A DNA stretch of 64,000 nucleotides from a virus (taxonomy: Duplodnaviria > Caudoviricetes). The stretch lies in the IMG/VR virus record IMGVR_UViG_3300021185_002017; one strand, written 5' to 3'. Under the pieces are notes generated by a model. It worked only from the letters and a program-made list of their open reading frames with translations. It had not been told where the DNA came from and searched no databases. Made by a program: the position numbers and the translations under genes. This document shows, one piece after another, positions 1 through 64,000 of the stretch (positions are counted from its first letter, which is position 1; each line of letters opens with the position of its first letter).

Positions 1-120
1 ACATCTACATTGTTTGTATCTTTGAATTCAAAGTAAGGTGCAAGTGTATTCTGTGTTGCTTCGTCGACAATAAAGTCGTAGTCCGCAGAATCGTTTATGT
101 ATGTTTCAACTAGTAATTCT

Positions 121-363
121 TTATGCACGATTATAAAATTTCCAAAGTCCGTATACACTTATAATGAACCAAAAGATTTCAATTATCCAACTAGCAATAT
201 TTGGTGTGTAGTACAAACTAACACTCACTAGTATAGCAACAACCATATTGTTGAAACTGTACCAAAAGCCTTTGGGGTCTATTCTATCTAACTGTAGCAT
301 TGCGTATGTTGTTATCAACAATGCAACACCTGTGAATCCTATTAAGTCTGGTATAGTAATCAT
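121..363 (-). CDS. small membrane protein (CBU_0592-like)
   Basis: 80 aa, three hydrophobic segments; IGFTGVALL..Y and IEIFWFIIS patterns recalled for this family. Confidence 0.55.
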   Translation of the reverse strand: MITIPDLIGFTGVALLITTYAMLQLDRIDPKGFWYSFNNMVVAILVSVSLYYTPNIASWIIEIFWFIISVYGLWKFYNRA

Positions 364-545
364 AATGCTTTAATTACAGGTCTTGTTGTTGGCTCTAAAT
401 TGCCTGCCTGTGTTTCGTGTTGTATAAAATCAGTATCAGCAATAACCTGCTTTAACTTTTTGTTAAGTTTATCACCGTAGTTCATAAGTTCATTACTGTA
501 CGGAACTTCTACTGTGATAGTTGCTCTAATTATTTTTTCCATCAA
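360..545 (-). CDS. hypothetical protein
   Basis: ORF overlapping next gene by ATGA-type coupling. Confidence 0.55.
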   Translation of the reverse strand: MMEKIIRATITVEVPYSNELMNYGDKLNKKLKQVIADTDFIQHETQAGNLEPTTRPVIKAL

Positions 546-658
546 TCTTTTCCTCCAACTCAGCCAACTTGTCCTGAGTTTGTTTAATCTGCTCTAATAC
601 TTCTGCAATGCCTTCCTTAATGGCTTTGAAAATTTGTGTGTCAGTTGGATGCCCCATC

Positions 659-946
659 TTAGTCCTCGGACCAAAGTAAATTACCGTCAACATCTGAAAT
701 TGCTACATACTCAATGTTAACATCGCCGAACCCATCGTCAATATATTCTTGCACATTCATTTCGGGTGTAAACCTATCGTCGCCGATTAGTTCATCATAG
801 TTGTCCATAAAGTCAGTGTAGTACTCTACTTCGTCTTCCTCTATAGAAAATGTTTCTTCTGTTTCTGCGTAAGCAACTTTCTCAGTTTCGCTATTAGGCG
901 GATACCAAGTTACTTCCCACTTAATGATAAAAGTTACTTCATCCAT
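659..946 (-). CDS. acidic hypothetical protein
   Basis: start moved to ATG at 946 (MDEVTF) to minimise overlap with 939..1124. Confidence 0.6.
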   Translation of the reverse strand: MDEVTFIIKWEVTWYPPNSETEKVAYAETEETFSIEEDEVEYYTDFMDNYDELIGDDRFTPEMNVQEYIDDGFGDVNIEYVAISDVDGNLLWSED

Positions 947-1124
947 TTCTTGGGTCCTGTGCTTGATCTTTTTGCTTCTGGATATCTTCAGCGGTAGGAA
1001 TGTTAGGCTGTTGTGCTTGTCCTTTCTTCTTGCCAAAGATCTTTTCCCAGTTGTCAGCATACTTCTTCTGACCAGAGTGTCTACTTTGTATGCTATCGCC
1101 AGTGATATCGTTCTTACTTGTCAT
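939..1124 (-). CDS. conserved small T4-like phage protein
   Basis: NDITGDSIQSR..KYADNWEKIFGKK motif typical of T4-like phage small ORFs. Confidence 0.65.
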   Translation of the reverse strand: MTSKNDITGDSIQSRHSGQKKYADNWEKIFGKKKGQAQQPNIPTAEDIQKQKDQAQDPRNG

Positions 1125-1272
1125 GGTGCCTGCTTTTGATCTTTTGATACTTCTGTCTTAGGTGACGAAGGTGAGCATAAAGGCTTCGTTGTATCTTTGC
1201 TCTAATTTCTTTTATCTGCTTTCTTTTTGATCTGGCTTTTGCAGACTTCGCCATTCTTTCATCTCTATTCAT
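1114..1272 (-). CDS. small basic hypothetical protein
   Basis: hand-translated 52 aa ORF MNRDERMAKSAKARSKRKQ..., overlaps next gene start. Confidence 0.45.
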   Translation of the reverse strand: MNRDERMAKSAKARSKRKQIKEIRAKIQRSLYAHLRHLRQKYQKIKSRHHDK

Positions 1273-1414
1273 GCTAAGTTCTCAGTTTCAATTTGAGGAT
1301 CATCAAAATACATTGGCTCCTCAGTTTTGTTTTTAAATCCCATATAAGCACCAAGTGCTACTAGACCAACAACTAGCATTGGTATGATTATGGTTTGCAT
1401 AATATCATCAAATG

Positions 1415-1855
1415 TCATCGTCTCATCCTCGCAATATCTTTTGCTTGATTAGTGCCCTTCATTACAGGTACAGCATTACTCTTATGCATGGTTGCAATAC
1501 CGGCAATAAGATCTCCAGTGTACTTCATTGTTTCTTTTTTGCCACAGTTGTGATTGCCAGTAGGTGACATTGGCTGTGAAGGATACTTTTTGTTGAACTC
1601 TTCGATCTGTTGTTGAGCAAGAGATTTGCGTACAGTAAATGTACTTCTATCAGCTCTTAGATCTTTTTTAGGGGAAATACCGTGGCAGTAATCTACATAC
1701 TGTTCGAAAGTTAACTTAGGCTCGCCCATGCGTTTGCATTGCCTGTTATGATCAATTAAACCTTTCTCCCACTTAGCAATATTTGCTTTGGTCATTTTAG
1801 GCTTATACTTTCTGTTACGAATAGTATTGAGGCCTTGTGCTAGATGCATAGTCAT
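1415..1855 (-). CDS. conserved T4-like phage hypothetical protein
   Basis: C-terminal GIATMHKSNAVPV motif; sigma70 promoter directly upstream. Confidence 0.7.
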   Translation of the reverse strand: MTMHLAQGLNTIRNRKYKPKMTKANIAKWEKGLIDHNRQCKRMGEPKLTFEQYVDYCHGISPKKDLRADRSTFTVRKSLAQQQIEEFNKKYPSQPMSPTGNHNCGKKETMKYTGDLIAGIATMHKSNAVPVMKGTNQAKDIARMRR

Positions 1856-1890
1856 AAAATAATACCATTGTTTTACTTACTTTAATATGT

Positions 1891-1918
1891 ATTATAGCAG
1901 ATTACAGTGAATTGTCAA
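1891..1918 (-). promoter_or_regulatory. sigma70-type early promoter
   Basis: TTGACA-16 nt-TATAAT with extended -10 TG. Confidence 0.75.
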
Positions 1919-2675
1919 CCAATTTATGACCCTGCAAATGTTTATAAAGAGCATCTGCTAGTACTTTGTGTCCTTCAGTACTAAGGTGTGAGTTATCGTA
2001 TATTTGTTCTTCTTCAAATGGATCATCAACCCATCCTAAGTCATGCAATGCTGGATTATTGTCTTCGCCTGTTTGTATAACTGCTTCTTCGTGAAACGAT
2101 CTGTTTCTTACTTGTTCACTTAACACTGATGATATATCTAGTGGCACATCATCTTCGGGTCTTATGTTAGTGTATCTGTTAAGAAGTACTACTAACTTAA
2201 TATTATTTAATTCGCATAGTGCTTCAAACTGTTTATGCTTGGACACAAACATAGCACAATCATATTCTGTGCATATTCCAAAATCCTCAAATGCTTTGTG
2301 TAGAATTTTGTTTTCATCCTCTTCTTGCCATTGATGACTGTGCATTTTAAAATCACTAGTATACATTTTTCCATAAGGAGTATTGTGTGATTCTATTTGT
2401 CCTGGTCTTGTATTATTTTTATTTTTATATGGGGGTGTGCTGGGTAACAGTTTTCTAAATACATCTGTATATTGTAGTATTACAATATCGTCTGAGGATA
2501 TGTTATTGTTTAATATTTGTGTAGACAACTTAAACCAACTACTGTCATTACTACTGCTACCACGAGCTAAGTGTACATACTCGCACTGCATCTTTCTAGA
2601 CAAGTAGTCACCGTAACAAAGAGGGACTTTAGTTCTATCTGAATAACTACATCCAGCAACAACTAATTTAGCCAT
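1902..2675 (-). CDS. SGNH/GDSL-like hydrolase or acyltransferase
   Basis: N-terminal VAGCSYS, C-terminal DNSHLSTEGH. Confidence 0.6.
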   Translation of the reverse strand: MAKLVVAGCSYSDRTKVPLCYGDYLSRKMQCEYVHLARGSSSNDSSWFKLSTQILNNNISSDDIVILQYTDVFRKLLPSTPPYKNKNNTRPGQIESHNTPYGKMYTSDFKMHSHQWQEEDENKILHKAFEDFGICTEYDCAMFVSKHKQFEALCELNNIKLVVLLNRYTNIRPEDDVPLDISSVLSEQVRNRSFHEEAVIQTGEDNNPALHDLGWVDDPFEEEQIYDNSHLSTEGHKVLADALYKHLQGHKLVDNSL

Positions 2676-3444
2676 CGTAATACTCTAATCTTTCTATGTC
2701 GTCTTCGGTTGTTTCTTCGCCGTATTGTATTTCTATGATGTGACATGGCTCAGTGCTTTTGTTAACAATCTGGTGCCATGCTTTCGCTCTTACTGTAAAG
2801 GACTGATCTGTTTTTAAGATATGGTATGAATAATGTTCTGGTAACTCAGTGTCTGCTCCATACTTAATCTCGCATTCACCTTTGCTTACAAACCAAATTT
2901 CTGATCTCTTAAAGTGACGCTGATAACTGATGCCTTTACCAGGCTCAATTACTAGCTCTTTAACTCTAACTGCCGAGTCTTGAAACAAGTCACTAAACTC
3001 GCCCCATACTCTGCGTTCTGTTGGGTACTGCCATTCTTTTAATATCCAACTGCTACTGTTGGCTTTGTTATCGCCACCTACAGCAAATTCAAACTCGTAA
3101 CCTTCAACATCCATTTCTGGTATGTTGTCTTTACCTCTGTCGCCGCCATTACAAAATACATATTCGTGTTGATGACCAAACGCATTTCTTACATCTACAA
3201 GTCCTTTGGTTACACTGCCATCACTGTCATCGACAGCATACACATTGTCTACCATATCCATGCGTTGAATTATAATTGAGCGTTCTTCAAAAGGCATAAA
3301 AGGTCTGCCCTTCTTTTTAGTGAGCCATTCGTCACTGTTTACTAATACAATCAACTTGCTGCCAAGTTTGGCTGCTGATTCTAAGTAATTGATGTGTCCG
3401 GAATGTAGTGGATCGAATCCTCCACTAACAACGGCGATACGCAT
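2668..3444 (-). CDS. cytidylyltransferase (HxGH) fused to mannose-6-phosphate-isomerase-type cupin
   Basis: SGGFDPLHSGH motif; RVWG..SYQRHFKRSEIW..WHQI cupin. Confidence 0.85.
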   Translation of the reverse strand: MRIAVVSGGFDPLHSGHINYLESAAKLGSKLIVLVNSDEWLTKKKGRPFMPFEERSIIIQRMDMVDNVYAVDDSDGSVTKGLVDVRNAFGHQHEYVFCNGGDRGKDNIPEMDVEGYEFEFAVGGDNKANSSSWILKEWQYPTERRVWGEFSDLFQDSAVRVKELVIEPGKGISYQRHFKRSEIWFVSKGECEIKYGADTELPEHYSYHILKTDQSFTVRAKAWHQIVNKSTEPCHIIEIQYGEETTEDDIERLEYYDG

Positions 3445-3840
3445 TTACAGTCGGCCTCTAGCCTTAATTTTCTTCTGTAACTCTACATGCTTTCTGCGTT
3501 TCTTTTTGGTTTTCATCCAAGATGTGTCACCACTTTCGCTGTCTACCCATGTACCTGCTCTTCTTTTGTTTTCGACTTCACGGTTCCATCTAGACTTTGC
3601 AGCAGCTTTTTTACGCTTCTTCTTAGCACTAGGCTTTTCGTAAAATTCATTCTTTGCTAGGTCTTTTTGTCTATCGTCACGCTCGAGTATTTTCTTCAAA
3701 CGCCTAATAGCACCGTTAACATCGTCGTTGCGTACTTCGACTGAAGCACCGCGAAACTGTTTTTCTTGAGGCTTATTAAAATGTCTTCTAGGTTTGTTAA
3801 ACCCTTCCTTTACACCTTTGCTCCAATTGTTGTTTTTCAT
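3445..3840 (-). CDS. rpsU: 30S ribosomal protein bS21 with N- and C-terminal extensions
   Basis: VEVRNDDVNGAIRRLKK..EFYEKPSAKKKRKKAAA core. Confidence 0.85.
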   Translation of the reverse strand: MKNNNWSKGVKEGFNKPRRHFNKPQEKQFRGASVEVRNDDVNGAIRRLKKILERDDRQKDLAKNEFYEKPSAKKKRKKAAAKSRWNREVENKRRAGTWVDSESGDTSWMKTKKKRRKHVELQKKIKARGRL

Positions 3841-3887
3841 TTATTTCCTGTGTGTGAAAAATTTAGTTTATAACTATTATACTATTC

Positions 3888-5162
3888 TTATTTAGCAATG
3901 TCAAGTGTAGCATTTCTAAAAAATCTGTAATTTTCTAGAGGGTTACTATTGCCATCTTCGTAAAAAGCCATAGGTTTATCTGAACTACTTGGATACTTAT
4001 CGAATTTTACCTTAACTACATTATCTTTCTGGAGTTCTGGAGCATTATACATTAAGTAGAACAAACTGTTCTCTACAATGCTTTTAACTGCTCTAGCACC
4101 CATGCCAGTTGTAGTTGCTCTCTTCGCAACATCTCTATAGTAATCATTGCTAAACTCTAACTCGATGTTGTTATAAATCATAAGTTCTTTTACTTGATCA
4201 ATTACACTATTTTTAACATTCTGCATTATTTCTACTAACTGCTCTTCTGACAATGTGTCTAATGTAGTTATAATAGGTAGTCTTCCTACAAGTTCTGGTA
4301 TTAGTCCATACTTAACAACATCATCTGGTTGTAACGATTTTAGTATTATATTAGACTGGTCTTTTGAGATAACATTGCCAGTGAACCCAACACCTGTTTT
4401 TTGTTTTATTCTTTTAGTTATAAATTCTTCAATGCCTACAAATGCACCACCTACAATAAACAAAACATTTGATGTATCAAATTCTGTTAAGTCTTCGCTA
4501 AATCTTTTTGCCGCGGCTCCTAGTTTAACTTTAGTAACTGTGCCTTCGATTAAACGCAATAGTGCTTGTTGCACACCCTCACCACTTACATCTCTGGTTG
4601 TAGTACTGCTTTCGCTTTTACGAGTTTTCTTATCTATCTCGTCTATGTATATGATGCCTTTTTGTGCAAGGCTTATGTCATAGTCTGAAACTGCAAGTAG
4701 TCTTTCTAACACTGCTTCTACATCATCACCTACATATCCTGCTTCTGTTAGTGTTGTAGCATCTGCAATAGCAAATGGTACATTAAGTTTTTTAGCAAGT
4801 GTTTTAGCAAATAAAGTTTTACCTGAACCTGTTGGACCTATCATTAGTACATTACTTTTTTCTACTACAACATCGCCTGTGCTTTTGTGGTTTATTCTTT
4901 TGTAATGGTTGTATGCAGATGTACTAAGTATTTCCTTAGCCTCATCTTGTCCTGTAATATATAAATTTAAATAGTCGTGTATTTCTCTAGGTGTTGGGAT
5001 ATCTTCTAGCTCTTCAAAGAGTAAATGCTTATCATCATCGAGTATTTCATAACTGATAGAAATACATTCATTGCAAATGTAAACGTTAGGACCAGCAATT
5101 AACTTTTCAACTTGATCTCTATTCTTGCCGCAAAAATTACAGTTTAACTTTGTATCGGTCAT
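3888..5162 (-). CDS. clpX: ATP-dependent Clp protease ATPase subunit ClpX
   Basis: C4 zinc domain CNFCGK..ICNEC, Walker A GPTGSGKT, EAGYVG pore loop, RDVSGEGVQQ, VGF loop. Confidence 0.95.
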   Translation of the reverse strand: MTDTKLNCNFCGKNRDQVEKLIAGPNVYICNECISISYEILDDDKHLLFEELEDIPTPREIHDYLNLYITGQDEAKEILSTSAYNHYKRINHKSTGDVVVEKSNVLMIGPTGSGKTLFAKTLAKKLNVPFAIADATTLTEAGYVGDDVEAVLERLLAVSDYDISLAQKGIIYIDEIDKKTRKSESSTTTRDVSGEGVQQALLRLIEGTVTKVKLGAAAKRFSEDLTEFDTSNVLFIVGGAFVGIEEFITKRIKQKTGVGFTGNVISKDQSNIILKSLQPDDVVKYGLIPELVGRLPIITTLDTLSEEQLVEIMQNVKNSVIDQVKELMIYNNIELEFSNDYYRDVAKRATTTGMGARAVKSIVENSLFYLMYNAPELQKDNVVKVKFDKYPSSSDKPMAFYEDGNSNPLENYRFFRNATLDIAK

Positions 5163-5710
5163 TTTTTACCTATGTACCTTTTAGTGGTTTCTGGTTGATC
5201 AGGATCTGGTAACGGTTGAGCCCAAAAGCCGATTTTTTTCTTTACTTCGTCTTCGGAACTTTTCTGCAATAAGTCAAATATCTCATCTTCAGATAAGTCC
5301 TCCTTGTTCATTTCACTTGTAGCAAGTAATCTTGCAGCTTCACGCAAATCACCACTAGCAGATTTCTCTACTGTGACTATTTTTTCTTTTTGCTTTTCTA
5401 ACTGCTTAACTTTAGCCTTAAGTTCTTTTATTTCTTTTCTGAGTCCTGCGTCAGCGGGGTTGACTTTTGTGACGACTCGTTCTGGGCCTGGGACTTCGAC
5501 TTCGCGAGTGACCACAACCTCCTTTGGGACCTCGACCTTGCGTTCAACTTCGACAATTTTCTCGACCTCAACTTCTATCTCCTTAATTTCCGGTTTGCGT
5601 TTTTCCAACTTATCAATTTTGTCTAGTGCAGTAGACAACTGTGTTAAAGCAGTGCCGTATCGCTCCCAAACTGAATCTAGTGTAGCCTGAAGTTCTTCCT
5701 TAGTCGTCAT
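5159..5710 (-). CDS. hypothetical coiled-coil protein with VEVEK-type repeats
   Basis: 183 aa ORF coupled to both neighbours. Confidence 0.7.
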   Translation of the reverse strand: MTTKEELQATLDSVWERYGTALTQLSTALDKIDKLEKRKPEIKEIEVEVEKIVEVERKVEVPKEVVVTREVEVPGPERVVTKVNPADAGLRKEIKELKAKVKQLEKQKEKIVTVEKSASGDLREAARLLATSEMNKEDLSEDEIFDLLQKSSEDEVKKKIGFWAQPLPDPDQPETTKRYIGKK

Positions 5711-7286
5711 CTTTACTAAGCCTCTTACTCAGTTTCTTTTCTAATGCAGTGATCGACTTTGGTACTTTTATGTTTATGTCTACTTCTTTTTCTTTTTCTA
5801 TTATAACTTCTTTAGGCTTTTTGGTCAACTCTTTTTTCATCTTTTTTAATTCTTTTTTAAGAGCTGCACTTTCAGCCATTGCTAAAGCTGCATCATCTAC
5901 AGCAGAAGGCTGATCGTCTGGCTTCTCACTGTCGAGGTCTCCAGTTGTCCCTTGCTGTTGTAAATGTAGGTCGTTATCTGTTGTTCCCCCGTGTTCGGCA
6001 GTATCTTCACTGTTTCCTTCACTAAGGGTCTCTCCTGTACCAGAGGTACTTGAGGTGTTTGGTTTGTTATCGGGTTGACTGGTGGTATCTCCATCTTCTG
6101 GTCCTGTCTTTTCTAAGTTGATTCCATAACGCAATAGCGTTTGGTTTGCCGCAATCACTAGCATAACTGCTAGTGGGTCGAATACAAATACAAGTAGTAG
6201 TATAAACACTTGTACTGCTTTGTCAAGTAAATCTTCGCTGTCACCACCAAATATTAATTGTGCTACATATTTGATAGGCCCTACTTCTTTTTCTAATGCT
6301 CTAACTTCGGATTCTGCTTCAAACTTTTCATCTTTGATTACAATAAGTCCATCATAGATAGTATCAATTTGGTCGTTGTAATCATCAATCTTAATAAGTA
6401 TTTGGTCTTGATCTTGACTACTGTTTTCACGCAAACTGTTTATTTCTTTGTTAGCATTGTCTATAACAGTTTGTGCCTGAGCTCTATACTTATCTATATT
6501 TGCTTGTTGTACTTTAATATCGTTTTGTGCAACTTGTCTAAGTTTATCTTTCTCATCTGATATTGCGTCACGCTCTGCTTTTTGTCCTAGCCTTACTTCG
6601 TTTGCTAGTGCAACATTGTCAACTGTTTCTGTTTCAGCACTTCTAAATATTCCGCCACTGTCTGTTTCGGTTGTAACTGTGCCTTGACTTGCATAACTGT
6701 CTACAATTTTATCCAGTGGTATTAGTTTATCATCTTGTGCTTTAAGGTCGATAACTAGTTGGTCTCTTATGCTTTGGATTTGTCCTTGTGCATAATCTAT
6801 ATCGCCTTGTACTCTATCCCAAGCACCATCTCTGATTGTTTCTTGTTGCTGTATACTAGCACTAACATCTAAGCCGCCACCTGTTTGCAAACTAACAATG
6901 CGTTCTTCTAGTATGCTGATTTTATTTTCTTCTCTAGCAATCTTGCCGTCTAGTCTTTCTACAATAGCAAATGCATCTCCGCTTTCACTTGCTTGATCTA
7001 AGTGTGCTTTGGACAAGTATCCAAAGATACCCATGCTTGTAATAAGCATTAGAACAGCCACAGCAATGCTCAAATATGTTTTGAGTGCTAGAGTTGTTTC
7101 ATGCCAATACCTATATAACCAACTAGCAGTAAGCAGTTTACCTACTTCTAGTGTTCCTGCCATAACAGCAATAGGCATTGCTGCCGCACTAAAGATAGCC
7201 ATTAGTCCTGCAATACTAAACCATGCCGCTACCCCAGCAATAGCCAGAGCAGTGATTAATGTAAGAATTCCGAATAACATATACAT
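5700..7286 (-). CDS. membrane-anchored coiled-coil protein (conserved in large phages)
   Basis: 3 N-terminal TM helices, long coiled coil, second TM region DPLAVMLVIAAN, acidic tail. Confidence 0.8.
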   Translation of the reverse strand: MYMLFGILTLITALAIAGVAAWFSIAGLMAIFSAAAMPIAVMAGTLEVGKLLTASWLYRYWHETTLALKTYLSIAVAVLMLITSMGIFGYLSKAHLDQASESGDAFAIVERLDGKIAREENKISILEERIVSLQTGGGLDVSASIQQQETIRDGAWDRVQGDIDYAQGQIQSIRDQLVIDLKAQDDKLIPLDKIVDSYASQGTVTTETDSGGIFRSAETETVDNVALANEVRLGQKAERDAISDEKDKLRQVAQNDIKVQQANIDKYRAQAQTVIDNANKEINSLRENSSQDQDQILIKIDDYNDQIDTIYDGLIVIKDEKFEAESEVRALEKEVGPIKYVAQLIFGGDSEDLLDKAVQVFILLLVFVFDPLAVMLVIAANQTLLRYGINLEKTGPEDGDTTSQPDNKPNTSSTSGTGETLSEGNSEDTAEHGGTTDNDLHLQQQGTTGDLDSEKPDDQPSAVDDAALAMAESAALKKELKKMKKELTKKPKEVIIEKEKEVDINIKVPKSITALEKKLSKRLSKDDD

Positions 7287-7350
7287 ATTTACCTATATTT
7301 TTTTTACTGAAACTTAATATTGTCTATTAAAACGGGTGATAAATACCAAT

Positions 7351-8550
7351 ATGGGTATTAATATAGAGACTGTAGCACCGTTAGAACTATGTAGTGTAGG
7401 CTTAGTGTCGCAATTATGTGGTTTGCCTAGTTATACTAATTACGCATTAGGCTACCAATTTAAACATGTAAAAGAAGTAATTGGCGATAGTGTTATTAAA
7501 CAATTAGCAGATCATAATATCACATTGGGCACAAAGTTTGGAGGCGCAGGTGTTGATCCTAGGATATTATTAACTAACGAGCCCGATGATAGTTACTACG
7601 AAATATGTGCTAGGCAACTATTAGAACTTCCATGGCCAAAACACAAAATAGCAAAGTTATTAAACAAGCATAAATTAATTATAAGAGATTTTGTTGAAGG
7701 TGGCTTCTTTATAACTAGAGTACTTAACGAACTTGCTGAGGAAGTTGCACAGGCAAGAGACATTATATATGCGTATGCAGTAGCAACACACAACACAGGC
7801 AACTGGAACTTAGATAGTATACCAGCAAACAAACGATTAGAAATACCGATAGTAATTTACGGTGTTGGTACATATTATCAAAAGAGTAACCTTGTTACCA
7901 CAGGTGCCAAGCCCACAAACAAGTTTTTAGTACCAGTACACAAAGCAAGGCACTGGCGTGTAGAAGCACTTTCTATACTTGAAGAAAAAGGTATTTTACA
8001 AGATGCGGATTGGAGTTTGCATTATATTAACAAAGATCAAGTTACTAGGATAAATTCTTTTACTGGTAGTCCTAACCTTAGAAATCGTTTACACGACAAT
8101 GATGTTGAGACTGTTATAGTAGATCAATTTATTAATAAGCATAAACATGAACTACCAAAAGGGTTGCCGTATGATGATGCAGTTATATTTTCTGATCATA
8201 TGAATTTAAATTCTAACTGGCAAGAGTACGAATGGTACATTGGTATTGAAACGCACAATGACAAGTTTTTAATTACTGAAAAATGTTTGAAAGGATTTGT
8301 ATTAGGATTGCCTTCTGTTATAATATCTACTAAAAACTTTAATCAACATTTATCCAATTTTGGTTTTGAGATGCAAGGTAACTACGACTATGCAGATACA
8401 CTCAACGAGAGAATATCTTTAGCATCAGAGTTTATAAAAACAAACAAAGGCGACAAGGATATAGCAAGACACAATCAAGAATTATTAAGGAACAATGAGT
8501 TCTTATCTTCTTTAATTGTAAAACCGCTTGTGGAACTTTTGGGAGTATAG
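7351..8550 (+). CDS. putative glycosyltransferase-like protein (ITEK family)
   Basis: WYIGIETHNDKFLITEK..LPSVII; start placed at ATG 5 nt after ATAAATA. Confidence 0.55.
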   Translation: MGINIETVAPLELCSVGLVSQLCGLPSYTNYALGYQFKHVKEVIGDSVIKQLADHNITLGTKFGGAGVDPRILLTNEPDDSYYEICARQLLELPWPKHKIAKLLNKHKLIIRDFVEGGFFITRVLNELAEEVAQARDIIYAYAVATHNTGNWNLDSIPANKRLEIPIVIYGVGTYYQKSNLVTTGAKPTNKFLVPVHKARHWRVEALSILEEKGILQDADWSLHYINKDQVTRINSFTGSPNLRNRLHDNDVETVIVDQFINKHKHELPKGLPYDDAVIFSDHMNLNSNWQEYEWYIGIETHNDKFLITEKCLKGFVLGLPSVIISTKNFNQHLSNFGFEMQGNYDYADTLNERISLASEFIKTNKGDKDIARHNQELLRNNEFLSSLIVKPLVELLGV

Positions 8551-8659
8551 TGGCCCCCACTCGTCAGTGAGGGAAGCCAACTACGTTCTAAACTTCATAG
8601 TATATCATCATATAGTACTGTGATCGGCCGTCGCCGGGCACACAGTAACGCCCTATAAT
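8551..8659. other. GC-rich cluster of four hairpins between convergent genes (terminator or ncRNA)
   Basis: TGGC..GCCA, CATAGTA/TACTGTG, CGGC/GCCG and GGGC/GCCC stems. Confidence 0.5.
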
Positions 8660-8662
8660 TGT

Positions 8663-9139
8663 TTAACTAAATTTTACTTTAGTATGGTCGTTAAGTTCAA
8701 CAGTTGCACTATTATGCTCGTGTTCTCTTACTGTAGTCTTTTGTACCCAACATCTTCCATTTGTTAATTCTTTAACAATTTCATCTGCTTTGTCAAAAGC
8801 CATTTCAGCAAATCTTTCACAACCTGTATGCGATACTACTCGCATATCAATTAGACCTTTGTCTTGTAACATTTGAATAGTTTCCATTTCTGGGTCATTC
8901 TCTGCTACTAAGTAAGTATGATCAAACATGTGCTTCAACCATTCTTTAAGTGGCTTCAAACCACCAAAGTCTACTATCCAGTTACGCTCATCAAGTTCGT
9001 CTCCACCGAAAGTAAATTCGAACTGCAAAGCATAGCCATGAATTAAATTGCAATGACTATCAGCTCGCCATTGTCTAAACGCACAACTGTGTCCAGTTGA
9101 ATGCGAATATGTTTTACCTGAATAAAATCTCTTATTCAT
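8663..9139 (-). CDS. queD: 6-carboxytetrahydropterin synthase (QueD/PTPS)
   Basis: HSCAFRQW..HCNLIHGY, VDFG, FDH, CERFA, VREH motifs. Confidence 0.9.
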   Translation of the reverse strand: MNKRFYSGKTYSHSTGHSCAFRQWRADSHCNLIHGYALQFEFTFGGDELDERNWIVDFGGLKPLKEWLKHMFDHTYLVAENDPEMETIQMLQDKGLIDMRVVSHTGCERFAEMAFDKADEIVKELTNGRCWVQKTTVREHEHNSATVELNDHTKVKFS

Positions 9140-9220
9140 TTGTATCTCCTAAATAATTAGAAGGCCATTAGTGCGGAATATTTATAGTGGGTCGATGCCT
9201 TAATGTTTCCATCCACTTGG
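9140..9220 (-). promoter_or_regulatory. structured queD leader with SD-sequestering hairpin and internal late box TATAAATA
   Basis: CTTCTAA pairs with TTAGGAG; upstream hairpin loop ATTAAGGC is complementary to GCCTTCTAAT. Confidence 0.5.
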
Positions 9221-9224
9221 TAAT

Positions 9225-9252
9225 ATTATACACGAACAATGTTCAATGTCAA
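9225..9252 (-). promoter_or_regulatory. sigma70-type promoter for queD
   Basis: TTGACA-16 nt-TATAAT. Confidence 0.7.
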
Positions 9253-9890
9253 CCGTTATCTTGATATTTTTGATACAAGTCATTGATGTCTGTGATCATT
9301 GTGTACGAATATCTTTCGAAATCTTTTTCGTACCATGTATTAAATTTATCTAATGTTTCCTGTGAATCGAAGTTTTCTTGTATATGAGAAAATGGAACTG
9401 GTTCAGGTACATGATGAATATGGGGCAGTTCTATTGGATATATTGCTTGAAAGTCTTCTACTAAGTTTTCAAACCGTATAAGTTTAACTTCACAATCTTC
9501 GTTAACTGAATTTTCCCAATCATTGAGTGTGGCTTGTATTGCCCATTTGTATTCAAAGTTTTTAAATCTAGCATGGTCTTCAGACCAATCTATTTTACTG
9601 TATCTTCTTGCTTCAGCAAAATGCTTCTTAAGAGTGTAATGAGTTTCGTAAATACCTTGCCTATTAATCCATCTTGTTAATGAAATTAATCTTTCATAAG
9701 GATCTCTAATACCTAGTGTAACCGAATTACCAACATCCATTTTGATAGTGATTGGACTATAATGAACATAAACTTGTTGCTTATAGTAGTTTCCATATTT
9801 TTCTTTAAACGATGGACTATGTTCTAGCAATGCTGTTATGATCGACGACCCACCTGTTTTAGGAGGGTGTAAATGAAAGTTGGCATTCAT
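9249..9890 (-). CDS. sulfotransferase family protein
   Basis: LHPPKTGGSS 5'-PSB and RDPYERLIS 3'-PB motifs. Confidence 0.8.
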   Translation of the reverse strand: MNANFHLHPPKTGGSSIITALLEHSPSFKEKYGNYYKQQVYVHYSPITIKMDVGNSVTLGIRDPYERLISLTRWINRQGIYETHYTLKKHFAEARRYSKIDWSEDHARFKNFEYKWAIQATLNDWENSVNEDCEVKLIRFENLVEDFQAIYPIELPHIHHVPEPVPFSHIQENFDSQETLDKFNTWYEKDFERYSYTMITDINDLYQKYQDNG

Positions 9891-9893
9891 TTT

Positions 9894-10367
9894 CTACTTC
9901 TTTTTCTTTTCCATTAACTTAACGGCTTTGTCATACTCTGCTTTAGGTATAACTTTTTCACGCAATAACTTATCTCTATTAACCATATGCTTTGCTTGAA
10001 CTTCTTCTTTACTGCCACCGAAGTATGCTACTGCATGTCCTTCTTCGACTAATATGTCTGTTGCCATACGACCGTCTAGTGCTATAAAGTCACCAAGTAC
10101 TCTACCAAACTTACCTCTCATATCTTCACCATCTCTGGCAATCTGAGTTTTAAGTATGCAAGACTTACCTAGTATTTCTTTTAATTTTGTTTTTGCTGCC
10201 AAGCCAAAAAGTTTTTCTACTTTATCCCTGGTTCTTGATTCGGGTGTATCAATGCCCATGATGCGAACTCTTTCGTCCATCATCCAAACACCAAACCCTA
10301 AGTCGATATTTACATCGACGGTGTCGCCGTCAACAATTTTGACGACATTCGCTTTATACTCGTACAT
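9894..10367 (-). CDS. thermonuclease (SNase-like) nuclease
   Basis: VDGDT, VRIMGIDTPE, GKFGRVLG motifs. Confidence 0.85.
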   Translation of the reverse strand: MYEYKANVVKIVDGDTVDVNIDLGFGVWMMDERVRIMGIDTPESRTRDKVEKLFGLAAKTKLKEILGKSCILKTQIARDGEDMRGKFGRVLGDFIALDGRMATDILVEEGHAVAYFGGSKEEVQAKHMVNRDKLLREKVIPKAEYDKAVKLMEKKKK

Positions 10368-10420
10368 GTGTTTCTCCCTGTTTGTACTGTTACCTATGTA
10401 CGAGTATTTATGATATTAAG

Positions 10421-10984
10421 TTATGGTTTAATAGTCCACCATGTAGCAAATTCTTCGTCTGTTTTATCCATTTCTAAATTGTAGTTACTAATATGTTCGT
10501 CAACTGCCTCCATGACACCAAACGGAATATTGCGTGGTCTGTGTCCCCAGCAGTAATCGTGTCCGCTCAGTATACCACCACTTCTAATTTTTGGCCACCA
10601 TGCTTTAATATCTTTAGACACAAAGTCATATGAATGATCACCATCTATGTACACAAAGTCTAGGCTGTTGTCGCCAAACAATCCTGCGGCATCTATGCCT
10701 GTGCTTCTTAGAAGTGTATGACCCATGCTGTTTAGTTTTTCTTGTGTGCTGAGAAATAAATTGTCTAACTTCTTTTGCTCACTAAAAACATTAGGGTCAG
10801 GTGTGTCAGCATAGTCCTCTCTAAACTCGTAAGGATCTACACCAACAAATATTTTGGGTTCTAGTTTTTGTATAATTTCTCTACTGTAGTCACCTTGCCA
10901 CACACCAACTTCGATGGCAGTGTTTACTTCGCCTAGATGCTGTTTGACTATCTTAGGTAACCAATTGGATCTATGTAATGACAT
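10421..10984 (-). CDS. class I SAM-dependent methyltransferase
   Basis: IEVGVWQG, LDFVYIDGDH, SGGILSGHDY. Confidence 0.85.
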   Translation of the reverse strand: MSLHRSNWLPKIVKQHLGEVNTAIEVGVWQGDYSREIIQKLEPKIFVGVDPYEFREDYADTPDPNVFSEQKKLDNLFLSTQEKLNSMGHTLLRSTGIDAAGLFGDNSLDFVYIDGDHSYDFVSKDIKAWWPKIRSGGILSGHDYCWGHRPRNIPFGVMEAVDEHISNYNLEMDKTDEEFATWWTIKP

Positions 10985-10995
10985 TATTCATTCCA

Positions 10996-11625
10996 TTAAG
11001 TTGATGTATAAAATATATGAGCACCTACTTTCTCAACCTTTTTGTAATGTGTACTCCAATAAGGCTGTACAAAATCTGCATGATACCATAATGCGTTGGT
11101 TGGTATAACTGAGTTGAGGTTACCACGAATAGCATCTTCGGCAATGTTAATACTCTCTAACCAAGATTCCATATTGCGTCTGATAACTCTACCTTTACTA
11201 TCTGTTAAGTAAAGTGTATCTGACTTGCCATCGCAGTACCAACTAAATTGACATTGATTCCTAATAGGAACTAGTCTGTTGTGATGTTCTAACCACCACT
11301 TAGAATGCTTTGCTTGATACACTACACCGCAAATTGTATTAGGATACTTTGGACTATCTACTCTGTTCATGGTAACATTTGCAACTGCAATTTTACCTTT
11401 AGTAGATTCTCCCCTTGCTTCAAAATAAATGTTTTTAGCAAGACAATGCATTTCGTCTACATCAATTTCTACTTGCTCAACTGTCTCCACGACAGTTACA
11501 CTTTCTGGAATTGCAATAGGATAGTATGCTTGTTCTTGTTTCTCGGTCATTATAGAATTGGTAAATCCTACAATGCCCCAAACTAGCAATCCTGCAAATG
11601 ATGCAGCATATAAATGATCTTTCAT
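10996..11625 (-). CDS. SleB-like cell wall hydrolase with N-terminal TM anchor
   Basis: CLAKNIYFEARGE, VANVTMNRV, CQFSWYCDG, WYHADFV..W. Confidence 0.9.
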   Translation of the reverse strand: MKDHLYAASFAGLLVWGIVGFTNSIMTEKQEQAYYPIAIPESVTVVETVEQVEIDVDEMHCLAKNIYFEARGESTKGKIAVANVTMNRVDSPKYPNTICGVVYQAKHSKWWLEHHNRLVPIRNQCQFSWYCDGKSDTLYLTDSKGRVIRRNMESWLESINIAEDAIRGNLNSVIPTNALWYHADFVQPYWSTHYKKVEKVGAHIFYTST

Positions 11626-11662
11626 ATCAAGCCCCCCACTAATATTCGCACTTGGCGTAAAT

Positions 11663-11953
11663 TTACTTGATGAGCTGAATGCTCGAGGTCATTTCAGTAT
11701 ACTTATCTGCAATTTCTTTTTGAGTTACAGCGTATGTTAATACTGTTGTCATGTTAATGTCAACATGCTTAGGCTCTGCACTCATTAACCACGGTACCAT
11801 TCCAATACCCTGTTGTCCTGGTGCTAATACAACAACTTTGCTTAAAGTAAGTGTATCGCCTTCTTGTTTTTCAAATCGTGATATTAGTTCTTCGCCAGAT
11901 ACTAATTTAGTTGTAATTACTTCACCACTTTTTAACGGCTTATCAAATAACAT
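11663..11953 (-). CDS. small beta-barrel (Sm/LSm-like) protein
   Basis: GEVITTKLVSGEELI motif; start at ATG after GAGG SD; paralog of 49762..50070. Confidence 0.5.
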   Translation of the reverse strand: MLFDKPLKSGEVITTKLVSGEELISRFEKQEGDTLTLSKVVVLAPGQQGIGMVPWLMSAEPKHVDINMTTVLTYAVTQKEIADKYTEMTSSIQLIK

Positions 11954-11983
11954 ATAATCCTCGTTTTTAATTTGTATTCTACT

Positions 11984-12012
11984 ATTATATACTATGTTAA
12001 CCCACCTGTCAA
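11984..12012 (-). promoter_or_regulatory. sigma70-type promoter
   Basis: perfect TTGACA-17 nt-TATAAT. Confidence 0.85.
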
Positions 12013-12074
12013 CACTTATTTGCGGTAAAAAAGCCTGTTTTCCCACACTTTTCTGCGTATAGAGTTAAATAAAA

Positions 12075-12220
12075 GCGTTGGACAGAAATTAAAGTCTAGC
12101 AAGTTAAAAGTAATGCGTCCCTCTAAGAATACGCTATATAGTTCCAGGAGAACACAATGACTGTGCCAACATTTTTAGTAGAAACAACAGGGCCCTGAAG
12201 TTTTACTAACATAGGAACTC
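12075..12220 (+). ncRNA. candidate structured RNA carrying a 13-codon micro-ORF (12157..12198)
   Basis: TAAATA box at 12066; several stems; AGGAG-6 nt-ATG..TGA. Confidence 0.35.
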
Positions 12221-12230
12221 ACCGTTAATT

Positions 12231-12932
12231 CTAGGTGGAAGTTCGTAACCTTTGCATTGTCTGCAATCTATCTCCACTATCACGACTGCCATGCAAATGT
12301 ATTGCTCTAGCATCAGACAAATTTATTTTGTTATGTCTATAGTCTTGAGGACCGCCTGTAAGCATTTGATATGCTAACCAAGGTTTGAGTATTTCTGCTA
12401 ACTTGATGTCTTGTGAGAACATCATAGCATTGTATATAATTTGTTCACTATCCCATCTATCAGGATTCCAATTTTCAACCATCTCTATGCCTAGGTCCCA
12501 AACACTTTGGTTCATATCTTTTGGGTAGTATCTAATACCACAATTAAAAAAGTGTTCAAACTCTACATTGTAAAAGTCATCTCTTGTTGAGGTAGGGTCA
12601 GTTAAGTTGAACATTGCAAACTTGTTAATCTGGTCAAAGTAATTAACTTGCTTTACAAATAGTACATCAAGATCAGCATATAAAATATTATGTCCTTCTT
12701 TCCACAGTTCATATATTTCGTAAAAGTTCTTTTTAAATACATCTCTGATGTTGTCTGCTTCACCTCTAAACACTTTTACTTTGTCTAAATTTTGTATGTG
12801 TTCTTCTGCACTAGCAACACATAGTTTTTCCATACCAGTGTAATTACTTTCTAAATTCTGTTCGTTAGTTCTATCATTGTACCACTTTGTGTGATCGTTG
12901 ATTGTATAATTTTTGCACACTAAAATGTTCAT
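12231..12932 (-). CDS. GT-A fold glycosyltransferase / nucleotide-diphospho-sugar transferase
   Basis: ILYADLDV DxD motif, FFNCG, SEQ, IHLHG. Confidence 0.7.
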   Translation of the reverse strand: MNILVCKNYTINDHTKWYNDRTNEQNLESNYTGMEKLCVASAEEHIQNLDKVKVFRGEADNIRDVFKKNFYEIYELWKEGHNILYADLDVLFVKQVNYFDQINKFAMFNLTDPTSTRDDFYNVEFEHFFNCGIRYYPKDMNQSVWDLGIEMVENWNPDRWDSEQIIYNAMMFSQDIKLAEILKPWLAYQMLTGGPQDYRHNKINLSDARAIHLHGSRDSGDRLQTMQRLRTST

Positions 12933-14203
12933 GACATTATCTCTTCTACTGCATCGTGAACACCGTACTTTTGTCCATGGTCACGCATTATGCTTCTATT
13001 GTGTAATAAGATGTTTACATAACTTTTTTTCAAATCATACAAATGGTCCGTTCCTAGTGCAAGTACTTCTTTTACACAAGACTTGTATGATTCCCACCTA
13101 TCACTTTTTAAAAAGGTCTTTGTTGATACTGTATCGCCTACTTCTGCAACTAGCGGAATAGAATCGTAACTGTAATCAATCCAATCAGGGAATTTAAATT
13201 TATATTCTTGTTTTAATAATTCTATAGTTCCTGGAAAACCAAGAGGCATTACAAAATGACCTTTGCACATTGGCGTAAGTGTTTTTTCAGTTATAAGTTT
13301 AGATTTCATAGTATCTAAGTATAGTAATGTTTCAATATAAATGCTTAACACAGAAGTATCGTAAAAATCGTTATGTGGTGGAGAGAATCCATATCCTCTT
13401 ACTCCTAATACAGCAAACTCATCTTCTAGAGAGTAGTTAGGTATTAGTGTAGCACCTTGTGTCATGTCTCCTATGTACCCTTGATAATCATAAAGGAACG
13501 AGTTTAGTTCTCTCCTAGCAACATTCCTCATAGACTTAGCATGAACTTCATCAGAACCTCTGCGTGTTATACTTGGTGTAACAAACATTTTTCCAGTCAA
13601 CTCAATACGACTTTTGTGTAGTAGTCTGTACCTGTTTAGTTTAGGTACTATATCTGCATCTGGTGTAAGACCATAAATGCTTTCAGGAAACTCTTCAATA
13701 AAATTGTTGTACCAGTGATTAAAATTTGTTATTGTAGGCCATTTTTCTGCTACAAAATTATTGTCAAAATGCAACACATGCGATCTGTTAAACAAGAAAT
13801 CAGTGTATACAAAACTATGATGACTGTCTTTGTTATCGCGAAGTTCGATGTCGTTATGTAGATGAATTAGTTTTCTAAAAGGATGTTCGACACTATCTAA
13901 ACTTTCAACAAACACTGTTATGTCAGACATAGTAACTTCATCTATGTGCATTAATGATGAAATGTTCACCGACACCTGATTTTTATTGAAGTGCTTTGCA
14001 CACTGTTCAAATACAACATTTATATCTAAATCATTATCGTACATCATTGGCACAATGTCTGCCTCAGATGGTTCTGGAACAAATTCAAATATATCTTGAT
14101 TGTTAAACAACACATACAGATCAACAGAGCGACCCATTAGTAGAGTAACGCCCTGTTCTGTTTGTACTGGTTGTACTACTGCTTCAAATACTTTAACTTT
14201 CAT
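12929..14203 (-). CDS. putative glycosyltransferase-like protein (ITEK family)
   Basis: SIYIET..LITEKT..GHFVMPLG..YKF..WIDYSYD. Confidence 0.55.
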   Translation of the reverse strand: MKVKVFEAVVQPVQTEQGVTLLMGRSVDLYVLFNNQDIFEFVPEPSEADIVPMMYDNDLDINVVFEQCAKHFNKNQVSVNISSLMHIDEVTMSDITVFVESLDSVEHPFRKLIHLHNDIELRDNKDSHHSFVYTDFLFNRSHVLHFDNNFVAEKWPTITNFNHWYNNFIEEFPESIYGLTPDADIVPKLNRYRLLHKSRIELTGKMFVTPSITRRGSDEVHAKSMRNVARRELNSFLYDYQGYIGDMTQGATLIPNYSLEDEFAVLGVRGYGFSPPHNDFYDTSVLSIYIETLLYLDTMKSKLITEKTLTPMCKGHFVMPLGFPGTIELLKQEYKFKFPDWIDYSYDSIPLVAEVGDTVSTKTFLKSDRWESYKSCVKEVLALGTDHLYDLKKSYVNILLHNRSIMRDHGQKYGVHDAVEEIMS

Positions 14204-15239
14204 TCATTCTCATAGCCTGATTGTACAGTTGCTCACTTGCTAGGTTCTTAGCCTTAGCCTCACACTGAATATCAAACTGAGACCAAAAGCTCAGTGCCCA
14301 TGCATTAGCATCATAGTTAGGGAAATAATCTGAATGAGCTCTCAACTTCTGCTTCTTGTGACCTTCTTCAAGTAATCCCACGATATCATGCATACGAGTG
14401 TGGGTATCGTTAGTATTAGGTAAATGCTCGTCACGACTGTAACTGTAATGCATAGCAGGGCGAACTCCACGCCAACTGTCGATAACTGCTTTAACACGGT
14501 CATCTTGTGGTTGTATGTATTCTTCATCTCTAATCCAGTGGTGGTGTATGTCAAGGACAAGTGCTACATGGTCTACTAGTTTGAGACTCTCGTCAAGTCC
14601 CCAGCACATCTCGTCATTCTCGATCGTAATTGTATTTAGTGCCTCGGGTGACAAACGAGGCAATACTTTGATAAGACCTTCTGCACCTAGCCTGCCGGAT
14701 ACATGCACATTAATCTTAAAGTCTTGGAACTCTTTGCCATAGCCCATCCACCTTGCCATGTTAACATGATACTCAAACTCGTCAATACTGCGTTCAACAA
14801 CATCTGGCCTATCACTGGCAAGTACACAAAACTGACCTGGATGAAAACTGAGACGAACATCTTTGTCTCTAGCAAGTTGGCCTACTTTAGCAAAACCTTC
14901 TTCTAACATCTTAACATTAGTAGGGTCTTGCCATAGGTATGACCAATTTTCATGTGTAGCGGCAGGTAACTGATTGCTACCTAGTCTAACCATTCTACGA
15001 TTTTCGGGTAAGGTACTAACATATTCAACAAGGTTGTATGCACTTTGCATGTTGTGTGTTGCAATGTCAAGCATACGCTCTTCTGCTACAGCCTTGTCTT
15101 GTCTATTAAGCCATGTAACAGTAGTTTGTCGCTCTGTAAAATTTTGTTGTATTTCTTTTAGTACTTTGGGTTTCTGCGATTGATCTGGGTCTAGATACTT
15201 ACAGCAAAAACCGATGCGTTGTAAATCATTGTCGAACAT
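14193..15239 (-). CDS. uvdE: UV-damage endonuclease UvsE/UvdE
   Basis: RLSFHPGQF, TIENDE, LVLDIHHHW, RAHSDY, EAKAK motifs. Confidence 0.9.
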   Translation of the reverse strand: MFDNDLQRIGFCCKYLDPDQSQKPKVLKEIQQNFTERQTTVTWLNRQDKAVAEERMLDIATHNMQSAYNLVEYVSTLPENRRMVRLGSNQLPAATHENWSYLWQDPTNVKMLEEGFAKVGQLARDKDVRLSFHPGQFCVLASDRPDVVERSIDEFEYHVNMARWMGYGKEFQDFKINVHVSGRLGAEGLIKVLPRLSPEALNTITIENDEMCWGLDESLKLVDHVALVLDIHHHWIRDEEYIQPQDDRVKAVIDSWRGVRPAMHYSYSRDEHLPNTNDTHTRMHDIVGLLEEGHKKQKLRAHSDYFPNYDANAWALSFWSQFDIQCEAKAKNLASEQLYNQAMRMNES

Positions 15240-15266
15240 ATATTACCTACCTGTAGTAAAAGTGTT

Positions 15267-15295
15267 ATTATAAACTAACACAACGAGTATGTCAA
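15267..15295 (-). promoter_or_regulatory. sigma70-type promoter for uvdE
   Basis: TTGACA-17 nt-TATAAT. Confidence 0.8.
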
Positions 15296-15300
15296 GTAAC

Positions 15301-15375
15301 TGGTACTCCCTAGGAGAGTCGAACTCCTGTTGCCGAGATGAAAACCCGGTGTCCTAACCACTAGACGAAGGGAGC
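15301..15375 (-). tRNA. tRNA-Glu(TTC)
   Basis: cloverleaf, anticodon arm CCGGG-TT TTC AT-CTCGG, GTTCGA T-loop, CCA encoded. Confidence 0.95.
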
Positions 15376-15381
15376 ATAAAT

Positions 15382-15457
15382 TGGAAGGATGGTCTGCAGT
15401 CGTTACGCCAGTTGTAACTAAATTGTGAACTCCGCATACATTCGCAGACCTGTCCTT
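15382..15457 (-). ncRNA. candidate tRNA-sized CCA-ending non-tRNA RNA
   Basis: AAGGA/TCCTT plus GGTCTGC/GCAGACC closing helix, 3' CCA, no T-loop. Confidence 0.45.
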
Positions 15458-15490
15458 TACCCGAGTCATAAGACCCCTATTAAACATCTA

Positions 15491-15548
15491 TTGCAAACGG
15501 TACACTTAGGGATTGACCCAATTTACGAAATACCACTCGAGTTTGCAA
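15491..15548 (-). ncRNA. candidate structured RNA at start of the tRNA-Glu transcript
   Basis: 8-bp TTGCAAAC/GTTTGCAA stem with inner GGTA/TACC and GGG/CCC stems. Confidence 0.35.
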
Positions 15549-15557
15549 CATGCACAT

Positions 15558-15586
15558 ATTATACTAAGAAGTAGGTGTTATGTCAA
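15558..15586 (-). promoter_or_regulatory. sigma70-type promoter for RNA cluster
   Basis: TTGACA-17 nt-TATAAT. Confidence 0.8.
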
Positions 15587-15593
15587 CCTATTT

Positions 15594-15782
15594 TTAACTT
15601 GTTAGTAAGTCTATTGCTTGTTGTGTTTGTTCAGGTGTTGGAACAGTGTTAGTTACAGGGCTCTCAAATGCATGTAATATCTGTAGTGCTTTGCTATACA
15701 GCTCTTCTGTGCTGTTAGCAGTCATTATGACGGTGTCGTTGTCAACAATGCAATATTTTTCGTCTATAACCATCAAATTCAT
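15594..15782 (-). CDS. hypothetical protein
   Basis: ATG 5 nt after ATAAGTA box. Confidence 0.55.
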   Translation of the reverse strand: MNLMVIDEKYCIVDNDTVIMTANSTEELYSKALQILHAFESPVTNTVPTPEQTQQAIDLLTS

Positions 15783-15896
15783 ATAAGTACTTATATACAA
15801 ATACACCTCAATAATAATATTTTTGATTAACACATTTTAATTTTTTGATAAATATATAGAACATAACAACAACTCTATCAGCAGGAATCAAATACC

Positions 15897-16502
15897 GTGG
15901 CAGACATAAAAAAATATAACTTAAAGGGCGTAGGCGCTAATGTAGAACTTGGTAAACAAGGTTCTTATATCAGCGGTACATCGGACGCCGTTTCATTCTT
16001 CAACAATACAGATGCATTACAAAAAGTAAGCATTGCGAATGCTACTCTAGCAGGACATGCTATTACTAAGGCACAACTTGACGATGTAAGTGGTGACCTA
16101 ATACAGCATTTTACTACCGAATTCGAATATGATACCGGCACTGTAAACTTAGCAAATGTAACTTCAGGCTCTAGAGTTATTGGCGTAACAGTTGATATCC
16201 CAACAGCATGGACAGCAGATAACAACACTGCAACTTTTGTAGAAGTTGGTGATAGCGGATCAGCATCTAGATACATGAGATCCGGTGATGTAGATATTAA
16301 ACTCGTAGGACAGTATCATAGTCAATATCAATATGAATATGATTCAGCAGATACACTAACACTAAAAGTAACACCAGGTACTGCTACAGCAGGCGTTGGT
16401 TCAGTTAGTTTAGTCATATCAAGTGGTGTTATTACTGTTACAGATTACGGTGGCATCCAAAGTTCAGCAGATGTAAACAACGACCTAGGTAACATAGCAT
16501 AA
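15897..16502 (+). CDS. putative virion structural protein
   Basis: T/S/G-rich beta protein; N-terminus KYNLKGVG..VELGKQG shared with next gene. Confidence 0.6.
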   Translation: MADIKKYNLKGVGANVELGKQGSYISGTSDAVSFFNNTDALQKVSIANATLAGHAITKAQLDDVSGDLIQHFTTEFEYDTGTVNLANVTSGSRVIGVTVDIPTAWTADNNTATFVEVGDSGSASRYMRSGDVDIKLVGQYHSQYQYEYDSADTLTLKVTPGTATAGVGSVSLVISSGVITVTDYGGIQSSADVNNDLGNIA

Positions 16503-16512
16503 GGAACTTACT

Positions 16513-17052
16513 ATGAAGCAATACAATTTGAAAGGTGTTGGACAAACAGTTGAGTTAGGAAAGCAGGGACCTAAAATTGTAGGTTCCGGCAACTCCGTAG
16601 CACTACAAGATAAAGATGGTAATGCTGAAATAATGATCATGTCTCCAGGTACTGATCCTGAACATGCTGTTACTTTAGCTCAATTAGAAACTGAAACAGG
16701 CTATCGTATTATGACAGTTAATGAGACTGTTACTCATGACGGTGGCAATCAATATCTATTTACTGCAAAAGCAAACACTACTATACTAGGTGCAATGATT
16801 GAAAAGACTGCAGGTAACTGGTCAGACTATGATGGGTTCACTGATATTACTATTGGTGATGCTGCAGATAACGATAGATTATTTTCTCAAGGTTGGACTC
16901 CAGACGGAACTCAAGCAATAGGAGAAACACAGCACACTTATACTGCTGAAACAGATATTTACGCCTATGTAACTCAAGGCGGTGCTACAGCAGGTAGTGC
17001 AAGAATCAGAATTAAACACACAGGACCTGATTTAGATCAAACTGGTCCATAG
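16513..17052 (+). CDS. putative virion structural protein (paralog of 15897)
   Basis: shared N-terminal motif and VGD/IGD..RY/RLF segment. Confidence 0.6.
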   Translation: MKQYNLKGVGQTVELGKQGPKIVGSGNSVALQDKDGNAEIMIMSPGTDPEHAVTLAQLETETGYRIMTVNETVTHDGGNQYLFTAKANTTILGAMIEKTAGNWSDYDGFTDITIGDAADNDRLFSQGWTPDGTQAIGETQHTYTAETDIYAYVTQGGATAGSARIRIKHTGPDLDQTGP

Positions 17053-17058
17053 TAGACT

Positions 17059-17787
17059 ATGAACATTTCCGATATTACAGAAGCAAAGGTAGCAAGGGCT
17101 AGTGACAAGAAACCGAAGAAGATAAAACCTTCCTCAGGTCACGAAAGCCCTCATCCTATGCAAGGTAAACTTGTCGGAGAAAGCAAACCTCAAAAGCCTA
17201 AGCCTTATGAGCCTAACAAAAATCAACCAAACCCAGTAGCAAAACATTCTCGCAACAAGAGTGGTGCTGGTGCTCACAAGTCACCAAAAGACTACAGTAG
17301 AAAAAACAAAAAGTCAGATATCAGTTCTCAAATGAATGAAGGTCCTTTAGTTTTACAAGGCAAACATGGCGTTAACGGTATGATTGACAAATTTCTAGAT
17401 ACATGGAAAAGTAAAAATCCTACTGAAGAAGAGTACGCAGATTTAATGAAAGTACTAGGTAAACACATAGAGTTTCAAGACGGTAAAAGAGTTGTTCTCA
17501 CAGATTTGGAAGAAGGCAACGGCAATATCCGTAAAGCAATGGGTGCTGCAGCCTTGATTGCTGCCCTTGGGTTAAGTATGCCATCAGCGAAGGATACTCC
17601 GCTAGGCAAAGAACTATCACAAGCGGCGTCTGCAGGCGACGAGGTTGCTGCATACCACCTCAAAAACATGGATTTGTATGTTGAAGCAAATGACCAAAGA
17701 ACATTAGTAAATCTAAAAATTAAATATTTAGAAGATTCTGATAGGGACGATGTTGAAGCATACCTTGCTAAAAAAGCAGGAAAATAA
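17059..17787 (+). CDS. putative internal head protein
   Basis: leader MNISDITE; basic modules separated by VGE, MNE, LEE. Confidence 0.5.
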   Translation: MNISDITEAKVARASDKKPKKIKPSSGHESPHPMQGKLVGESKPQKPKPYEPNKNQPNPVAKHSRNKSGAGAHKSPKDYSRKNKKSDISSQMNEGPLVLQGKHGVNGMIDKFLDTWKSKNPTEEEYADLMKVLGKHIEFQDGKRVVLTDLEEGNGNIRKAMGAAALIAALGLSMPSAKDTPLGKELSQAASAGDEVAAYHLKNMDLYVEANDQRTLVNLKIKYLEDSDRDDVEAYLAKKAGK

Positions 17788-17796
17788 AGGACTATT

Positions 17797-18081
17797 ATGT
17801 TAGACACTATATCAGCGATGCTCAGCGACAGGCTGTGGATCTACACTGCAATTGCAGGCGCACTTTTAGGTGCGGCATTCTTAGCATGGTTCAAAGGAAC
17901 AAGAGCAGGTTTATGGTGTTATAGTAAATTTGACCAGTTCTTAGATTACCTAGTGCAACGCTGGGGATGGACATGGTTAGCAGAAGATGAAAATGCATGG
18001 CGCAAACGCTATCCTAAAGTTACTGCAAAAATTGATGATCTCGAAGCAAGACTTGCTAAACTAGAAAACAAAAAAAAGTAA
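17797..18081 (+). CDS. small membrane protein
   Basis: N-terminal TM helix, C-terminal coiled coil. Confidence 0.65.
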   Translation: MLDTISAMLSDRLWIYTAIAGALLGAAFLAWFKGTRAGLWCYSKFDQFLDYLVQRWGWTWLAEDENAWRKRYPKVTAKIDDLEARLAKLENKKK

Positions 18082-18111
18082 TTATTTAACTCTGTTGTCA
18101 TAAGTAGTTGT

Positions 18112-18762
18112 ATGGCTAGGTATTATGGAAACAGATTGTCAAAAGGTCCTGCTTGGACCGAAGAACCCTTTACTCATATTACGCATGAATTTTGGCCAGA
18201 TAAATCAAGTATGCTTGCCGAGGCAATGTCTGTGAGAGAAGATAACGATCATAGATTTCAACTACCCTTAAAATTTGATAATAGTCGCCCACATCTAACA
18301 CAAGGTGCTACAGGTGTAACTTTAGATTGGTCTAGAATGCAAGAAAAAACACCTTTGCTAAAAGAATATTATGAAAATTTTTTAAACTGGATTGGCAGTG
18401 ACCTAGGAAGGACTACATGCCACTACTTCCACATTGATGCTGGTGCAACATATAGTTGGCATGTAGATAATGTACAAAGTGGTCGTGTAGTAGAAGGAAC
18501 GTCCGATGGTTTTAGAAGACCTTATGATACCTCTCCTGTGAATTGCTGTATTAATTTAGTTATTACAGACGATCAAACAACAGTTGAATTCAACCCTTCG
18601 GAAATAGTTGGATACAAATATGAGTGTGGAATATTAAACACATCAGAATATCATAGAGTATATCCAACCAAGTATAGAGTACTTGCAAGAATATCTTTTT
18701 ATGATTTATTATACGAAGAAGTTGTACACAAAGTCAGAAGACAGGAGAAAAAATTACAATGA
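18112..18762 (+). CDS. cupin/2OG-Fe(II) oxygenase-like protein
   Basis: WHVD..INLVI..LNTSEYHRV (HxD..H triad). Confidence 0.55.
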   Translation: MARYYGNRLSKGPAWTEEPFTHITHEFWPDKSSMLAEAMSVREDNDHRFQLPLKFDNSRPHLTQGATGVTLDWSRMQEKTPLLKEYYENFLNWIGSDLGRTTCHYFHIDAGATYSWHVDNVQSGRVVEGTSDGFRRPYDTSPVNCCINLVITDDQTTVEFNPSEIVGYKYECGILNTSEYHRVYPTKYRVLARISFYDLLYEEVVHKVRRQEKKLQ

Positions 18763-19409
18763 TGCACGGAAACAGAGTTCACAGAGGTCCTGCTTGGGCT
18801 TCAGTGCCATTTACACACATTAATCACGAGTTTTGGCCTAGTAGAGAAAGACTAAAAGAAGAAGCTCTTGCAATGAGAGAAAATGAAGCAAATAGATTTA
18901 GACTTCCTATACCAAAAACTTCTGGTAAGACAGATGTTACTTTAGACTTTCAGTATGTACACGAAAACACTCCAGTACTAGCAGAGTTTTATGATAATTT
19001 CAAGGAATGGTTCGGCGAAACTGGTTGGACACACTGTATGTATTTTTATCTTGACGGTGGTGCTGACTACGAGTGGCACAGAGATAACATACTAAGTGAT
19101 ATCAAATTTAACCCAAAAGAAATATTAGCAAAAGAAGGCAATAGTGCTAATCACGATTTAGTAAAACCTGCAGAAAGTAGTAATTTTCCAGTTAATTGCT
19201 GTATTAACCTAGTAATTACCGAAGATGGTTCAGAATGCGAGTTTATGGATCACGGATTATATAAATATACGGCTGGGATATTAAATACATCTCACTGGCA
19301 TAGGGTAAAACCTAGCACAACACGAATACTTGCAAGAATTTCATTTTTAGAAATGATATACGAGGAAGTTGTTCATAGAATAAGAAAACTAGAGAGGAAT
19401 AAAACATGA
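18759..19409 (+). CDS. cupin/2OG-Fe(II) oxygenase-like protein (paralog)
   Basis: WHRD..INLVI..LNTSHWHRV. Confidence 0.55.
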   Translation: MMHGNRVHRGPAWASVPFTHINHEFWPSRERLKEEALAMRENEANRFRLPIPKTSGKTDVTLDFQYVHENTPVLAEFYDNFKEWFGETGWTHCMYFYLDGGADYEWHRDNILSDIKFNPKEILAKEGNSANHDLVKPAESSNFPVNCCINLVITEDGSECEFMDHGLYKYTAGILNTSHWHRVKPSTTRILARISFLEMIYEEVVHRIRKLERNKT

Positions 19410-19570
19410 TAGATTGGATTAAGGCAAGAGTAAAAGAAAGAACAAGTTGGGACGGTGGTGTTATCATCGCTGGATCATTAGCAATCATATTGTTTGGTGG
19501 CATTGTTAAAATTGCAGCATGGGCTGGTTTAGCATATGGTATCTGGGCAATAGCAACCAAAGAAGGATAA
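19406..19570 (+). CDS. small two-TM membrane protein
   Basis: hand-translated MIDWIKARVKERTSWDGGVII.. 54 aa, GAGG SD. Confidence 0.6.
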   Translation: MIDWIKARVKERTSWDGGVIIAGSLAIILFGGIVKIAAWAGLAYGIWAIATKEG

Positions 19571-19740
19571 TGGCAAAAGCAAGTAGAAGAAACCAAAATA
19601 AGTCATTAGTAAATGGCACAGGTAAAAAGTGTACATCGCAAGGTGTAGGCGGTAGAGGTAGGCGTGTCAAAGTCGGCATGTCTACCATGAATAAAAGTAA
19701 AAAGAGAAGTACTACAGTTTATAGGGGGCAAGGAAGATAA
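19570..19740 (+). CDS. small basic T4-like protein
   Basis: MAK..KKCTSQG..YRGQGR pattern; TAATG coupling. Confidence 0.65.
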   Translation: MAKASRRNQNKSLVNGTGKKCTSQGVGGRGRRVKVGMSTMNKSKKRSTTVYRGQGR

Positions 19741-19955
19741 TGCCAACTAAATTTAAGCCAAGTGCGAAAACTGTACAGCGTGGTACAAAAATAGTAAAAA
19801 CTGAACACTACTATATAAAAAATCAATCAAAAGAAGTTTTGTTTGAATATATAAACAGTGCTAACGGTAAACCAAAAATAAAACAGAAATGTAAACGTGA
19901 GTTAGAGCGTAGAGGCATTCAAATTGTCTGGAAGCCAAAAAACATAGAAGCATAA
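19740..19955 (+). CDS. small basic hypothetical protein
   Basis: coupled ORF, KTEHYYIK..KIKQKCKRELERRG. Confidence 0.65.
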   Translation: MPTKFKPSAKTVQRGTKIVKTEHYYIKNQSKEVLFEYINSANGKPKIKQKCKRELERRGIQIVWKPKNIEA

Positions 19956-19982
19956 GTTTGTATTTAGAAGATAAATACTGTT

Positions 19983-22097
19983 ATGAAAATACATAATATC
20001 ACAGAAGGTTATTACGACGACAATCCAAAAGCAGATCCTAAGGTTGTAGATAAATTTGCAGGTGTCGCAGACAGCCAACGTTCATATTACATTATGAAAT
20101 GGGCTGAAGAAAAAGGTATCGATAGCGATGATGCTATGTACATGGCAGGCTATGTACAAGACGGCTACATAGGTGCTGGTGCTTGGAACTGGCGTTATGT
20201 CGGACTAGACGAAGCAAAAGCAAATCCAATGATTATGAATCGCGATGGTAAGGAAATTGAACTTACTAAATCCGGCGATTCAATGAAACCTAAATTTCAC
20301 TTAAAAATTAATGGCGAAGATCATGGCACATTTGATTCTGAGAAAGCTGCAATGCAACATTCAGCAAGACTAAAAGAATCTGCAAATATGCAAGACATGT
20401 TTGATGAACTGAGAATTGACGACAACACACATATAATTGACGGCAACAAAGAACTCACACTTGCTGATGTTGGCATTGGTTATTGGGGGTTAGGTTATGA
20501 CAGAGATGGCCGTTGTTTTGAAATGAGTAAAAGTAGCAGAGAAGATGCTAAAAATAGTATAACTGGTCATGGTGAATATAAAGTTTCTGACGCAGACATT
20601 ACTGATTTTGACGGCGCACGATATTATTGGAATGAGAATAGTCCGGACCATGGTCTACTCCACATAAAACAAATAAAAGAAGAATCAATTAAAGAAGCAG
20701 AAGAAGGAATGATTGGTGAACCAGATAACTGGTATGATGCTGAGCAAAGAAAAGAAGCATACGATCAATTACAAGATGCATTAACGGGCGGATTCGAAGA
20801 CGATTATATCAAAGATGGTACATGTCCAGAATGTGCTGGTTCAGGATACCTAGACGGCGACTATGAAGAGGAAGAAGATAGTTGTGACGGCTGGGGCAAT
20901 TACGGTTGTGACGAAGGCGAAATGCAATATGCTGATGATACTGTGAGCTGGAAAGAAATCAAAGATCACGATGAGAGATCCAAACAAAAAGCAGAACTTG
21001 CTAAGAAGCCACAACCTTCAGATGAAATATTAGCAGGTGCAATGAAACAGTTGCACAAAAATTATGTTGAAACTGGTAGATTTAATGCTATGGAATTACC
21101 AAGCATACTTAGACAAATGTATCCAGAAATCAGCAAACAAAAAGCCAGAGAAATTGGCGGTAAGTTCTTTAAGACTTTCGATACAATGAATGATGAAGAA
21201 CCAGTAACAGAAGCCGGTGCAGAAAAATGCTGGCCTGGACACAAGAAGGTTGGTACACAACCAGGTACAGGCAAAAACAAAGGCAAGCGTGTAAACAAGT
21301 GCAAGAAAATTGAATCTATTGACGAAAGCAGTGACGATGCAATGGTTGCTAAAATGTTAGCAAAAGCATTAGGTGACGAAAACCGTTGGACTGAAATGTC
21401 AGCACCAGAGCTATACGCAGAACTCGAAAGCACTAATCCAGATGTAGCAGACATGATTAGAAATCTTGCAAAGATGCTGTATGATGTCAGACTAGCAGAA
21501 AGAGCATACATAGATGTTGGTGTTGCAGACACAGTAAAAGATCAAAGAGGCAAAGAATTCCAATTTGACAAGAACACTAAAAAGTTTAAGTCACAAGACG
21601 GCGAAGAAGCAGATGTTAAAACTAAGTTAGGCAAAGACTTAATGAGAATTCGTAAGAATCAAATGAAAAAAACTTCGCCTAGTTATAAAACTAAAAAGAA
21701 TCAAGGCAGACCAGTAATGGCTTCTATTGAAGAGTCATATGGTCACACTGATGAAATAACACTAGAAGACAACGAAGACTTCAATGATATATTTGGTGTA
21801 CTAGGCTACAGTTTATGTGAGCAAGATACATTTGAAGCAGAATACCAAGGTCGTAAAGTTAAACTAAACAAACCTATGCAAGGCGATGTTAAGAAGTTTA
21901 AAGTTTATGTTAAAGATCCTAAAACAGGCAATGTTAAAAAAGTTAACTTTGGACACGGCGGAAGTAGTGCTAAAGGTAAAACAATGAAGATTAGAAAAAG
22001 TAATCCTAAAGCAAGAAAAAGTTTTAGAGCAAGACATAACTGTGATAACCCAGGACCTAAGACAAAAGCTCGTTATTGGTCATGTCGTAAATGGTAG
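19983..22097 (+). CDS. modular putative internal head polyprotein
   Basis: leader MKIHNITE; many (I/L/V)xE junctions; CxxCxGxG, KCWPG and KARYWSC modules. Confidence 0.6.
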   Translation: MKIHNITEGYYDDNPKADPKVVDKFAGVADSQRSYYIMKWAEEKGIDSDDAMYMAGYVQDGYIGAGAWNWRYVGLDEAKANPMIMNRDGKEIELTKSGDSMKPKFHLKINGEDHGTFDSEKAAMQHSARLKESANMQDMFDELRIDDNTHIIDGNKELTLADVGIGYWGLGYDRDGRCFEMSKSSREDAKNSITGHGEYKVSDADITDFDGARYYWNENSPDHGLLHIKQIKEESIKEAEEGMIGEPDNWYDAEQRKEAYDQLQDALTGGFEDDYIKDGTCPECAGSGYLDGDYEEEEDSCDGWGNYGCDEGEMQYADDTVSWKEIKDHDERSKQKAELAKKPQPSDEILAGAMKQLHKNYVETGRFNAMELPSILRQMYPEISKQKAREIGGKFFKTFDTMNDEEPVTEAGAEKCWPGHKKVGTQPGTGKNKGKRVNKCKKIESIDESSDDAMVAKMLAKALGDENRWTEMSAPELYAELESTNPDVADMIRNLAKMLYDVRLAERAYIDVGVADTVKDQRGKEFQFDKNTKKFKSQDGEEADVKTKLGKDLMRIRKNQMKKTSPSYKTKKNQGRPVMASIEESYGHTDEITLEDNEDFNDIFGVLGYSLCEQDTFEAEYQGRKVKLNKPMQGDVKKFKVYVKDPKTGNVKKVNFGHGGSSAKGKTMKIRKSNPKARKSFRARHNCDNPGPKTKARYWSCRKW

Positions 22098-22730
22098 ATG
22101 CAACTAAAAAGAACTAGTCACAAATTAAATCCTCGCCCTACATGGGGCACCGCAATTGATATTGGTTTTATACCTCATGCAAGGCATCTTGCAAACTTTG
22201 ATCAAAACGGTTACGACTTAACTCCACTAGAACACATGTATGCAGAAGTAAATAATGGCTTCGTAGGCAATACTAGATGGCGTAACAGTCTCAAAACACA
22301 ATGGTACGAAGATATTGATAACAGCATTGGCGGTGTGCATCTCAATCACGCAGATCTATACGAACGCAAAGGTTACCATGGTTATGCACTAGAACAACTA
22401 ATGGCCCATGCAGAAGGCTTACCACTCATACACAAGATAACACAAATGCGTCCTAAGTGGGGCATAGACATCAGTATAGACTATGTAAAATATCCTGATG
22501 TGTTTGAAGTGTTTCATTTTGAATGGGACGACTTTGAATATGATGTTGTTGCTGAAAAGCAAATAGAAATAGAAAAAGTTATTAACAACACAGACTTTGA
22601 TGATGCCGCACAACAACTTATTAAACGCAAAGATGAATGGCATCATTTAGACTTTTTTGCACAAAGTAAATGGAAAGCAGATTACTTTGGCGTAGGACAA
22701 GAACAGTTCAAAATGGTTGCATGGCGCTAG
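22098..22730 (+). CDS. hypothetical protein
   Basis: NGYDL..RPKWG motifs shared with next gene. Confidence 0.75.
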   Translation: MQLKRTSHKLNPRPTWGTAIDIGFIPHARHLANFDQNGYDLTPLEHMYAEVNNGFVGNTRWRNSLKTQWYEDIDNSIGGVHLNHADLYERKGYHGYALEQLMAHAEGLPLIHKITQMRPKWGIDISIDYVKYPDVFEVFHFEWDDFEYDVVAEKQIEIEKVINNTDFDDAAQQLIKRKDEWHHLDFFAQSKWKADYFGVGQEQFKMVAWR

Positions 22731-22751
22731 TATTTCCCCATAAATACATGC

Positions 22752-23423
22752 ATGTTCAAAGCAAACGATTTTATTTACCCAGATAGATTATGTATTACTG
22801 ATGCCATCGACCCAGGTCCTGCAGGCATAATGAGACACGAATTTGATTACGCAGACCCCAATGGATTTGCGTTATGCGAAGTTGAACAGCAGTATTACGA
22901 GAATGCTGGATTGCACATAGATGCAGGATTCGAAAACAAAGTAAAACAATCTGCTGAACATTTATCTTTTGATTTAGACGACAAAAACGAAAGCAAAAAT
23001 ACTGACTGGTTTCATATTTCACACAGTTATACACAGTTCCGTTCTAACTTCAAAGGCGATGCTAGATCTCAATTAATAGAATATGCAACAAAATTTAATT
23101 ATCACGGTGCTAGATTACTTACTCAGGTAAGACCTAAGTGGGGTGTAACATGTCGTCTGTATGCAAAAAGTAAAGACGATGCTTTGTTTGAATTTGTAAA
23201 TCTAGAATATGAATTTTCTGATATGTCATCATTACGAAGCTCAACTAACGCAATTGAAAGTGTTATAGTTGGCAATGATAACTTGTTTGACAAAGCAGAA
23301 GAAATGTACGATAGGAAACAAGAATGGGACTTACTCGGCTTGTTCGATCAAAGAGAGTGGAAAACAAAATTCTTATTCGGATGGGACACACATTATAAAC
23401 AAGTTCCATCGCTAATATTATAA
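22752..23423 (+). CDS. hypothetical protein (paralog of 22098)
   Basis: NGFAL..RPKWG. Confidence 0.75.
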   Translation: MFKANDFIYPDRLCITDAIDPGPAGIMRHEFDYADPNGFALCEVEQQYYENAGLHIDAGFENKVKQSAEHLSFDLDDKNESKNTDWFHISHSYTQFRSNFKGDARSQLIEYATKFNYHGARLLTQVRPKWGVTCRLYAKSKDDALFEFVNLEYEFSDMSSLRSSTNAIESVIVGNDNLFDKAEEMYDRKQEWDLLGLFDQREWKTKFLFGWDTHYKQVPSLIL

Positions 23424-23953
23424 TGGAAATTATAGCAACTGACATAGATACAAATAGACTGTACGAAGACATGAGTGTGTTGTTAGGTGCTAATAATTTT
23501 TGGGACGAAAGGCAAATATCTCTTACAAGTGTTACAGGAGAGAACGATTGGACATGTTCTATTGGTTCAGCTCTCCAACTAAGTAAGCCAGAACGCATGT
23601 ACAGTCAAATAAACAAAGATTTAGAAGGTACTTACATTGCAGAACTTATTACTAAGTACAATAATTATTACAGGTGGCGGTTGTTGCATATCCCTCCCGG
23701 GCAATGCTACACTATACACACAGATGCTTACAGCGAAAGAGTTAATAAAAGACTGCATATACCTGTAGAAACAAATGATGACTCGTATTTTTGCTATTAT
23801 GGTGATAAACCAGCAAATGGTTTAGAAACAACTGTAAAATTTCACCATATGGCATTAGGAAATGCGTACGAAGTTAATACTTCGCAATTGCACAGTGCTA
23901 TAAATTGGGGTACAACCTCAAGATTCCATATTGTAGGAGTTAGATATGAGTAA
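23423..23953 (+). CDS. Asp/Asn beta-hydroxylase-like 2OG-Fe(II) oxygenase
   Basis: IHTD..RLHIPV..NTSQLHSAIN..RFHIV. Confidence 0.7.
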   Translation: MEIIATDIDTNRLYEDMSVLLGANNFWDERQISLTSVTGENDWTCSIGSALQLSKPERMYSQINKDLEGTYIAELITKYNNYYRWRLLHIPPGQCYTIHTDAYSERVNKRLHIPVETNDDSYFCYYGDKPANGLETTVKFHHMALGNAYEVNTSQLHSAINWGTTSRFHIVGVRYE

Positions 23954-24485
23954 AATTGCTATTACTGGACACACTAATGGAATTGGACAAGCATTATTTG
24001 ACAATCTTAGCAAAAATCACAAATGTCGTGGCTTTAGTAGATCTAACGGTTTTGATATAACTAAAAATAACAACTTATTATTAAATGGAATAGCACGATG
24101 TGATGTTTTTATCAATAATGCATACGCCGAAGATGCTCAAATGAAACTATTAATGCATGTTTTCGACATTTGGCAAAATGACAGCACAAAAACTATAGTA
24201 AACATATCAAGTTCAAGTAAATATCCAGGACATTCGTTCAATCTTTCAGGATATCCAGGATACAAAGCCGCCCTTTCTCATCAAGCAGGCATAATGCAAC
24301 AGATGAACCACAGGCTATGTCGAATTATAAATGTAAATCCGGGATATATTGATACTCCTAGAGTCGGCATGGTAGATAAACCAAAACTAACGACTCAAGA
24401 ATGTGCTGACATCATTATATTTGCAATAGAACAACCACAGCACATAGAAATTGGTGAATTAGGCTTTTGGATTATTGATAAATAG
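23946..24485 (+). CDS. short-chain dehydrogenase/reductase
   Basis: ITGHTNGIG, FINNA, YPGYK, NVNPG. Confidence 0.85.
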   Translation: MSKIAITGHTNGIGQALFDNLSKNHKCRGFSRSNGFDITKNNNLLLNGIARCDVFINNAYAEDAQMKLLMHVFDIWQNDSTKTIVNISSSSKYPGHSFNLSGYPGYKAALSHQAGIMQQMNHRLCRIINVNPGYIDTPRVGMVDKPKLTTQECADIIIFAIEQPQHIEIGELGFWIIDK

Positions 24486-24490
24486 TAGTT

Positions 24491-26830
24491 ATGAAACAGG
24501 TTATCATTTATCCAGGTAGATTCCAGCCAATGCTTTCGCATCATGCAGAAGTATACAGCCAATTACAAACTCAGTTTCCAGAAGCTGATGTATATATTGG
24601 AACCAGTGACAAAGTAGAAAGTGGTAAATCACCTTTTAACTTTAAAGAAAAGCAAATGATAGCCAATGCACACGGCATTGATCCAAGTAAAGTTTTACTA
24701 GCAAAAAGACCTTATCACAAAGATGATTATCCTTTTGATGAGGACAATACTGTTATAATTTTTGCTGTTGGTGAGAAAGACTTAGACAGATTTCCTTTTA
24801 ATAATGTAGATCCTGAGACTGATTTGGATATGACCGTTCGCGGAGAACCAAAGCCAAAGTACTATCAGAAGATAAATACATATAGAACGGATCCAAAGCC
24901 AATGGCTGAAAGAGGATACATAACACTTGCACCAACTATTAAAACAGGTGATGAAATTGCAAGTGCTAGTGCTTTTAGAGATGCATTAAAGAATGCTCCA
25001 GATAAAGAAAGTGCTGAAAAAGTATACACTAAGCAATTTGGAAACTTTGATCCAAAAATATTTGAACTAATATACAATAAAATTACAGGGCAAAATGAAA
25101 TGAAAGAAGAAATTAATAGAATTAGAAAACTTGCAGGTTTAGAGCCTGTTATGGAAAGTTTTGACCCTGCAATGGAACCATCTAGAGAAGATGAAATGTA
25201 TGACGAATTACTTACAGCATATGAACAAGGCGAACAGCAGTTAGCAAAAGCAATGGGCATAAGCGAACAAGAACTTGATCAGGAAATGACTGAGTTTGCA
25301 ATGGACCATGGCTTACATATGGACGACGACAGAGATGAAGTAGTTCACGGTTATATAGAACAAGTAGTTGCTGATGCAGATCACAAAGAATACGAAAGTG
25401 TTGAATTAGAAGCAGAAGCAGTAGCACCAGAAGGCGAACAGCCAGAGCAACCAGAAGAAGGTGAAAAAGTCATTCCTGTTAACAAGCCAATCTCATTAAG
25501 AGGTGATAGCATTTGGGACGAAGATGGTAAAAACCCTGAGTCAGTAAATGTTACAGAAGTTGCTATAGATAAAGACATGGACGAAGATGATTATGCACAT
25601 GTTAGTGTTTCGCATGATGGTCCATGGACAGTATACACCGATTCAGGTTTTGAAGCAGAAATATCTAAAATAGTAGGCTTTGATGTACAGTTTACTGAGC
25701 AAGGCATGCAAGAAGAAGGCCAAGCAAGTCTAGAAGGAAACACTGAAGATTCAGTAGGTATGCAAGAAGAATTAGATAGATTAACTAGTTTATCAGGAAT
25801 AGAAGAAGCACCTATGCCAGACTTTGACAAAGGCGAAAGACCTAAAACAAGTAAAGAACGTGCAGCTTACCGTAAGTGGAAGAAATCTAATGCGGCAGGT
25901 AAAAAAGATGATGATGCACCTTTAACAATCTCTCCAAAAGATCGTAAAGATGCTGAAGCAAGACCTGCAAATGCAGCAGCGGCTGATCCTGCAAAAGCAG
26001 AATTTACAGATATCACTTTAAAAGGAATGAAAGTAGACGGTAAATCTATACCAAGCAGTCAACGAGCTAAAAGTATTGCTAATCAATTCCCAGAAGATGC
26101 TGACTTAAATGATCCAGCAATTAAAAAAGAAGTTTTCTTAAAGTTTACTGCAAAAAGACCAGATTTAATGTTTGGTGAAATTAATGCTCGTATATCTAAT
26201 GACGCAGAAGGTTTAGCAATAAGCGATAGACTTAGTCCAATTGTAAGACAGTTAGAAGATAGCCGTAATATTATGGAACTAGAGCCAGAAGATAAATCAT
26301 TTGCTCTTAAGATTTTAAACAATGCAATACATAATATGGATTTAGTTAAATCTACTGAGATAGATAAGCAAATTGATGTAGAGCCAATGCAATTAGACAC
26401 TGACGACGAAGATGAAAAAGAATACGATGATGATGCAATGGTACCAGTACTAGATATGGAAGACGATGCTGAATTTGAAAAAGAAAGTTTAGATCTATCT
26501 AGCATAAGAGATGAGTTTGGTGTAAATGAAGGCAGATTAAAAGACATTATCCAAGACGCAATGGACATGTCTAAAGAAGAATTTGATGCTGAATACAAAG
26601 GCCAATACGACTACGATCAAATACAAAAAGAATACGGCGACGAAGCAATAGACGAAGGTGGCGAGAAGTGTCCACAATGCGGAATGGTAGATTGCCCATG
26701 TGAGCCAGGTGAATGTGACTGTGATCCAGTTGAAGAACAATCAGAAGTGATTGAAGACATAGTTGACGAAGCAGTTGAAAACACAATTGATGTTGCAATT
26801 AACGAGTTAAAGCAACTAGCAGGCATTTAA
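24491..26830 (+). CDS. nucleotidyltransferase-like domain fused to acidic modular region
   Basis: YPGRFQP..H N-terminus; repeated RLxxLAGL motifs; C-terminal Cys cluster. Confidence 0.65.
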   Translation: MKQVIIYPGRFQPMLSHHAEVYSQLQTQFPEADVYIGTSDKVESGKSPFNFKEKQMIANAHGIDPSKVLLAKRPYHKDDYPFDEDNTVIIFAVGEKDLDRFPFNNVDPETDLDMTVRGEPKPKYYQKINTYRTDPKPMAERGYITLAPTIKTGDEIASASAFRDALKNAPDKESAEKVYTKQFGNFDPKIFELIYNKITGQNEMKEEINRIRKLAGLEPVMESFDPAMEPSREDEMYDELLTAYEQGEQQLAKAMGISEQELDQEMTEFAMDHGLHMDDDRDEVVHGYIEQVVADADHKEYESVELEAEAVAPEGEQPEQPEEGEKVIPVNKPISLRGDSIWDEDGKNPESVNVTEVAIDKDMDEDDYAHVSVSHDGPWTVYTDSGFEAEISKIVGFDVQFTEQGMQEEGQASLEGNTEDSVGMQEELDRLTSLSGIEEAPMPDFDKGERPKTSKERAAYRKWKKSNAAGKKDDDAPLTISPKDRKDAEARPANAAAADPAKAEFTDITLKGMKVDGKSIPSSQRAKSIANQFPEDADLNDPAIKKEVFLKFTAKRPDLMFGEINARISNDAEGLAISDRLSPIVRQLEDSRNIMELEPEDKSFALKILNNAIHNMDLVKSTEIDKQIDVEPMQLDTDDEDEKEYDDDAMVPVLDMEDDAEFEKESLDLSSIRDEFGVNEGRLKDIIQDAMDMSKEEFDAEYKGQYDYDQIQKEYGDEAIDEGGEKCPQCGMVDCPCEPGECDCDPVEEQSEVIEDIVDEAVENTIDVAINELKQLAGI

Positions 26831-26832
26831 CA

Positions 26833-27177
26833 ATGAACGAAATTCAAAGATTACAACAACTAGCAGGTCTTGCAATAACTGAAGCAGAAACAGGTGACGA
26901 AGTTACTAAAACTGTTGCAGGTCATACTGATAACGAAAAAGATATGATTATGAAACAGTTATATCAAACAGGCAAGTACTGTGTAGAGCTTTACAAGATG
27001 ATGGGTAAAATGGATGGTAACACTGATTTCCCACATTGGTGGCAAGGTAAAGTTGTTAAGGCATCAGACTACATTGGTGCAGCTAAACATTACTTAGAAA
27101 ACGAAATCGAAGCACCTAATGTTGAAGTTGTTGTAACACCAGATATCGAAGATAACGACCCTTCAGGCGTTAGTTAA
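26833..27177 (+). CDS. putative internal head protein
   Basis: LQQLAGLAITE leader; PHWWQGK..ASDY..HYLE module. Confidence 0.55.
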   Translation: MNEIQRLQQLAGLAITEAETGDEVTKTVAGHTDNEKDMIMKQLYQTGKYCVELYKMMGKMDGNTDFPHWWQGKVVKASDYIGAAKHYLENEIEAPNVEVVVTPDIEDNDPSGVS

Positions 27178-27179
27178 GA

Positions 27180-28028
27180 CTAAATCCAGTCTGTATTATT
27201 AACTAGTTTATCAGCATACTCAGGCCAAAACAGTCCTGCTCTAGGTCCACCATTACACTTCCCATCACTTTCTCCAGGGATCTTAATCCAAAGAAATGCA
27301 TCACATTTTTCTTCTCCGGTACTGCATGTCGGAGGTATACCTAAACTTCTGCCCGGTGGATTACACCAATCATTACCGTGTGGTCCGTTGCCATTACGAC
27401 TAGTGTCTATAACAAAATGATCGTTTGGTCTTTGTTCGCATATTTGTAGTGACCACTTCATACTTTCTTTTGTACTTCTAAAGTTACTTACATTTACACT
27501 AAAGCCTCTTACTTTATCATTGCTTACAATGTCTAACAGTTTAGCAACTTCACTTGGTGCTAGCCAATTACTGTGTCCTACATCGACATAAACAAGTGCG
27601 TTAGAGTTGCTTGTAAGCACGTCTAAGCCTTCTTTAAGCAAACTTAGTCTAGACTCAGCAACACTCTTATCCATTAGTGTACTGTGTGGTATTGCGTCTG
27701 GTTCGAATATAACAATAGGTGCTCTATCGCCTATACCTCTACAAAATGCATGTAGAAATTCTATATAGGCTTCTCTGGTTTTTGCACCACCTTTGCTGTG
27801 ATGTCCTACATCTCTTTCTGGTATGTTGTATATAACTAGTACAGGCAACTGTGGATCTACTCGCTTCATTAGCCTGCCTAATCCATCGTCAATATTACAA
27901 CTGTATTTGCCTTGCCTATCGCCATACCAAAAACTTACAGGATGCTCAAATATTTTTGCAACACTAGGATAAGCAAGTCGATGGTCTTTAACTCTGTCGA
28001 AATTATTGACCCAAAAAGGATATTCCAT
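27180..28028 (-). CDS. glycoside hydrolase family 6 (cellulase-like) catalytic domain
   Basis: YNIPERD, EPDA, DVGHSNW, NVSNF, IDTSRNG, WCNPPG, WIKIPGESDG. Confidence 0.92.
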   Translation of the reverse strand: MEYPFWVNNFDRVKDHRLAYPSVAKIFEHPVSFWYGDRQGKYSCNIDDGLGRLMKRVDPQLPVLVIYNIPERDVGHHSKGGAKTREAYIEFLHAFCRGIGDRAPIVIFEPDAIPHSTLMDKSVAESRLSLLKEGLDVLTSNSNALVYVDVGHSNWLAPSEVAKLLDIVSNDKVRGFSVNVSNFRSTKESMKWSLQICEQRPNDHFVIDTSRNGNGPHGNDWCNPPGRSLGIPPTCSTGEEKCDAFLWIKIPGESDGKCNGGPRAGLFWPEYADKLVNNTDWI

Positions 28029-28031
28029 AAC

Positions 28032-28802
28032 TTAGCCGTTGTCTAAATTGTTTATATTTTCTTTAGTAAGTTTGAAAGTATTTTTTGTTGGATATGTAAA
28101 ATGTTTTTGCAGTTCTGGTCTTTCTGGTTCATCCCACTCGCCGTCTTGACACATTTTAACTGCTACTCCAGATATGCCAACAAGAAGCATTTCTTCATGG
28201 CTACTAAGTATATAACTTTTTATGAAGGGTAGCATTTGACATGGCATAGAACCATGCCATTGTGTTTCGCCATCGAATGCAGGATTTTCATAATCTAATG
28301 TTTCTTGTGCTTGATCGTCGAAATAAAATGTCTTAGTAGTTGGCAATTTTTTATAAATTGTTAGACCTTTATCCGGAGTACAAAATTCTGGCTTAGGGAG
28401 ATCTCTATGTAACCTGTTATATCCATCATCGTATATTGGAGCACAGTCAAGGCCATCTAATAAAAATTGGCTTCTATGTAAATGATCAATATATTCGCCT
28501 TCTGCACCTAGTCCTTCTGCTCGTCCTTCCATTTCACCAGTTGATGGCTCTAGTCCTTCTCTGTCTGCATCAGGCTGATAGTGTCCGTATTTGTCAGACC
28601 AGTTTTTGCTGATCCAAAATTTTTCTTGTGTCCATTCGTTGTCGTCTGCTATGTGAGTTGGTTTGCCTTGGTATGTTTTAGTGTAACCGTTTAGGCCGCC
28701 TTGGTGTGCTTCGTACACTAATTCGCCGTCGAGTAATGTACAAGTTAATTTACCTGTATTGCAGTCCATGTGCCAGTCTAGCAATAGATGTGGTTTATCC
28801 AT
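28032..28802 (-). CDS. hypothetical protein
   Basis: 256 aa ORF in operon. Confidence 0.7.
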   Translation of the reverse strand: MDKPHLLLDWHMDCNTGKLTCTLLDGELVYEAHQGGLNGYTKTYQGKPTHIADDNEWTQEKFWISKNWSDKYGHYQPDADREGLEPSTGEMEGRAEGLGAEGEYIDHLHRSQFLLDGLDCAPIYDDGYNRLHRDLPKPEFCTPDKGLTIYKKLPTTKTFYFDDQAQETLDYENPAFDGETQWHGSMPCQMLPFIKSYILSSHEEMLLVGISGVAVKMCQDGEWDEPERPELQKHFTYPTKNTFKLTKENINNLDNG

Positions 28803-29337
28803 TTGTCATTTTCTCCATCTTTTTAAATGTTTTTTCTCTTTTTGCAAGAGCTCTTTGTAATTTTAAATCACTAGAGTAAGTAGAATCAATAAAAAGCAGT
28901 CCTTTTAAATGATCAAATTCATGCTGAAATACTCTAGCATCTGTTTCAGTTAGTGTTTCTGTTGTCTCTGTGCCGTCTGCAGATTGATACTTAACTACAA
29001 CAGACTCGGGTCGTGTAATATTTAAATACAACAATGGGAATGTTAAACAGCCTTCTTCAATAACGCAAGTACTTTCACTTGTTGCAAGTATTTGAGGATT
29101 ATATATACCTATGTCTCCTTTTGTAGAATGTGACATAACAAACATTTTATGTTGGTCTCCACACTGAGGAGATGCTAGTCCTATGCCTAAGTTGTCGTGC
29201 ATAATAGTAAACATTGCTTGTTCTCTTTCTACCCAATCAATATCAGTGCTTTCAAAAGGGTCTTTTGTTGCCGCAGTGTGTAATGCAGGATGTCTAGGTT
29301 CAACTAGTTCTGCTTGCCATTCCATTTTTTCTGTCAT
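28795..29337 (-). CDS. def: peptide deformylase
   Basis: GIGLASPQ, EGCLT, HEFDH motifs. Confidence 0.92.
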   Translation of the reverse strand: MTEKMEWQAELVEPRHPALHTAATKDPFESTDIDWVEREQAMFTIMHDNLGIGLASPQCGDQHKMFVMSHSTKGDIGIYNPQILATSESTCVIEEGCLTFPLLYLNITRPESVVVKYQSADGTETTETLTETDARVFQHEFDHLKGLLFIDSTYSSDLKLQRALAKREKTFKKMEKMTNG

Positions 29338-29338
29338 T

Positions 29339-29767
29339 TTATCCTCTAAACAATGTTATATATTTATTATAAAGTTCAACTTCTAACTTAAATGCTTCTT
29401 GTTCCCACGGCTGATTTTTAATGTCTCTGATTAAACTCATATCAACACCTTTCCATACTGTGCCACTACCACTAAGCTCACCTTTAATAAATTGCTTCGC
29501 ATGTACTAGTTCATGACACAAGGTTAGTATTCTTTCATTAAACGGATAAGTGTAGTCGTAACTGTTTTTTGCAATATTAATAAAAACTTCTTCGTGGTCG
29601 CCGTAACAATCACCTGCTACATTATTATCGCACTTATTTACAAAATGTACTTCTACTTCTATGTGTCTTTGTAATCTAGGCATCAAGTATCTTAATGCAT
29701 CAAAACACATGTACTCTATTTGTTCTGCTTGTTTTATTTTACCCAGTACATCAACTCTGATCGCCAT
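29339..29767 (-). CDS. HEXXH zinc metallopeptidase-like protein
   Basis: HELVHAKQ..PWEQEA; start at MAIRV after AGGA. Confidence 0.7.
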   Translation of the reverse strand: MAIRVDVLGKIKQAEQIEYMCFDALRYLMPRLQRHIEVEVHFVNKCDNNVAGDCYGDHEEVFINIAKNSYDYTYPFNERILTLCHELVHAKQFIKGELSGSGTVWKGVDMSLIRDIKNQPWEQEAFKLEVELYNKYITLFRG

Positions 29768-30065
29768 CGTCTGATTTCCTAAATAGTTTTCTAATACTTT
29801 CAAATAACGGCGTTACATTGTTGTATTTCTCGTTATAATGAATATATAGATCATCTAGTGGTCCAGTTTCAATAACATCGCCCTTATTGTACACTACACC
29901 ATCGTGCTCAATGCCATCACGCAAAAATTCAATATGTGTTCCACCATGGTTAAACCATTTAGTCATTCGGCCACCGCCTGCTTCTAAAGCAGAAATCTTG
30001 TCGCCTTCTTCGATGTATTCCATGATTTCCATGTATTCCATAACTTTATCTGTATACTGTCCCAT
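29751..30065 (-). CDS. hypothetical protein
   Basis: ORF directly after sigma70 promoter. Confidence 0.65.
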   Translation of the reverse strand: MGQYTDKVMEYMEIMEYIEEGDKISALEAGGGRMTKWFNHGGTHIEFLRDGIEHDGVVYNKGDVIETGPLDDLYIHYNEKYNNVTPLFESIRKLFRKSDDGDQS

Positions 30066-30071
30066 AATGAT

Positions 30072-30100
30072 ATTATACTATAATCTCCGTTGTTTGTCAA
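30072..30100 (-). promoter_or_regulatory. sigma70-type promoter
   Basis: TTGACA-17 nt-TATAAT. Confidence 0.8.
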
Positions 30101-30993
30101 TCAAACAATAGGTCTGTCAAACCCATCATAGATTCACCTGAATCCAATCTTCTTTTGTATTCTTGTAACTCTGGAGTTAATGCATCTCCTGGTCGACCTA
30201 CACCAATATTTCCATTGTCTGTTATGTAGTCATTCCACTCAATGTCACTTCGTACAAGCATATCTATTCTTTCTTCTATTGTTGCCTCTTCCCATACTGG
30301 TATACTTGGATCATCTATCGCTATCTGGTGTGGATTAACCCATGCAAAAGGATCGTGTACTCTAAACTTATCTGAAGGCCTACTCATCATTGTGTTGACC
30401 CATTTTAAACTATTGGATACTTTTATATTTCTGCTTTTAGCAAACTCTAACATATCTACATGGCACTCTTTTGTTTCTGATGCTGGTATAACAACTCTAT
30501 CAGCCATAGTACAATAAGTATCTACTGTGCCTGCAAGAAAATGATCTTTCATTCCTACATTACGATTTCCGTATCTATCAACTAAGTTTGTAAAAGAGTT
30601 TGTATACCAAGTATTTTCTGCAATAGGCGTAACTGGAATATCAGGTACTCTAGTAGTAAGTACATCGAATCTAGTTTCGAAAACAGCATCGTATGGTGTC
30701 TGATGATGATTATGTCTTATATGCGGTGCCGCTAGTGTAGAAAGTAGTGCAGGTCCACTCCAAGAAGTATATAAACTTTCTTGTGGATTTACTGCTAACG
30801 AAAACACAGGTGTTTTGCCAGCATCGTCGAATGAATTAATTATTAGATGTTGTTTTAAATCTGGTGTTTTCCATGTAAACAAATAGTAATCTACATTTTC
30901 TGCAATACTATCAAAGAAATCAAATACAACTGGAGAATTATAACTCCATGTTCGTAAGTGTCCTCGAAGTACAACTGCAATATTCTTCATCAT
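30097..30993 (-). CDS. putative glycosyltransferase-like protein
   Basis: RGHLRTW, YDAVFETRFD, DHF pattern; last gene of sugar operon. Confidence 0.4.
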   Translation of the reverse strand: MMKNIAVVLRGHLRTWSYNSPVVFDFFDSIAENVDYYLFTWKTPDLKQHLIINSFDDAGKTPVFSLAVNPQESLYTSWSGPALLSTLAAPHIRHNHHQTPYDAVFETRFDVLTTRVPDIPVTPIAENTWYTNSFTNLVDRYGNRNVGMKDHFLAGTVDTYCTMADRVVIPASETKECHVDMLEFAKSRNIKVSNSLKWVNTMMSRPSDKFRVHDPFAWVNPHQIAIDDPSIPVWEEATIEERIDMLVRSDIEWNDYITDNGNIGVGRPGDALTPELQEYKRRLDSGESMMGLTDLLFD

Positions 30994-31832
30994 ATAATAT
31001 TTCTCTCTTTACAAAAATCAAACATGTATTGGCCCCATATTTTATGACCTAATGCACTAGGGTGGTACACAATAAAAGAATCTTCCAAGTTGCCTTTTTC
31101 GATCATTACTTTGTGTGCTGTTGAGTCTTTATTAATAAAACTGTTATTGTCAATTAAGTTCCACAGTGTTGACAGCTCGTCTGTCATTACTAAGTTTTTA
31201 TCTCTGTAAACTTCGTCGTTCCACTCTCTAAGCATTTGTTCATGGTGGTGATAAAACGCTTGGTGCATAACATACTTTATGTTAAAACTCTTTAACAGCA
31301 TCTGTGTTAAAAATACTGTGTGTATATATTTAGTAACAAATCCTTTAGCATCTCCGAATAAATCAAAAAATAAATTATAGAATTCGTGTAATTTTTTGCC
31401 TTCTACTTCGCCTAATTGTCCTGTAAAGTCTTGATCTAAACTCCACGGACCATAAGGTGCATAGTTTGTATCTCCAAACTGTTCTTTGTAGTAATGCTCT
31501 GTGCGTTCAGGACTTGTCCAACCAATGCTAACAAATAGTTCTTCAGTGTTCTCTCCAGTAAGGTAACCATTGGTTGCTAAGTACGCAACTAACTTTCTAA
31601 ATATAGCATCGTTGCTTTGCGAAGGCAAACTTAAATCTTCTATGTTGTCAATGTTTGCTAGTTTTGCAAATTGGTTTATATAACGATGCTCAAGCCTGTA
31701 TTTAATGTTTTCAGGAACACTTTGCCTCTCAAATCCACCACCAGGTAAATTCATAATTGGCTCCGGGTCAATTACAGGGTCTACTAGCTCTGCTCCCCAA
31801 CACCAACTGTCTCCACATGCTAACAGTTTCAT
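30990..31832 (-). CDS. SGNH/GDSL-like protein
   Basis: ACGDSWCWG, SND, YHPSALGH. Confidence 0.65.
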   Translation of the reverse strand: MKLLACGDSWCWGAELVDPVIDPEPIMNLPGGGFERQSVPENIKYRLEHRYINQFAKLANIDNIEDLSLPSQSNDAIFRKLVAYLATNGYLTGENTEELFVSIGWTSPERTEHYYKEQFGDTNYAPYGPWSLDQDFTGQLGEVEGKKLHEFYNLFFDLFGDAKGFVTKYIHTVFLTQMLLKSFNIKYVMHQAFYHHHEQMLREWNDEVYRDKNLVMTDELSTLWNLIDNNSFINKDSTAHKVMIEKGNLEDSFIVYHPSALGHKIWGQYMFDFCKERNII

Positions 31833-32296
31833 ATCATCTCCCTAATTGTAGCAACATAGTCACTACAAATACCGTAGCAAGGATTCAGTACATAGTCTGT
31901 GAAGTCTATGTTATCTGGGTGCATACAATATTCAGGCATGACTTGTATGCCGTTTATACTTGATGTTCCTTTACCAGGACTAGTCCAAACATATCCTTTA
32001 CTAGTTAGTGTGTGTTCATCGTTTTCGTGCCAGAACACATTTCTTTTTATGCTGTGTAATAATATTAATGCATCTAAATTTTTTGCATGTATCCAAAATC
32101 TAGGATCGTCTAAGAATGATGATAGTACACTGTATGTAGGTTCGTCATGTCCTAACATAAAGCCAGTATCAACATGATACCAAACATCTACTTCTACATC
32201 GAATCCTTCTGCTAATGCAAGTTGTATTTGATCTGGATGATTTTCTATTTTAGGATCAGGCCCGTTCATTAATCCTCTGTGTGCTATTAATTTCAT
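31829..32296 (-). CDS. glycerophosphodiester phosphodiesterase-like protein
   Basis: IAHRG, EN, VEVDVW, HD, IHAKN. Confidence 0.75.
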   Translation of the reverse strand: MKLIAHRGLMNGPDPKIENHPDQIQLALAEGFDVEVDVWYHVDTGFMLGHDEPTYSVLSSFLDDPRFWIHAKNLDALILLHSIKRNVFWHENDEHTLTSKGYVWTSPGKGTSSINGIQVMPEYCMHPDNIDFTDYVLNPCYGICSDYVATIREMI

Positions 32297-32997
32297 TTTA
32301 GTAAATTCTTTGTTTCTTCATACCCACCACTAATATGAAATGATTTGCCTGCATTTGTAATTTTAATTTGATCTGCTAATGGTTTGTCAATCCCCCAATC
32401 ACTCATTTTATCACCATAAAACCATATGTCTGGATTTGGAGCATAGTTGCACACAAACTCTAATATTTGTCCTTTGTGTGCTCCACGCAAACAAATATCT
32501 ATACTTATGTCGCCACCTATAAAAACATCAAACCTTGGAAACTTTTCTTTAAATTCTTGTGCTATGCTAAGCCTTTCTTGTGTTTGCGAATCATAATGTT
32601 TGTATTCTGCTCGTTGTCTAGTACTAGCATCTCTACCAACAATACTAAAGTTTACACTGCCTGGTCTTTTTGCAATATGTGTTCCTGCTCTAACAGGGTA
32701 AGGACTAGAATTTATTTTGTTGAGTAAATATTGTTCTTCTTCCTCAGTGAATTCAAACTCATTTAGTACTACAGTTCTACCTTCCTGTGTAATACTATTA
32801 CCCATACAATTTGCAACAATTATTGCTCTTTCGGTTATTTCACGACCAACTTGTTCTATTGTTCGTTCGTATGTGCTACCTGTTACAAGACCATAAGTTT
32901 TTGTTGAGCTCCAGCCTATAAACCATTGCTTAAAATCTTCATTTATATTTACGCCAGTGTCTGTGAGTACACCGTCTATGTCAAACAGATATATCAT
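32293..32997 (-). CDS. HAD-IIB phosphatase / phosphomannomutase-like
   Basis: FDIDGVLT, VTGS, RPGSVNFS, K..FYGDK..GID. Confidence 0.8.
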   Translation of the reverse strand: MIYLFDIDGVLTDTGVNINEDFKQWFIGWSSTKTYGLVTGSTYERTIEQVGREITERAIIVANCMGNSITQEGRTVVLNEFEFTEEEEQYLLNKINSSPYPVRAGTHIAKRPGSVNFSIVGRDASTRQRAEYKHYDSQTQERLSIAQEFKEKFPRFDVFIGGDISIDICLRGAHKGQILEFVCNYAPNPDIWFYGDKMSDWGIDKPLADQIKITNAGKSFHISGGYEETKNLLK

Positions 32998-33323
32998 TTA
33001 TCACCCACAACAACTTTGTCAGTGCTATCGCCTGGTACTTTAACACAAAGTATTTTACAGTCTTCGTGGAAAGTAGGATCAGCAATTTCTCCTGGGTGTA
33101 TAACAAAAATATCTCCTACTTCTAATTCTTTGTCGCATACATTCATTTTACCTTCTAGCAGTACATTGTACTCTGTACCAACAGGATGGTAGTGTGCAGG
33201 CCATACTTCACCTGCAGGGTGCGTTAATACACCTACTTCGAAATCTTTGGTTTTAAGAACACTAGGCTCAAAGTCACCAATTAACCAACCTCTGGTCATA
33301 TCTTTTAATTTACTTACTTCCAT
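32994..33323 (-). CDS. cupin domain protein
   Basis: GWLIGDFEP, AHYH..EYN. Confidence 0.7.
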   Translation of the reverse strand: MEVSKLKDMTRGWLIGDFEPSVLKTKDFEVGVLTHPAGEVWPAHYHPVGTEYNVLLEGKMNVCDKELEVGDIFVIHPGEIADPTFHEDCKILCVKVPGDSTDKVVVGDK

Positions 33324-34014
33324 TATATTTGTCTAAGTCCTCTGGTGTTCCAATAAAATGTATTTCGTTATCATCAATCATGTAGTCGCCAACTGTTAAG
33401 CCGTCTTCGATTAAATAATTATATGTAGCACTAATGTAAAACTCGTTTAATGATCTATTATCTTCTGCTATCATTCTTTTACCTGCGCCGACAAAGTCTG
33501 AGCCGTGTTTCCAATAGTGTATTCCTGTTAATGCATTGTTACTGATTACTTCCTTCTCAACAACTTTTGTTACAAAGGTAGACTCAGTGTCTAATAACGC
33601 ATAACTATGTTTAGGATTATCGTCGTCTATGGTAACAAGTCCTGCATCAAACATTCTTAATCGTGTAATAGCAGGTAACGAATTCCATTCCATAACTTGA
33701 TCGCAATTAGCAATAATTAGTTCTTCATCATTGTTAATGAGATCTTCTAGTAATAATACAGATTGAACAGCACCGTCTGTTACATAATCTATAACAGTAA
33801 ATGTACAGTTAGGCGTAAGTAGTTCTAGTTCTTCTTGTATAGTACTAGTATATTCGTGTGCTGGTAAAATATAATGATATGTTCCTGCTAAGTCAAGTGT
33901 TTTTACAGCAAGGGCAATCATAGACATACCGTCAACTTTTATGTACGGTTTTGGTTCAGTGTATAGCGGCTTAAATCTACTGCCAGCGCCTGCTGCAGGA
34001 ATGATTATGTTCAT
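33310..34014 (-). CDS. sugar/polyol-phosphate nucleotidyltransferase
   Basis: IIPAAGAGSRF, PKP, ANCDQ, VEK, EFYIS, GTPEDL. Confidence 0.85.
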   Translation of the reverse strand: MNIIIPAAGAGSRFKPLYTEPKPYIKVDGMSMIALAVKTLDLAGTYHYILPAHEYTSTIQEELELLTPNCTFTVIDYVTDGAVQSVLLLEDLINNDEELIIANCDQVMEWNSLPAITRLRMFDAGLVTIDDDNPKHSYALLDTESTFVTKVVEKEVISNNALTGIHYWKHGSDFVGAGKRMIAEDNRSLNEFYISATYNYLIEDGLTVGDYMIDDNEIHFIGTPEDLDKYNGSK

Positions 34015-34038
34015 GCTACTATTTATTTGGCGAATATG

Positions 34039-34680
34039 CTATAGACAGTCTTTTAACGGCAACACAATATCTCGAAGTTTATCGCCTCTGCCGTTGCGAT
34101 TGTCTTGTTCTTCTTCTTTTAATTGGCTCCATGTAGACAAATTAAATGCTGTACTTATTCGTAATACATCTGATGTATTCTTTTGCCCCCAATGCCATAT
34201 GTGCCCGGGCATCATAATAAAATGACCATTATAATTTGGTATTGGTGTTATTACCCTGTCAAAAGGATCGTTTGATGATGCATAGTATGTTTCTGTTCCA
34301 GTATCTCTGATAACATAATTGCCATGCCAGTCGCCATAATGCTTATGAGGATCTAATGTTTTTCCTTTTGGCCAAACATTAATCCAACTCTTAAAATAAT
34401 AGTCTTGGTAGTCATTGCCTACAAGTTCTAAAGCCTCAGCAATGCACCCAAATATAAATTTTAGTTTAGGAAAAACTTCTATGCAAGTGTAGTCATGATA
34501 TGTTCTCCAACTTCCGGACATGTAATCATAATCATTAAGTTCGTCGTCCCATGGAAATATTTCACTACTGCGTTCAATTATCTCATCACCTATAGCATCT
34601 AAATCTTCAGGAAGACATTTTCCATCTACTAGTGGATTTGCGTATATGCTAGATAATTTTAAATCTATCATCTGTGCCAC
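34039..34680 (-). CDS. 2OG-Fe(II) oxygenase-like protein
   Basis: SWINV..PHKH..HW..RISTAFN. Confidence 0.65.
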   Translation of the reverse strand: MAQMIDLKLSSIYANPLVDGKCLPEDLDAIGDEIIERSSEIFPWDDELNDYDYMSGSWRTYHDYTCIEVFPKLKFIFGCIAEALELVGNDYQDYYFKSWINVWPKGKTLDPHKHYGDWHGNYVIRDTGTETYYASSNDPFDRVITPIPNYNGHFIMMPGHIWHWGQKNTSDVLRISTAFNLSTWSQLKEEEQDNRNGRGDKLRDIVLPLKDCL

Positions 34681-35240
34681 ACATTTTTTTGTTCATAACT
34701 TGAAGCTCGTAGTCCTTTTATATTACTAAAACTAAAATAGCCAGTTAGCCTAACAAAGTTATCTATTGGTGTGTCTGCTTTATGCCAAGTCCTGCCATCA
34801 AAAATTACTAACCTATTGAACACATTTTCGATCTCTTCGTCACCTACAGTCAAACCATTACCTATTGTGTACTTGGTTATCATTGGATTTAGAAATACTA
34901 AACAACTAACATAGTATGAGTCATCGGTAAATTTGTCAGGGTTTATATCAACATGTCCTACCATTTCATCTTGTTCTGTGTTTACATTCAAGTGCGATCT
35001 AGTAAGATGATTAATTTTAATTTTAGAATTAAATTGCTGTGCGTAAGGTAATAACCAAGATTCAACATCAAAAACATTGTACATATCTTGAATGCTAAAC
35101 AGTGTAGATAAAAATGCAGGATTAGATTCATCTGCTTCACGCCTACAAAGAGTTAGCCGAACATCATTAACATAATGGTTCTTCCATTTTTCTACAACAC
35201 TATCTGGCATTGCATTGTCTATAATCATTACATTTTTCAT
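34668..35240 (-). CDS. 2OG-Fe(II) oxygenase
   Basis: HVD..NRLVIFDG..WH..R. Confidence 0.7.
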   Translation of the reverse strand: MKNVMIIDNAMPDSVVEKWKNHYVNDVRLTLCRREADESNPAFLSTLFSIQDMYNVFDVESWLLPYAQQFNSKIKINHLTRSHLNVNTEQDEMVGHVDINPDKFTDDSYYVSCLVFLNPMITKYTIGNGLTVGDEEIENVFNRLVIFDGRTWHKADTPIDNFVRLTGYFSFSNIKGLRASSYEQKNVWHR

Positions 35241-35252
35241 TCTATTCCTAAG

Positions 35253-35327
35253 TGGAGCGGATGCCGAGAATCGAACTCGGATCTAAACCTTGGCAAGGTC
35301 TCATAATAGCCGTTATACTACATCCGC
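35253..35327 (-). tRNA. tRNA-Gly(GCC)
   Basis: cloverleaf, loop TT GCC AA, CCA. Confidence 0.92.
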
Positions 35328-35332
35328 AAACC

Positions 35333-35407
35333 TGGCGGTCTGACGGGGAATCGAACCCCGAACACCGCCGTGACAGGGCGGAATTATAACCGTTTAACTA
35401 CCAGACC
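35333..35407 (-). tRNA. tRNA-Asp(GTC)
   Basis: CCGCC-CT GTC AC-GGCGG, CCA. Confidence 0.95.
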
Positions 35408-35480
35408 GTAGTGTAGGGTTCGCCGCCCTACCCTCTACTCTACTGCATTATTTTGACAGTCCAAATGCTGTTGACTGATG

Positions 35481-35556
35481 TGGTGGAGCCGACAGGGGTC
35501 GAACCTGCGACCTTCTGGATGCAAACCAGACGCTCTCCCAACTGAGCTACGGCCCC
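35481..35556 (-). tRNA. tRNA-Ala(TGC)
   Basis: GGGGCCG start (G3:U70), TCTGG-TT TGC AT-CCAGA, CCA. Confidence 0.95.
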
Positions 35557-35570
35557 GCGAACAAGTATTT

Positions 35571-35599
35571 ATTATACAGTCTTTGGGTATAACTGTCAA
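35571..35599 (-). promoter_or_regulatory. sigma70-type promoter for tRNA cluster
   Basis: TTGACA-17 nt-TATAAT. Confidence 0.8.
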
Positions 35600-36465
35600 C
35601 CTGGCAGTGAAACTATTTTTTGTAATTGTTCAAGTCCATAGAAAGTATTATCTCTGTCCTTTGTTATTCTCGAATCTGGATTACTAAACCATTTCTTTTC
35701 ATCTGCTTTTGCTAAATCTTTTGTGTAATTGCTAAAAGTACAATTAAATATTTTTTCTAAATAAACAACATGTTCAGTTGGTAACGGATGTATATCGTAT
35801 GTGTTTACTTTATACTTTGATTTAAGTAGTAACTCACGAGTTCTGTATTTGCTATACATCGCTGTTATTTCTGGTTCACTCTCTGTGTGTATTTTTACAA
35901 AGTTTTCCAATACATCACCGTATGAATTAGATGTCGGATATAACACACTAAGGAAACTTGGCAATGCTATTTTATCACTTATAGGAGACATTTGTAAATT
36001 AATACAAGTACATTTTAATGTATCTTGATATAGCAATGAGGATTCAATTGCTATTGCTGACTCTAGTTCTAGTGTTCTTTGTGTTTGGAATGATTGTATA
36101 CCCTCCATAACACTTTTTTTAAAATCAGTTGTTGCTCTTCCGTGTCCTTTCCATTTCTCAGTGATATCACCGTAGTGTTTCCATTCATTTGACTCACTCC
36201 AAAAACTATCACCAAGTACACTGAGTCTATTATGTCCAGTCCATTGTGTAATTACTAAATCATCTTCTGTGAGTTTATAAGTTTCATCAAGCAAAAACAA
36301 TTGGTTTTGTATGTACTTGTTACTTGCGCCGGAATGGCCTAAATTGTATAAAGGAATGTTTAATTCTTGTGATAGCACAGATGCCCAAGTAGGCCAATTA
36401 TTGTAGTTAGTAAAACTACAACCTATTGCAAACAGCCGGTTATACTTTTTGGAAAAGTCTATCAT
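35596..36465 (-). CDS. SGNH-like protein (GCSFT family)
   Basis: AIGCSFT..WPTW, GASN, DIHP. Confidence 0.6.
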   Translation of the reverse strand: MIDFSKKYNRLFAIGCSFTNYNNWPTWASVLSQELNIPLYNLGHSGASNKYIQNQLFLLDETYKLTEDDLVITQWTGHNRLSVLGDSFWSESNEWKHYGDITEKWKGHGRATTDFKKSVMEGIQSFQTQRTLELESAIAIESSLLYQDTLKCTCINLQMSPISDKIALPSFLSVLYPTSNSYGDVLENFVKIHTESEPEITAMYSKYRTRELLLKSKYKVNTYDIHPLPTEHVVYLEKIFNCTFSNYTKDLAKADEKKWFSNPDSRITKDRDNTFYGLEQLQKIVSLPG

Positions 36466-36488
36466 AGTAATATTTATTCGACCGAATG

Positions 36489-36578
36489 TGGCGGAAAGGG
36501 AGAGATTCGAACTCTCGGTACAGTTACCCGTACTCTTCCTTAGCAGGGAAGTGCTTTAAGCCACTCAGCCACCTTTCC
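36489..36578 (-). tRNA. tRNA-Ser(GCT)
   Basis: long variable arm, CTTCC-CT GCT AA-GGAAG, GCCA. Confidence 0.95.
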
Positions 36579-36585
36579 GTGTTTT

Positions 36586-36662
36586 TGGCCTCCCGAGCAG
36601 GAGTCGAACCTGCAACCTACGGCTTAGAAGGCCGTTGCTCTATCCAATTGAGCTATCGGGAG
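36586..36662 (-). tRNA. tRNA-Arg(TCT)
   Basis: ACGGC-CT TCT AA-GCCGT, GCCA. Confidence 0.95.
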
Positions 36663-36670
36663 TTACCCTT

Positions 36671-37243
36671 TTAATCGCTAGGATATTCAAACCATCCAGT
36701 AGCGATATATTTGTTCTCTTGTAAATCTGGTTCTGCTCTGTGCATATGAGTATATGACGCAGGCCAAATTACAAGAGTACCTTGTGTAGGTTTTATACTA
36801 CACTCTTGATGTAACCAACTTGTAGAACCTCCTAGTTCTACATCGTTTAAATATAACATCCAAACTGCAAATCTTGTTTTACCTAACACACCTTGTTCTG
36901 TGTGCCATTCTGTAAATCCTTCTCCAAGTCCTGATTTTTGATATTTAAATGTAGGAACTATAACAGCCTTGGAGGGCAATTTAGTTACAGTATACTGATT
37001 GTTGTACTTAATAAATTCTTGCCTTATTATAGACTTTATTTCTTTTGATACAGAAGCAAAAGGACTTTGTTTATCTTTTGTATCTGCAAATATTTCTACA
37101 TCGTTTCTTACAGGATTATTATCATTTACTAGCATGTCTTCAAAACCACTAGCAATACAACTTTCCATTATTTCGATTGCACTATTGCATGTGTTGCTTG
37201 ACACTGCATTTTTGCTAATCTGAATAAAAGTTTCTTGCTTCAT
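36671..37243 (-). CDS. 2OG-Fe(II) oxygenase (prolyl-hydroxylase-like)
   Basis: WHTE..MLYLND..WPASYTHMHR..KYIATGW. Confidence 0.85.
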   Translation of the reverse strand: MKQETFIQISKNAVSSNTCNSAIEIMESCIASGFEDMLVNDNNPVRNDVEIFADTKDKQSPFASVSKEIKSIIRQEFIKYNNQYTVTKLPSKAVIVPTFKYQKSGLGEGFTEWHTEQGVLGKTRFAVWMLYLNDVELGGSTSWLHQECSIKPTQGTLVIWPASYTHMHRAEPDLQENKYIATGWFEYPSD

Positions 37244-37248
37244 AATTC

Positions 37249-37368
37249 ATCAGTTGAAGAGGCCCCGCACCAGTCTTCTCTGGCTTGTACTAAAAAATGT
37301 ACTGCACCTCACGACCCCTCTAATACTCAGGGACCGCCTCTTCTCGCCCTTGTTTACCCTCTGCTGAT
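37249..37368 (-). ncRNA. candidate four-way-junction structured RNA
   Basis: GAAGAGGC/GCCTCTTC stem enclosing three hairpins; own sigma70 promoter. Confidence 0.45.
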
Positions 37369-37376
37369 TCTATCTC

Positions 37377-37580
37377 CTAACATTCAAATTTGTGTTTATT
37401 ATACAGTTCTTGAGCAATGTTGTCAAGTCCTAAACCACAACAAATGTTCATTTGTCGACGAATCTCTTCTGCTTGTTCGTTGCCACGTTTCCATGCACGA
37501 TGATCATCACTATATTGATAAGTCCAATCGTGTGTTTTTAATAACTTTTCAAGGGTATCTAAGTCTGGATGTAATGACAT
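37377..37580 (-). CDS. conserved small phage protein
   Basis: HDWTYQYSDDHRAWKRG motif. Confidence 0.7.
   Translation of the reverse strand: MSLHPDLDTLEKLLKTHDWTYQYSDDHRAWKRGNEQAEEIRRQMNICCGLGLDNIAQELYNKHKFEC
37398..37426 (-). promoter_or_regulatory. sigma70-type promoter (inside ORF end)
   Basis: TTGACA-17 nt-TATAAT. Confidence 0.75.
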
Positions 37581-37613
37581 TTAACGCCTTCCTATGTTGT
37601 TAATTTCGAGGTT

Positions 37614-37641
37614 ATTATAGCACATACTACTACTAAGTCAA
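37614..37641 (-). promoter_or_regulatory. sigma70-type promoter
   Basis: TTGACT-16 nt-TATAAT with extended -10 TG. Confidence 0.65.
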
Positions 37642-37646
37642 CCATT

Positions 37647-38528
37647 TTAAAGGGGATATTTTTCTATACTTCTAAAATTATATGGCCAGTCTATGCTATC
37701 TTCTAGGTACTGAGAATCAGTGGTTTCGTCAATTATTTTATCACAAAATATACAAAATTCCTTTACTCTTTTGGATAGGGGAATGCCTATGTTTCTTAGA
37801 AAAGCATAGTATTGTATACTATATGGATGGTAATCAACTTCAGGTCCCGGAAAGTCCCATACTATGTTATTTTGTTTATAATCTAAATAGTTGTATAGAC
37901 TTCTATTGCCTAATTGCTTTTCTTCTACTTCTTTGTAGAACTCTAATACATCTTCGTTGTATGTTTTAGGAGTAGTTGTATCGAATATATCCTGCTCATC
38001 CGGGGCCACAGACAGCATATAAGCGCCTGTGTACGCACTTTGTTCCATAACTGTTGCAACTGTATCAATTATTGCTAAATCACGCAATAAGAAGCCTCTA
38101 TCGCAGTTTGTGTAAGGGCTATCAAGTACTTGGGAACCAACTAAATCACCAGAACTGTTCCAACTCCATGTACTATATCTTATGTCTTTCTTGTCTGTTT
38201 TTTTCTTATCGTCATTGATAATTGCTTCTTGGAGTCTTTCACTATCTTCGTATGTATTATAATATGATAAACGATTAAAGGAACTCCACATTATTAATAC
38301 CATGTCACCCTTACCTATGTTGTACTCTTTTGTGATTTGATTCAACATAGTAAATATATAATCATTGCCACAACCACCTGTGCCAAAATTGTAATATACT
38401 AGATGAGGATGTTCTTTGGCAATAATATCAGCCCATGTAGGCCAAATCCATTTTGTAAAACTACAGCCAATAACAAACAGTCTGTTATGGGCAGTGAAGT
38501 CTAAATTTTTCGAATCCGATATTAGCAT
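37647..38528 (-). CDS. SGNH-like protein (GCSFT family)
   Basis: VIGCSFT..WPTWAD, GCGN, DYHP. Confidence 0.6.
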   Translation of the reverse strand: MLISDSKNLDFTAHNRLFVIGCSFTKWIWPTWADIIAKEHPHLVYYNFGTGGCGNDYIFTMLNQITKEYNIGKGDMVLIMWSSFNRLSYYNTYEDSERLQEAIINDDKKKTDKKDIRYSTWSWNSSGDLVGSQVLDSPYTNCDRGFLLRDLAIIDTVATVMEQSAYTGAYMLSVAPDEQDIFDTTTPKTYNEDVLEFYKEVEEKQLGNRSLYNYLDYKQNNIVWDFPGPEVDYHPYSIQYYAFLRNIGIPLSKRVKEFCIFCDKIIDETTDSQYLEDSIDWPYNFRSIEKYPL

Positions 38529-38547
38529 GTTAAGATATTTAGTGTTG

Positions 38548-39057
38548 TTATACTAAAAATGACTCCCAACTTGGGTGTTTAATTGTGAATCCGAGTTGTT
38601 TTCTTTTAGCAACTAAATCCCAATAGTCTGGGCGATAAGGTGTGTGCAATGGTTTAATGTCCATTCTATTTGATTTAGAACTGTTGCATGGGTTACAAGC
38701 AGTAACAATATTAGTCCAAGAAGTTTTTCCTCCTTTGCTAATAGGAATTACATGATCTAATGTTAGTGTGCTTTGTGAAAAAGGCTTGGCGCAATATTGG
38801 CAAGTGAATAAGTCTCTGAGTTGAACGTTGTATTTTGAAAATCTAGGCTTACGGCCATGCCGGGCCATATTTTTTAGCATGATCACTGCCGGCACTTTAG
38901 TTTCCCAACTTTCACTACGAACTATCCAGTCGTCGTACCATTCAAGTACATTTACTTTGTCTAACCATAGGTATGTGATTGCTTCCTTCCATTGCACTGT
39001 TGAAGGAGGTAGCATTGAAATCGGCTGGCCATCTGCATTTAAAACAAGTGTATCCAT
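38548..39057 (-). CDS. HNH endonuclease (McrA-like)
   Basis: LVLNA, RDLFTCQYC, TLDHVIP, WTNIVTACNPCN. Confidence 0.9.
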   Translation of the reverse strand: MDTLVLNADGQPISMLPPSTVQWKEAITYLWLDKVNVLEWYDDWIVRSESWETKVPAVIMLKNMARHGRKPRFSKYNVQLRDLFTCQYCAKPFSQSTLTLDHVIPISKGGKTSWTNIVTACNPCNSSKSNRMDIKPLHTPYRPDYWDLVAKRKQLGFTIKHPSWESFLV

Positions 39058-39080
39058 TACTAGTATTTATTCCGTGTTGC

Positions 39081-39473
39081 TTACTTTATAAGTTCTGCTA
39101 GATTTAGCAAAACTGCTGTTCCTGTGATAGCACTGCCAATCATAATTGCTTTGTCGTTCCAACAATGACCAACATATATCCATGCTATACTACTAAGTGC
39201 ATAAGCAATTTTTCCCAAGGTCATAAAATCAGCACTTTGCAAGAATACGCCTATAACTGCTAAAATGGTTGCCGCCCATTTAACATAACTATCAACTGTT
39301 CCAGTTGGTGTTGCAGGACTCAAGTCTTCAACTTGAACCTGTAATTCTTCCATCTCTTGTCTAAGACGAGATCGTTCAGCGGCAAGTTCCATAGCAAGTC
39401 GGCCAGTTTTAGTCATAGTACTGCCCTCAAACTTTTCTTTAACTTCCTCTCTTATTTCTTGCGTCTTTTCCAT
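39081..39473 (-). CDS. coiled-coil plus membrane hypothetical protein
   Basis: N-terminal coiled coil, C-terminal hydrophobic helices. Confidence 0.7.
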   Translation of the reverse strand: MEKTQEIREEVKEKFEGSTMTKTGRLAMELAAERSRLRQEMEELQVQVEDLSPATPTGTVDSYVKWAATILAVIGVFLQSADFMTLGKIAYALSSIAWIYVGHCWNDKAIMIGSAITGTAVLLNLAELIK

Positions 39474-39495
39474 ATCACTATTTATTTGCTAAAAT

Positions 39496-39569
39496 TGGCA
39501 ACCCAGCAAGGAATCGAACCTCAATCTACGGTTTTGGAGACCGTCGTAATACCATTATACCACTGAGCT
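39496..39569 (-). tRNA. tRNA-Trp(CCA)
   Basis: ACGGT-CT CCA AA-ACCGT, GCCA. Confidence 0.92.
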
Positions 39570-39575
39570 ATTGTT

Positions 39576-39652
39576 TGGTCGGAGTAGCAGGATTCGAACC
39601 TACGACCCCCTGCTCCCAAAGCAGGTGCTCTACCAAACTGAGCTATACTCCG
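39576..39652 (-). tRNA. tRNA-Pro(TGG)
   Basis: CGGAG start, CCTGC-TT TGG GA-GCAGG, ACCA. Confidence 0.95.
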
Positions 39653-39660
39653 TATTGCAT

Positions 39661-39751
39661 TGGCGGAGAAGATGAGATTCGAACTCATGAAAGGCTACTA
39701 ACCTTTGCTGGTTTTCAAGACCAGTGCATTCAACCACTCTGCCACTTCTCC
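39661..39751 (-). tRNA. tRNA-Ser(TGA)
   Basis: long variable arm, CTGGT-CT TGA AA-ACCAG. Confidence 0.95.
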
Positions 39752-39755
39752 TGTT

Positions 39756-39832
39756 TGGTGGGCCCTGTAGGATTTGAACCTACGACCTGCCGATTATGAG
39801 TCGGATGCTCTAACCAACTGAGCTAAAGGCCC
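39756..39832 (-). tRNA. tRNA(CAT), probably Ile2 (lysidine) rather than Met
   Basis: GGGCCT acceptor and GA-CT CAT AA-TC arm resemble bacterial tRNA-Ile2; no initiator GGG/CCC anticodon stem. Confidence 0.8.
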
Positions 39833-39878
39833 TAATTGTTGGCTCTACTATTTACCCTGGGAGAGCCTTACCAGAAGA

Positions 39879-39966
39879 TGGTACCTGAGGCCGGAATCGA
39901 ACCGGCATGGCCATTACAGCCGAGGGATTTTAAGTCCCTTGTGTCTACCTATTCCACCACTCAGGC
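39879..39966 (-). tRNA. tRNA-Leu(TAA)
   Basis: AGGGA-CT TAA AA-TCCCT, long variable arm. Confidence 0.95.
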
Positions 39967-40181
39967 ATTTGTTCACAAGTCCAGTTCTGTTTGATACGGA
40001 CTATAATTTGATTCATGCTTATCTACATACCCTGTTAAGGCTGCAACAACTGCACTTTCAATTAATATTCTTGCTGTTTCATTGTCCATGTCTAGGACTA
40101 GTCTAGCAGTGCCATCCGGCTGTTCGTCGAGCTCAATCACTTCAATTGTCATTGATGTTATCCTACTTAGTTAGTTTGGCT

Positions 40182-40210
40182 ATTATACAGTTGTATATAC
40201 CATATGTCAA
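40182..40210 (-). promoter_or_regulatory. sigma70-type promoter
   Basis: TTGACA-17 nt-TATAAT. Confidence 0.8.
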
Positions 40211-40674
40211 GCATTCTTTTTCAAATAATCGAAATAATATTGAGCTAATTTGTCTTGCTTTGCATAGGCTTCTTTCTCCCATGGAGCGTCCCAATATTCA
40301 CTTTGATTCTTCTTAGCAACAAACTTTTTACCTTTGAACCTATTGTCACTTAGGTCAAGTTCGTCCTTAACAAATTGTTTTACATGAATCATTTCGTGTG
40401 CAAGAGTTTTAATCATGTCACGAAAACGCTTCTTACGCCAAACAAAAATACTTACTTCCCATGGCTTAGATTTTCTATACTGCTTTGCAAAACACCATCC
40501 TTCGCAGTCACCATCTGTTTTGCTTACAGTACGACCTAACATTACATCAAAACACATCGGTATGTGTGCAATTCCTAACTTAGTAGCCATTATAAGAACG
40601 GCTGACTCAATTTTTAACGCAACATTTTTATCGTAAGGTTGGCCCCCGGATGGTCCGGTAATGATGATTTCCAT
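40207..40674 (-). CDS. HEXXH zinc metallopeptidase-like protein
   Basis: LAHEMIHVKQ..PWEKEA; paralog of 29339. Confidence 0.7.
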   Translation of the reverse strand: MEIIITGPSGGQPYDKNVALKIESAVLIMATKLGIAHIPMCFDVMLGRTVSKTDGDCEGWCFAKQYRKSKPWEVSIFVWRKKRFRDMIKTLAHEMIHVKQFVKDELDLSDNRFKGKKFVAKKNQSEYWDAPWEKEAYAKQDKLAQYYFDYLKKNA

Positions 40675-40679
40675 TGTGT

Positions 40680-41219
40680 TTACCTCTCAGTTATGTTGAA
40701 GTGTTTGTATGTTTGCTGTACACAAACTGCTTGCCAAAAGGCATCAGCATCAGCACTATGTAAGTCCTGTTGTATTGCTTTACGAGGATCGACAGGCATC
40801 ATGTTAAAGATTGTTCTACAATCCATGATCTGCCAAAATGCCCAACCTCTGTGATGTTCAAATTGCTTGAACAAGTTCTCAAGTATAACCATATCAAACT
40901 GAGGACCTTGACACCAAATTTTGTCAACACCAACAAGGAATTTGTTTAACTCAGCCATAAACTGTGCTAAAGGTATTCTACCTTCTTCGCTAAATGCTTC
41001 GTCTTGGATATGTGCTGGTTGCTTTGCCCACCACTCTAATGTGCTATCTAGCACACTGCGATCAGCAGTTGTTTGTGCATCAATCTCAGGCTTCCACAGC
41101 GTCTTAGCATGTGGCTCTGTAGACATAAATGGGTCAAATTTAACAGCACCCACTGATAATACTACACAGTCTGGTTCTGTTCCAAGTGTTTCGATATCTA
41201 TCATTGCGTGTGTTTTCAT
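40680..41219 (-). CDS. DEDD 3'-5' exonuclease/exoribonuclease
   Basis: MIDIETLG, WW, GPQFD, DCRT, HSADAD. Confidence 0.85.
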   Translation of the reverse strand: MKTHAMIDIETLGTEPDCVVLSVGAVKFDPFMSTEPHAKTLWKPEIDAQTTADRSVLDSTLEWWAKQPAHIQDEAFSEEGRIPLAQFMAELNKFLVGVDKIWCQGPQFDMVILENLFKQFEHHRGWAFWQIMDCRTIFNMMPVDPRKAIQQDLHSADADAFWQAVCVQQTYKHFNITER

Positions 41220-41225
41220 GCTGTT

Positions 41226-41254
41226 ATTATAACAGTCTCACACTTAAAAGTCAA
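41226..41254 (-). promoter_or_regulatory. sigma70-type promoter
   Basis: TTGACT-17 nt-TATAAT. Confidence 0.7.
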
Positions 41255-41267
41255 CAAAAATTTTGTC

Positions 41268-41906
41268 TTATTTTTCAGTAACTTGCAAAGCCGTTAATCC
41301 AGCGGCATGCATTATATTAGCACTTGCTGGGTATTTGTCATCCAGTAACTTTGATGTATATGAATTTTCTTCTAGCATATCCCATAGTATAACAGTATCA
41401 TCCTCAAAATCTTGTTTAGTAAGCCATGGCAAATTAGGTATGAATACTAAGTCTGGGTGAGTAAATATTCCGTTTTGTTCTTGTTCAAGCCAACCTATAA
41501 ATCCTAAAGGCCGGTGGTGTGTGCATACTCGAAATGCTTGGCCACATATAAGTACTCTTAAAGTATTAGGTTCATTGTTAAAGTCTAATCCGGTATGTAG
41601 TGCTTCAGGAAATTCTCTAAACACTTCTATAATATTTTCGCATTTTCTAAATTTGAGATCAAAGCCATTATTTTTGCTCTGTATATTATCTACTAACCAT
41701 TTAGATGTATCTGGTATTAGATCTTCAAGATCCCATTTATTATGACTTGCTAGTACAACATTTTTAAAATTATAATTACTTAATTTTTTTACAATGCGGC
41801 TATAGAATTCAGGTGTCCTAGTTTCGAAGTTTACTTGTTCTTGTCCCCATTCACTTTCTAACTCCCAGCAATCTATTAAAATTACGAGGTCAAATGAAAT
41901 GCTCAT
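41268..41906 (-). CDS. isochorismatase/cysteine-hydrolase-like protein
   Basis: LVILIDCW and VLICGQAFRVC patterns. Confidence 0.4.
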   Translation of the reverse strand: MSISFDLVILIDCWELESEWGQEQVNFETRTPEFYSRIVKKLSNYNFKNVVLASHNKWDLEDLIPDTSKWLVDNIQSKNNGFDLKFRKCENIIEVFREFPEALHTGLDFNNEPNTLRVLICGQAFRVCTHHRPLGFIGWLEQEQNGIFTHPDLVFIPNLPWLTKQDFEDDTVILWDMLEENSYTSKLLDDKYPASANIMHAAGLTALQVTEK

Positions 41907-42766
41907 TACAATGTTAGTACAGTATCGTCAGGGAGTTGATCATCATTTACGGAGGCTAGTTGTCCTGCTCCTTTAACACCTTCGGCCCATTTCATTTTTT
42001 CAAATGGGTCTTGCTCACCTGCTTTTACTTTATTCCACCATGTTAGGTCACCTAAGTTTGCCTTTTCCATAAACCAAGCAATCTTATGTGCAGTTGCTAC
42101 ACGGGCATGTTGCATTTGTTCATGTCCAAAGTCTTTAGGGTCAGAAGGATTACCTTCCATGTACTTTCTATTTTTAAAAGTTTCATCATCATTGTTACCT
42201 GTGATGTCTGCTCTGTCGTGAATAAACTCTACATCGATTCTTTCAAAGATATCTAACATGTATGCAATGTGACTAAGCCATGCATCGTTCTGTGCATTTT
42301 GACTTAGGTGCCCAGTAAGTATGTACCAGTCTCTAGGCACGATAGGAAAAATTGCATAAGGATGACCATTGTGATTATCTCTTGGTGCTAGTAACTTAAA
42401 TTGTCCGTCATAAGTTTTGATTACATCGTCCCATCCTTGTGTTTCCATTAACCCATCATCATTCCAAAAGAATAACCATTCACCTAATGCTGCACCTGCT
42501 AATGTGTTTACATAAGTATGCAAGTTTTCGTAACCCAATGGTTGAAAAATATTTGCTCTTGCTTCTACACCTAGTTCTTGTAAGTAAGGTGCAATTTCAT
42601 CTTTGATATAGTCAATGGTTGCAGTATCATCTTCATCTAGTCCTAACATAATTTCAATATCGCTAGGATTAGTTGCTTTAGAAATAAGTGACTCTAAACT
42701 CTTTTTAAGAAGTTGAGGCCTACCTCTTGTTGGTAAAAGTATTGTTATTTTTTTCTCTGGAGTCAT
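41906..42766 (-). CDS. glycosyltransferase family 2-like
   Basis: ILLPTRGRP, GLDEDD, FWNDD, DAWL. Confidence 0.8.
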   Translation of the reverse strand: MTPEKKITILLPTRGRPQLLKKSLESLISKATNPSDIEIMLGLDEDDTATIDYIKDEIAPYLQELGVEARANIFQPLGYENLHTYVNTLAGAALGEWLFFWNDDGLMETQGWDDVIKTYDGQFKLLAPRDNHNGHPYAIFPIVPRDWYILTGHLSQNAQNDAWLSHIAYMLDIFERIDVEFIHDRADITGNNDDETFKNRKYMEGNPSDPKDFGHEQMQHARVATAHKIAWFMEKANLGDLTWWNKVKAGEQDPFEKMKWAEGVKGAGQLASVNDDQLPDDTVLTL

Positions 42767-42774
42767 TTTATTTC

Positions 42775-43716
42775 CTATGTGTTAGTAACAGGCTTATCGT
42801 TTTTTCCAGTAAATAACTTTCTAATGTTACCCCTGAATGTGTAGTGTCCAACATGATTAAGTGCTGTGCGTGGGTCTAACCAAACTTCGCCACCCATGTC
42901 CTGCCAGCGTCTGCAGAAGGTATAATCTTCTGATAAGTATCGTCTGCTTTCTGGGTCAATGATACAATCAAATAATGCATACATAAATGGCTCAAACTTT
43001 TGATCAACATTAATGTCATTTACATATTTTGTTTCAGGGTGTGTGTCAAACATTTTTTGTATTACTTCTTTGTTAATACACATAAAGCCTGTGCCAGCAT
43101 CTTTTAGTTTAACTAAGTTGTCTACGATTTGTACTTGGCCTGTTCTGTTACCTTCCTGATCTTTAACAAAGTCAAAGTTTACAACATAGTTTGAACTATG
43201 CCCTTCAATTGTTTCTGCTGTTTCTGTTTCATCGTGTCTTGCGGCTTCTATGATACTATTCCAATTCAATGCTTTTTTAGGATAAGCACCTACAACAATT
43301 GGTTTGTCATATGCAACCATACGCAAAATATCTTCTGGTTGGAATTCAATATCAGCATCAACAAAAAACAAATGTGTTGCTTCTTTGTTTTCCATGAAGA
43401 AACTTGTTAGTGTGTTACGCCCACGAGTAATTAAACTTTCGTTAGCAAGAGTACTAATTGTATACTTAATGTCGTACTTGTTACACAAGATTGCAAAACG
43501 CATCATACTTCTAAAGTAAGGCTCTCCTATTTGTCCACCGTAACAAGGTGTGGCAATAAAGATATGCTTTTGTCTTAATAGACCTAATGGTATTTCAATT
43601 TTAGCATCAAGAAGTTGATGCATTACATCGTTTTCTTTATTAGTATTATTCGATGCGGCTGCTGTTTTCTTTGCCGGGGTGCCTTTATTTTTAGACTTAC
43701 TTTTTCTGTTTGACAT
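42775..43716 (-). CDS. GT-A fold glycosyltransferase-like protein
   Basis: IATPCYGG, ESLITRGRN, FVDAD, GTGFM, SEDYTFC. Confidence 0.75.
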   Translation of the reverse strand: MSNRKSKSKNKGTPAKKTAAASNNTNKENDVMHQLLDAKIEIPLGLLRQKHIFIATPCYGGQIGEPYFRSMMRFAILCNKYDIKYTISTLANESLITRGRNTLTSFFMENKEATHLFFVDADIEFQPEDILRMVAYDKPIVVGAYPKKALNWNSIIEAARHDETETAETIEGHSSNYVVNFDFVKDQEGNRTGQVQIVDNLVKLKDAGTGFMCINKEVIQKMFDTHPETKYVNDINVDQKFEPFMYALFDCIIDPESRRYLSEDYTFCRRWQDMGGEVWLDPRTALNHVGHYTFRGNIRKLFTGKNDKPVTNT

Positions 43717-43737
43717 TTGTTGTCCTGTAGTGTGTAG

Positions 43738-43813
43738 TGGAGCTGCTGGTCAGAATCGAACTGACTACCTGCTGATTACAAATCAGCTGCTCTACCGAGT
43801 GAGCTACAGCAGC
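43738..43813 (-). tRNA. tRNA-Thr(TGT)
   Basis: GCTGA-TT TGT AA-TCAGC, TCCA. Confidence 0.95.
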
Positions 43814-43860
43814 ATTTAAACTTTATGTTCTGTATATTTACTTTTATTCTTTAGGGGAGG

Positions 43861-43888
43861 ACAAGATAAATGGCTAGATTTATCTTGT
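43861..43888 (-). terminator. 11-bp hairpin at gene end
   Basis: ACAAGATAAAT-6 nt-ATTTATCTTGT. Confidence 0.5.
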
Positions 43889-44052
43889 TATCTGGAAGGT
43901 TTGCTAGAAATGAATTCGTTGAGCTTTTCTGCCTCTGCGACAATTTCTTCTGTGCTAGGCATCTGTTCAGGTTGCTTTGCTTTTGCCTGGAGGATAAGCC
44001 TCGCTTCTTGGAGAAGTTCAAGTCTTATCTCATATGGTGTTTTATTAGACAA
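43888..44052 (-). CDS. conserved small T4-like protein
   Basis: TTG start after AAGGAG; KTPYEIRLELLQEA..EEIVAEAEKLNEF. Confidence 0.7.
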   Translation of the reverse strand: MSNKTPYEIRLELLQEARLILQAKAKQPEQMPSTEEIVAEAEKLNEFISSKPSR

Positions 44053-44140
44053 TGTAGTCTCCTTTTAATTATATGTGCATGTATTTATCTATACGCTAAA
44101 ATTATGATAACGGCACACTTAATCACTATATGAGATTTTG

Positions 44141-44947
44141 CTACTTAGGTTGCTCTCCTTTGTCGTCCATGTTAGCAATAAAATTATAGTAGTGTCCCAT
44201 GCCATGGTCTGCTACGCCGTCGATAAATTTAAACTGCTTGAGTGCTGCCCATCGACCTCTCCAGCCATCCTTGAATCTTTGCCAAGGTGTTGCTTTTCTA
44301 ATATTGCCATATGTGTTAATGTATCTAAGATGACCTTGGTGCTTGTACCAGAGGCCTCCGAGGCTTGGTGGCACACTAGGAACTACATCATTGTTGTTAA
44401 CATATCTAAAGTAAGGAAAGTCAATTGCTTTTAAGAAATCAACATTGCCAACTCTTGGTTGACCAAATGTGTACAACCCACCTTCGGGTTTAATATCCAT
44501 AGCAACTAGTACAGCCATTGCTCCACCTAAACTATGTCCACATACCCAAACACTCTTAGTATTTTTCTTGTCGTGCTTTGCTAATGCTTTTTTAATATCT
44601 GGCATTACTTTTTCATACTCTCCGTAGAAGCCTTGGTGTACTTTACCTGCTACTGGGTGAGGCATTCTGAATGTGTTCAAGTCTGCTTTAACATCATTCA
44701 ATGCTGTTGGTTCAGTTCCTCTACATGCAATCAGTACATCGTCCTTGTCGCTCATAACATAAGCCTGAGCTCCGTCAACATCGATGTATGTTGGTGGTAG
44801 TGGTTTGTTTAAAAACTTTTTAAGTGGTGCTAGATCTGGTATACCATTCTTTGGTTCAAATAATTGTTCCGGTGGTTGATAACATTGATTAGCGAATAAT
44901 GCAAGGACCATCCCTTTGTCCTTCGTAGAAAATTCTGATAATGCCAT
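44141..44947 (-). CDS. class 3 lipase
   Basis: CRGT, HQGF, GHSLGG, FGQPRVG, NDVVP, DH. Confidence 0.9.
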   Translation of the reverse strand: MALSEFSTKDKGMVLALFANQCYQPPEQLFEPKNGIPDLAPLKKFLNKPLPPTYIDVDGAQAYVMSDKDDVLIACRGTEPTALNDVKADLNTFRMPHPVAGKVHQGFYGEYEKVMPDIKKALAKHDKKNTKSVWVCGHSLGGAMAVLVAMDIKPEGGLYTFGQPRVGNVDFLKAIDFPYFRYVNNNDVVPSVPPSLGGLWYKHQGHLRYINTYGNIRKATPWQRFKDGWRGRWAALKQFKFIDGVADHGMGHYYNFIANMDDKGEQPK

Positions 44948-44998
44948 TTGTTACTCCTATGTGTATTATAGCAGTATTTATCTTAATTATGGCTGTTA

Positions 44999-46048
44999 TT
45001 AAAAGTCGAAGTAGTATTCGTATATGTTTTTGCTATTGTTATCTTCTATAGCTGCTCGGTATCGCTCTGATAATTCTTGTGGCAGTTTGCCTGCTTTATA
45101 TCTAACAGTGCCGTCGGTTCCTGGGCTATCACCAAACTCAGCATCATGCGTTGCATCTCGTTGCATATCTCTATATGCTAGTTCCATTGGCGTTCTATAT
45201 TTTAAATCAAATGTGTTATATATACCTGACTGTGAAGCAAGATATTTTTTTAATCTTTCGAAGCCTGTGCTTTTCATTAACGGGTTAATACCACCTGGTA
45301 GTATTTCTTCGTATATTGCATGTTTTAATTTATGTGCATATCCGTTTGTATCACCTACTTCACAATGCATTTGATATTTTTCAACAATGTCTATGCTAAG
45401 TTCTAATGCTTTATATATTATTTGAGGTGTGCAATATAGAAGGTCTTTTATTATATCGAAGTTGTTGTCTCTTGCTACTGCATGATATGCCTGTGTATTT
45501 TTCATTATAAACGAACCACTAAGTCCTGCAATGTCTCCCGGGCCTTCTCCGTGTGGAGAGTCTTTGATCAGCATCGGAACATCACCACCTAGTACTACTG
45601 TGCCGTCAATGTCTTTGAATGCAGTATCTAAATAGTGAAGGTGTACTGCTATCTGTGGACTTGCTGTTGCGTATTTTTTACCGTATTCTAAATGTTTTTT
45701 GTCTTTGAAAAAATCATATAGTTCGATTTGTGTAACATGTAGTTCGATGTTTTCTCTATCGGTAAGCATTTTAGCAGTCATTACATCGTCAGAATTAATA
45801 GGTGCACCTTCCCAAGTAGTAAGGTAGGTATGTGCTGTTATAGGTATACCTAATTGTTGTAAAACTCTTAAAGCAAACTGACTATCGCCGCCACCGCTTA
45901 GGCAAATATGTGCTTTTTCAATATGCGACAGTTGTTCTTTTATTAAATCCAACAAGGAACTGTTGCCTGATGGCTTTTTGATTGTAATACTGAGAAACTT
46001 TTCTTCCTCGTAATACTGTAATGCTGGCGGATTTCCAAATTCTATCAT
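44999..46048 (-). CDS. PP-loop (adenine nucleotide alpha-hydrolase-like) protein
   Basis: ICLSGGGDSQ; C-terminal K.TGFE. Confidence 0.5.
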   Translation of the reverse strand: MIEFGNPPALQYYEEEKFLSITIKKPSGNSSLLDLIKEQLSHIEKAHICLSGGGDSQFALRVLQQLGIPITAHTYLTTWEGAPINSDDVMTAKMLTDRENIELHVTQIELYDFFKDKKHLEYGKKYATASPQIAVHLHYLDTAFKDIDGTVVLGGDVPMLIKDSPHGEGPGDIAGLSGSFIMKNTQAYHAVARDNNFDIIKDLLYCTPQIIYKALELSIDIVEKYQMHCEVGDTNGYAHKLKHAIYEEILPGGINPLMKSTGFERLKKYLASQSGIYNTFDLKYRTPMELAYRDMQRDATHDAEFGDSPGTDGTVRYKAGKLPQELSERYRAAIEDNNSKNIYEYYFDF

Positions 46049-46143
46049 AAATGATCTCTATCTTTGCAAAAGATGATAAATATACTTAATACATACTTAT
46101 GGAGCTAAACCGAATACAAATTCGTTTTTTGGAGCAAAACTAA

Positions 46144-47775
46144 ATGGCAAACTTTATTATATCACTAGACTCGTCAACTTATGCAAACGCAGGGGCGGCA
46201 GAGCTGGCAATTACAAACAGTGGATTAACAATAACTAAAACTTATTCTTTCCCACTTACATACGGAGTTTCAGGAACAACAGGTCAAGTCTCAGGACTTG
46301 CAGGAGTAACTGAATCCTCTGAAAACGGCGAAGCACTTAACGTTGCACTTGAAGCATTTACTGAAGCAAGTGACGAACAAGATACTGAGCATTTATCAAC
46401 TACAGCAATTAACCCTAACTATCAGTATTACTGGCATCCACTAGACGGCACTTATGGTGCAACACAAACTGTCTACTTAATGGATACTGGTTTTGATCCG
46501 TATCACCAAGAGTTTGGCGAAACACCATTAGTAACTGATTTACACAGTTGCCCAGATGCAACTGCTTTCGGTGACACTGACGGTCACGGAACTAAAATGG
46601 CATCACTTATAATTGGTGAGTCAATTGGTAGTGCTAAAGGTACAACTATACAAAATGTTAAGATGTTCGACAATGCTACAGGTACAATTACAGCAGGCGA
46701 TGTTATTGATGCATTAGAAGCAGTATTAATACACCATAGAGCTAACGATGCGTCTAAGCCTAAAGTTGTATTAATGGCTTGGTCTATGACTAAGAACGCA
46801 TTAATTGATGCTAAACTTAACCAGATGTTAGCAGAAAACTTAATGCTAGTTGCAGCAGCAGGTAACGCAGGTTGTGGTGTTGATGTTGATACAATTACAC
46901 CAGGTGGTTTGGACACTATTACAACTGTTGGTTCACACAGCCAAACATTCCATGTATCAACTTTCAGTCAAATGCCATTGATTGATTATGTTGATGACGA
47001 AACAACTCCAGTTCGTAGAGGTCTAGTACAAAGTGCAGCCAAGATTGATATATTCGCAATTGGTGAAGAAGTATGTGTAGTAGACTTAGCAAACACAAGT
47101 AACTATGTACCAGCTCAAGGAACATCAGTATCATCTGCTATGGTAGCAGGTTGTGCTACGCACTTCATGAACTTATATCCAAGTGCATCAGCAGAAACAA
47201 TTAAATCATACATGGTAACACGTGGTAACGAAATGGCTCGTTTACCTAGATCAACTTCTACTGCTGAAAACTTCCAAACTATTCTTAGTTACGATAACTT
47301 AACTTACCCATCAGGTAAGATAGCAGAATATGAAAAAGTAAGTTTATCAATACTTTCACTACCGATGACATCAGATGTAACATTTACACAGATTCCATCA
47401 GGTAGGTTAACAAACATACAACATGGACAAACAGCAACTATCGATATTGGTTTACATGCAGATGTAACTAATGTCGCAGTGTTAGACTTTAGTCCGTTAG
47501 CACCATGGATGGCATTTGATGCCGCAACTGGTATTGTTACAATTACAGCAACAACTGCTGGAGGTTGTGCAGAAAGTTTAGCACCAGGTGTTTATCACTT
47601 TGCTGTTAAAGGCACAATGGGTGACAAAGTTTATGTTGAAGAGTATTCAATTGGTGTGTATGCAACTTCAGAAATAGAGTTAAATACATCAACAGAGTAT
47701 TACTATAACGATGATGATGCAGATTACGAAGAAGTAATTCAGTACTCAGCATCCATTAATAACCAAATCAAATAA
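46144..47775 (+). CDS. S8 subtilisin-like serine protease with C-terminal beta domain
   Basis: YLMDTG, GHGT, AAAGN, GTS catalytic motifs. Confidence 0.9.
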   Translation: MANFIISLDSSTYANAGAAELAITNSGLTITKTYSFPLTYGVSGTTGQVSGLAGVTESSENGEALNVALEAFTEASDEQDTEHLSTTAINPNYQYYWHPLDGTYGATQTVYLMDTGFDPYHQEFGETPLVTDLHSCPDATAFGDTDGHGTKMASLIIGESIGSAKGTTIQNVKMFDNATGTITAGDVIDALEAVLIHHRANDASKPKVVLMAWSMTKNALIDAKLNQMLAENLMLVAAAGNAGCGVDVDTITPGGLDTITTVGSHSQTFHVSTFSQMPLIDYVDDETTPVRRGLVQSAAKIDIFAIGEEVCVVDLANTSNYVPAQGTSVSSAMVAGCATHFMNLYPSASAETIKSYMVTRGNEMARLPRSTSTAENFQTILSYDNLTYPSGKIAEYEKVSLSILSLPMTSDVTFTQIPSGRLTNIQHGQTATIDIGLHADVTNVAVLDFSPLAPWMAFDAATGIVTITATTAGGCAESLAPGVYHFAVKGTMGDKVYVEEYSIGVYATSEIELNTSTEYYYNDDDADYEEVIQYSASINNQIK

Positions 47776-47824
47776 GTTATACTTACTTAAAAGAAGGTAC
47801 TAAATACAATTGGTACCTTTTTTT

Positions 47825-48820
47825 ATGACTTTAGAAAACATACGAATAGACACAACAACACACAGTCGCGTTTTTAATCCACTAAGCGCCGCTGGTCAGT
47901 GGCTTTGTTCTGTGTTCAAGCATAGATCAATAGGCGACATAGAAGCATCATATCCTACCTTAGTTGAAATCACCCAAGACTTACCAGATTTAAAATCTAT
48001 TACAATGGATAACGAATACGGTGATGCATTAGAGTGGAGTAAACTTGCACCTTTTGTGCGTGTTATGACTATACAAGGTGTATACATTATGGTTAACACC
48101 TACGGAATGGCTGAGAATAAGGCAGTAAAAAGTATAGTAGATGCTAGTTGTTTATACAAAGAGCAAGATGCAAGTATAAACATTATCTTTAATATTGACG
48201 GCATATACGAACAATGTGGTAAAGTATTCTTAGGTGCTGAATGGAATCATATTAAAGAAAACATAATAACTGTAGGTAACAAAGCACACATAAAATTTTA
48301 CAAATTTAAGCACAATGCTCATCAACAACCTGCAATAGAACATTTTTGTAGAGCTATAGGTGCTACATTTGAAGTACTAGAAGACCCGTTGTTTGGTAAT
48401 AAATGCTTTAGTGTAATATCTAAACAAGGTAAATGGTTATACGATATTCATCCTGTTGGTTCAAATCAACCAACATTGGCACAAACAGCAATAGGATGGA
48501 ACTTATTAAAAACAAAAGTTAGAAGTATTAAAGGAACACCAATCGACGAACTAGAAAAATTACCTGTACCAATAACAGCAAAAGACTTGGACACAGATGA
48601 TATTATTAATATTACTATCAAAGGACATGTTATCAAAGGTTCGGGTATTGCTCAAATATTTAGTTACGCACTATGCGGTGATTGGGATTATTACGAAGTA
48701 GATACAAGTAATGCATATAACTTATCAGTAATGCAAGAACTTGCTAAGTTTGTAAGAATAGATTTGTCTACTATAAACATATACAATAATAGTATTACTG
48801 ATATATTAGAAGTTGTTTAA
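47825..48820 (+). CDS. radical-SAM-like protein lacking the CxxxCxxC motif
   Basis: TTHSRVFNPLS in place of the Cys motif; NTYG, FNIDG, FKHNAHQ. Confidence 0.45.
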   Translation: MTLENIRIDTTTHSRVFNPLSAAGQWLCSVFKHRSIGDIEASYPTLVEITQDLPDLKSITMDNEYGDALEWSKLAPFVRVMTIQGVYIMVNTYGMAENKAVKSIVDASCLYKEQDASINIIFNIDGIYEQCGKVFLGAEWNHIKENIITVGNKAHIKFYKFKHNAHQQPAIEHFCRAIGATFEVLEDPLFGNKCFSVISKQGKWLYDIHPVGSNQPTLAQTAIGWNLLKTKVRSIKGTPIDELEKLPVPITAKDLDTDDIINITIKGHVIKGSGIAQIFSYALCGDWDYYEVDTSNAYNLSVMQELAKFVRIDLSTINIYNNSITDILEVV

Positions 48821-49086
48821 CTTACTTCAACAGTTGGCGAACCGCTACTAACATTATGTCCACATGTAGCAGTACTTCCTTGTTTAGCAGGAATACCGCC
48901 GTCTGCTAACACTGTAGTTGCACCATTTGACACTAGTGTAGGCGAAGTATGTGGTGCTTTGCCATGAGGAGCAACCTTATCTCCTATTAAAGAAACTTTT
49001 TTATTATCAGCAAATACTGTTGATGCTCCAGGTCCTAGTATAACACCTTTTGCTGTATCTGTTTTTACTCTTGCTATCTTTGCCAT
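48817..49086 (-). CDS. PAAR-like tail spike tip (gp5.4-like)
   Basis: GD..PHG..H..S..V..G..ATCGH..SGS..V. Confidence 0.8.
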   Translation of the reverse strand: MAKIARVKTDTAKGVILGPGASTVFADNKKVSLIGDKVAPHGKAPHTSPTLVSNGATTVLADGGIPAKQGSTATCGHNVSSGSPTVEVS

Positions 49087-49094
49087 ACTACTAT

Positions 49095-49644
49095 TTATAT
49101 GATTATACTCGCCATTATTAGCAGTAACGATATAGAGCCTAAGAATGCAAAGCCTAATGCTATTGCTGTTATAAGAATTTGAAAGGGTGATGCAGTGTTA
49201 TGTTCTGACTTACCAACGCCTACTAGTAGTCTAAATGTGTTTCTAAAATAGGACACTATTTAATTTAAATACTGCTAACATAGAAAAGAATACTACTATT
49301 TGTATAACTGCTGGTATAACCACAAACAGTTGCATAGCACTAAAATCGCCTTTCATGAAATAGTCTGTTTTAAACCATTCTGCTTGTTCTTCGGGTGTTG
49401 CGTCTCTAACGATCATTTTTTGGTTCCAGGTAGTAAATATTATTGTCTACATCACGCAATCCACGCATTATGCCTGCTATACTATCTGTATTGGCAGCAA
49501 AGAGTAATATCATGTAACACATTGCATGTTTCATTATACTGCTGGAGTTAACGCAAGTATAGAGAATAAGAAAATACTGGACAGTGTAAATATTTCTAAG
49601 TCTTCGACTAACCTAGGGAAGTTGTTGTTGTATCTTTTTTTCAT
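49095..49644 (-). CDS. four coupled small hydrophobic ORFs (49534..49644, 49406..49534, 49243..49416, 49095..49256)
   Basis: hand-translated 36, 42, 57 and 53 aa ORFs with overlapping starts and stops. Confidence 0.45.
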
Positions 49645-49761
49645 GTCGTCTGCGTGTTGAGGGTTAACATGCATATATAATTAACTTATATACACTTATA
49701 AAGAGTATTTATACAACAATTTAAATCAGCAGGGCATATACGGCTGTAATGCCCTATAATG

Positions 49762-50070
49762 CTATTCTTCTTCGATAATGCCTATGTCTGCTTCTTGTTC
49801 ATTAAGAGCTTCATAGTCCGCAATACTGTCTTCACTTGCTTTACAGACGCTTAGAATTGCTGACATGGGCATTGTAACCTCGTCTGTAGGTCCTGTAAAG
49901 ATATAAGGAATTAGTGCAAGATCAGCACCGTTAATAACAACAATCTTTGGTTCACCAACTGTAAACAGTTTGTTGTCCTCATCTACTCCTAGCAGTTGTG
50001 CTAGTACTTCGATGCCGCTCATAAGTTTTAAGGTGATAACTTCACCTGAGAGTTCTTCTAATTTATACAT
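49762..50070 (-). CDS. small beta-barrel (Sm/LSm-like) protein
   Basis: GEVITLKLMSGIEVL; paralog of 11663. Confidence 0.5.
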   Translation of the reverse strand: MYKLEELSGEVITLKLMSGIEVLAQLLGVDEDNKLFTVGEPKIVVINGADLALIPYIFTGPTDEVTMPMSAILSVCKASEDSIADYEALNEQEADIGIIEEE

Positions 50071-50100
50071 GTGTGTTTCCTCTGTGTGTGATTATTTATA

Positions 50101-50871
50101 TCATAACCTGGTAGCCATGACCGGATTCCAGAATCCTAAAGTATCATCTAAAGACTTGCACTTTAGAAGTGCTTTATTATAGTACCTTGCATAACCTGTC
50201 ATTTTGTCATTACAAGTATAAAAACTTTCTAAGTATTTTAGATAATTCAGTGGAGTAGGATGGTAGTCTGCTGTTTGCCCTTTATCGCCCCAACCTGATA
50301 TCTCAAGTGGCTTCCATTCGCCGTTATATATTACTTCGTGAATACTAGGCTTAACTTTTTGTGTTGTAGTATGATAAAAGTCTAAAACATCTGGATTACC
50401 TTCGTTATATTCGGGCGAGTCTCTGCCTCCTGATGTATCTTCGAATTCGATCATTTTAAGCATATCAAAATCACAAGGCAAACTTTTTAGATATGCATGA
50501 GACTGTTCTATAATTGCTAAGTCTCTCATAAGATAAAATCTATTATCTGCCCAATCTTCAACAAACTCTTTTGGTTCAAATACACCTTCGGCATAAATGT
50601 TTCCTGGAGTTGACCAAAGACCGTTTTTATAACGATCTTCTCTGCATATACTAGTCCACATAACCATAATTAAATCGTTTGTGGTAAAGTTGTGCTTAAG
50701 ATTTGCTTCTACTATGCTATTAGATATGAATAGATTGCCGCCACCACTTTGTGCATAATTGTAATATTCTGGAGTTACATGTCCTATAATGTCGGCCCAT
50801 GTAGGCCAATTGTATCTTGTAAAACTGCAACCAAAAGCAAAAAATCTTTTGTATTGATCAAAAGGTCTCAA
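50101..50871 (-). CDS. SGNH-like protein (GCSFT family)
   Basis: AFGCSFT..WPTWAD, GGGN, DYHP. Confidence 0.6.
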   Translation of the reverse strand: MRPFDQYKRFFAFGCSFTRYNWPTWADIIGHVTPEYYNYAQSGGGNLFISNSIVEANLKHNFTTNDLIMVMWTSICREDRYKNGLWSTPGNIYAEGVFEPKEFVEDWADNRFYLMRDLAIIEQSHAYLKSLPCDFDMLKMIEFEDTSGGRDSPEYNEGNPDVLDFYHTTTQKVKPSIHEVIYNGEWKPLEISGWGDKGQTADYHPTPLNYLKYLESFYTCNDKMTGYARYYNKALLKCKSLDDTLGFWNPVMATRL

Positions 50872-51968
50872 AGGGTTAAACCTTTAAAGGTTTCCTCCGT
50901 AACATCTTGTTTTGTACCACCAATTACATACGAACTAATCTCTGTCTCTTGTGGTGCTACTTGTACATCACTACCGCCTATCCATTTTTGTGTCCACGGT
51001 AATGGGTGTGTTCCTGCTGTGTAAACTTTTTCTAAGCCGATGTTAGTCATTCGCTTAGCCGCAATGTATTCTACATACTGCTTTAATAGCTCTGCGTTTA
51101 GTCCAATAATACTTCCATCTTTGAACAAGTATTCAGCCCATGCTTTTTCTTGCTCAACTGCTTCGATAAACATTTGCTTTGATTCTTCTCTAGTTTCTTC
51201 TGCAATCTTTGCAAAGTCTTCATCTTCTTTAGGTAATAATTTCAACATGTGCTGTGTACTTGCTAAGTGAACATTTTCATCTCTAGCAATTAACTTAATA
51301 ATTTTAGCATTACCTTCCATCTTTTTAACTTCAGCAAATGCCCAACTACATGCAAACGATACATAAAAACGCACACCTTCTAGTATGTTTACGCTCATTA
51401 AACATTTCCATAGTTTCTTCTTATGCTCGTATAAACTATACTTTGCTGCACCTTTACGCATTAAGTCATTGTAGTCATATAGATCGTTGTAGCATTGTGT
51501 AATGCTGTCAGCACAGTCTACAATTTCTTCGATGCTTGTCATCTCATCAAAAACTTTGCTCGGGTCAGGATATACATTTCTGATGATATGTGTATAACTT
51601 CTGCTGTGAATAGTTTCACTAAATGCCCAAGTCTCTATCCAGGTTTCTAATTCTGGTAGACTAACAATAGGCAAGAACACTAAGTTAGGTGAACGCCCTT
51701 GAACACTGTCCAAGAGTATTTGTCTTTTTAAGTTTGATGTAAAGATATGTTGCTCGTGTGCTTCTAAGTCTTTGAAGTCTTTTGAGTCTTTGGCAATATC
51801 AACCTCTTCTGGCCTCCAGAAGAATCCCAATTGTTTGTCGGTAAGTTTTTCAAACTGACGATACTTAATTGTATCATACCGTTGCATACACACACCGCCA
51901 TTGGGGTCTAGGAACATTTTTGCTTCCATGTGATTATATTTTTTATTTGTATTTAAAACTGATTTCAT
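50868..51968 (-). CDS. nrdB: ribonucleotide reductase class Ia beta subunit
   Basis: FFWRPEE, LDSVQG, ETIHSRSY, LEGVRFY, RDENVH, APQETE. Confidence 0.97.
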   Translation of the reverse strand: MKSVLNTNKKYNHMEAKMFLDPNGGVCMQRYDTIKYRQFEKLTDKQLGFFWRPEEVDIAKDSKDFKDLEAHEQHIFTSNLKRQILLDSVQGRSPNLVFLPIVSLPELETWIETWAFSETIHSRSYTHIIRNVYPDPSKVFDEMTSIEEIVDCADSITQCYNDLYDYNDLMRKGAAKYSLYEHKKKLWKCLMSVNILEGVRFYVSFACSWAFAEVKKMEGNAKIIKLIARDENVHLASTQHMLKLLPKEDEDFAKIAEETREESKQMFIEAVEQEKAWAEYLFKDGSIIGLNAELLKQYVEYIAAKRMTNIGLEKVYTAGTHPLPWTQKWIGGSDVQVAPQETEISSYVIGGTKQDVTEETFKGLTL

Positions 51969-54247
51969 ATTTTGCACGATTCGCAATCATCCTCTTCTAC
52001 TTCGGTAATTTCTAATGCTTCTAGTTTTTGTTCTGTATCTAACTCACCTTGTCCGTCGTTAGTATTATTATAGTACAATTGCTTACCGCCGTATTTGTAA
52101 AATGTAATTATATCTTTAATGAGAACGCTCATTGGCACTTTCTCATCTTCGTAGTGTTCTGGATTGTAAGATGTATTTACCGAAATACCTTGATCTATGT
52201 ATTTTTGTAATACAGCCATAATCTTTAAGTAACCTTCGGGCGACTTTTGATCCCACAATAAGTCATACTTATTTTTAAGTCTTGGGTAACCCGGCACTAC
52301 TTGTTTCAATACACCGTGCTTACTTTGTTTAACACTGATGTAACTGCGTGGTGGTTCAATACCATTTGTGCTGTTACTAATCTGTGCTGATGTTTCTGCT
52401 GGCATAAGTGCCATCAGTGTTGAATTACGGATACCAGTCTCTGCTAACTGCTTACGCAATCCTTTCCAATCTTGTCTTTCTTGATGCTTAACTAGCTCGT
52501 CAACTTCTTTCTTGTATGTTTGGTTAGGTGTTAATCCTCTACCGTACTTAGTTTCTACTGTTCCTGGGCACTCGCCTTTCTCAACTGCTAAATCTGCACT
52601 TGCCTTAATTAAGAAATAACTCCATGCTTCGGCCCATTCGTCAATTAACTCTAAGTTAGGATCTTGATATGTTGAGTCATTCTTTGCTAACCAATATGCA
52701 AAGTTAATAATACCAATACCTAACGGTCTGCGTTTCATTGTGCTTAACTGTGCTGCAAGTACTGGGTAACTTTGGTAGTCTAAGAGTGCGTCTAAGCCTC
52801 TTACAGCAAGGTTACATACTCGTTGCATCTGTTTGAAGTCTTTAATAACACCCCAATTGATAGCACTTAAAGTACATAAACTAATTTCACCTTCTGCATC
52901 ATCAACACTTGTTAATGGCTTAGTTGGTAAGTTAATCTCACAGCATAAATTACTTTGCTTAACAGGTGCTACATCCTCTACAAATGCTCCATGTGTGTTA
53001 GCATGATCAACATTCATTAAATATATTCTACCTGTGTCTTTGCGTTCTGTTGCAAACGCAGAAAATAAATCCATTGCCTTAACAGATCTCTTTTTAATAC
53101 GAGTGTTTCTTTCTGCTGTTTCGTATAGTTCTTTAAACTTATCTTGATCAGCAAAGAAAGCATCGTATAAGCCAGGTACATCATGCGGTGAGAACAATGT
53201 AATGTCTCCACCTGTTAATAACCTTTCATACATTAACTTGTTAAACTGCACACCGTAGTCCATGTGTCTTACACGATTTTCTTCTGTGCCTTTGTTGTTC
53301 TTGAGTACAAGCATGTCTTCAATTTCTGTGTGCCAAATAGGATAGTATAGTGTGGCTGCTCCACCTCTTACACCGCCCTGTGAACATGACTTAACTGCTG
53401 ATTGAAAAAGTTTATAGAAGGGGATAACTCCTGTATGAGTTGCATCTCCACTCCTAATAGGTGAACCAATAGCTCTAATAGCACCAGCACCAATACCAAT
53501 ACCTGCTTTCTGACTTACATACTTAACTACAGCACTTGTAGTTGCATTAATGCTGTCTAAACTGTCATCAGTTTCAATAAGCACACAACTACTAAACTGT
53601 CTTTGTGGTGTACGCACACCTGCCATAACTGGTGTAGGCAAACTTATTTCAAATGTACTAATTGCATCGTAGTATGCTTTAACATATTCAAGTCTTGTTT
53701 CTTTGTCGTACTTACTAAACAATGTCATAGCAATAAGCATATAACACACTTGTGGTGTTTCAAATATCTCACCTGTTGCTCTGTTCTGCACAAGATACTT
53801 GCCACGGAATTGTTCCATAGCCGCATAAGTTAAATACTCATCTCTACTGTGATTGATGTAGTTGCTTAGTGTATCAACTTCATCCTTTGTGTATGCGATT
53901 AAAATTTCTCTATCGTAAAACCCTTGCTTGATATTTTTGTCTATGATATCACATAAACACGGTGGCTGAAACTCACCATACACTGCTTTACGCAAATGAT
54001 AGTTGATTAGCCTTCCTGCTACATATTGATAATTTGGTGATTCTTCGCTAATTAAATCAGCGGCACTTTTGATAAGTGTCTCTTGTATATCAGTACTTGT
54101 AATTCCGTTGTACAATTGTATCTGACTGTTGATCTCTACTTCACTTGGTGCAACACCAGTAATGCCATCGCAGGCATATTGTACTACCTTGTGCAACTTG
54201 TCTATGTTGATGTCTTCGAGTTGCCCAGATCGTTTTTGTACTTGCAT
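51965..54247 (-). CDS. nrdA: ribonucleotide reductase class Ia alpha subunit with ATP cone
   Basis: VQKRSG ATP cone, SSCVL, SNLCCEI, CTL, C-terminal CESC. Confidence 0.98.
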   Translation of the reverse strand: MQVQKRSGQLEDINIDKLHKVVQYACDGITGVAPSEVEINSQIQLYNGITSTDIQETLIKSAADLISEESPNYQYVAGRLINYHLRKAVYGEFQPPCLCDIIDKNIKQGFYDREILIAYTKDEVDTLSNYINHSRDEYLTYAAMEQFRGKYLVQNRATGEIFETPQVCYMLIAMTLFSKYDKETRLEYVKAYYDAISTFEISLPTPVMAGVRTPQRQFSSCVLIETDDSLDSINATTSAVVKYVSQKAGIGIGAGAIRAIGSPIRSGDATHTGVIPFYKLFQSAVKSCSQGGVRGGAATLYYPIWHTEIEDMLVLKNNKGTEENRVRHMDYGVQFNKLMYERLLTGGDITLFSPHDVPGLYDAFFADQDKFKELYETAERNTRIKKRSVKAMDLFSAFATERKDTGRIYLMNVDHANTHGAFVEDVAPVKQSNLCCEINLPTKPLTSVDDAEGEISLCTLSAINWGVIKDFKQMQRVCNLAVRGLDALLDYQSYPVLAAQLSTMKRRPLGIGIINFAYWLAKNDSTYQDPNLELIDEWAEAWSYFLIKASADLAVEKGECPGTVETKYGRGLTPNQTYKKEVDELVKHQERQDWKGLRKQLAETGIRNSTLMALMPAETSAQISNSTNGIEPPRSYISVKQSKHGVLKQVVPGYPRLKNKYDLLWDQKSPEGYLKIMAVLQKYIDQGISVNTSYNPEHYEDEKVPMSVLIKDIITFYKYGGKQLYYNNTNDGQGELDTEQKLEALEITEVEEDDCESCKI

Positions 54248-54309
54248 GTGTTTATCCGTTGTCTGTTTGTTTCTAATTAAGTTTTTAGTGTATTATTTAC
54301 CAGAAGCAA

Positions 54310-54338
54310 ATTGTACAATAAAACGGTGTAAATGTCAA
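54310..54338 (-). promoter_or_regulatory. sigma70-type promoter for nrdAB
   Basis: TTGACA-17 nt-TACAAT. Confidence 0.7.
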
Positions 54339-54766
54339 GAAAAAAGTGCGGATGTTTTAATTTTATGGGAATTAAATCTAGTACTGTTATCTATAACTTC
54401 CTGCATACTTACAGTCTGTCCTGGGAGAAAATTATATGCTAAATTGTTGTGTATTAATACCAACCCTTCATTTCCGTTTATATGATTACTTATCACTTCA
54501 AAGTACAATTCTTCATCGGAAATGAATCCTTTATTGTGTAATGTAGCCGCTAATATTAAAGTGATTCCAGACTGGCAAAAGTATCCTTCAGATACTATTT
54601 CAAACACATTGGGCCAGTCACGAGGAGTGTAATAGTCTATATATCTAGGTATAGGTTTGATAGGCGCAAACGCTTCTAGCAAAGGTTCTACTGTTTTGTA
54701 TTCTTGCTGTCTTACTGTACGCCATGCATTCAAACGCTCTGATGACGTTTGGTGTTTGTTGAACAT
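54335..54766 (-). CDS. hypothetical protein
   Basis: RLNAWR..DWP..EI..FC. Confidence 0.7.
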   Translation of the reverse strand: MFNKHQTSSERLNAWRTVRQQEYKTVEPLLEAFAPIKPIPRYIDYYTPRDWPNVFEIVSEGYFCQSGITLILAATLHNKGFISDEELYFEVISNHINGNEGLVLIHNNLAYNFLPGQTVSMQEVIDNSTRFNSHKIKTSALFS

Positions 54767-54780
54767 AAATTAAACTTGTA

Positions 54781-57306
54781 TTAGTCTGGCCATCTTCGTG
54801 CAATATATCTAACTTGCACCGAACAGGCAGGACTTAATGTGTTATTAGTTTTTATAAATCCAGTTGTACCTGTTACACCACCAACAAAGTCTACATTACC
54901 TGTTAGTGTACCTGAACGAGCATCTGTATAGTTATCTGTTAATACAACATCGTTAATTGTTGTATCACCGGAATACATTAGTGTACCTACACGACGATAA
55001 TTGCCTGAACTAGTTGTGGCATGCATAGCATATTCTACAAATACAGTATTTAATTGTCCTTCACCTGGTGACATTGAAATGTCTAATTCGTTAACAGGAT
55101 TGTTTGTTCCTGTTGGCAATGTTAATTGCTCTGGTGTAGGGAAATCTGTTGTTGCTTGTCCTGCCGCTAGTGCCTCTGCTGTTAAGAACTCAATGTTTGT
55201 TTTGATATTCATTAATCCTCTTATATCAGGATTAGTTGATTCAAAGTATAAGTTGTTTAATATTTTTGCAAAGTCTCGAGCCTCTGTTCTTTCCTCAAAA
55301 TTCATCTCACCAATTGAACTGTTTAAGTTCAATGGCCAATCAGTAAACACAGGATTACCGCCTGTTGCTGTGGAGTTAAATTCTGCATTTATATATACAT
55401 CTTTAAATATATTAACAGTAGGATCATTTAATGTTTCGTTTAACCAATCTTCAAGTTTTGCTTTAACAGTTGCAGTTGGTCTATCGTATTCGTCGGCTCT
55501 AAGTCCTAATGCTGTTACTGTACTTGATGTATCTTCGTGTAACGCAAAAGTAAATGGTGTTTTTTGTACTGCTTCAGCATGTGTTATGTACATCTTGTCA
55601 GCTGCGCCAGGTATACTATTGATTCTGGGCCATAAGTTTGCACCATTAACAAGTGTTTGTACATCAGCGGGGGTTGATGCTGAGGCTAAGTTCATTGAAA
55701 CAACCGGTGTTGCTTCAACTGTAGCACTAGATATAACTGGAGTAAATGTTAAGTTTGTTACATTACCAGTTATGTTTGAACCAGTGTTTAAAATAAATGT
55801 GTTATCAGTAACAGCGGCAACTGTTTTAGTACCTGTTGGATTTGCTGCTTCATTGTTTGTTAATGTTACAGAACCGCCAACTGGATTACCGTGTCTTTCA
55901 CTGCTTACAACAACATTAGAAGCATCTTTATTCTTGTATGTTATATAGACTAAGTTAGCAGGGTCTGTGGCCATTGCAGAGTTAAATGCTATATCCAAAC
56001 TGATAGTTTTACTTACTGTACTAACCGCACCTGCTCCAATTGCTGTGTCAACATTTACTACAGTACCATCTAAGCCTGATACATTAGTACCACTTAAATC
56101 TATAAATTTAACACTATCAACAATTTGTGTATTCTCAACATTCTCAACTGTTATTCTTAACTTACTTCCAACACCAGCATCAGCGCCTGTTACTTGTCTT
56201 GTTAAACTTGCTGCATTACTTGGTATTGTAGCAGTAACTTCACCTGACGATAAATCGTAGTCTGAAATAGATAGTACCTTACCATCTGCTAGCCAATCAG
56301 TGCCACCTTTAATATATGTATGGTTATAAACTCCATTAGGATCATAATCCTCATTAGAATCTAATGAATAACTTCCAGCAAGTATGTTTGCTGATAAAGT
56401 AATATCAGATGCTGTTGCAACTGCTGTAACATTTTCTCTTACAGTGTCGTTCTTTGTTAAAAGTAATGTACCTAATGTCTGCGAAAAGTCTGCTGAGTTA
56501 GGTGCATACTTTACATCTGTTGCTACTTGTATGTGCTTAAATTGCATACCAATAAAGCCAATACCAATACCTTCTGCAACTCTAATATTATTGTTGTCTA
56601 ATTCTCTGTAAGATGTAATACCTTTTGAAGCATAAAAACCAGGCTGACTTGTTAAACCAATGTTAGCACTAGTTACTGCATTAATTACTGCGGCATTACT
56701 GTAATAAGAGATTGAAACTGCATCTGCTCCTGACGGAGGCGATCTAAATGTAAGTGTATGAGAGTGAGTAGAAACACTTTGACCTGTAGCAGATTGTTCA
56801 AAGAAGTAATCTTCTCCTGAACTAATTGATGCTACCTTAGATGGTACAGTAACAGTACCATTTTTAACTACTTGTAAATCAGTAGGAACAAAGGCTGAAC
56901 CTGTTATGTTGTTTACAAAACTTGCACCGGCATTAATATTACCAAATACTTTTCCTTCTCTACCAACTGTTGTGCCACTTGACGCAACTACTGTTGCCGG
57001 AGTCCAACTAACAACATTTGCAACACCGTCGAATTCACCTTTATCATAAATTTTATGAGGCACTGTAAATTTAACCATTTGTATATTAGCAAGACTTGCT
57101 GTTATACTTTGGGCACTTGCTGTTTTTTCAAATATACCTGTTTTATTGTATATATCTGAAACTGGATCTGTTGTGTCGGCGCCAATGTACAACTGTCTAC
57201 TATCTGTTGCGAATCCAAGTTCTCCTGGACGCAACGGCTTAGGGAGGTCTTGTTTCTGACCTCTGCGTTGTTGCATTCGTACGATTTTTGTTGTTTCTTC
57301 TGCCAC
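54781..57306 (-). CDS. tail fibre / baseplate-associated structural protein
   Basis: N-terminal QRRG..LRPGELGFATDSRQLYIG; T/S/V/G-rich 841 aa. Confidence 0.7.
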   Translation of the reverse strand: MAEETTKIVRMQQRRGQKQDLPKPLRPGELGFATDSRQLYIGADTTDPVSDIYNKTGIFEKTASAQSITASLANIQMVKFTVPHKIYDKGEFDGVANVVSWTPATVVASSGTTVGREGKVFGNINAGASFVNNITGSAFVPTDLQVVKNGTVTVPSKVASISSGEDYFFEQSATGQSVSTHSHTLTFRSPPSGADAVSISYYSNAAVINAVTSANIGLTSQPGFYASKGITSYRELDNNNIRVAEGIGIGFIGMQFKHIQVATDVKYAPNSADFSQTLGTLLLTKNDTVRENVTAVATASDITLSANILAGSYSLDSNEDYDPNGVYNHTYIKGGTDWLADGKVLSISDYDLSSGEVTATIPSNAASLTRQVTGADAGVGSKLRITVENVENTQIVDSVKFIDLSGTNVSGLDGTVVNVDTAIGAGAVSTVSKTISLDIAFNSAMATDPANLVYITYKNKDASNVVVSSERHGNPVGGSVTLTNNEAANPTGTKTVAAVTDNTFILNTGSNITGNVTNLTFTPVISSATVEATPVVSMNLASASTPADVQTLVNGANLWPRINSIPGAADKMYITHAEAVQKTPFTFALHEDTSSTVTALGLRADEYDRPTATVKAKLEDWLNETLNDPTVNIFKDVYINAEFNSTATGGNPVFTDWPLNLNSSIGEMNFEERTEARDFAKILNNLYFESTNPDIRGLMNIKTNIEFLTAEALAAGQATTDFPTPEQLTLPTGTNNPVNELDISMSPGEGQLNTVFVEYAMHATTSSGNYRRVGTLMYSGDTTINDVVLTDNYTDARSGTLTGNVDFVGGVTGTTGFIKTNNTLSPACSVQVRYIARRWPD

Positions 57307-57377
57307 TGTTAAGCCTCTCTAATTACTTACTTAACAGTATTTATCACTTTGAGTGACTAAACTTTATTATAATAGTC

Positions 57378-57836
57378 TTACCATACAAGCACCAACACAT
57401 GCCTATATCCTTTAGTAAGTTTTGTTACACCGTGCAATCTACCTTTGGGATGAAAAATATGGTCGCCTGATTTCATGTCAACAATTTCAAACTTATCTGT
57501 TTTTATACAAGTTTCTCCACCTTGTAAGTCGCTAGATGAATCTAATAAAATAATACTGGTTCCATAAGTACAGTCATCGTAGTGCATGTCGGCTTTTGCA
57601 CCAGCATTATATTTTAATAGTTTTATAACTGGCTGATGATCATCAGGTATATCCTCTGCAGGCTTTGTCACCAGTGATAGTATTTTGCTGTATAATGAAT
57701 CTGTTTTGTCTATGTAGCATTTTAGAACATCAGTAAGATATTCTCTACTTATGGGGCCGGTTTTTTCACCTTTTGCACCTGCGTAGAAATCGCCGGATTC
57801 AATTAAAGGTGTACATAATGTTAATAGTTTGTTCAT
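57378..57836 (-). CDS. 2OG-Fe(II) oxygenase
   Basis: LLKY..HYD..GGET..HGVT..G.RHVLV. Confidence 0.8.
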   Translation of the reverse strand: MNKLLTLCTPLIESGDFYAGAKGEKTGPISREYLTDVLKCYIDKTDSLYSKILSLVTKPAEDIPDDHQPVIKLLKYNAGAKADMHYDDCTYGTSIILLDSSSDLQGGETCIKTDKFEIVDMKSGDHIFHPKGRLHGVTKLTKGYRHVLVLVW

Positions 57837-58507
57837 TGCAATGAGTAATAGTCTGCTAATCTCATTGCCCATTTATTGCAGTATTCTTCGAATTCGTCAC
57901 CATTAATAACAAAGTCAGCGTATTTGCCTTCTCTGTCGATCATTAAAATAGCAACTTGTTTGATGTTTGTACCAAACATTTCATTGTGTGCTAGTGCGTA
58001 TGCACAGCCTTGCATGAAGTAATCTTCAATCCATTCACGCTTTTTAATCTTTTTAGCAGTCTTGAAGTCTATAATACTTTCAACACCGTTAAACATGCCC
58101 ACAGCATCGCTTGTACCTGCGTATAAGCCTTGAGCTATTAGTGCTACTTCAACACCCCATATCTCATCTACTTGGCTTAAACCTTTGTCGATCATTTCAT
58201 CAACCATGTTTTTAGCCATAATACTTATGTGGTTATTACCTTTGATTTCGTACTCTTCAAGTAATACATATTTTTCTAAAGCATTATGTACTTTGGTACC
58301 TAAGCCTGCACTTTCTTGACTAATTCTGTTTGCTTCAGCATCGCCTACTCGCTTACGCCAGTTAATAAGTGCTGTCTTATCACCAGTATCAGAAAGTACT
58401 GTTGTGACACTTGGCACTGGTTGATTATCATCACCTGTGTATTGGCGTTGTCCGTTTTTTGCTGTTACCCTTTTGAGAGTCGGGTAAGTGAATTTTTCTA
58501 CAAGCAT
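57833..58507 (-). CDS. PD-(D/E)xK exonuclease
   Basis: PSVTTVL, GTKVH, E..YAGTSD..IIDFKT, QGCAYA. Confidence 0.88.
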   Translation of the reverse strand: MLVEKFTYPTLKRVTAKNGQRQYTGDDNQPVPSVTTVLSDTGDKTALINWRKRVGDAEANRISQESAGLGTKVHNALEKYVLLEEYEIKGNNHISIMAKNMVDEMIDKGLSQVDEIWGVEVALIAQGLYAGTSDAVGMFNGVESIIDFKTAKKIKKREWIEDYFMQGCAYALAHNEMFGTNIKQVAILMIDREGKYADFVINGDEFEEYCNKWAMRLADYYSLQ

Positions 58508-58534
58508 TAAGTATACCTTTATTAGTTAAGATGT

Positions 58535-58563
58535 ATTATAACATGTGATGGATGTTGTGTCAA
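58535..58563 (-). promoter_or_regulatory. sigma70-type promoter
   Basis: TTGACA-17 nt-TATAAT. Confidence 0.8.
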
Positions 58564-58564
58564 T

Positions 58565-58589
58565 AAAAAAGGCACTTAAAAATGCCTTT
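58565..58589 (-). terminator. intrinsic terminator
   Basis: AAAGGCAT/GTGCCTTT stem followed by T tract. Confidence 0.7.
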
Positions 58590-58610
58590 CTTTTCAATAA
58601 CTTATAGGTA

Positions 58611-58928
58611 TTACCAACTAATATTCCACTGTAATGCTGTTGCATCGTTTGGATTTGTAATAATACTAACACCGTATCCTAACTTAGTGAAGTAGTTTTT
58701 TACATAGTTAAGTTGATCTAATTTAGTTGGATCTGTTGTAATGTTGTTCCATACATAGTAGTACACATTACTGTTAGTCATTGTAGAATTGTTTACATTT
58801 GCATATAGTATGCCAGCATCAACATTAGCATATACTGCGTTCTCAATAGCAGTTACTTCGTTGTGAATTACAGTATTGTTTCTAGTACTGCTTCGTGCTG
58901 TTTTAGCATTTATAAATATGCCTGGCAT
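58611..58928 (-). CDS. hypothetical (probably structural) protein
   Basis: N/T-rich 105 aa ORF in late operon. Confidence 0.7.
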   Translation of the reverse strand: MPGIFINAKTARSSTRNNTVIHNEVTAIENAVYANVDAGILYANVNNSTMTNSNVYYYVWNNITTDPTKLDQLNYVKNYFTKLGYGVSIITNPNDATALQWNISW

Positions 58929-58930
58929 TG

Positions 58931-59269
58931 CTATGCTATCTCCGTGTTCATTGCAGTACTTGCTGCACCTTGAGCTAAGTCAGATACTGTGTCTGCTGCT
59001 TCTTCCCCGTCATCTGTGCTTACTTCGTCGGGTAATTGATTCTTAGTTTTAATGACTTCTCTGTTTACACTACTAGCATGTCCGCTCTTATCAATTGCTG
59101 CAATAAGTTCGTCTGTTGTAGTAACATATCCTTGCTTGGCTAGAAGTGCTCTAAATTGTTCAGTAGGAATATCCGTCTCACCTTTTGCTCCTACTTTTGT
59201 AAGTAGATCTTGAACAGTAAGAATTAAATCGGAAAAATATCCCTCTGATATCACTTCTCTAATTAGCAT
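58931..59269 (-). CDS. putative head protein with processing leader
   Basis: leader MLIREVISE. Confidence 0.55.
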   Translation of the reverse strand: MLIREVISEGYFSDLILTVQDLLTKVGAKGETDIPTEQFRALLAKQGYVTTTDELIAAIDKSGHASSVNREVIKTKNQLPDEVSTDDGEEAADTVSDLAQGAASTAMNTEIA

Positions 59270-59270
59270 G

Positions 59271-60578
59271 TTAAACCTCTACAGGTGTTCTGCCTAATGG
59301 TTCTTCTTCTGGGCCTGCCGCTGCTGGTTCGTTAACATCCATTGCTGGCTCTTCTAATCCTACTTCAGGTTCTGCAGGTGCGCCTAAGTCAGCAGTGTCA
59401 CCTAAACCCATATCGTCAGTGTTTACAATTGTGCCTGCGCCGATTAAACCTGCTATAGCATTATCAATGCCATCTTTAGCAAGTTTTGAATTTTCTAAGT
59501 ATCCGCTTAGTAAACCATTAACACTGTCTGCAAAAGTAGCTGCTGCTTGAGCACCCATTTCGCCACGCATTTGATCTGCAATTGCAGGAAGACTTTCATT
59601 CATCATACGACCAATTTCTTCTACATGTCCTTGTATGTCGTCTGCTAATGCTCTTACTGCCATTACAACTTCTGCTTCTTCGATACTTGTACCTTCAACT
59701 TCTTCGTTTAGCATGTCGTCTATAATACTATCAAACATTGTGCTTTCGTTTTTCTTTTCGTCTTCAGTGTCGCCTGTTACTTCGTACTCTTCGCCGTCTA
59801 CTGTAAATTTCTTTTCGCCTTTAGCAATAGCGTCTTTTCTTGCGCCTGTGAATTTGTTTTGCTCTGCTACTTTAGCACCAAACATTTTAATACCGTTTGC
59901 AACTGCATCTTCATCTAAACCGTTTAAGAAACCAACAACTGCGTCTCTACTTTTTTCTGTTACTTTAGCAAAAGATTCTAACTTCTCTTCAATTGCTTCT
60001 AGGCTTTCTGTACCTGTTAATTCAACACCACACTCTTTAGCAAGTTCTCTAAGCAATGAATCGTTAAGGTCTGTTTCTGGGATATACTCGCCTTCTTCTT
60101 CAATACTTTCGTGATTCATACCACATGATTCCAAGTAGTTTTTTGCTGCTGAAAGGATAATTGGCATAACATGTTCATCATCGTATGCAAAACGAGAGTC
60201 CATTCTGTACTGATTCATGCATTCGCCACAAGCCTCGTCTACAGTGTAGCCGCTGTCCATTAAACTACAAACACTAGCATTAATCATTTCTTTCATCTCA
60301 CCATGTGCTGGTGATTCTGCGTACATGCCTTCGCTAATCATAGTTGTAAGAACATCTTTGATGCCTAAAAACTTTGCGTAATCAGGATCTTGTTGAAACT
60401 TAGTTTTACCGCTTTTGATTAAAGCAATACTTTTGTTAGCAGTTTCTAGTAAACTGTCTAATTTTGCTTTCTTAGGAAATCCGGAGGTCTTCAATGACAC
60501 ACCAAATTCTTCCTTTAGCATTTTGTTAACTTTGGCAATCTTCTTTGCCCCGTTTTGGTTGAATTCTTTTAAAAACAT
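59271..60578 (-). CDS. putative prohead core/scaffold-like protein
   Basis: very acidic, helical, many (I/L)xE sites, Pro/Glu tail. Confidence 0.5.
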   Translation of the reverse strand: MFLKEFNQNGAKKIAKVNKMLKEEFGVSLKTSGFPKKAKLDSLLETANKSIALIKSGKTKFQQDPDYAKFLGIKDVLTTMISEGMYAESPAHGEMKEMINASVCSLMDSGYTVDEACGECMNQYRMDSRFAYDDEHVMPIILSAAKNYLESCGMNHESIEEEGEYIPETDLNDSLLRELAKECGVELTGTESLEAIEEKLESFAKVTEKSRDAVVGFLNGLDEDAVANGIKMFGAKVAEQNKFTGARKDAIAKGEKKFTVDGEEYEVTGDTEDEKKNESTMFDSIIDDMLNEEVEGTSIEEAEVVMAVRALADDIQGHVEEIGRMMNESLPAIADQMRGEMGAQAAATFADSVNGLLSGYLENSKLAKDGIDNAIAGLIGAGTIVNTDDMGLGDTADLGAPAEPEVGLEEPAMDVNEPAAAGPEEEPLGRTPVEV

Positions 60579-60638
60579 TTTTATTAATCCCAGGTATTAA
60601 ATTCTCTATTACTGTTATTTATCATCTTTGTGAACATT

Positions 60639-61028
60639 TTAGTTGAACCGTTTGAGTTCGTCTTTGGTATAATTGAACTTACATATTGTATCAAACAGTC
60701 TTGCTTCAACTACTTGGGATTTTGTAAAGTCTTTTGTGTTTTTTATAGTGTGTCTATAGAACATTATGTCGTTTTTACACCTATAATACTGTCCCATTAG
60801 CCCTTCTAACTTAATTTTAATAGTTATACTAGGTGCTTTTCCTTTATTACGAAGTCTGCATAAGTATGATGCAACACATTTCATTGGAATTTCTGTTGCT
60901 ACTAAAGATTTAGTAATGTGCTCTTGCACAGCAAATGAATCGTTATGTTTGGTTACAACATACACACCTTTTTTAGCAACATTAGTGGCTATAGTGTCTA
61001 ATTGCTTGGTAAGTCTTTGCTTGTTCAT
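60639..61028 (-). CDS. hypothetical protein
   Basis: ATG 5 nt after ATAAATA. Confidence 0.65.
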   Translation of the reverse strand: MNKQRLTKQLDTIATNVAKKGVYVVTKHNDSFAVQEHITKSLVATEIPMKCVASYLCRLRNKGKAPSITIKIKLEGLMGQYYRCKNDIMFYRHTIKNTKDFTKSQVVEARLFDTICKFNYTKDELKRFN

Positions 61029-61051
61029 ATAGGTATTTATGAACTGGTGTT

Positions 61052-61273
61052 CTATAATTTTTGTTTTGCTGAGTATATAATGTAGCACTCACACCCATTT
61101 TTGTTTACTTTATTGAAAATATTTTTTTGATGCATTACATCACAGAGATGTGCATCACGCTCAGACAGTTCATTTAATTTTAAACCGCCAAACAGTTCAG
61201 CCTGATCATATAGTTGTGTTTCAAACTTGTTAATTAGACTTAAGATGTTATCTTTACCTTTTACTGCTTTCAT
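61052..61273 (-). CDS. hypothetical protein
   Basis: coupled to upstream gene. Confidence 0.65.
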   Translation of the reverse strand: MKAVKGKDNILSLINKFETQLYDQAELFGGLKLNELSERDAHLCDVMHQKNIFNKVNKNGCECYIIYSAKQKL

Positions 61274-61947
61274 ATCTTTTGCTGATGCCTTGACTTTTTA
61301 GGCTTACCGTATCCGCCTGTTTGTAAAGTAGCCTCGGCATGCATTGCTGCCATGTGCTTCTTATATTTTTTAGTGCCTTTTTTATGTGGGCTTTTGCCTT
61401 CAGGCATAGTATCTTTGATATCTTTAACCATATCAGGATGTCTAAATTTGCGTAAAATCATTGATTCTATTTGTCGTGTTCTTTCTCTAGTAATACCAAA
61501 CATTTTGCCAACATCTTCTAAACTATGTTGGTCCTCACCGTCAAGTCCATATCGTAAGGCTATAAGTTTTCTTTCTGCAGGTTTTAGTGTATCTAACATT
61601 TTAGAAAGTTTTTCATTTCTCTGCCTGTCCCTTATGTCTTTATCTAAGTCTTGATCGTATGTTAAGTCGTCATCGTCGAATGAATCAAAGTCTTGTGCTT
61701 TGTTTACAGGATCTCTATCATCTAAATGTGGCATAGGTTGTTGCCTGTAAGTTTTGCCATCTGGATTATACAGAGATGCTTGTTGATTTGCATTTGCTTC
61801 GCTTGTTTTTTTCTTCTTTTTCTTTTTAGGAGTTGTATTAGCAAACACACTTGCATTAGGTCTTTTTTGCATAGCACCCATAGGAGCTGCAACGGTAGCA
61901 ATACCACCTGCACTAGTTGTTTCTTGAATAATATCGTTGATCTTCAT
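61270..61947 (-). CDS. modular protein with free-standing sigma70 region 4 HTH
   Basis: LRYGL..SLEDVGKMFGITRERTRQIE..LRKFRHP; leader MKINDIIQE. Confidence 0.85.
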   Translation of the reverse strand: MKINDIIQETTSAGGIATVAAPMGAMQKRPNASVFANTTPKKKKKKKTSEANANQQASLYNPDGKTYRQQPMPHLDDRDPVNKAQDFDSFDDDDLTYDQDLDKDIRDRQRNEKLSKMLDTLKPAERKLIALRYGLDGEDQHSLEDVGKMFGITRERTRQIESMILRKFRHPDMVKDIKDTMPEGKSPHKKGTKKYKKHMAAMHAEATLQTGGYGKPKKSRHQQKI

Positions 61948-61968
61948 AGTAGTATTTACCGTTTTTAA

Positions 61969-62505
61969 TTATGTTAGTCTAACGTTTACAATGTCCCAGT
62001 TAATAATACGCCACATATTGTTTAAGTATTTGCCTTTGTCATGTTGGTAATCTAATGCCCAAGCATGTTCCCACCAGTCAACTAACATTGCAATGTCATT
62101 TTTAACTTGATGATTAACTATTGTTTTGATATCACCGGATGTACTCATGTATACCCAGCCGCTACCTTGTATCTTCATTGCTACTTCTTCGAACTGTTCT
62201 TTGAATGTAGCAAAGTCTCCATACTTACTGTCTATAAGTTCTTTACTTGCACCAGTAGGATTATTACTACCACCTGGTGCTTTCAATTGTGGAAAAAATA
62301 TATTGTGTAAGAATGCACCTGCTTCCATAAACTGTGCATCGCCTTTGCCCTCGTTAAATTTTGTAACGTATGCTTTAGCAAGTTTACCATAGTGAAAGTT
62401 AATTGTGTCCTCACTCATAACAGGATCGAGATCGCTTTTACCGTAAGGTAATCTTTCTTGTACAAGTACTTTCTTTTCTTCTGTTAAAAAATCATTTAAG
62501 TTCAC
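61969..62505 (-). CDS. sod: Fe/Mn superoxide dismutase with N-terminal extension
   Basis: LPY, FHYGK, LHN, GSGW, DWWEHA; four metal ligands present. Confidence 0.92.
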   Translation of the reverse strand: MNLNDFLTEEKKVLVQERLPYGKSDLDPVMSEDTINFHYGKLAKAYVTKFNEGKGDAQFMEAGAFLHNIFFPQLKAPGGSNNPTGASKELIDSKYGDFATFKEQFEEVAMKIQGSGWVYMSTSGDIKTIVNHQVKNDIAMLVDWWEHAWALDYQHDKGKYLNNMWRIINWDIVNVRLT

Positions 62506-63398
62506 TTCTTTTTTCCGCCTTTCATGTTAGCACACCAGTGATACATTTTGCCTTTTTCACCACTATACTTTTTAGCCTTTGCTCTTAAACTTGTTACAGA
62601 ACCTTTACAACTAGCACCTGCTTTTTTGACTCTACCAGGCTTGCTTTTGCCTTTCTTCTTACCGTCTGCAAAGTTTTCGTCGATTGCATTTAATAATGCT
62701 TGAAGGTCTTGCATTGCTTCTATTGTTTCGTATATGCTACCGCCAAACTTAACACTTGAAGTTTTCTTCTTTTTCTTCTTTTTCTTTTTCTTGTACGGTG
62801 CTAGTGTACCTATTCCTAAAAATCCTCTACTAACAGGAGCATCCATAGTAGGAGCATCGCCTGGATCAGCACCACCTACATCACCACCTGCATCACCACC
62901 GGAATCGCCTCCGCCTGTTGCTGCACCACCATCACCACCTGCACTTGCACCACCACTGGCTCCACCTGAGCCTCCTGCTCCGGCTCCACCGCCGGCTCCA
63001 CCACCACCGCCTCCGGCGCCGTCTTCGTATGTTTCTTCGTCTCTGGCTTTACTACTGTAATGCTTTATTAATTCTTCTATAGTAGCATCGACTCTAATTG
63101 CTTTAACTTTATCTAAGTCTAATTCTAATGCTACATCATATCTATGATGTCCGTTGACAATAAAATTATTTTTGTCTATAATTATAGGTCTTATACTACC
63201 ATCATCAAAGCCACGCTTTGCTTTATCTTTTAATCCTTTTACTCGTTGCTTTTGCACAGGCTTTAGATTAGATACTGATATGTTTCCTAACTTATATGAG
63301 AAAGGGCCGTCGTCAAGATCAGGTTGCCTAATCTGAGGCATAATCTTTCGCGGGAAGTTTTTTTCTTGCTCCGGCCTTTGTAACTCAGAAAGTTTCAT
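62502..63398 (-). CDS. ParB/sulfiredoxin-like domain, Gly-rich linker, poly-Lys and basic module
   Basis: PIIIDKNNFIVNGHHR; 40-aa G/A tract; K10. Confidence 0.7.
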   Translation of the reverse strand: MKLSELQRPEQEKNFPRKIMPQIRQPDLDDGPFSYKLGNISVSNLKPVQKQRVKGLKDKAKRGFDDGSIRPIIIDKNNFIVNGHHRYDVALELDLDKVKAIRVDATIEELIKHYSSKARDEETYEDGAGGGGGGAGGGAGAGGSGGASGGASAGGDGGAATGGGDSGGDAGGDVGGADPGDAPTMDAPVSRGFLGIGTLAPYKKKKKKKKKKTSSVKFGGSIYETIEAMQDLQALLNAIDENFADGKKKGKSKPGRVKKAGASCKGSVTSLRAKAKKYSGEKGKMYHWCANMKGGKKK

Positions 63399-64000
63399 TA
63401 TCTCATTGATACCTGTACTGCTGGTCCATTCATCTTGTCACCCCAATCCAATGAACCCAATTTAAACTTGTCTAAGTGATTTTTATAATCATCTACATCA
63501 AATGCTAAACTTTTCTTGCCGCCAAGTTTTAAGAACAAGAACATACTAAAGCCTTTTTCTTTGAGTATGTTTGCATAACTGCTGTAAGATATTTCGCCTG
63601 CTAGTGTACTTGCATCCGCTCTATCCATGCCAGTGTAGTTTGCAATCATATAGTTAATCATGCTTTTATCGCCATATTTAAATGTAGCAGTAAATAGTTC
63701 TTGTATGTATGCTTTACCTGCACCTGCTGCAAGTGTGTCTAATTGAGTAGCAATATCCAGGAAGTGTGTTCCTGCTCTACTACCTGCGTTACCACTTGGT
63801 AAACGTTGTGGTCTATCTTCTGGTGCAATTTTAAACTTGTCGTAAACTGCATCTAACTGTGGCTGTCCGTAGTCGGCATTACTATTTTTAAGTCTGCCAC
63901 CACCACTTGACTTCTCACCTTTAACTTCAACTTCGACACCATCAATTTTTAAATCACCTACACTAGCAAATGTAATGTTAGGTGCTAACAGTGCAAGACC
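63398..64000 (-). CDS. partial gene, possibly PD-(D/E)xK-fold (5' end outside window)
   Basis: frame open to window edge: GLALLAPN..VGDLKIDGVEVEVK. Confidence 0.5.
   Translation of the reverse strand, partial: GLALLAPNITFASVGDLKIDGVEVEVKGEKSSGGGRLKNSNADYGQPQLDAVYDKFKIAPEDRPQRLPSGNAGSRAGTHFLDIATQLDTLAAGAGKAYIQELFTATFKYGDKSMINYMIANYTGMDRADASTLAGEISYSSYANILKEKGFSMFLFLKLGGKKSLAFDVDDYKNHLDKFKLGSLDWGDKMNGPAVQVSMR

Follow-up and report, generated by a model that had tools for sequence, protein, structure and literature searches.

Late genes of phage T4 are transcribed from promoters of the form TATAAATA, served by the late sigma factor gp55, the co-activator gp33 and the sliding clamp gp45, and the cyanomyophages Syn9, S-PM2, P-SSM2, P-SSM4 and S-ShM2 have late promoters of the form NATAAATA. 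According to Nolan et al. (2006, PMC1524935), the T4 box spans -13 to -6; it lies approximately one helical turn before the start (PMC2988020), and the first T of the octamer has already been reported as unconserved in other T4-like phages (PMC1524935). Leaderless mRNAs have been described in other phages. The lambda cI mRNA, the classical E. coli case, is transcribed from pRM beginning at the A of its AUG, and 70S ribosomes bind this 5'-terminal AUG (PMC10491246); for the Thermus phages phiYS40 and Lalka27a, a preprint that cites earlier phiYS40 work describes most transcripts as having the A or G of the start codon as their first base (bioRxiv 10.64898/2026.04.20.719267). In the searchable literature, we found neither a report of leaderless late genes in T4-like phages, cyanophages or pelagiphages nor a paper combining TATAAATA with leaderless translation, and the word "leaderless" in the literature on these phages matched gene-finder citations only. 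What appears to be new here is a T4-type late box standing exactly 5 nt before ATG, with no Shine-Dalgarno (SD) sequence, at many genes of one phage and its relatives.

The window, that is, the whole 64-kb stretch of DNA analysed, which comes from an uncultured, T4-like marine phage, had been described in an earlier note as carrying a (A/G)TAA(A/G)TA box 5 or 6 nt before the ATG of 13 genes. Reading the sites directly, we found the heptamer (RTAARTA) before 13 of these 13 starts, 5 on the plus strand and 8 on the minus strand, with a spacer of 5 nt (N5) in 11 and of 6 nt (N6) in 2 (24491 and 39057); the box reads [AG]TAAATA in 11 and ATAAGTA in 2 (18112 and 15782). A 14th site, GTAAATA-tgtat-ATG, was added at 7280 on the minus strand. 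The 14 sites are as follows (for the minus strand, the ATG is given by its first base).

7339..7353, plus strand: ATAAATA (7339-7345), N5, ATG 7351; gene 7351-8550, 399 aa
7278..7292, minus strand: GTAAATA (7286-7292), N5, ATG 7280; gene 5700-7280 (the additional site)
15780..15794, minus strand: ATAAGTA (15788-15794), N5, ATG 15782; 62-aa ORF 15594-15782
18100..18114, plus strand: ATAAGTA, N5, ATG 18112; gene 18112-18762
19971..19985, plus strand: ATAAATA, N5, ATG 19983; gene 19983-22097, 704 aa
22740..22754, plus strand: ATAAATA, N5, ATG 22752; gene 22752-23423
24478..24493, plus strand: ATAAATA, N6, ATG 24491; gene 24491-26830, 779 aa, with a cytidylyltransferase-like N-terminus
34012..34026, minus strand: ATAAATA (34020-34026), N5, ATG 34014; nucleotidyltransferase gene 33310-34014
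36463..36477, minus strand: ATAAATA, N5, ATG 36465; gene 35596-36465, 289 aa
39055..39070, minus strand: ATAAATA, N6, ATG 39057; HNH endonuclease gene 38548-39057
39471..39485, minus strand: ATAAATA, N5, ATG 39473; DUF6552 gene 39081-39473
49084..49098, minus strand: ATAAATA, N5, ATG 49086; PAAR-motif gene 48817-49086
61026..61040, minus strand: ATAAATA, N5, ATG 61028; gene 60639-61028
61945..61959, minus strand: GTAAATA, N5, ATG 61947; gene 61270-61947, with a sigma70 region-4 domain

The boxes at 7286-7292 (minus) and 7339 (plus) form a back-to-back divergent pair; the gene at 7351-8550 gave no family in Pfam and PHROGs searches. The nucleotidyltransferase gene is the first of a co-directional array extending to 30097, the box before ATG 24491 overlaps the stop of the preceding gene, and the gene at 60639-61028 starts at 61028 rather than at the upstream GTG at 61088. 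Searches with the 19983-26830 region returned little: megablast against the phage collection gave no match, an exact search of metagenome contigs with a 30-mer from gene 19983 gave none either, and tblastn with the 779-aa protein gave just two matches, both weak and partial. Marine metatranscriptome runs contain 61-76% of the sampled words of 17800-27200, which we do not count as evidence.

The window contains 13 copies of RTAARTA-N5-ATG, compared with 1.60±1.18 (maximum 5) in 300 shuffles that preserve dinucleotides and a mean of 1.97 at the other spacers from 0 to 40, so that the comparison with shuffled controls proposed in the earlier note came out in favour of the 5-nt spacing, which also exceeds its neighbours. 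When an ORF of at least 50 aa was required, there were 12 sites at N5, 2 at N6 and 0-2 at each other spacer from 0 to 20. N6 by itself is unenriched (2 vs 1.6); both N6 sites sit before long ORFs, the orthologues of which have N5 boxes.

The sequence around these starts also carries a distinct signature. As had been claimed, the box genes are devoid of an SD sequence: the mean anti-SD duplex energy from -20 to -3 is -0.66 kcal/mol, compared with -3.78 kcal/mol for the other 79 ORFs, and the gap between box and ATG in this class is just 5-6 nt. A pyrimidine occupies position -1 in 13/14 box genes of the window versus 28/62 other ATG genes (Fisher P = 0.001), and T or C is found there in 52 of the 54 distinct, non-redundant N5 gene families obtained by pooling the window, the cultured phage HTVC008M and 43 related IMG/VR contigs (527 kb). 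The start codon is nearly always ATG, since N5 followed by ATG and an ORF of at least 50 aa occurs 12 times in the window, 64 times in the related contigs and 10 times in HTVC008M, as opposed to 0, 1 and 0 times, respectively, for GTG or TTG. From this geometry, its conservation and the pyrimidine at -1, we infer that transcription probably starts at the A of the ATG, making these genes putatively leaderless; the two 6-nt sites and the homologues with 8-nt spacers would then leave leaders of 1-3 nt unless the start shifts. We rejected a scenario in which a single promoter-plus-leader-peptide cassette was copied to give the N5 sites, as the positions after the ATG hold no more than 0.43 bits and the peptides fall into 54 families.

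The distribution of the exact heptamer ATAAATA favours a promoter over a ribosome-binding site. In the window, 21 of 25 copies lie on the same strand and at most 70 nt upstream of a gene or tRNA start (expected in sense, 5.6%; P = 5e-23), and their spacers are bimodal, with 8 sites at 5-6 nt and one at 9 nt (tRNA-Ala), no spacer of 10 to 21 nt, and then 11 sites at 22-61 nt. The genes with spacers of 22-61 nt have their own SD, and it is because the same box precedes these SD genes as well as a tRNA that we read it as a promoter. Three such sites are given below.

57307..57344, minus strand: late box (57338-57344) with a 31-nt leader containing GAGAGG; 841-aa gene 54781-57306
44948..44981, minus strand: late box with a 27-nt leader containing AGGAG; esterase/lipase gene 44141-44947
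35557..35599, minus strand: late box (35566-35572) overlapped by the -10 of a perfect TTGACA-17-TATAAT promoter, 9 nt before tRNA-Ala 35481-35556

The 841-aa protein weakly matches Pfam Mtd_N and a virion structural protein in PHROGs, and its box shows pyrimidine|A at the N5 position; in all, 6 of the 8 leader-bearing ATAAATA boxes of protein-coding genes show this. The third box stands before an untranslated gene. Since the T4 box occupies -13 to -6, an N5 spacer would put +1 on the A of the ATG. In the logo of the 54 families, whose core heptamer is invariant by construction because it defined the search, the box extends with C/G at -5 and T at -4, and T at -13 is unconserved (G or T). A -35 element is absent: no position between -37 and -13 exceeds 0.36 bits, and only a slight AT richness is visible at -21 to -17. 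No homologue of gp55, gp33 or gp45 was found in the 64-kb window; among the related contigs, gp55 is present in L012, L020, L022, L032, L033, L035 and L036, and gp33 in L015. The in-window box genes include the PAAR gene and two with PHROG virion-structural matches (one weak). Because the functions of the putatively leaderless genes are mixed (HNH, nucleotidyltransferase, PAAR and unknowns), the label "late" rests on the promoter motif. The earlier note had further proposed a large leaderless late class; every sequence-level prediction of this proposal held, but a leader of 22-61 nt separates about half of the window's ATAAATA boxes from their genes. Its view that genes driven by sigma70 promoters are mostly SD-led was right, with two exceptions, in which a perfect sigma70-type promoter stands 6 nt before ATG; these are leaderless candidates outside the late class.

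30063..30100, minus strand: TTGACA-N17-TATAAT, N6, ATG 30065; gene 29751-30065
41217..41254, minus strand: TTGACT-N17-TATAAT, N6, ATG 41219; Rv2179c-like 3'-5' exoribonuclease gene 40680-41219

Analysis of the relatives gave the same layout. In the 43 related contigs, 64 sites have the N5 spacer and any other spacer has at most 7, N5 exceeding N4 and N6 by more than 15 to 1. The arrangement of box, 5 nt and ATG is preserved among orthologues despite changed spacer sequence and flanks: (i) ATAAGTA-N5-ATG is retained in the L004 orthologue of the 62-aa ORF at 15782 and in the L004 homologue of gene 18112-18762, (ii) relatives of gene 22752-23423 have GTAAATA-N5-ATG in L003 and CTAAATA-N5-ATG in L004, (iii) orthologues of gene 24491-26830 in L003, L004, L007, L008 and L009 have N5, (iv) the L013 homologue of gene 61270-61947 has ATAAATA-N5-ATG, and (v) homologues of gene 5700-7280, which lend support to its start at 7280, begin MLFG... 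behind boxes at N5 (L004) or N8 (L002 and L005). Some orthologues have a box with an SD leader of 24-29 nt rather than N5; for gene 19983-22097, N5 is kept in L003, L004, L006 and L008 and is replaced by such a leader in L001 and L005. HTVC008M, a SAR11 phage grown on Pelagibacter HTCC1062, is also a relative of the window phage, and its annotation includes gp55-, gp33- and gp45-like proteins. In this genome, 14 of 34 TAAATA-N2-9-ATG matches are at N5, where 1 in 8 is expected, and 12 of the 14 are annotated starts, mostly of baseplate and tail genes; the genes concerned include those for the tape measure, DNA end protector, head closure, baseplate tail tube cap, baseplate wedge, tail completion and CsgF. 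The HTVC008M portal and prohead core scaffold/protease genes have a box with an SD leader; the sheath gene combines an SD with a box some 60 nt upstream, and an SD also precedes the major head gene. A divergent box pair lies at 18914-18945.

Compared with T4 late promoters, the boxes described here share the core ATAAATA, the frequent C/G-T extension, the lack of a -35 element and the position before virion genes, and homologues of gp55, gp33 and gp45 occur in the relatives of the window phage. They differ in that T at -13 is unconserved and in that roughly half of them abut the ATG, whereas T4 late boxes are followed by leaders with AGGAG; indeed, none of 22 ATAAATA-N0-20-ATG matches in T4 is at N5. 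The cyanomyophages share the family Kyanoviridae, the box and a gp55 homologue, but have no N5 peak (Syn9, 3/26; S-PM2, 5/22; P-SSM2, 5/36; P-SSM4, 4/25; S-ShM2, 0/7), the pooled count of 17/116 TAAATA-N2-9-ATG matches being near 1 in 8, and KVP40 (2/13) likewise is near 1 in 8 with no peak. A leaderless strategy in a phage is shared with phiYS40 and Lalka27a, where it is genome-wide; those phages are unrelated, infect Thermus and use promoters with a host-type -10 or a TAGGGT late element, whereas here leaderless starts would be confined to part of the late class, with AUG as the start codon in essentially all cases. In lambda, too, the promoter is positioned such that the RNA starts at the A of AUG, as is predicted here, but there the arrangement serves one regulatory gene, cI, and a sigma70 promoter, whereas dozens of genes would here depend on a phage late sigma and a few more on sigma70 promoters.

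Overall, we consider it likely that T4-type late promoters start many mRNAs of these phages at the AUG, that these mRNAs are translated leaderless, and that the late class is thereby split, with a possible gating role. The (A/G)TAA(A/G)TA box would be read by the host RNA polymerase with a gp55-like late sigma, and the 5-nt spacer would make the A of the ATG the first transcribed base; the resulting SD-free mRNAs, beginning 5'-AUG, would take the leaderless route, in which the ribosome with initiator tRNA binds the 5'-terminal AUG. The same promoter appears to drive a second set of genes through leaders of 22-61 nt with AGGAG-type SD sequences, so that the late class would have two translation modes. 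The putatively leaderless ORFs lack an SD and are separated by 21-30 nt from the co-directional gene or tRNA before them. Transcripts reading through from upstream promoters are therefore expected to be poor templates for them, which would make their translation depend on the firing of the late promoter. In T4, hairpins in early read-through transcripts of the late genes e, soc, 49 and I-TevI sequester the ribosome-binding site. The end would be the same here, namely an ORF translatable from the late-promoter transcript alone, but the means would be the absence of a ribosome-binding site on read-through RNA, with no hairpin. The window phage also encodes an extended bS21 homologue (3445-3840) with a sigma70 promoter and an SD; a search of genome contigs with this protein gave a single distant match, in a Pseudomonadota MAG, which is uninformative on the host. 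A fuller scheme, in which such ORFs are translatable only from their own late-promoter RNA and the early bS21 homologue retunes host ribosomes between SD-dependent and leaderless initiation, is put forward tentatively, as we think it rather doubtful.

Several other readings of the layout were weighed. The late promoter may be real while the ORFs are translated from longer polycistronic read-through mRNAs, by coupling or SD-independent internal initiation, the spacing being a product of genome compaction. Most N5 genes do stand in co-directional arrays at the short distances given above, and so tight an intergenic space would press a promoter against the next start; however, the spacing is exactly 5 nt and not spread over 0-10 nt, spacers of 10-21 nt are missing, ATG is near-exclusive with a pyrimidine at -1, the SD is systematically absent although other genes of the same genome use AGGAG, and the divergent pairs at 7286-7345 in the window and 18914-18945 in HTVC008M have no upstream co-directional gene, all of which makes this reading unlikely. 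It is very improbable that the heptamer is a non-SD translation signal (an S1 or A-rich enhancer, or a phage-specific ribosome-binding motif) rather than the element that sets the 5' end. A distance of 5-6 nt is also usual between SD and start, A-rich non-SD motifs near starts are known in some bacterial groups, and a phage bS21 homologue could alter initiation, but the identical heptamer with its C/G-T extension recurs 22-61 nt before AGGAG-SD genes and 9 nt before tRNA-Ala, it equals the T4 late-promoter core, and ribosome-binding motifs vary in spacing, whereas N5 dominates both adjacent spacers in the relatives.

We give hardly any credence to the box as a site of RNA processing, such as endonuclease cleavage of AU-rich polycistronic RNA just before the AUG, which would yield processed, not primary, leaderless mRNAs. 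RNase E typically targets AU-rich single-stranded sequences, which suits the box, and many sites lie within co-directional arrays; against this stand the exact match to the T4 late promoter, the start-site-like pyrimidine|A at a fixed 5 nt, the back-to-back divergent pairs in very short intergenic regions and the lack of -35-like or structural context. That the layout arises by chance or from the base composition of an AT-rich genome may be considered already refuted: the heptamer itself is not over-represented in the window relative to shuffles (RTAARTA, 88 vs 81±9; ATAAATA, 25 vs 28±5), but its N5 count is far above that in shuffles, its positional enrichment is strong (P = 5e-23), and the layout is replicated in the 43 related contigs and HTVC008M and absent from T4 and the cyanophages.

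The box layout provides a simple and testable start-calling rule for marine T4-like phages, which in the window improves the starts of four ORFs (7351, 7280, 15782 and 61028). Late-promoter prediction in pelagimyophages was reported to be unsuccessful (PMC7029224), and the layout may account for this failure. As HTVC008M can be cultured on Pelagibacter HTCC1062, the leaderless idea is directly testable there. The ribosomes of these abundant marine hosts are predicted to translate leaderless mRNAs well, and the distribution of the two modes suggests both a setting of dosage by a T4-type phage, in which leaderless starts would serve minor virion parts and SD leaders the abundant ones, and a route by which such a phage could couple translation to late transcription. 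Were the timing gate and the role of bS21 to prove true, SAR11-type marine hosts, together with their T4-like phages, would use a so far undescribed two-channel translation programme.

Every one of the 13 starts for which the earlier note had proposed a late-promoter box just before the start codon was found to carry the heptamer [AG]TAA[AG]TA, followed by 5 nt (11 sites) or 6 nt (24491 and 39057) and then ATG, with 5 sites on the plus strand and 8 on the minus strand. One further site with this layout, the 14th, lies before ATG 7280(-); homologues show that gene 5700-7280 truly starts there. The spacer histogram of the window displayed a single spike, with 13 ATGs at a spacer of 5 nt against 0 to 3 across the other spacers of 0 to 17 nt, and a mean of 1.97 ATGs per spacer over spacers of 0 to 40 nt. 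The claimed enrichment held against 300 dinucleotide-preserving shuffles, for which 1.60 ± 1.18 ATGs were expected at 5 nt (maximum 5). Restricting the count to starts of ORFs of at least 50 aa left 12 sites at 5 nt and 2 at 6 nt, with 0 to 2 at each other spacer of 0 to 20 nt. The Shine-Dalgarno (SD) sequence is indeed missing at the box starts, their mean anti-SD duplex energy being -0.66 kcal/mol versus -3.78 kcal/mol for the other ORFs of the window, AGGAG-type sites being plain in many of these.

At four genes the longest ORF, opening with GTG or an upstream ATG, probably gives the wrong start (7336, 7286, 15833 and 61088); the rule of box, 5 nt and ATG, together with homologues, favours the downstream ATGs 7351, 7280, 15782 and 61028. 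At 7278-7353, two late boxes stand back to back across a 70-bp gap, each 5 nt from its ATG (7280, minus strand; 7351, plus strand), and the same divergent layout is present in the cultured SAR11 phage HTVC008M (18914-18945), between the DNA end protector and head closure genes.

The exact form of the box, ATAAATA, is not over-represented overall in the window (25 versus 28 ± 5 expected), yet for 21 of the 25 copies a gene or tRNA begins on the same strand no more than 70 nt downstream, against an expected share of 5.6% (binomial P = 5e-23). Their spacers are bimodal, with 8 at 5-6 nt, 1 at 9 nt (tRNA-Ala), none at 10-21 nt and 11 at 22-61 nt; the long-spacer genes have an SD, as at 57306 (841 aa), 44947 (esterase), 50070, 10367 and 9139. 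Because the box precedes an untranslated tRNA and also stands far upstream of genes having their own SD, it cannot be serving as a ribosome-binding site; the signal is one of transcription rather than translation. A C/G-T extension after the box is common to the short- and long-spacer classes and to T4's own boxes.

Several further features were recorded around the boxes. At 35557-35599(-), 9 nt before tRNA-Ala, the -10 hexamer of a perfect sigma70-type promoter overlaps a late box (TATAATAAATA), and this may be a dual early/late promoter of the tRNA cluster; weaker GTAAATA boxes precede tRNA-Met (39854) and tRNA-Thr (43840). A late box and an AAGGAG SD (44021-44088, minus strand) precede a TTG-start candidate ORF of 56 aa (43851-44021), antisense to an 87-aa candidate ORF at 43870-44133(+); either of the two may be the real gene. 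Over the 5-nt starts of the window, HTVC008M and the related loci, positions -21 to -17, which lie 5-9 nt before the box, are weakly AT-rich (0.2-0.36 bits each).

T4 late promoters are textbook material. Counted from the transcription start, their consensus spans -13 to -6 (Nolan et al. 2006, PMC1524935; see also PMC2988020), so that with the last A of the box at -6 and five spacer bases at -5 to -1, the A of the ATG would be +1. A pyrimidine (T or C) directly precedes the ATG in 52 of the 54 non-redundant gene families with the 5-nt spacer that the window, HTVC008M and related contigs provided; within the window alone, it occupies this position in 13 of 14 box genes versus 28 of 62 other ATG genes (Fisher P = 0.001). 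Bacterial RNA polymerase usually prefers a pyrimidine at -1 and a purine at +1, and translation offers no reason for such a bias, which thus independently supports a predicted start at the A of the ATG. The same pyrimidine/A step was found at the 5-nt position in 6 of the 8 leadered ATAAATA boxes before protein-coding genes, suggesting that these share the start point and have a leader there instead of TG. Start codons at the 5-nt spacer are ATG almost without exception, which agrees with the known need for a 5'-terminal AUG in leaderless translation. This requirement is attributed to Brock et al. (2008), as cited in PMC5312081.

The view that sigma70-driven genes are mostly SD-led held, with two exceptions. 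The other good promoters have 27-35 nt leaders with an SD; the exceptions are two perfect sigma70-type promoters, at 30065(-) and 41219(-), in which TATAAT is followed by 6 nt and ATG:

29751-30065, minus strand, gene predicted to be leaderless from a sigma70-type promoter, no family

40680-41219, minus strand, gene predicted to be leaderless from a sigma70-type promoter, Rv2179c-like 3'-5' exoribonuclease (PF16473, 1e-32 range)

A -10 hexamer occupying -12 to -7 and a 6-nt spacer again put +1 on the A of the ATG. Related contigs show a smaller peak of this arrangement (14 versus about 3.5 on average for the remaining spacers), and the leaderless layout is therefore not strictly confined to the late class. 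The gene at 61270-61947(-), whose start has a late box and the 5-nt spacer, encodes 225 aa, with sigma70 region 4 (PF04545, 49.5 bits) as the lone domain.

The analysis was extended to 43 related IMG/VR loci (527 kb in total), gathered as homologues of the 704-aa protein of gene 19983. They contain 67 sites with the 5-nt spacer, 64 of them before ORFs of at least 50 aa, against at most 7 at other spacers. Box, 5 nt and ATG are kept in orthologues of 19983, 22752, 24491, 7280, 15782, 18112 and 61947, while spacer sequence and flanks differ. An origin of the sites from a duplicated cassette was rejected, as they belong to many unrelated gene families. Gene 19983 has this layout in the window and in loci L003, L004, L006 and L008, whereas in the more distant L001 and L005 a leader of 24-29 nt, containing an SD-like site, separates box and start. 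One gene has therefore switched between the two modes in evolution with the promoter kept.

In HTVC008M, a pelagimyophage, 14 of 34 matches to TAAATA followed by 2-9 nt and ATG have the 5-nt spacer, and 12 of these 14 are annotated starts:

gp010
gp014, CsgF
gp019
gp020, tape measure
gp025, DNA end protector
gp026, head closure
gp027, baseplate tail tube cap
gp053, baseplate wedge
gp063, baseplate wedge
gp092
gp093, tail completion
gp190

In T4, none of the 22 matches to ATAAATA with 0-20 nt before ATG falls at 5 nt; its boxes run into AGGAG leaders. Against a one-in-eight background, no peak at 5 nt was seen in Syn9 (3/26), S-PM2 (5/22), P-SSM2 (5/36), P-SSM4 (4/25), S-ShM2 (0/7) or KVP40 (2/13), and Mosig (11/51) and Melnitz (5/23) showed a modest excess only. 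The trait accordingly belongs to this marine clade and HTVC008M, not to T4-like phages generally.

The window itself (G+C 37%, coding dense) encodes 12 tRNAs, both ribonucleotide reductase subunits, a PAAR protein and many ORFs without a family; two genes have PHROG virion-structural matches, one of them weak. A megablast search of the phage collection with 19983-26830 found no near relative among sequenced phages, and no gp55 homologue was found within the 64 kb; the HTVC008M annotation includes a late sigma factor, a late promoter transcription factor and a sliding clamp.

Leaderless phage genes are already known from lambda (cI; PMC10491246) and from the Thermus phages phiYS40 and Lalka27a (bioRxiv 10.64898/2026.04.20.719267), and late-promoter prediction in pelagimyophages has been stated to be unsuccessful (PMC7029224). 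Our literature search retrieved no report joining T4-type late promoters with leaderless genes and, with the Syn9 dRNA-seq paper outside its coverage, none of leaderless late genes in T4-like phages, cyanophages or pelagiphages.

Most likely, on the sequence evidence, a gp55-type holoenzyme would begin transcription at the A of the ATG, and ribosomes would then load onto the 5'-terminal AUG. The predicted leaderless ORFs lack an SD and begin 21-30 nt after the co-directional gene or tRNA before them, so poor translation from read-through RNA is expected; their expression would thereby be tied to late-promoter firing. Ribosomal protein S21 is encoded by HTVC008M, and the window carries a 131-aa protein (3445-3840, minus strand) with an S21 domain (PF01165, 48.6 bits, residues 33-84) and N- and C-terminal extensions. 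The gene for this protein has a perfect promoter, TTGACA-17-TATAAT, and its leader of 35 nt contains an SD-like caggaa. In E. coli, leaderless translation gains when bS21, which supports the anti-SD region, is lost (PMC10491246); a link between phage S21 and the predicted leaderless class is possible. In HTVC008M, the portal and prohead core scaffold/protease genes combine a box with an SD-bearing leader. An AGGAG SD precedes both the sheath gene and the major head gene, and the sheath gene also has a box about 60 nt before it. The split looks like one between minor virion parts and enzymes, which would be leaderless, and abundant structural proteins, which are SD-led, and suggests that the layout may have a role in dosage.

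Follow-up and report, generated by a model that had tools for sequence, protein, structure and literature searches.

Why a phage should place a short, foldable leader ahead of a single queD-like gene, and what that leader might respond to, is the question raised by this locus. The window (the whole stretch of DNA analysed, 64,000 nucleotides) belongs to a large phage of marine origin with genes for bS21, ClpX and 12 tRNAs; the phage-encoded ribosomal protein bS21 carries extensions (3445-3840, PF01165). The queD product is placed in the QueD family by its matches to PF01242 and phrog_2389, with a score below the NCBIfam QueD cut-off. It and each of the 81 relatives tested have CxxxHGY rather than CxxxHGH, and in these 81 proteins the position taken by eye for the first metal-binding histidine of E. 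coli QueD is apparently Phe or Tyr. The best matches among cultured phages are approx. 50% identical and annotated as QueD-like, and some of them adjoin queC. The window protein probably has QueD activity. In an Rfam scan of the window, tRNAs alone reach the gathering score; four weaker matches near the locus of the queD leader are all irrelevant.

On the minus strand, positions 9161-9217 are laid out as an H-type pseudoknot with a stem P1, a two-base linker, an A-patterned loop and a stem P2. The elements of the leader, its promoter and its gene, from 5' to 3', are:

9247-9252, minus strand: sigma70 -35 box TTGACA, which shares bases with the stop codon of the preceding ORF and is retained in the subtype of this window
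9225-9230, minus strand: sigma70 -10 box TATAAT, with a predicted start near 9218
9213-9217, minus strand: 5' strand of P1, AGTGG, with a closing G-C pair
9202-9212, minus strand: loop L1, which starts AUG in the subtype of this window
9197-9201, minus strand: 5' strand of distal P2, AAGGC, the core of the anti-anti-SD proposed earlier
9193-9195, minus strand: 5' strand of the P2 core, U-C-R; R pairs with 9175 and C with 9174, and U lies opposite a mismatched C
9191-9192, minus strand: linker L2, a variable base and then the conserved C9191, a candidate ligand-pairing base
9186-9190, minus strand: 3' strand of P1, CCACT, paired with 9213-9217
9179-9186, minus strand: TATAAATA, the late-promoter candidate proposed earlier, which equals the last P1 base plus L3; a putative promoter
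9176-9185, minus strand: loop L3, eight nucleotides with A at 3, 5 and 7, then a conserved U-C
9173-9175, minus strand: 3' strand of the P2 core, Y-G-C, covarying
9166-9172, minus strand: subtype-specific insertion within P2 (5-11 nt in relatives), which may fold as a hairpin closed by C-G
9161-9165, minus strand: 3' strand of distal P2, GCCUU, its last three bases common to the anti-SD
9157-9163, minus strand: anti-SD strand, paired with the SD region
9146-9152, minus strand: Shine-Dalgarno (SD) region TTAGGAG, ahead of queD
8663-9139, minus strand: queD-like gene, 158 aa (PF01242, phrog_2389; CxxxHGY motif)

Much of what the first-pass annotation had drawn here is present. The SD is masked by a 7-bp hairpin, 9157-9163 with 9146-9152, that has one G-U pair and a predicted energy of -6.3 kcal/mol, and the small upstream AGTGG/CCACT hairpin is the 5-bp P1 (9213-9217 with 9186-9190). 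The sigma70 promoter proposed for the long leader matches at 12/12 positions with a 16-nt spacer; from a start near 9218, P1 would begin at approx. +2 of the transcript, and in relatives P1 most often begins 7 nt past the -10 box. Metatranscriptome contigs from four studies span queD, with differing ends (9182, 9200, 9272 and 9355) that are uninformative on start sites, and these contigs may include DNA. The proposed anti-anti-SD stands in part: five contiguous pairs join 9197-9201 to 9161-9165, but its distal part could pair only across a 2-nt bulge, does not appear in the duplexfold prediction and is missing in several relatives. That earlier reading missed the P2 core, which covaries (9193-9194 with 9174-9175), and the invariant bases of the junction. 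ViennaRNA cannot score pseudoknots, and the window leader, folded singly, is not better than its shuffles (z -0.4 to -1.4); because of this latter result, support for the fold is drawn from relatives.

The motif was parsed in 142 of 248 queD-bearing loci (81 distinct members), a ratio that is not a frequency, as some of the loci had been fetched by the motif itself. Its consensus runs from P1 (5 bp, with a closing G-C) through an L1 beginning N-C-U, a variable distal P2 strand, U-C-R and N-C to the 3' strand of P1, the 8-nt L3, U-C, Y-G-C and the distal P2 partner. In the 81 distinct members, whose sequences are related so that counts are not independent, the R-Y pair of P2 is A-U in 58 and G-C in 23 with no exceptions, the C-G pair of the P2 core is C-G in 79 and U-A in two, and the U.C mismatch is kept in 80. 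All 71 eight-base L3 loops have A3, A5 and A7. Among the matches listed (181 distinct members), L1 starts NCU in 179, and its first base is A in 96, U in 45 and C in 40 (A in the window). In the same set, the base before the L2 C is U in 90, A in 66 and C in 25 (A in the window), and the base opposite the L2 C is G in none. The L2 C column is invariant in the alignment, C having been prescribed by the parse and search patterns. A compact subfamily, L076-L115 (e.g., L076:1935-1976), has a 4-bp P1 and an L3 shorter by approx. 3-4 nt, with the core unchanged.

Covariation across phage queD leaders, which had been suggested as a check, is found in both stems: 91.5% of alignment cells are paired, compared with 36-48% in slid-alignment controls, and two-sided changes occur in 10 of the 11 pairs, although the P1 part is partly circular because P1 pairing was a parse criterion. 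Free of this circularity are the gene-blind scans described below and the R-Y pair on the QueD protein tree. On that tree, all changes at P1-2 (10), P1-3 (14) and the R-Y pair (10) are joint, unlike those in unpaired control columns. Moreover, distal P2 has at least three pairs in 97% of leaders versus 42% of the shuffled control. On comparative sequence grounds, the leader is a real, strongly conserved and uncatalogued cis-regulatory RNA.

The motif is tied to one gene. Two scans of viral contigs were gene-blind, their patterns containing neither the 5' strand of P1 nor distal P2 nor any gene, and gave at least 239 matches. Among the matches listed, 237 of 239 have a matching P1 strand, though it lay outside the search pattern, and queD is the next gene in 232 (232 of the 235 that are untruncated); three further listed matches head units in which queD is second or later, and two are cut by the contig end. 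At L331:681-727, L380, L583 and L595, at least one unrelated ORF separates the motif from queD, and the motif still heads the unit. A covariance model finds one strong copy in the window and one in each of three near-complete genomes of 340-356 kb, and a DNA pattern scan places the leader ahead of two further QueD clades as well. In contrast, only two (L013 and L015) of the 66 viral loci with the closest QueD have a window-type leader, the other close queD relatives having mostly short or leaderless starts; thus, the leader is dispensable. In motif-less relatives (L001, L002, L010, L014, L021, L023, L028 and others), a composite promoter, in which a TAAATA late-type box sits within the sigma70 spacer, lies directly 5' of queD, and in many of them queD transcripts are very short-leadered or leaderless.

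Outside uncultured viruses, one scan of bacterial and archaeal genomes with a one-subfamily pattern gave two matches, both inside long ORFs and not beside queD. Among cultured phages, no QueD of more than 60% identity and no blastn match to the leader were found, and a covariance-model search of five whole cultured-phage records gave no match. The best reading, within these limited bacterial and cultured-phage searches, is that the motif is phage-specific. A literature search returned no described queD leader motif; the supplements of two motif catalogues lay outside its scope, and the motif may be listed there.

The window leader belongs to a rare marine subtype of 14 distinct leaders, itself included. 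In this subtype L1 starts AUG, not NCU, so that two otherwise near-invariant bases are changed, and P2 is split by an insertion able to fold as a hairpin. The leaders are 83-97% identical and the QueD proteins that follow them 37-97%; in L158, a leader 96% identical to that of the window precedes a QueD with 37% identity. The SD hairpin is kept across the subtype, its last pair being A-U in the window and U-A in L067, L074 and L210. A pairing of the subtype L1 UGGA with the anti-SD was also considered; it was rejected, as it shows no covariation and would leave a 1-nt L1 across the long stem.

A second structured element follows the gene and was compared in five sequences:

8552-8653, minus strand: conserved structured element 3' of queD, a pseudoknot plus a terminal hairpin

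Its counterparts lie at about 3468-3605 in L001, L010, L013 and L015. The element consists of a pseudoknot, with stems of 4 and 7 bp and a loop that holds a GACG-loop hairpin, then a conserved spacer and a second GACG-loop hairpin; in the five sequences, 103 of 103 cells pair and seven pairs change on both sides. It matches six viral contigs, all with the QueD clade of the window, is present with or without the 5' leader and has no Rfam match. A hammerhead or HDV-like identity was dismissed on inspection by eye, there being no GAAA core and no P3. Other GC-rich, apparently structured elements after queD, unlike that of the window, occur in L002, L014, L023 and L032 (about 3465-3640).

How the 5' leader may act on queD is suggested by the overlap between its two folds. 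In the window, P2 and the anti-SD have 9161-9163 in common, and loss of these bases to P2 would reduce the SD hairpin to a 4-bp remnant (-1.4 vs. -6.3 kcal/mol). In other subfamilies, the SD or the start codon is covered by different helices, all of them overlapping the P2 strand. In 176 main-type leaders, opening of the ribosome-binding site (RBS) has a median predicted cost of 7.2 kcal/mol compared with 4.9 in shuffles. With L3 and the P2 strand masked, this cost falls by 3.9 kcal/mol, against 2.0 in shuffles, and the fall exceeds the shuffled mean in 149 of the 176. No terminator-like site was found in the queD leader. As modelled, an ON wiring of the leader is likely, though not firm, because a crude yes/no test for pairing of the P2 strand to the RBS is at chance level (101 vs. 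96 expected) and RBS sequestration in the window alone has a z of only 1.2 over shuffles.

To our knowledge, riboswitches are rare in phages, and those reported belong to bacterial classes. Among known RNAs, the leader is most readily compared with preQ1-I riboswitches, which the first-pass annotation had found it to recall superficially. The resemblance holds for the architecture: like preQ1-I (RF00522, types I-III; PMC11625349), the motif is an H-type pseudoknot with a 5-bp P1 closed by G-C, a C (prescribed here by the search patterns) immediately before the P1 3' strand and an A-rich L3, and it stands ahead of a 7-deazaguanine pathway gene. In addition, the position of the L2 C is that of the specificity base in preQ1-I (PMC11625349). 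It does not extend to membership. The suggested comparison with the Rfam preQ1 models gave no match in the window; in particular, the RF00522 covariance model has no match in the window, whether at the gathering score or with E relaxed to 10, and none at the motif in four further motif-bearing records scanned at E up to 1. The A-tail and L1 uridine of preQ1-I are also missing. In preQ1-I, a conserved U or UU lies atop the P1 5' strand, L2 is UC (type I) or AC (types II and III), and the adenine run of L3 ends at the ligand, whereas the queD motif opens L1 with A, U or C, has an L2 of N-C with a variable N, and ends L3 in Y-U-C before a P2 that has a conserved U.C mismatch, unlike that of preQ1-I. 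Moreover, ligand binding by preQ1-I buries the SD in P2 (or acts through a terminator) and turns expression OFF, whereas the SD of the queD motif is downstream of P2 and apparently released. The queD motif also differs from preQ1-I in its occurrence in phages and in its lack of an Rfam score. For preQ1-II (RF01054) and preQ1-III (RF02680), there is likewise no Rfam match, and the comparison is of an HLout type with at least four helices there and a two-stem core here.

Three further systems offer partial parallels. THF-II (the folE motif; PMC6800512, PMC9881143) exerts translational control at the neighbouring GTP-to-pterin step; it binds reduced pterins, including dihydroneopterin (PMC6800512), and recognises the pterin ring by a conserved C plus a U (PMC9881143). 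However, THF-II has a rod-like two-helix fold, is tied to folE and acts as an OFF switch, whereas the queD motif is a pseudoknot, is tied to queD and is without an Rfam match. The T4 gene 32 operator is likewise a pseudoknot in a phage 5' leader that controls translation of the next gene, but there the gene's own protein binds and represses, and the gene is a different one (PMC10690425; compared by description, not by sequence). Glutamine riboswitches ahead of glnA in marine T4-like phages, where they are termed rare, provide a precedent (PMC9004378); these are a bacterial class borrowed by phages, whereas limited searches of bacteria and cultured phages did not turn up the queD motif.

With a probability of roughly 55%, we take the leader to be a translational ON riboswitch that senses a small molecule and belongs to a phage-specific family not yet described. 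Its features are those by which riboswitches are generally recognised, namely, a covarying structure 5' of genes of one function and an overlapping expression platform. When ligand is absent, P1 and the SD hairpin would form and queD would be OFF. A ligand with a guanine-like face would pair with C9191 between P1 and P2 and stabilise P2, which would take three bases from the anti-SD and leave the 4-bp remnant, so that queD would be translated. The pocket would thus lie at the P1/P2 junction, as judged by analogy with preQ1-I and by the lack of any G opposite the L2 C. For such a ligand, a pterin substrate or GTP is more likely than preQ1; the substrate side is favoured because of the ON logic, the exclusive tie to queD and the missing QueC. 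Candidates are dihydroneopterin triphosphate, another reduced pterin or folate, and GTP. Dihydroneopterin triphosphate is common to QueD and folate synthesis, which would give such a riboswitch a reason to exist: the phage would use the folate precursor only while its supply is ample. QueC and TGT/DpdA were undetected in three near-complete motif-bearing genomes (G002, G003 and G005; 340-356 kb), which carry folE, queD and queE-like genes; divergent DpdA proteins can escape such searches (10.1101/2023.04.13.536721). In G003, a jumbo phage, a second, divergent PTPS-family gene (128010-128357; L374) directly follows queD. A narrower proposal is possible but tentative: a new riboswitch class, so far seen only in phages, with a preQ1-I-like fold and a rebuilt pocket, which would switch translation ON in response to the QueD substrate (dihydroneopterin triphosphate or a reduced pterin related to it). 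The subtype of the window, with its changed L1 and its P2 insertion, might recognise a related but different ligand.

The same fold could serve a protein rather than a metabolite. An operator of the T4 gene 32 kind, in which the equilibrium between P2 and the SD hairpin is shifted by QueD or by some other protein of the phage or its host, would fit the exclusive one-gene linkage if it were autoregulatory; pseudoknot operators are known in phages (PMC10690425), and conserved unpaired bases can be protein contacts. We regard it as unlikely, since a near-identical leader stands ahead of QueD proteins that are only 37-51% identical, conservation is concentrated at the P1/P2 junction, and stabilisation of P2 would open the RBS, which is the wrong sign for autorepression. 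Feedback by preQ0, preQ1 or CDG through a divergent preQ1-I-type riboswitch that turns queD OFF, e.g., by transcriptional pausing, is quite improbable. It would have to accommodate the absence of any RF00522 score even at E up to 1 or 10, the missing L1 uridine and L3 adenine run, an SD that lies outside P2, and three near-complete motif-bearing genomes in which QueC and TGT were not detected, even though queD belongs to the same pathway and the H-type build, the 5-bp G-C-closed P1, the C 5' of the P1 3' strand and the 8-nt A-patterned L3 are all shared (PMC11625349).

Finally, the structure might need no ligand, the pseudoknot at the 5' end protecting the mRNA or fixing its translation rate. 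A variant of this is the early-ON/late-OFF timer of the first-pass annotation, in which a late promoter at TATAAATA would yield a short leader. For a T4-type late promoter, the start would be expected 6-7 nt downstream of the box, near 9172. P1 lies at or near the predicted transcription start in many members, boxes resembling TATAAATA precede several other genes in the window, so that the internal one could fire, and a late-type box lies inside the motif in 11 of 81 members. A generic stabiliser, however, should not be confined to queD. The perfect TATAAATA at 9179-9186 is there as described, but it is not above chance (six copies in the window vs. 8.0 expected) and is one spelling of the P1-L3 consensus, found in 14 of 181 distinct members among the matches listed. 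Late-type boxes are missing from inside the motif in most members and usually lie upstream of all of it (44 of 81 members, and 6 of 13 other members of the subtype); late transcripts from these would therefore include the aptamer. A short transcript would not be translatable, and with no further gene after queD on the same strand there is nothing for it to serve. Without a stabilising factor, moreover, the long and short leaders cost alike to open (5.8 and 6.0 kcal/mol). An internal late promoter and the timer are thus unsupported, and a ligand-independent role as a whole is very unlikely. What survives of the original switch-or-timer alternative is its ligand-sensing branch, in keeping with the conservation, the covariation, the linkage to queD and the overlap of P2 with the anti-SD.

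At approx. 55 nt, widespread among large uncultured phages, without an Rfam entry and linked to a single gene, the queD leader motif makes a strong candidate for an orphan riboswitch. Should its ligand prove to be a pterin or GTP and its action that of an ON switch, it would represent a new pairing of ligand and fold, with the logic of the known preQ1 family reversed. If the riboswitch reading is true, phages would meter the flux into 7-deazaguanines by sensing host metabolites; under the narrower substrate-sensing proposal, large aquatic phages could weigh folate synthesis in the host against the 7-deazaguanine pathway of their own.

Follow-up and report, generated by a model that had tools for sequence, protein, structure and literature searches.

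Leader-bearing genes at the locus

From its sequence, the window analysed here (the whole stretch of 64,000 nucleotides) is assigned to an uncultured marine myovirus of jumbo size, within the PA5oct/Rak2-like branch of the phages related to T4; the Pseudomonas jumbo phage PA5oct is the nearest cultured relative, with a major capsid protein that is 68.6% identical. Five window proteins with unrelated downstream sequences (Table 1) start M-[KNL]-[IL]-x-[DEN]-hydrophobic-[ILT]-(x)-E. A first-pass annotation had quoted eight peptides as related leaders. All eight exist, and the five at gene starts 17059, 19983, 59269, 61947 and 62505 are a genuine family, but MFLKE, MKLSE and LAITE are weak members. 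MLIREVISE is present as described, but the position given as its start, 58931, is the stop end of a minus-strand gene that starts at 59269.

The regular expression M[KNL][IL].[DEN][IVFL][ILT].?E matched 6 of 90 N-termini in the window and 0 of 19,107 internal positions. The sixth match, in the open reading frame (ORF) 15594-15833 (minus strand), has a GTG start and probably does not belong to a gene. With a profile trained on leaders from relatives only, five window N-termini reached the cut-off of 6 bits, compared with 0.10 expected (binomial P ~6e-8). The five leaders end in ITE, ITE, ISE, IQE and LTE, which is the (Leu/Ile)-x-Glu motif of gp21 cleavage. This end is absent from the proteins starting MFLKE (60578) and MKLSE (63398), which have only leader positions 1-6 in common with the family. 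P3 was I/L/V/F in all cases; the invariant Glu is imposed by the search pattern, which also demands the I/L/V/F/M found at positions 3 and 6 in 47 of 47 leaders; orthologues recovered through downstream homology were likewise hydrophobic at both positions.

Table 1. Leader-bearing, half-leader and context genes of the window (leader coordinates in the last column).
Feature	Coordinates	Strand	Leader or terminus	Leader position or remark
242-aa basic protein, pI 9.3, lysine-rich	17059..17787	+	MNISDITE	17059-17082
704-aa protein	19983..22097	+	MKIHNITE	19983-20006
779-aa protein, without N-terminal leader	24491..26830	+	ends ..ELKQLAGI	
114-aa acidic protein	26833..27177	+	N-terminus MNEIQRLQQLAGLAITE	..QLAG[IL] motif
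105-aa context protein, without leader	58611..58928	-		homologue of PA5oct gp245 (structural, mass-spectrometry-detected)
112-aa acidic protein	58931..59269	-	MLIREVISE	59243-59269
435-aa acidic protein	59271..60578	-	starts MFLKEF	putative targeting half of leader only
225-aa basic protein with sigma-70 region 4	61270..61947	-	MKINDIIQE	61921-61947
Fe/Mn superoxide dismutase (SOD)	61969..62505	-	(V/M)NLNDFLTE, 9-aa add-on	62479-62505
298-aa basic ParB-N-like protein	62502..63398	-	starts MKLSEL	half-leader only; PHROG ParB-like matches
C-terminal end of 1958-aa protein	63398..64000	-	starts MKAKDIRTLKSLISE	N-terminus beyond window, in 99.9%-identical contig (L041/L047)

The 242-aa protein has no match in Pfam or PHROG, and its orthologues carry the variant leaders MNIFDITE, MKIQDFLTE, MKLSNFLNE and MQISEFFE ahead of a conserved KKPKKIKP domain. 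A late-promoter-like GATAAATA (19970-19977) lies immediately 5' of the 704-aa gene. Orthologues of the RSYYIMKWAE domain at the N terminus of its product start MKLYKFLTE, MKFFELITE, MNIYDIIKE or MRVQDIIIAE, and the ITE/GYY junction of the window protein matches PA5oct gp333 (MKINDIITE/GYY; a slash marks the end of a leader or propeptide). The 112-aa protein, with orthologues starting MLINEVISE and MLIREVITE, occupies the position of PA5oct gp246 (VKIKDILVE), flanked by homologues of gp247 and gp245. In the 225-aa protein the leader, which is retained in orthologues, is followed by a TTSAGGIATVA..PMG module, a poly-lysine run and a sigma-70 region 4 helix-turn-helix (Pfam PF04545, E 3e-13, residues 118-170); a likeness to the mature N-arm of the major capsid protein extends over residues 10-37, and GTAAATA, a variant of the late box, is found 6 nt upstream of the ATG. 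The SOD gene is initiated at a GTG overlapping the stop codon of the gene before it; in orthologues the start at this position is ATG and the leader MKVNDFLTE. Its product matches PF02777 (Sod_Fe_C, 3.9e-22) and PF00081 (Sod_Fe_N, 5.6e-9), alignment with solved FeSODs matches all four metal ligands (His, His, Asp, His), and the alpha-hairpin domain is shortened. Homology with cellular FeSODs pairs residue 17 onward with enzyme residue 5 onward.

The gene cluster reported at 58931-63398 is real, and a 99.9%-identical contig carries it on for approximately 14 kb beyond the window. Further leader candidates just outside the window are proteins of 185 and 98 aa; a DUF6267 protein and two giants (954 and 1958 aa) probably belong with them. 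The 1958-aa protein has a weak amidoligase domain, and the 87-aa ORF at 63398-63661 is not a gene but its C-terminal end. The 435-aa protein and its orthologues (MFLKD, MFIRD, MFLNE) lack the hydrophobic-x-E end; it matches phrog_14154 ('virion structural protein') and is a homologue of PA5oct gp247, a virion protein detected by mass spectrometry, and ATAAATA precedes its gene at 60616-60622 (minus strand). The ParB-like protein, which has a Gly/Ala-rich linker and a K10 run, has orthologues that start MKLFEL or MRLAEF and also lack this end. We rejected '..LAITE' (26833) as a leader: it belongs to an L-Q-Q-L-A-G-L motif that orthologues keep as LQELAGI or LQQLAGI without ITE. A motif of the ..KLAG[IL] type also terminates the scaffold protein, whose tail is the same as the ..ELKQLAGI tail of the 779-aa protein; the latter has an internal copy at residue 211. 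A distant homologue of the 779-aa protein (contig L011, 1680-2939) carries the leader MLLRELFE, with a cytidylyltransferase-like domain from residue 17.

The leader is portable and, over 146 kb, spares replication genes

Across IMG/VR marine viral contigs we found approximately 47 distinct leader-bearing N-termini; the families concerned number more than 15 and are unrelated. Known domains carry the leader as an N-terminal addition and begin at residue 17 in SOD, residue 27 in DUF6267 proteins and residue 17 in CTP_transf_like proteins; the window homologue of the last family is without it. Orthologous leaders differ conservatively (I/L/V/F, D/E, K/R), every synonymous codon occurs at the conserved positions (ATA/ATT/ATC, GAA/GAG, GAT/GAC), and tagged genes differ in initiation context: some have a late box directly against the ATG, others a Shine-Dalgarno sequence or a GTG-coupled start. 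Together, these patterns argue that selection is on the peptide, not on the RNA.

The leaders had been called genome-wide. We found at least nine in the approximately 146 kb scanned, which is less than half of a genome of approximately 350 kb. They occurred only on head-module proteins, proteins of unknown function, the SOD and the sigma-70 region 4 protein. Within the 146 kb no DNA-replication or nucleotide-metabolism gene was tagged, and the leader was absent from the primase, helicase, UvsX, UvsW, RNR, ThyX, terminase, sheath and neck genes, as well as from every tail, baseplate and membrane protein. Boxes resembling late promoters stand ahead of 19983, 60578 and 61947 and on either side of the plus-strand block at 15.9-27.2 kb. 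The AT-rich window shows no excess of ATAAATA (25 found versus 29 expected), so the late-promoter argument is one of position only.

Resemblance to T4 targeting sequences and propeptides

A profile built from marine leaders only placed gp24 (MAKINELLRE) at the top of the 219 T4 ORFs, its 16.2 bits comparing with 5.2 for the next. The capsid targeting sequence of T4 is known from IPIII, IPII and IPI (Mullaney & Black 1996; reviewed in PMC9026906 and PMC3012670), and other T-even Ips have been described (PMC12373910). In the T4 record, IPII and IPIII start MKTYQEFIAE, Alt MELITELFDE and gp22 MLKEQLIAE. Mapping of IPIII assigned residues 4 and 7 to targeting and residues 8 and 10 to processing (PMC9026906); their marine equivalents are the conserved positions 3, 6, 7 and 9. 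Among T4 proteins, the marine leader comes nearest to the known gp21-cleaved N-termini, those of gp24, Alt and the IPs.

As in T4 internal proteins, the marine leader is a short peptide at the extreme N terminus (approximately 10-20 aa in the T4 type) of otherwise unrelated proteins, reads hydrophobic-x-acidic-hydrophobic-hydrophobic-x-Glu with a small residue after the Glu, and belongs to clustered, variable genes, several of whose products are small and basic. It differs in length (8-9 aa versus 10 in T4) and in its phage, which is a PA5oct/Rak2-like marine jumbo phage and not a Tequatrovirus. Whereas T4 Ips are small type IV restriction inhibitors, the putative marine cargo includes enzymes and regulators (SOD, sigma-70 region 4, cytidylyltransferase-like, ParB-like and DUF6267 proteins) plus giants. 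The closest match is the gp24 propeptide (MAKINELLRE/S), which gp21 removes and which shares KIN-E/D-LL/II-x-E followed by a Thr/Ser-rich stretch; unlike it, the marine leader is on non-capsid proteins. No gp24 paralogue was found in this lineage, and PA5oct has a single Gp23-like locus. The Alt propeptide (MELITELFDE/D), also removed by gp21, offers an established example of a head-borne enzyme with such a sequence in front.

In phiKZ-like giants (phiKZ, 201phi2-1 and SPN3US), propeptides are cut by prohead proteases at S/A/G-x-E (PMC5694885). There, too, a protease related to T4 gp21 cuts after Glu in many head and ejection proteins, and large numbers of proteins are packaged, but those propeptides are mostly long (often more than 100 aa) with a small P3, whereas the marine leaders are short with a hydrophobic, T4-like P3.

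Head module and PA5oct counterparts

Contig walking led to the head module on a contig that is 96.3% identical in its overlap with the window's contig, and not on the window's own contig. The prohead protease that the first-pass annotation proposed to find is present there as a gp21-family Peptidase_S77 (PF03420; contig L056, 5321-5947), 65% identical to the PA5oct protease. On this relative, MKINEFYE opens a 66-aa small core protein encoded between portal and protease, MAVTFKDLIE opens the scaffold protein, with the leader shifted by one residue, and YLSE/AATTG of the major capsid protein aligns with the T4 gp23 cut site, FLTE/AEIGG, at residue 65. Capsid and core proteins of this relative bear the leader-type cut motif, and we infer cleavage there.

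PA5oct has the same leader, the same gene order of portal, small protein, acidic protein, protease, scaffold and capsid protein, and the same gp247-246-245-exonuclease block; it differs in that approximately 3-4 leader proteins were seen, compared with at least nine in 146 kb of the marine phage. The leaders and their processing are not discussed in the PA5oct paper (PMC7318152). Both gp333 (73 aa) and gp246 (104 aa) are annotated 'structural protein, ESI-MS/MS'. Also detected were gp247, gp245 and gp254, each with a homologue or positional counterpart in the window block, and the SOD gp223, whose extension ends ISIAE/A; gp213 has a leader-like start, yet is not among the detected virion proteins. 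The 242-aa, 704-aa and sigma-70 region 4 proteins have no PA5oct homologue. Because the mass-spectrometry list also includes RNR, thymidylate synthase and FtsH (7 'virion-unrelated enzymes' among 93 hits according to its authors; PMC7318152), detection in PA5oct is weak proof of packaging.

A putative packaging tag and its alternatives

An 8-9-residue N-terminal peptide that closely resembles the T4 tag, which directs proteins into the head and is afterwards removed, is thus carried by many unrelated proteins of this marine jumbo phage; these proteins are probably packaged in the capsid. We favour, with a probability of roughly 0.7, the reading that the leader is a local version of the T4 capsid targeting sequence combined with a prohead-protease propeptide, and that its cargo is kept in the head and probably injected; targeting, cleavage, head retention and injection are all steps that we infer. 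The leader would form a short amphipathic helix, hydrophobic at positions 3, 6 and 7 and acidic at 5, that may draw late-made proteins into the prohead scaffolding core. The Peptidase_S77 protease would then remove it after the Glu of hydrophobic-x-E, and the mature cargo would remain in the DNA-filled head and probably enter the host with the DNA. Candidate cargo in the window comprises the basic, poly-lysine, 'internal-protein-like' 242-aa and sigma-70 region 4 proteins, the SOD and the 704-aa and 112-aa proteins. The earlier proposal of one export tag loading diverse enzymes and modules would fit the portability, the selection on the peptide, the T4 likeness, the protease, the leaders on head-core proteins, the untagged replication, nucleotide-metabolism and tail genes of the 146 kb and the detection in PA5oct. 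It is supported in part: three of its eight examples fall outside the family as described, and its genome-wide scope was followed over less than half of the genome.

Leader-bearing proteins might instead enter the prohead and lose the leader there, yet serve as parts of the core or scaffold, or be degraded and expelled during maturation, with no payload kept in the head and injected. The leader on the core protein at the gp67 position and, one residue shifted, on the scaffold protein would suit this, as would the extensive degradation of T4 core proteins (PMC9026906). We consider it unlikely, given that SOD, cytidylyltransferase-like, sigma-70 region 4 helix-turn-helix and ParB-like proteins have no plausible scaffolding role, that the basic character and poly-lysine runs of several cargo proteins recall the DNA-associated internal proteins of T4, and that PA5oct counterparts were detected in mature virions. 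Somewhat less likely still is a signal for another process, such as a ClpX degron or adaptor site, a membrane-binding amphipathic helix or a tail or baseplate assembly tag. The phage does encode ClpX (3888-5162; 41% identical to the ClpX-like gene of PA5oct, which also annotates ClpS- and ClpP-like genes), and short amphipathic N-terminal helices have many uses; yet the best-matching known N terminus belongs to a gp21 substrate, the hydrophobic-x-E end is the motif that aligns with the capsid-protein maturation site, and tagged proteins lie within the head-morphogenesis module, with none among the tail, baseplate or membrane proteins of the 146 kb.

Least probable is that the resemblance reflects chance or a constraint on translation initiation, whereby nearly leaderless late mRNAs would need a 5' coding region that is AT-rich and free of structure. 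MK.. starts are common in AT-rich genomes, and many late genes lack a Shine-Dalgarno sequence and have their promoter box 5-6 nt upstream of the ATG. Against this stand the synonymous codon use and conservative replacements, the tagged genes with Shine-Dalgarno or GTG-coupled starts, the lack of the leader in most other late-box genes and the confinement of matches to N-termini (6/90 versus 0/19,107). T4, at 35% GC, yields gp24 as its sole strong match to the marine profile.

Leader peptides at gene starts

The first-pass annotation had grouped eight N-termini as carriers of one leader likened to the T4 capsid targeting sequence (CTS). All quoted peptides are present in the window; the plus-strand coordinates hold. 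On the minus strand, gene starts had been confused with gene ends: MLIREVISE begins at 59269 rather than 58931. The family is tight at five N-termini (Table) and does not include MFLKE, MKLSE or ..LAITE. The proposed pattern matched 6 of the 90 N-termini in the window and had no match at 19,107 internal positions, and a profile from relatives' leaders only placed five of these N-termini at or above 6 bits, versus 0.10 expected (P ~6e-8). The sixth pattern match, a 79-aa GTG ORF, is probably not a gene and was set aside. The primase N-terminus MPMSVDSVIE was also rejected, as its match does not coincide with the annotated start and has no acidic residue at position 5. The superoxide dismutase (SOD) gene starts with a GTG that overlaps the upstream stop; its orthologues have ATG at the same place.

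The first-pass parse of MFLKE and MKLSE as leaders of five residues with a cut site at the end was rejected, as orthologues carry Asp or other residues there. Their targeting half (M-x-hydrophobic-x-acidic-hydrophobic) is conserved but the hydrophobic-x-Glu end is absent from orthologues, and these proteins may be targeted yet uncut. At 26833, ..LAITE shows no conservation; the N-terminus there instead has L-Q-Q-L-A-G-L. The reported cluster at 58.9–63.4 kb is real and extends ~14 kb past the window end; in that stretch, proteins of 1958 and 954 aa and a DUF6267 protein have longer leader-like N-termini. The 1958-aa protein has a weak amidoligase domain (PF12224), and its stop overlaps the start of the ParB-like gene; an 87-aa ORF at the window end (63398–64000 region) is its C-terminal end and not a separate gene. 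ParB-like family members share a C-terminal tail (..YHWCANMK.G.KKK); those outside the window have full leaders (MKMRDLLE, MRIRDLLE, MRIREITE), the window copy only the first half. Overall, the initial observation was largely confirmed and its interpretation partly supported.

Features discussed, with window positions unless a related metagenome contig (L0xx) is named
Feature	Position	Strand	Detail
242-aa leader protein	17059 (start)	+	MNISDITE; family MKIQDFLTE, MQISEFFE
704-aa leader protein	19983 (start)	+	MKIHNITE; family MKLYKFLTE, MRVQDIIIAE
112-aa leader protein	59269 (start)	-	MLIREVISE
Sigma-r4 protein	61947 (start)	-	MKINDIIQE; family MLIRDIINE, MRINEIINE, MKISELLNE
SOD	62505 (start)	-	MNLNDFLTE; family MKVNDFLTE
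MFLKE N-terminus	60578		targeting half
MKLSE N-terminus	63398		targeting half
GTG ORF, 79 aa	15594-15833		set aside
ParB-like family	62502-63398	-	
ParB-like family	L011 3145-3882; L019 190-1758; L031 2246-3301		
1958-aa protein	L047 13533-19409		
N-arm likeness	61837-61920		sigma-r4 residues 10-37
LAG[IL] motif	24491-26830		779-aa protein; C-terminus, residue 211
LAG[IL] motif	26833-26883; L056 5967-7076; L047 5847-8711		
Late boxes	19970-19982, 22739-22751, 24477-24490	+	examples
Late boxes	34015-34027, 39058-39070, 49087-49099	-	examples
GDSL/SGNH-like paralogues	1902-2675, 30990-31832, 35596-36465, 37647-38528, 50101-50871	-	
ClpX homologue	3888-5162	-	
Tandem pair	15897-16502 / 16513-17052	+	
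Tandem pair	18112-18762 / 18759-19409	+	

A probably functional peptide confined to particular genes

Orthologues on IMG/VR contigs keep the leader with conservative substitutions, and ~47 distinct leader-bearing starts occur on more than 15 unrelated families. An origin at the RNA level is unlikely, because all synonymous codons are in use at the conserved positions and the tagged genes have several kinds of initiation context. The leader is an add-on to otherwise recognizable proteins: homology starts at residue 17 in SOD (versus residue 5 of cellular FeSOD), at residue 27 in the DUF6267 protein and at residue 17 in the cytidylyltransferase-like domain, a family whose window homologue (the 779-aa protein) has no leader. 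The refuting condition named in the first pass, a motif just as common at the N-termini of metabolic or early genes, did not hold. Over 146 kb, the leader was absent from replication, nucleotide-metabolism, terminase, neck, sheath and fibre genes. The true gene starts that bear it were those of SOD, the sigma-r4 protein (which carries sigma-70 region 4), a 66-aa core protein, the scaffold (where it is shifted by one residue), the 242-aa, 704-aa and 112-aa proteins, and two further proteins of 185 aa (MRIDEIIAE) and 98 aa (MRLDEIVE).

This 146-kb composite was built by walking along a 141-kb metagenome contig that is 99.9% identical to the window, and near-identical ones; the head module was reached through nine successive exact-protein look-ups. 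The composite encodes a T4-like neck, sheath, terminase, UvsX, UvsW, primase-helicase and curli genes, with the head module at its end. The window has 37% GC and 12 tRNA genes. Megablast of 19 kb of it found nothing among 50,697 phage records, there was no near match among cultured phages, and an exact 43-mer had none in IMG/VR. As related IMG/VR fragments of ~100 kb are rated 28% complete, the genome measures ~350 kb. The major capsid protein shares 68.6% identity with its counterpart in the Pseudomonas jumbo phage PA5oct and ~62% with those of Rak2-like phages.

Likeness to T4 and a candidate protease

The T4 likeness held up. N-termini in the T4 record include those of IPII and IPIII (MKTYQEFIAE), IPI (MKTFKEF...STITE), gp24 (MAKINELLRE), Alt (MELITELFDE), gp22 (MLKEQLIAE) and gp21 (MNEPQLLIE). 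A marine-only profile run against 219 T4 ORFs ranked gp24 top at 16.2 bits, the next best scoring 5.2. IPIII depends on residues 4 and 7 for targeting and on residues 8 and 10 for processing (PMC9026906); with a shift of one residue, they correspond to positions 3, 6, 7 and 9, which are conserved in the marine leaders. The 10–20-residue propeptides of gp24 and the internal proteins have been grouped together as capsid targeting sequences (PMC5694885).

A prohead protease, which the first pass had proposed to look for, is encoded in contig L056 (5321-5947), 96.3% identical to a window-matching contig over a 5.7-kb overlap. Its head module encodes, in order, the portal, the 66-aa protein (phrog_13986; MKINEFYE), an acidic 253-aa protein, the protease (Peptidase_S77), a 369-aa scaffold (MAVTFKDLIE) and the Gp23-family major capsid protein. 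No Peptidase_S77 was found in five other IMG/VR fragments related to the window, which are only 9–28% complete. In the capsid protein, YLSE/AATTG (slash, known or predicted cut site) lines up with FLTE-65/AEIGG, the site at which T4 gp23 is matured, and the same column holds LVE/N in PA5oct and LRE/S in GAP32; T4 hydrophobic-x-Glu specificity has therefore very probably been retained in the lineage. A complex prediction of protease, scaffold and sigma-r4 residues 1–45, run without controls, scored 0.00 with a partner pLDDT of ~30 and speaks neither for nor against binding.

Leader-bearing proteins in the PA5oct virion proteome

The head-module genes of PA5oct follow the same order. The 73-aa gp333 of this phage, annotated as 'structural protein, ESI-MS/MS', starts MKINDIITEGYY (compare MKIHNITEGYY in the window). 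The window block of 435-aa, 112-aa, 105-aa, exonuclease and 841-aa genes corresponds to PA5oct gp247-246-245-244-243; gp246 starts VKIKDILVE and was detected by mass spectrometry, as were gp247, gp245 and gp243. The PA5oct SOD, gp223, has an extension ending ISIAE/A and was detected too. Detection as evidence of packaging is tempered by RNR, ThyA and FtsH on the same proteome list, whose authors classed 7 of its 93 hits as enzymes unrelated to the virion (PMC7318152). No PA5oct homologue of the sigma-r4 protein was found. The same leader on PA5oct virion proteins means that a cultured relative is available for a direct test of the idea.

We put the probability that the leader is a capsid-targeting propeptide at roughly 70%. 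CTS-marked internal proteins have long been known in T-even phages (PMC9026906, PMC12373910), and phiKZ-like giants are known to have long propeptides cut at A/S/G-x-E (PMC5694885). Our incomplete coverage of the literature revealed no report of such leaders in PA5oct/Rak2-like or marine phages. Relative to known CTS systems, the mechanism would be the same, in a new lineage and with a far larger set of tagged proteins, some of them enzymes. Should this reading be right, the proteins that an uncultured ocean phage carries in its capsid could be predicted from a nine-residue peptide in the sequence alone, which would make the 'injected proteome' of such marine jumbo phages accessible to metagenome mining. 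It would also add a second phage lineage to T4 as a source of short, portable packaging tags. The cargo so predicted is unusual: an antioxidant enzyme, nucleic-acid enzymes and a host-type sigma factor fragment, which could act on RNA polymerase at entry.

Second motifs and possible cargo

The earlier proposal invoked a single export tag; additional tags may exist. Scaffold proteins of the marine phage and PA5oct end in ..[KRQE][KRQE]LAG[IL] (..KLSGM in GAP32), as do the 779-aa protein, the 954-aa block protein and a ~700-aa family of other contigs, three large, unrelated proteins. Only 11 of 3,386 non-redundant ORFs have this C-terminus. The tail may mimic that of the scaffold as a second route into the prohead, and one enzyme family carrying either the leader or the tail suggests two routes to the same place.

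Directly behind the leader, a stretch of the sigma-r4 protein is similar to the mature N-arm of the major capsid protein (alignment score 42–47, against 20 ± 4 on average for shuffled sequences, none of 500 of which scored as high), a likeness that is weaker in other family members. This module, TTSAGG[IV]A[TS]VA.P[ML]G, recurs in many small basic marine-contig proteins (homologues in L003, L005, L020 and L036), fused to varied C-terminal domains, including an RSYYIMKWAE domain in L088; a short protein of this family had no match among cultured phage records. Poly-lysine runs in the sigma-r4 (pI 9.6), 242-aa (pI 9.3) and ParB-like (pI 9.7) proteins recall the DNA-associated internal proteins of T4. 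SOD keeps its metal ligands and has a shortened hairpin domain.

A broader and rather doubtful reading is that marine jumbo phages use a modular three-part address code, drawn from their own head proteins, to load the capsid with a large and rapidly evolving enzymatic toolkit for injection. Its parts would be the cleavable CTS-like leader, a copy of the capsid N-arm (TTSAGG..PMG) and the scaffold-like ..KLAG[IL] tail. The toolkit would comprise SOD, sigma-70 region-4, ParB-like, cytidylyltransferase-like and ligase-like proteins and the 1958-aa amidoligase-bearing giant, and on injection would reprogramme or protect the host cell at entry.

Other features of the window

In many window genes, a T4-type late box (ATAAATA) precedes the ATG by just 5–6 nt and there is no Shine-Dalgarno sequence, so that many late mRNAs would be nearly devoid of a 5' leader. 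GDSL/SGNH-like N-termini (..GCSF(T/S).. or ..CGDSW..) are shared by at least five paralogues, several of them interleaved with tRNA genes and lying behind late boxes; a sixth lies 3' of the capsid gene in L056. The ClpX homologue, with a zinc-finger start at its N-terminus, is 41% identical to a PA5oct gene, near which ClpS- and ClpP-like genes are annotated. Two tandem paralogue pairs lie in the late plus-strand block alongside the 242-aa and 704-aa leader proteins.

Follow-up and report, generated by a model that had tools for sequence, protein, structure and literature searches.

What is a piece of a primary sigma factor doing in a phage gene whose leader resembles the T4 capsid-targeting sequence? 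The question is raised by an open reading frame in a 64,000-nucleotide stretch of DNA from a virus of the Caudoviricetes (IMG/VR record IMGVR_UViG_3300021185_002017), the whole of which is called the window below. The original prediction placed here a free-standing RpoD region 4 inside an apparently capsid-targeted, protease-processed protein. The reading frame was confirmed at 61270..61947, on the minus strand, with 225 aa, and the stretch assigned to region 4 (61435..61617) corresponds to residues 111-171. The stop codon shares bases with the ATG that opens the following gene (ATGA), and an identical protein, P0002, occurs in a public assembly. The leader MKINDIIQE and the two Glu sites described earlier, TSE/A (E50) and MPE/G (E183), are all present. 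The parts of the locus are the following.

61270..61947, minus strand: whole gene, 225 codons and the stop.
61953..61958, minus strand: TAAATA box (GGTAAATA), exactly 5 nt 5' of the ATG.
61921..61947, minus strand: leader MKINDIIQE, residues 1-9, ending in Ile-x-Glu.
61798..61920, minus strand: N-module, residues 10-50, TTSAGGIATVAAPMGAMQKRPNASVF followed by seven consecutive Lys, with TSE at its end.
61711..61797, minus strand: cargo part 1, residues 51-79, the conserved extension ANANQQASLYNPDGKTYRQQPMPHLDDRD.
61597..61710, minus strand: cargo part 2, residues 80-117, acidic linker and finger like those of sigma region 3.2.
61423..61596, minus strand: cargo part 3, residues 118-175, sigma regions 4.1 and 4.2, helix-turn-helix, with the -35 recognition helix TRERTRQIE.
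61399..61422, minus strand: end of the cargo and Met-Pro-Glu junction, residues 176-183 (DIKDTMPE).
61333..61398, minus strand: C-module, residues 184-205, GKSPHKKGTKKYKKHMAAMHAE, a basic, SPKK-like peptide of 22 residues, hyperconserved.
61273..61332, minus strand: C-terminal tail, residues 206-225, ATLQTGGYGKPKKSRHQQKI.

The two computational checks suggested with the original prediction, an HMM search and a structure prediction, both bear out the sigma domain. Pfam PF04545 (Sigma70_r4) matches residues 118-170 with an E value of 3e-13 and 49.5 bits (cut-off 24.1); it is the only Pfam domain found in the protein, and residues 1-79 are without sigma similarity. The phmmer search of the PDB returned 66 sigma chains, the best of which was domain 4 of S. 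aureus sigma-A (4g6d, 8.6e-17). The AlphaFold model is confident over residues 101-175 (pLDDT 81-97), and Foldseek matched it to sigma-A domain 4 (4g6d, 4g8x) with a TM score of 0.85 and an rmsd of 1.4-1.6 A, as well as to 1ku7 and 1rio; the region 4.1/4.2 helical bundle with its helix-turn-helix is present. The motifs TRERTRQ and LRKFRHP, read by eye before, are in the protein as described. Residues R154, E155, R156, R158 and Q159, which are the E. coli -35 recognition residues R584, E585, R586, R588 and Q589, were invariant in 5/5 phage copies and in 39 cellular sigmas. In all phage copies a conserved region 4.1 Arg of the cellular sigmas is replaced by Ala; we take this Arg to be R554 in E. 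coli numbering, a DNA-contacting residue.

The earlier statement that sigma regions 2 and 3 are missing stands in that no region 2/3 domain was detected, and has to be amended in that residues 80-117 can be aligned with residues 288-325 of cyanobacterial SigA, the finger and linker of region 3.2 in cellular sigmas. By our own residue count the PV/PIG motif presumably lies as far from region 4.1 as in the E. coli sigma. The sigma piece is the C-terminal end of a primary sigma, composed of a region 3.2-like acidic linker and regions 4.1/4.2. Since region 2 is missing, the protein is a fragment of a sigma factor and not a functional sigma factor. The 29-residue extension in front of the sigma piece is nearly invariant among five homologues and, judging from database searches, has no cellular counterpart; no encoded relative of its two most conserved peptide patterns was found in 185,579 species genomes. 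It is firmly supported that region 4 of a primary sigma stands here by itself, with no region 2, set among a leader, basic modules and Glu-ended junctions.

The surroundings of the sigma piece were compared between related phages. A 326,582-bp circular contig has 93-97% nucleotide identity to the window on both sides of the cargo, and the homology is broken only at 61809..61401 (residues about 47-182), resuming at 61401. In a 105-kb contig the sigma module (71% nucleotide identity) is set in a different protein frame. These alignments indicate that the sigma piece is a cassette that can be swapped, with conserved end modules on either side. Since it is absent from a near-identical phage, the cargo is dispensable.

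The end modules are shared, around unrelated cargo, by 136 family proteins and 462 clusters among 1.84 billion representatives; about 460 clusters have the N-module and/or the 22-residue basic peptide GKSPHKKGTKKYKKHMAAMHA. The N-module is kept in members with unrelated cargo, it was always N-terminal in the matches, and its gene is single copy per genome. It is predicted to be disordered (pLDDT <50); a signal peptide or membrane anchor was considered for it and rejected, the hydrophobic stretch being short and predicted disordered. The C-module, partly helical by prediction (helix 193-210), is present in most of the best matches listed among the 462 clusters, in terminal or internal position and in proteins of 43-1261 aa. 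The tail ATLQTGGYGKPKKSRHQQKI behind it is common only to the closest relatives, and other lineages stop at ...MHAG. Module order can also swap, as between P0063 and P0072.

The C-module was found in 32 DNA versions. Since its synonymous sites vary freely, selection acts on the peptide; a recombination site or an RNA element was rejected on account of this free variation and of Ser residues drawn from both codon families. Its conservation exceeds the need of a spacer or charge neutraliser, so it may have another role. The same type of leader opens 111 of 134 family proteins, and three other genes of the window begin in this way (MNISDITE, MKIHNITE and MLIREVISE), against 0/403 internal control windows. 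Only the specific pattern M-[KNL]-I-x-[DEN]..[IV]-x-E is enriched in the window; a generic hydrophobic-x-Glu at residues 4-12, sought in all window proteins, is not (12% vs 14%).

A Pfam search with nine other family proteins gave no match, and a literature search for the string of the 22-residue peptide found no paper containing it. Among the INPHARED phages there was no near DNA match to the region, tblastn with the whole protein returned only RpoD-like region 4 matches (mostly contaminant or host DNA), and the C-module gave nothing above chance either as protein or as DNA; none of the cultured phages in INPHARED carries the modules. The best explanation is a 'cargo locus', present in single copy in marine T4-related jumbo phages, of which this gene is the variable member. 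Its base product would be a small basic protein consisting of the leader, the poly-Lys N-module and, in many lineages, GKSPHKKGTKKYKKHMAAMHA, and foreign domains would be spliced in frame between these modules and exchanged between near-identical phages.

The module borders carry a protease-like signature. The junction before the C-module is hydrophobic-x-Glu in 41 of 54 distinct contexts (p 1e-13). Over these 54 contexts the P3 position before E/GKSPH is hydrophobic in 76%, against a background of 27%, and P2 and P4 are so in 7-9%; by these counts, the junction obeys the T4 prohead-protease rule. Eight other modules, read by eye, each begin directly after Glu in at least two unrelated upstream contexts. 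The boundary inference is carried by the C-module statistics together with these hand-read junctions; an automated boundary test from the edges of BLAST HSPs was discarded as too noisy, the edges falling inside diverged modules. Hydrophobic P3 is found at no internal Glu of the sigma-4 fold, and at two of the four proposed sites of the protein P3 is non-canonical, namely Thr (TSE-50) and His (HAE-205).

The cargo itself is poor in Glu. The D:E ratio is 11:1 in residues 80-117 and 16:1 over residues 52-122, and it is 15:0 in the exposed linker of P0003 and P0007. For 39 cellular sigmas, E/(D+E) in the corresponding columns is 0.60, and the window proteome has 0.50. Comparable acid-rich windows with one Glu at most were not seen in the other proteins of the window (0/234). 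Judged by this composition, Asp has replaced Glu in the exposed acidic linker of the cargo. In T4, a change of the cleavage-site Glu to Asp prevents processing. A gp21-type protease (PF03420, Peptidase_S77) is encoded in the syntenic relative G002 (250 kb, 92 bits), in which the N-module gene is followed, in the same order, by the 435-aa and 841-aa homologues; it is also present in G001. On a 330-kb Tara scaffold, whose protease is of the same environmental clade, the genes for portal, gp21, scaffold and gp23 form a T4 head module; this Tara scaffold is not linked to the window phage. The protease evidence comes from syntenic or related contigs and not from the window phage's own genome.

The time of expression is suggested by the box in front of the gene. 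The TAAATA hexamer is a candidate -10 element of a T4/RaK2-type late promoter, and since it lies 5 nt from the ATG, a Shine-Dalgarno sequence has no room and the mRNA would have no leader or hardly any. The window has 12 cases of the TAAATA-N5-ATG arrangement, of which 10 lie at starts of ORFs of at least 45 aa, and every other spacing between TAAATA and ATG occurs 0-3 times, so the arrangement is strongly non-random. The longer ATAAATA-N5-ATG form is shared by the sigma-fragment gene and a PAAR spike gene of the window. For the exact T4 late box TATAAATA the window shows no enrichment (6 found vs 8 expected), the enrichment being limited to the shorter TAAATA at fixed spacing. The sigma-fragment gene may be expressed late. 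The dozen TTGACA promoters mentioned in the original prediction proved to be an exact count: perfect TTGACA-N16-18-TATAAT sites number 12, where chance would give 0.1, and these are the early promoters of the phage itself. The idea of capsid targeting and processing is strengthened because the cargo is a cassette, the junction is hydrophobic-x-Glu, Glu is avoided, the protease is present in syntenic relatives and the ATAAATA box precedes the gene; there is strong indirect support for such putative targeting and processing of the sigma-fragment protein.

In T4 the diverse internal proteins have only a capsid-targeting sequence in common, gp21 cleaves after Glu at Leu/Ile-x-Glu, and the contacts of the internal proteins to DNA are made by Lys residues only (PMC3012670, PMC9026906, PMC5694885). 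The Alt protein, from which an N-terminal and a C-terminal propeptide are removed (ITE-6, LTE-619), enters the host by injection and modifies RNA polymerase (same references). The locus described here is like that of T4 IPI, IPII, IPIII and Alt in its short N-terminal leader ending in Ile/Leu-x-Glu and its basic, Lys-rich mature parts, in its hypervariability between close relatives with the targeting part alone conserved, and in a gp21-family protease in the lineage (here in syntenic or related contigs). The propeptide-like modules at both ends recall Alt in particular, which is injected and acts on RNA polymerase. Unlike the T4 internal proteins, it has a 41-residue conserved N-module and the hyperconserved 22-residue C-module besides the leader of roughly 9 residues, its cargos are strung as several Glu-ended modules, the locus is single copy, and its packaging is a prediction. 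No sequence similarity to the T4 internal proteins was detected. In the phiKZ/SPN3US jumbo phages many head-internal proteins are cut after Glu, with several sites per propeptide (PMC5694885). The present case, also a jumbo phage with Glu-ended sites (x-x-Glu, gp21-related protease), is similar in this respect, as far as prediction goes. However, the phiKZ/SPN3US motif is Ala/Ser/Gly-x-Glu, whereas P3 is hydrophobic here, as in T4, and those phages have neither a shared hyperconserved peptide nor a cassette locus.

On these grounds the following course of events is proposed. The sigma-fragment protein would be made late in infection and carried by its end modules into the prohead core, where a gp21-type prohead protease would cut behind the Glu residues that end the modules (E9, E50, E183 and perhaps E205). 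The sigma(3.2-4) fragment released in this way, about 15 kDa in size, would be stored with the DNA in the head and ejected into the next host. There it would act as a decoy of host sigma region 4, occupying or titrating the binding partners of that domain, which may be the RNA polymerase beta flap/RNA-exit channel, -35 DNA or regulators that bind sigma-4, Rsd-type anti-sigma factors for example. Packaging, cleavage, ejection, the target and any effect on RNA polymerase are read from these patterns, and the full mechanism, a late-made, packaged, gp21-cut and injected sigma(3.2-4) decoy, is one that we would believe and doubt in equal measure. The complex predicted for the cargo (residues 96-183) and the E. 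coli beta flap (residues 825-945), with a score of 0.14 (mark 0.34), has no weight either way.

The same sigma-4 interface is at stake for T4 AsiA, gp67 of S. aureus phage G1, Rsd, WhiB-type proteins and lambda cI, and the best PDB matches of the cargo are sigma-4 domains solved with such partners (4g6d, 1tlh, 2p7v, 6ono, 1rio). Factors of the AsiA/gp67/Rsd type bind sigma-4, whereas the protein described here is sigma-4 and would act by mimicry and titration. As we propose it, the fragment is also like T4 gp33, which binds the beta flap, in being a phage stand-in for sigma region 4 in a T4-type phage using (T)ATAAATA late promoters. However, gp33 is not homologous to sigma, does not read DNA, is essential and is cytoplasmic, whereas the fragment is a true homologue of sigma region 3.2-4 with an intact -35 helix, is dispensable and is set in a cargo frame. 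A literature search for a phage sigma-4 decoy found none, and we know of no such decoy described.

Since the phage's own early promoters are perfect TTGACA/TATAAT sites, a competitor for the -35 element or the flap acting at time zero would also hit the phage. The bolder form of the proposal, which we regard as rather doubtful, is a natural and widespread load-and-inject cassette system of marine T4-related jumbo phages, in which the leader and N-module, along with the 22-residue peptide for docking, steer arbitrary in-frame domains into the head, Glu-specific processing frees each of them inside it, and the sigma(3.2-4) decoy, delivered with the DNA, reprograms host RNA polymerase at time zero. 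By way of example, an Rsd-type anti-sigma factor could be titrated, by which sigma-70 would be released for the perfect-consensus early promoters.

The same observations were weighed against a late regulator that stays, whole or processed, in the producing cell, in which sigma(3.2-4) competes with host sigma-70 for the beta flap or the -35 boxes, host and phage-early -35 promoters are shut off with an AsiA-like outcome reached by mimicry, and the end modules form a small Lys-rich DNA-binding protein that accepts inserted domains. The late-type box right at the ATG, the early promoters that are all strong -35/-10 sites needing later turn-off, and the resemblance of the C-module to an SPKK-type DNA-binding peptide would suit it, the evidence of packaging is indirect, and T4 gp33 offers the precedent of a flap-binding sigma-4 mimic in T4-type late transcription (PMC2988020). 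However, it leaves the hydrophobic-x-Glu junctions, the Glu-poor linker, the leader of capsid-targeting type and the dozens of unrelated cargos in one frame without explanation, and a core switch would be oddly missing from a 93-97% identical phage; we consider such a regulator unlikely.

The history of the cargo bears on another explanation, to which we give a similarly small chance: that the protein is packaged and its sigma piece has no transcriptional role, being filler, a DNA counter-ion or anti-defence raw material, so that sigma-4 is tolerated or is only a generic DNA-binding domain inside the capsid. The diversity of cargos is huge and most are without recognisable function, the sigma cargo is dispensable and seldom met, with about five clusters in 5.8 billion proteins, and T4 IPII and IPIII are themselves still without a clear role (PMC9026906). 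Against this, the cargo is under purifying selection across three lineages and two protein frames, with a dN/dS of 0.22 over the cargo and of 0.055 for the first 55 aligned codons (residues 52-106, extension included), and every -35-contact residue is invariant. Neither is there a close cellular donor: with the sigma-4 part only two Clostridia MAG sigmas were found in the 185,579 species genomes, at 50% identity. Purifying selection and the lack of a donor closer than this 50% indicate an old, maintained capture and not a recent accident.

That the fragment supplies region 4 to a gp55-like region-2 protein of the phage for some promoter class, as gp55 is paired with the sigma-4 mimic gp33 in T4 late transcription (PMC2988020), would agree with the retained region 3.2 linker, which threads through the polymerase, but this is very improbable, since a near-identical phage has the same genes on both sides and lacks the fragment, the fragment is embedded between modules common to unrelated cargos, and no class of promoters with a late box and TTGACA was seen, the TAAATA boxes having no upstream -35 elements.

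If the packaged and injected decoy is real, the injection of a piece of host-type sigma factor would be an undescribed mode of transcription takeover, the known phage strategies against sigma region 4 being binders (AsiA, G1 gp67) or non-homologous mimics (gp33). The T4 capsid-targeting principle, known from a handful of coliphage proteins, would then extend to about 460 ocean-virome clusters, in a modular and actively recombining family whose grammar consists of a leader, Glu-ended beads and a 22-residue peptide. This peptide is among the most conserved short elements of these genomes and could be a packaging tag for phage engineering. With this grammar, sequence alone would suffice to predict which proteins uncultured jumbo phages inject, and many cargo domains would become candidate host-takeover or anti-defence effectors.

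The cargo gene encodes a protein whose middle part resembles the end of a primary sigma factor.

61270-61947, minus strand: cargo ORF, encoding 225 residues

The only Pfam domain in this protein was Sigma70_r4, at residues 118-170 (E 3e-13, 49.5 bits, cut-off 24.1), its PHROGs match was to sigma factors, and 66 PDB sigma chains matched it, the best being the isolated region 4 of primary sigmas (top match S. aureus sigma-A in 4g6d, 8.6e-17). Thus the free-standing sigma region 4 of the original prediction was borne out by both the HMM search and the PDB comparison. The structure prediction proposed at the same time was also carried out. The AlphaFold model, obtained with an input alignment of 56 sequences, was confident for residues 101-175 only (pLDDT 81-97), and this part fits sigma-A domain 4 with a TM of 0.85 and an rmsd of 1.4-1.6 Å. 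In the recognition helix, the -35-reading residues R154, E155, R156, R158 and Q159 (E. coli R584-Q589) showed no variation, either among the five phage copies or among 39 cellular sigmas. The alignments with cyanobacterial SigA extended upstream to residue 79, and 42 residues separate region 4.1 from the Pro-Val/Ile motif in the finger of region 3.2, the same spacing as in E. coli by a hand count. Since the alignment reaches this far and the spacing agrees, the insert appears to be more than region 4 alone: it would comprise everything in a group-1 sigma from region 3.2 up to its C-terminus. The earlier statement that regions 2 and 3 are missing therefore holds for region 2 but not for the finger and linker of region 3.2. 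Because region 2 is absent, the cargo protein is not a sigma factor. A 29-residue stretch, ANANQQASLYNPDGKTYRQQPMPHLDDRD, directly precedes the sigma part and hardly varies from one phage copy to another; a scan of 185,579 species genomes with the two best-conserved peptide patterns of this stretch found no encoded relatives.

Among 5.8 billion proteins searched, the matches were RpoD proteins together with dozens of others matching only the first ~50 and the last ~40 residues. These share an N-terminal module (MKINDIIQE TTSAGGIATVAAPLGGMQKRPNASVF followed by a run of Lys) and a C-terminal module (E GKSPHKKGTKKYKKHMAAMHA, in some cases extended by a tail); their middles are completely different. 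The gene for one of them lies on a circular contig of 326,582 bp, where the gene order agrees with that of the window (superoxide dismutase, cargo gene, 73-aa, 129-aa and 435-aa genes, and so on). Contig and window are 93-97% identical on both sides of the cargo; the homology is lost at 61809 and returns at 61401, so that the gap comprises the cargo only, residues ~47-182. The window and the related viral contigs each have one copy of the cargo locus. In one of these, G002 (250 kb), the same syntenic place is occupied by a 55-residue minimal form consisting of leader, N-module and Lys run, and in other relatives a 68-residue form has the N-module fused directly to the C-module. These minimal forms indicate that the ancestral gene encoded a small basic protein that later took in domains.

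The surroundings of the gene showed further features. Directly upstream, at 61969-62505 (minus strand), lies a compact Fe/Mn superoxide dismutase (Pfam Sod_Fe_N, Sod_Fe_C), found at the same position in close relatives. Upstream of it comes a ParB/nuclease-like gene at 62502-63398 (minus strand) with a Gly-rich linker, an 11-Lys run and a Cys/Lys-rich C-terminal module (...SLRAKAKKYSGEKGKMYHWCANMKGGKKK). Since the metagenomic protein P0077 joins the N-module of the cargo gene to this C-terminal module, modules also move between these adjacent genes. At 57378-57872 (minus strand) a 164-aa ORF with weak 2OG-Fe(II) oxygenase similarity is an insertion relative to the 326-kb genome, where its flanks are contiguous (13929-13937 in locus L001).

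Profile searches with the end modules gave 462 clusters (50% identity) in 1.84 billion representatives. The N-module was N-terminal in every match, whereas the 22-residue C-module lay either at the terminus or in the interior of its carriers, which range from 43 to 1261 residues, and was almost letter-perfect amid unrelated surroundings. Its 22 codons occurred in 32 DNA versions in the loci examined; as third-position identity was only 0.61 and Ser was encoded by both AGY and TCN codons, it is conserved as a peptide and not as DNA. A leader M-[KRN]-[ILV]-x-x-[ILF]-x-E opens nearly all module carriers, and four genes in the window have a specific leader resembling the T4 capsid-targeting sequence. 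The modules behave as beads: the order in the family protein P0003 is N-module, two other modules, sigma module, C-module, P0013 has the same arrangement without the sigma module, and two modules that stand in one order in P0063 are reversed in P0072. Several carriers end in ...RLAGL, which resembles the C-termini ...IKRLAGLN and ...LRKLAGM of gp22-type scaffolds in related phages. Scaffold C-termini of related jumbo phages read ...(K/R)(K/R)LAGL(N) or ...RKLAGM (gp22-type genes in loci L085, L086 and L095), and the same type of motif ends, or lies inside, several large proteins with the 22-residue peptide (L038, L057, L067, L069; P0030, P0122); it may be a shared C-terminal docking peptide for the capsid interior. 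Further small modules recur at the C-termini of the modular proteins, for example ...KFYVY.KNPKTGKVKKVSFG...RH.C....K.KA.YWSCR..W and ...PRYGLVKGGKWW (P0007/P0009; L038, L053, L066, L093; P0141, P0147, P0148, P0160), the KFYVY type giving no Pfam match when scanned in P0007.

In every case read by hand a module starts directly after Glu (TSE/A, LKE/A, IDE/A or G, VAE/S, VDE/S, LSE/Q, TNE/G, VKE/G). Before the C-module, P3 was hydrophobic in 76% against a background of 27% (binomial p 1e-13; 54 contexts, distinct but not phylogenetically independent), and P2 and P4 in only 7-9% of the same contexts. This is the rule by which gp21, the prohead protease of T4, selects its sites: Leu/Ile-x-Glu. 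The T4 enzyme cuts glutamyl-alanyl and similar bonds, strips 10-19-residue capsid-targeting sequences off internal proteins and shortens Alt at its two termini, after ITE-6 and LTE-619 (PMC9026906, PMC5694885). The evidence for a protease of this type comes from relatives of the window phage: Peptidase_S77, the gp21 family, is encoded by the contigs G001 (307 kb, 99 bits) and G002 (92 bits), both of which carry family modules, G002 being syntenic with the window around the cargo locus. A 330-kb Tara scaffold, tied to the same environmental protease clade and not linked to the window phage, has portal, two small core proteins, gp21, scaffold and gp23 in the T4 order. Among cultured phages, the jumbo phages Phosso, PA5oct, SCTP-2 and Atu_ph07 had the nearest proteases; protein and DNA searches found neither end module in cultured phages.

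A second signature, independent of the junctions, lies in the acidic linker between regions 3.2 and 4.1, which is predicted to be exposed in the cargo protein. In cellular sigmas 60% of the acidic residues of this linker are Glu, whereas Asp:Glu is 16:1 in the cargo protein and 15:0 in two other phage copies. E/(D+E) of the window proteome is 0.50, and in its other proteins all 234 stretches of 71 residues with a comparable acid content had at least two Glu. Inside the folded sigma domain no Glu with hydrophobic P3 occurs. The loss of Glu would suit a captured host domain adapted to living beside a Glu-specific protease.

The cargo gene starts 21 nt after the superoxide dismutase gene, and the gap holds GGTAAATA, then five bases, then ATG. 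TAAATA-N5-ATG occurs 12 times in the window, 10 of them at real gene starts, against 0-3 at other spacings.

7351, 19983, 22752, plus strand: genes with (A)TAAATA exactly 5 nt before ATG
61947, 61028, 49086, 39473, 36465, 34014, 7280, minus strand: genes with (A)TAAATA exactly 5 nt before ATG
24491 (plus), 39057 and 38528 (minus): (A)TAAATA at spacing 6-7 before the gene start

Genes behind such a box include a PAAR-motif spike protein (phrog_281, 48817-49086, minus strand) and an HNH endonuclease (phrog_16726, 38548-39057, minus strand). The element looks like a late promoter set so that transcripts begin at or beside the start codon. Since the 5-nt gap leaves no room for a Shine-Dalgarno site, the late mRNAs may lack a leader, an uncommon arrangement for a T4-type phage if so. 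The dozen TTGACA promoters announced earlier were recovered as 12 perfect TTGACA-N16-18-TATAAT matches against 0.1 expected, 11 of them on the minus strand; the TTGACA hexamer alone was not enriched in the window (47 found, 62 expected).

1891-1918, 3876-3904, 9225-9252, 11984-12012, 15267-15295, 15558-15586, minus strand: TTGACA-N16-18-TATAAT, perfect match
30072-30100, 35571-35599, 37398-37426, 40182-40210, 58535-58563, minus strand: TTGACA-N16-18-TATAAT, perfect match
63154-63182, plus strand: TTGACA-N16-18-TATAAT, perfect match

Early transcription of the phage evidently relies on consensus host sigma-70 promoters.

The packaging, cleavage, ejection and target of the cargo protein are proposed here from sequence patterns. 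The protein would probably be made late, the end modules would carry it into the prohead core, and it would then be cleaved after Glu where modules meet. This would leave the sigma(3.2-4) fragment with the DNA, the Lys-rich peptides acting as counter-ions, and the fragment would enter the next host along with the genome. T4 internal proteins contact DNA via Lys residues only (PMC3012670). Being a faithful copy of region 4, the fragment can be expected to compete for its ligands, namely the beta-flap tip and RNA-exit channel, -35 DNA, class II activators, or Rsd-type anti-sigma factors. A plain block of -35 reading seems self-defeating, since the phage itself has perfect sigma-70 sites as early promoters; it would fit better, speculative as this is, if the fragment titrated an inhibitor that binds sigma-4 and so freed sigma-70.

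The late timing of the cargo gene is suggested by the TAAATA box before its ATG. We consider it unlikely that the product is a late shut-off factor acting inside the producing cell. The sigma module is carried by only ~5 clusters in the 5.8-billion-protein search. It recurs in a 105-kb contig at 71% nucleotide identity, in a protein with another N-terminus and another C-terminal domain; its dN/dS was 0.22 overall, with 0.055 for the extension plus linker and 0.43 for region 4. The module is thus under purifying selection, and that it is a functionless passenger is doubtful. That the protein forms half of a split sigma is highly improbable.

Neither a sigma-4 decoy encoded by a phage nor the 22-residue peptide was found described in the literature, and the cargo protein is not homologous to gp33, a known sigma-4 mimic (PMC2988020). 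The virion-delivered cargo proposed here, known from sequence patterns, would work like the T4 internal-protein/Alt system and is best filed as a variant of it. Its new elements compared with that system are a pair of long conserved end modules, an architecture of several beads, the hyperconserved 22-residue peptide and a host sigma fragment as cargo.
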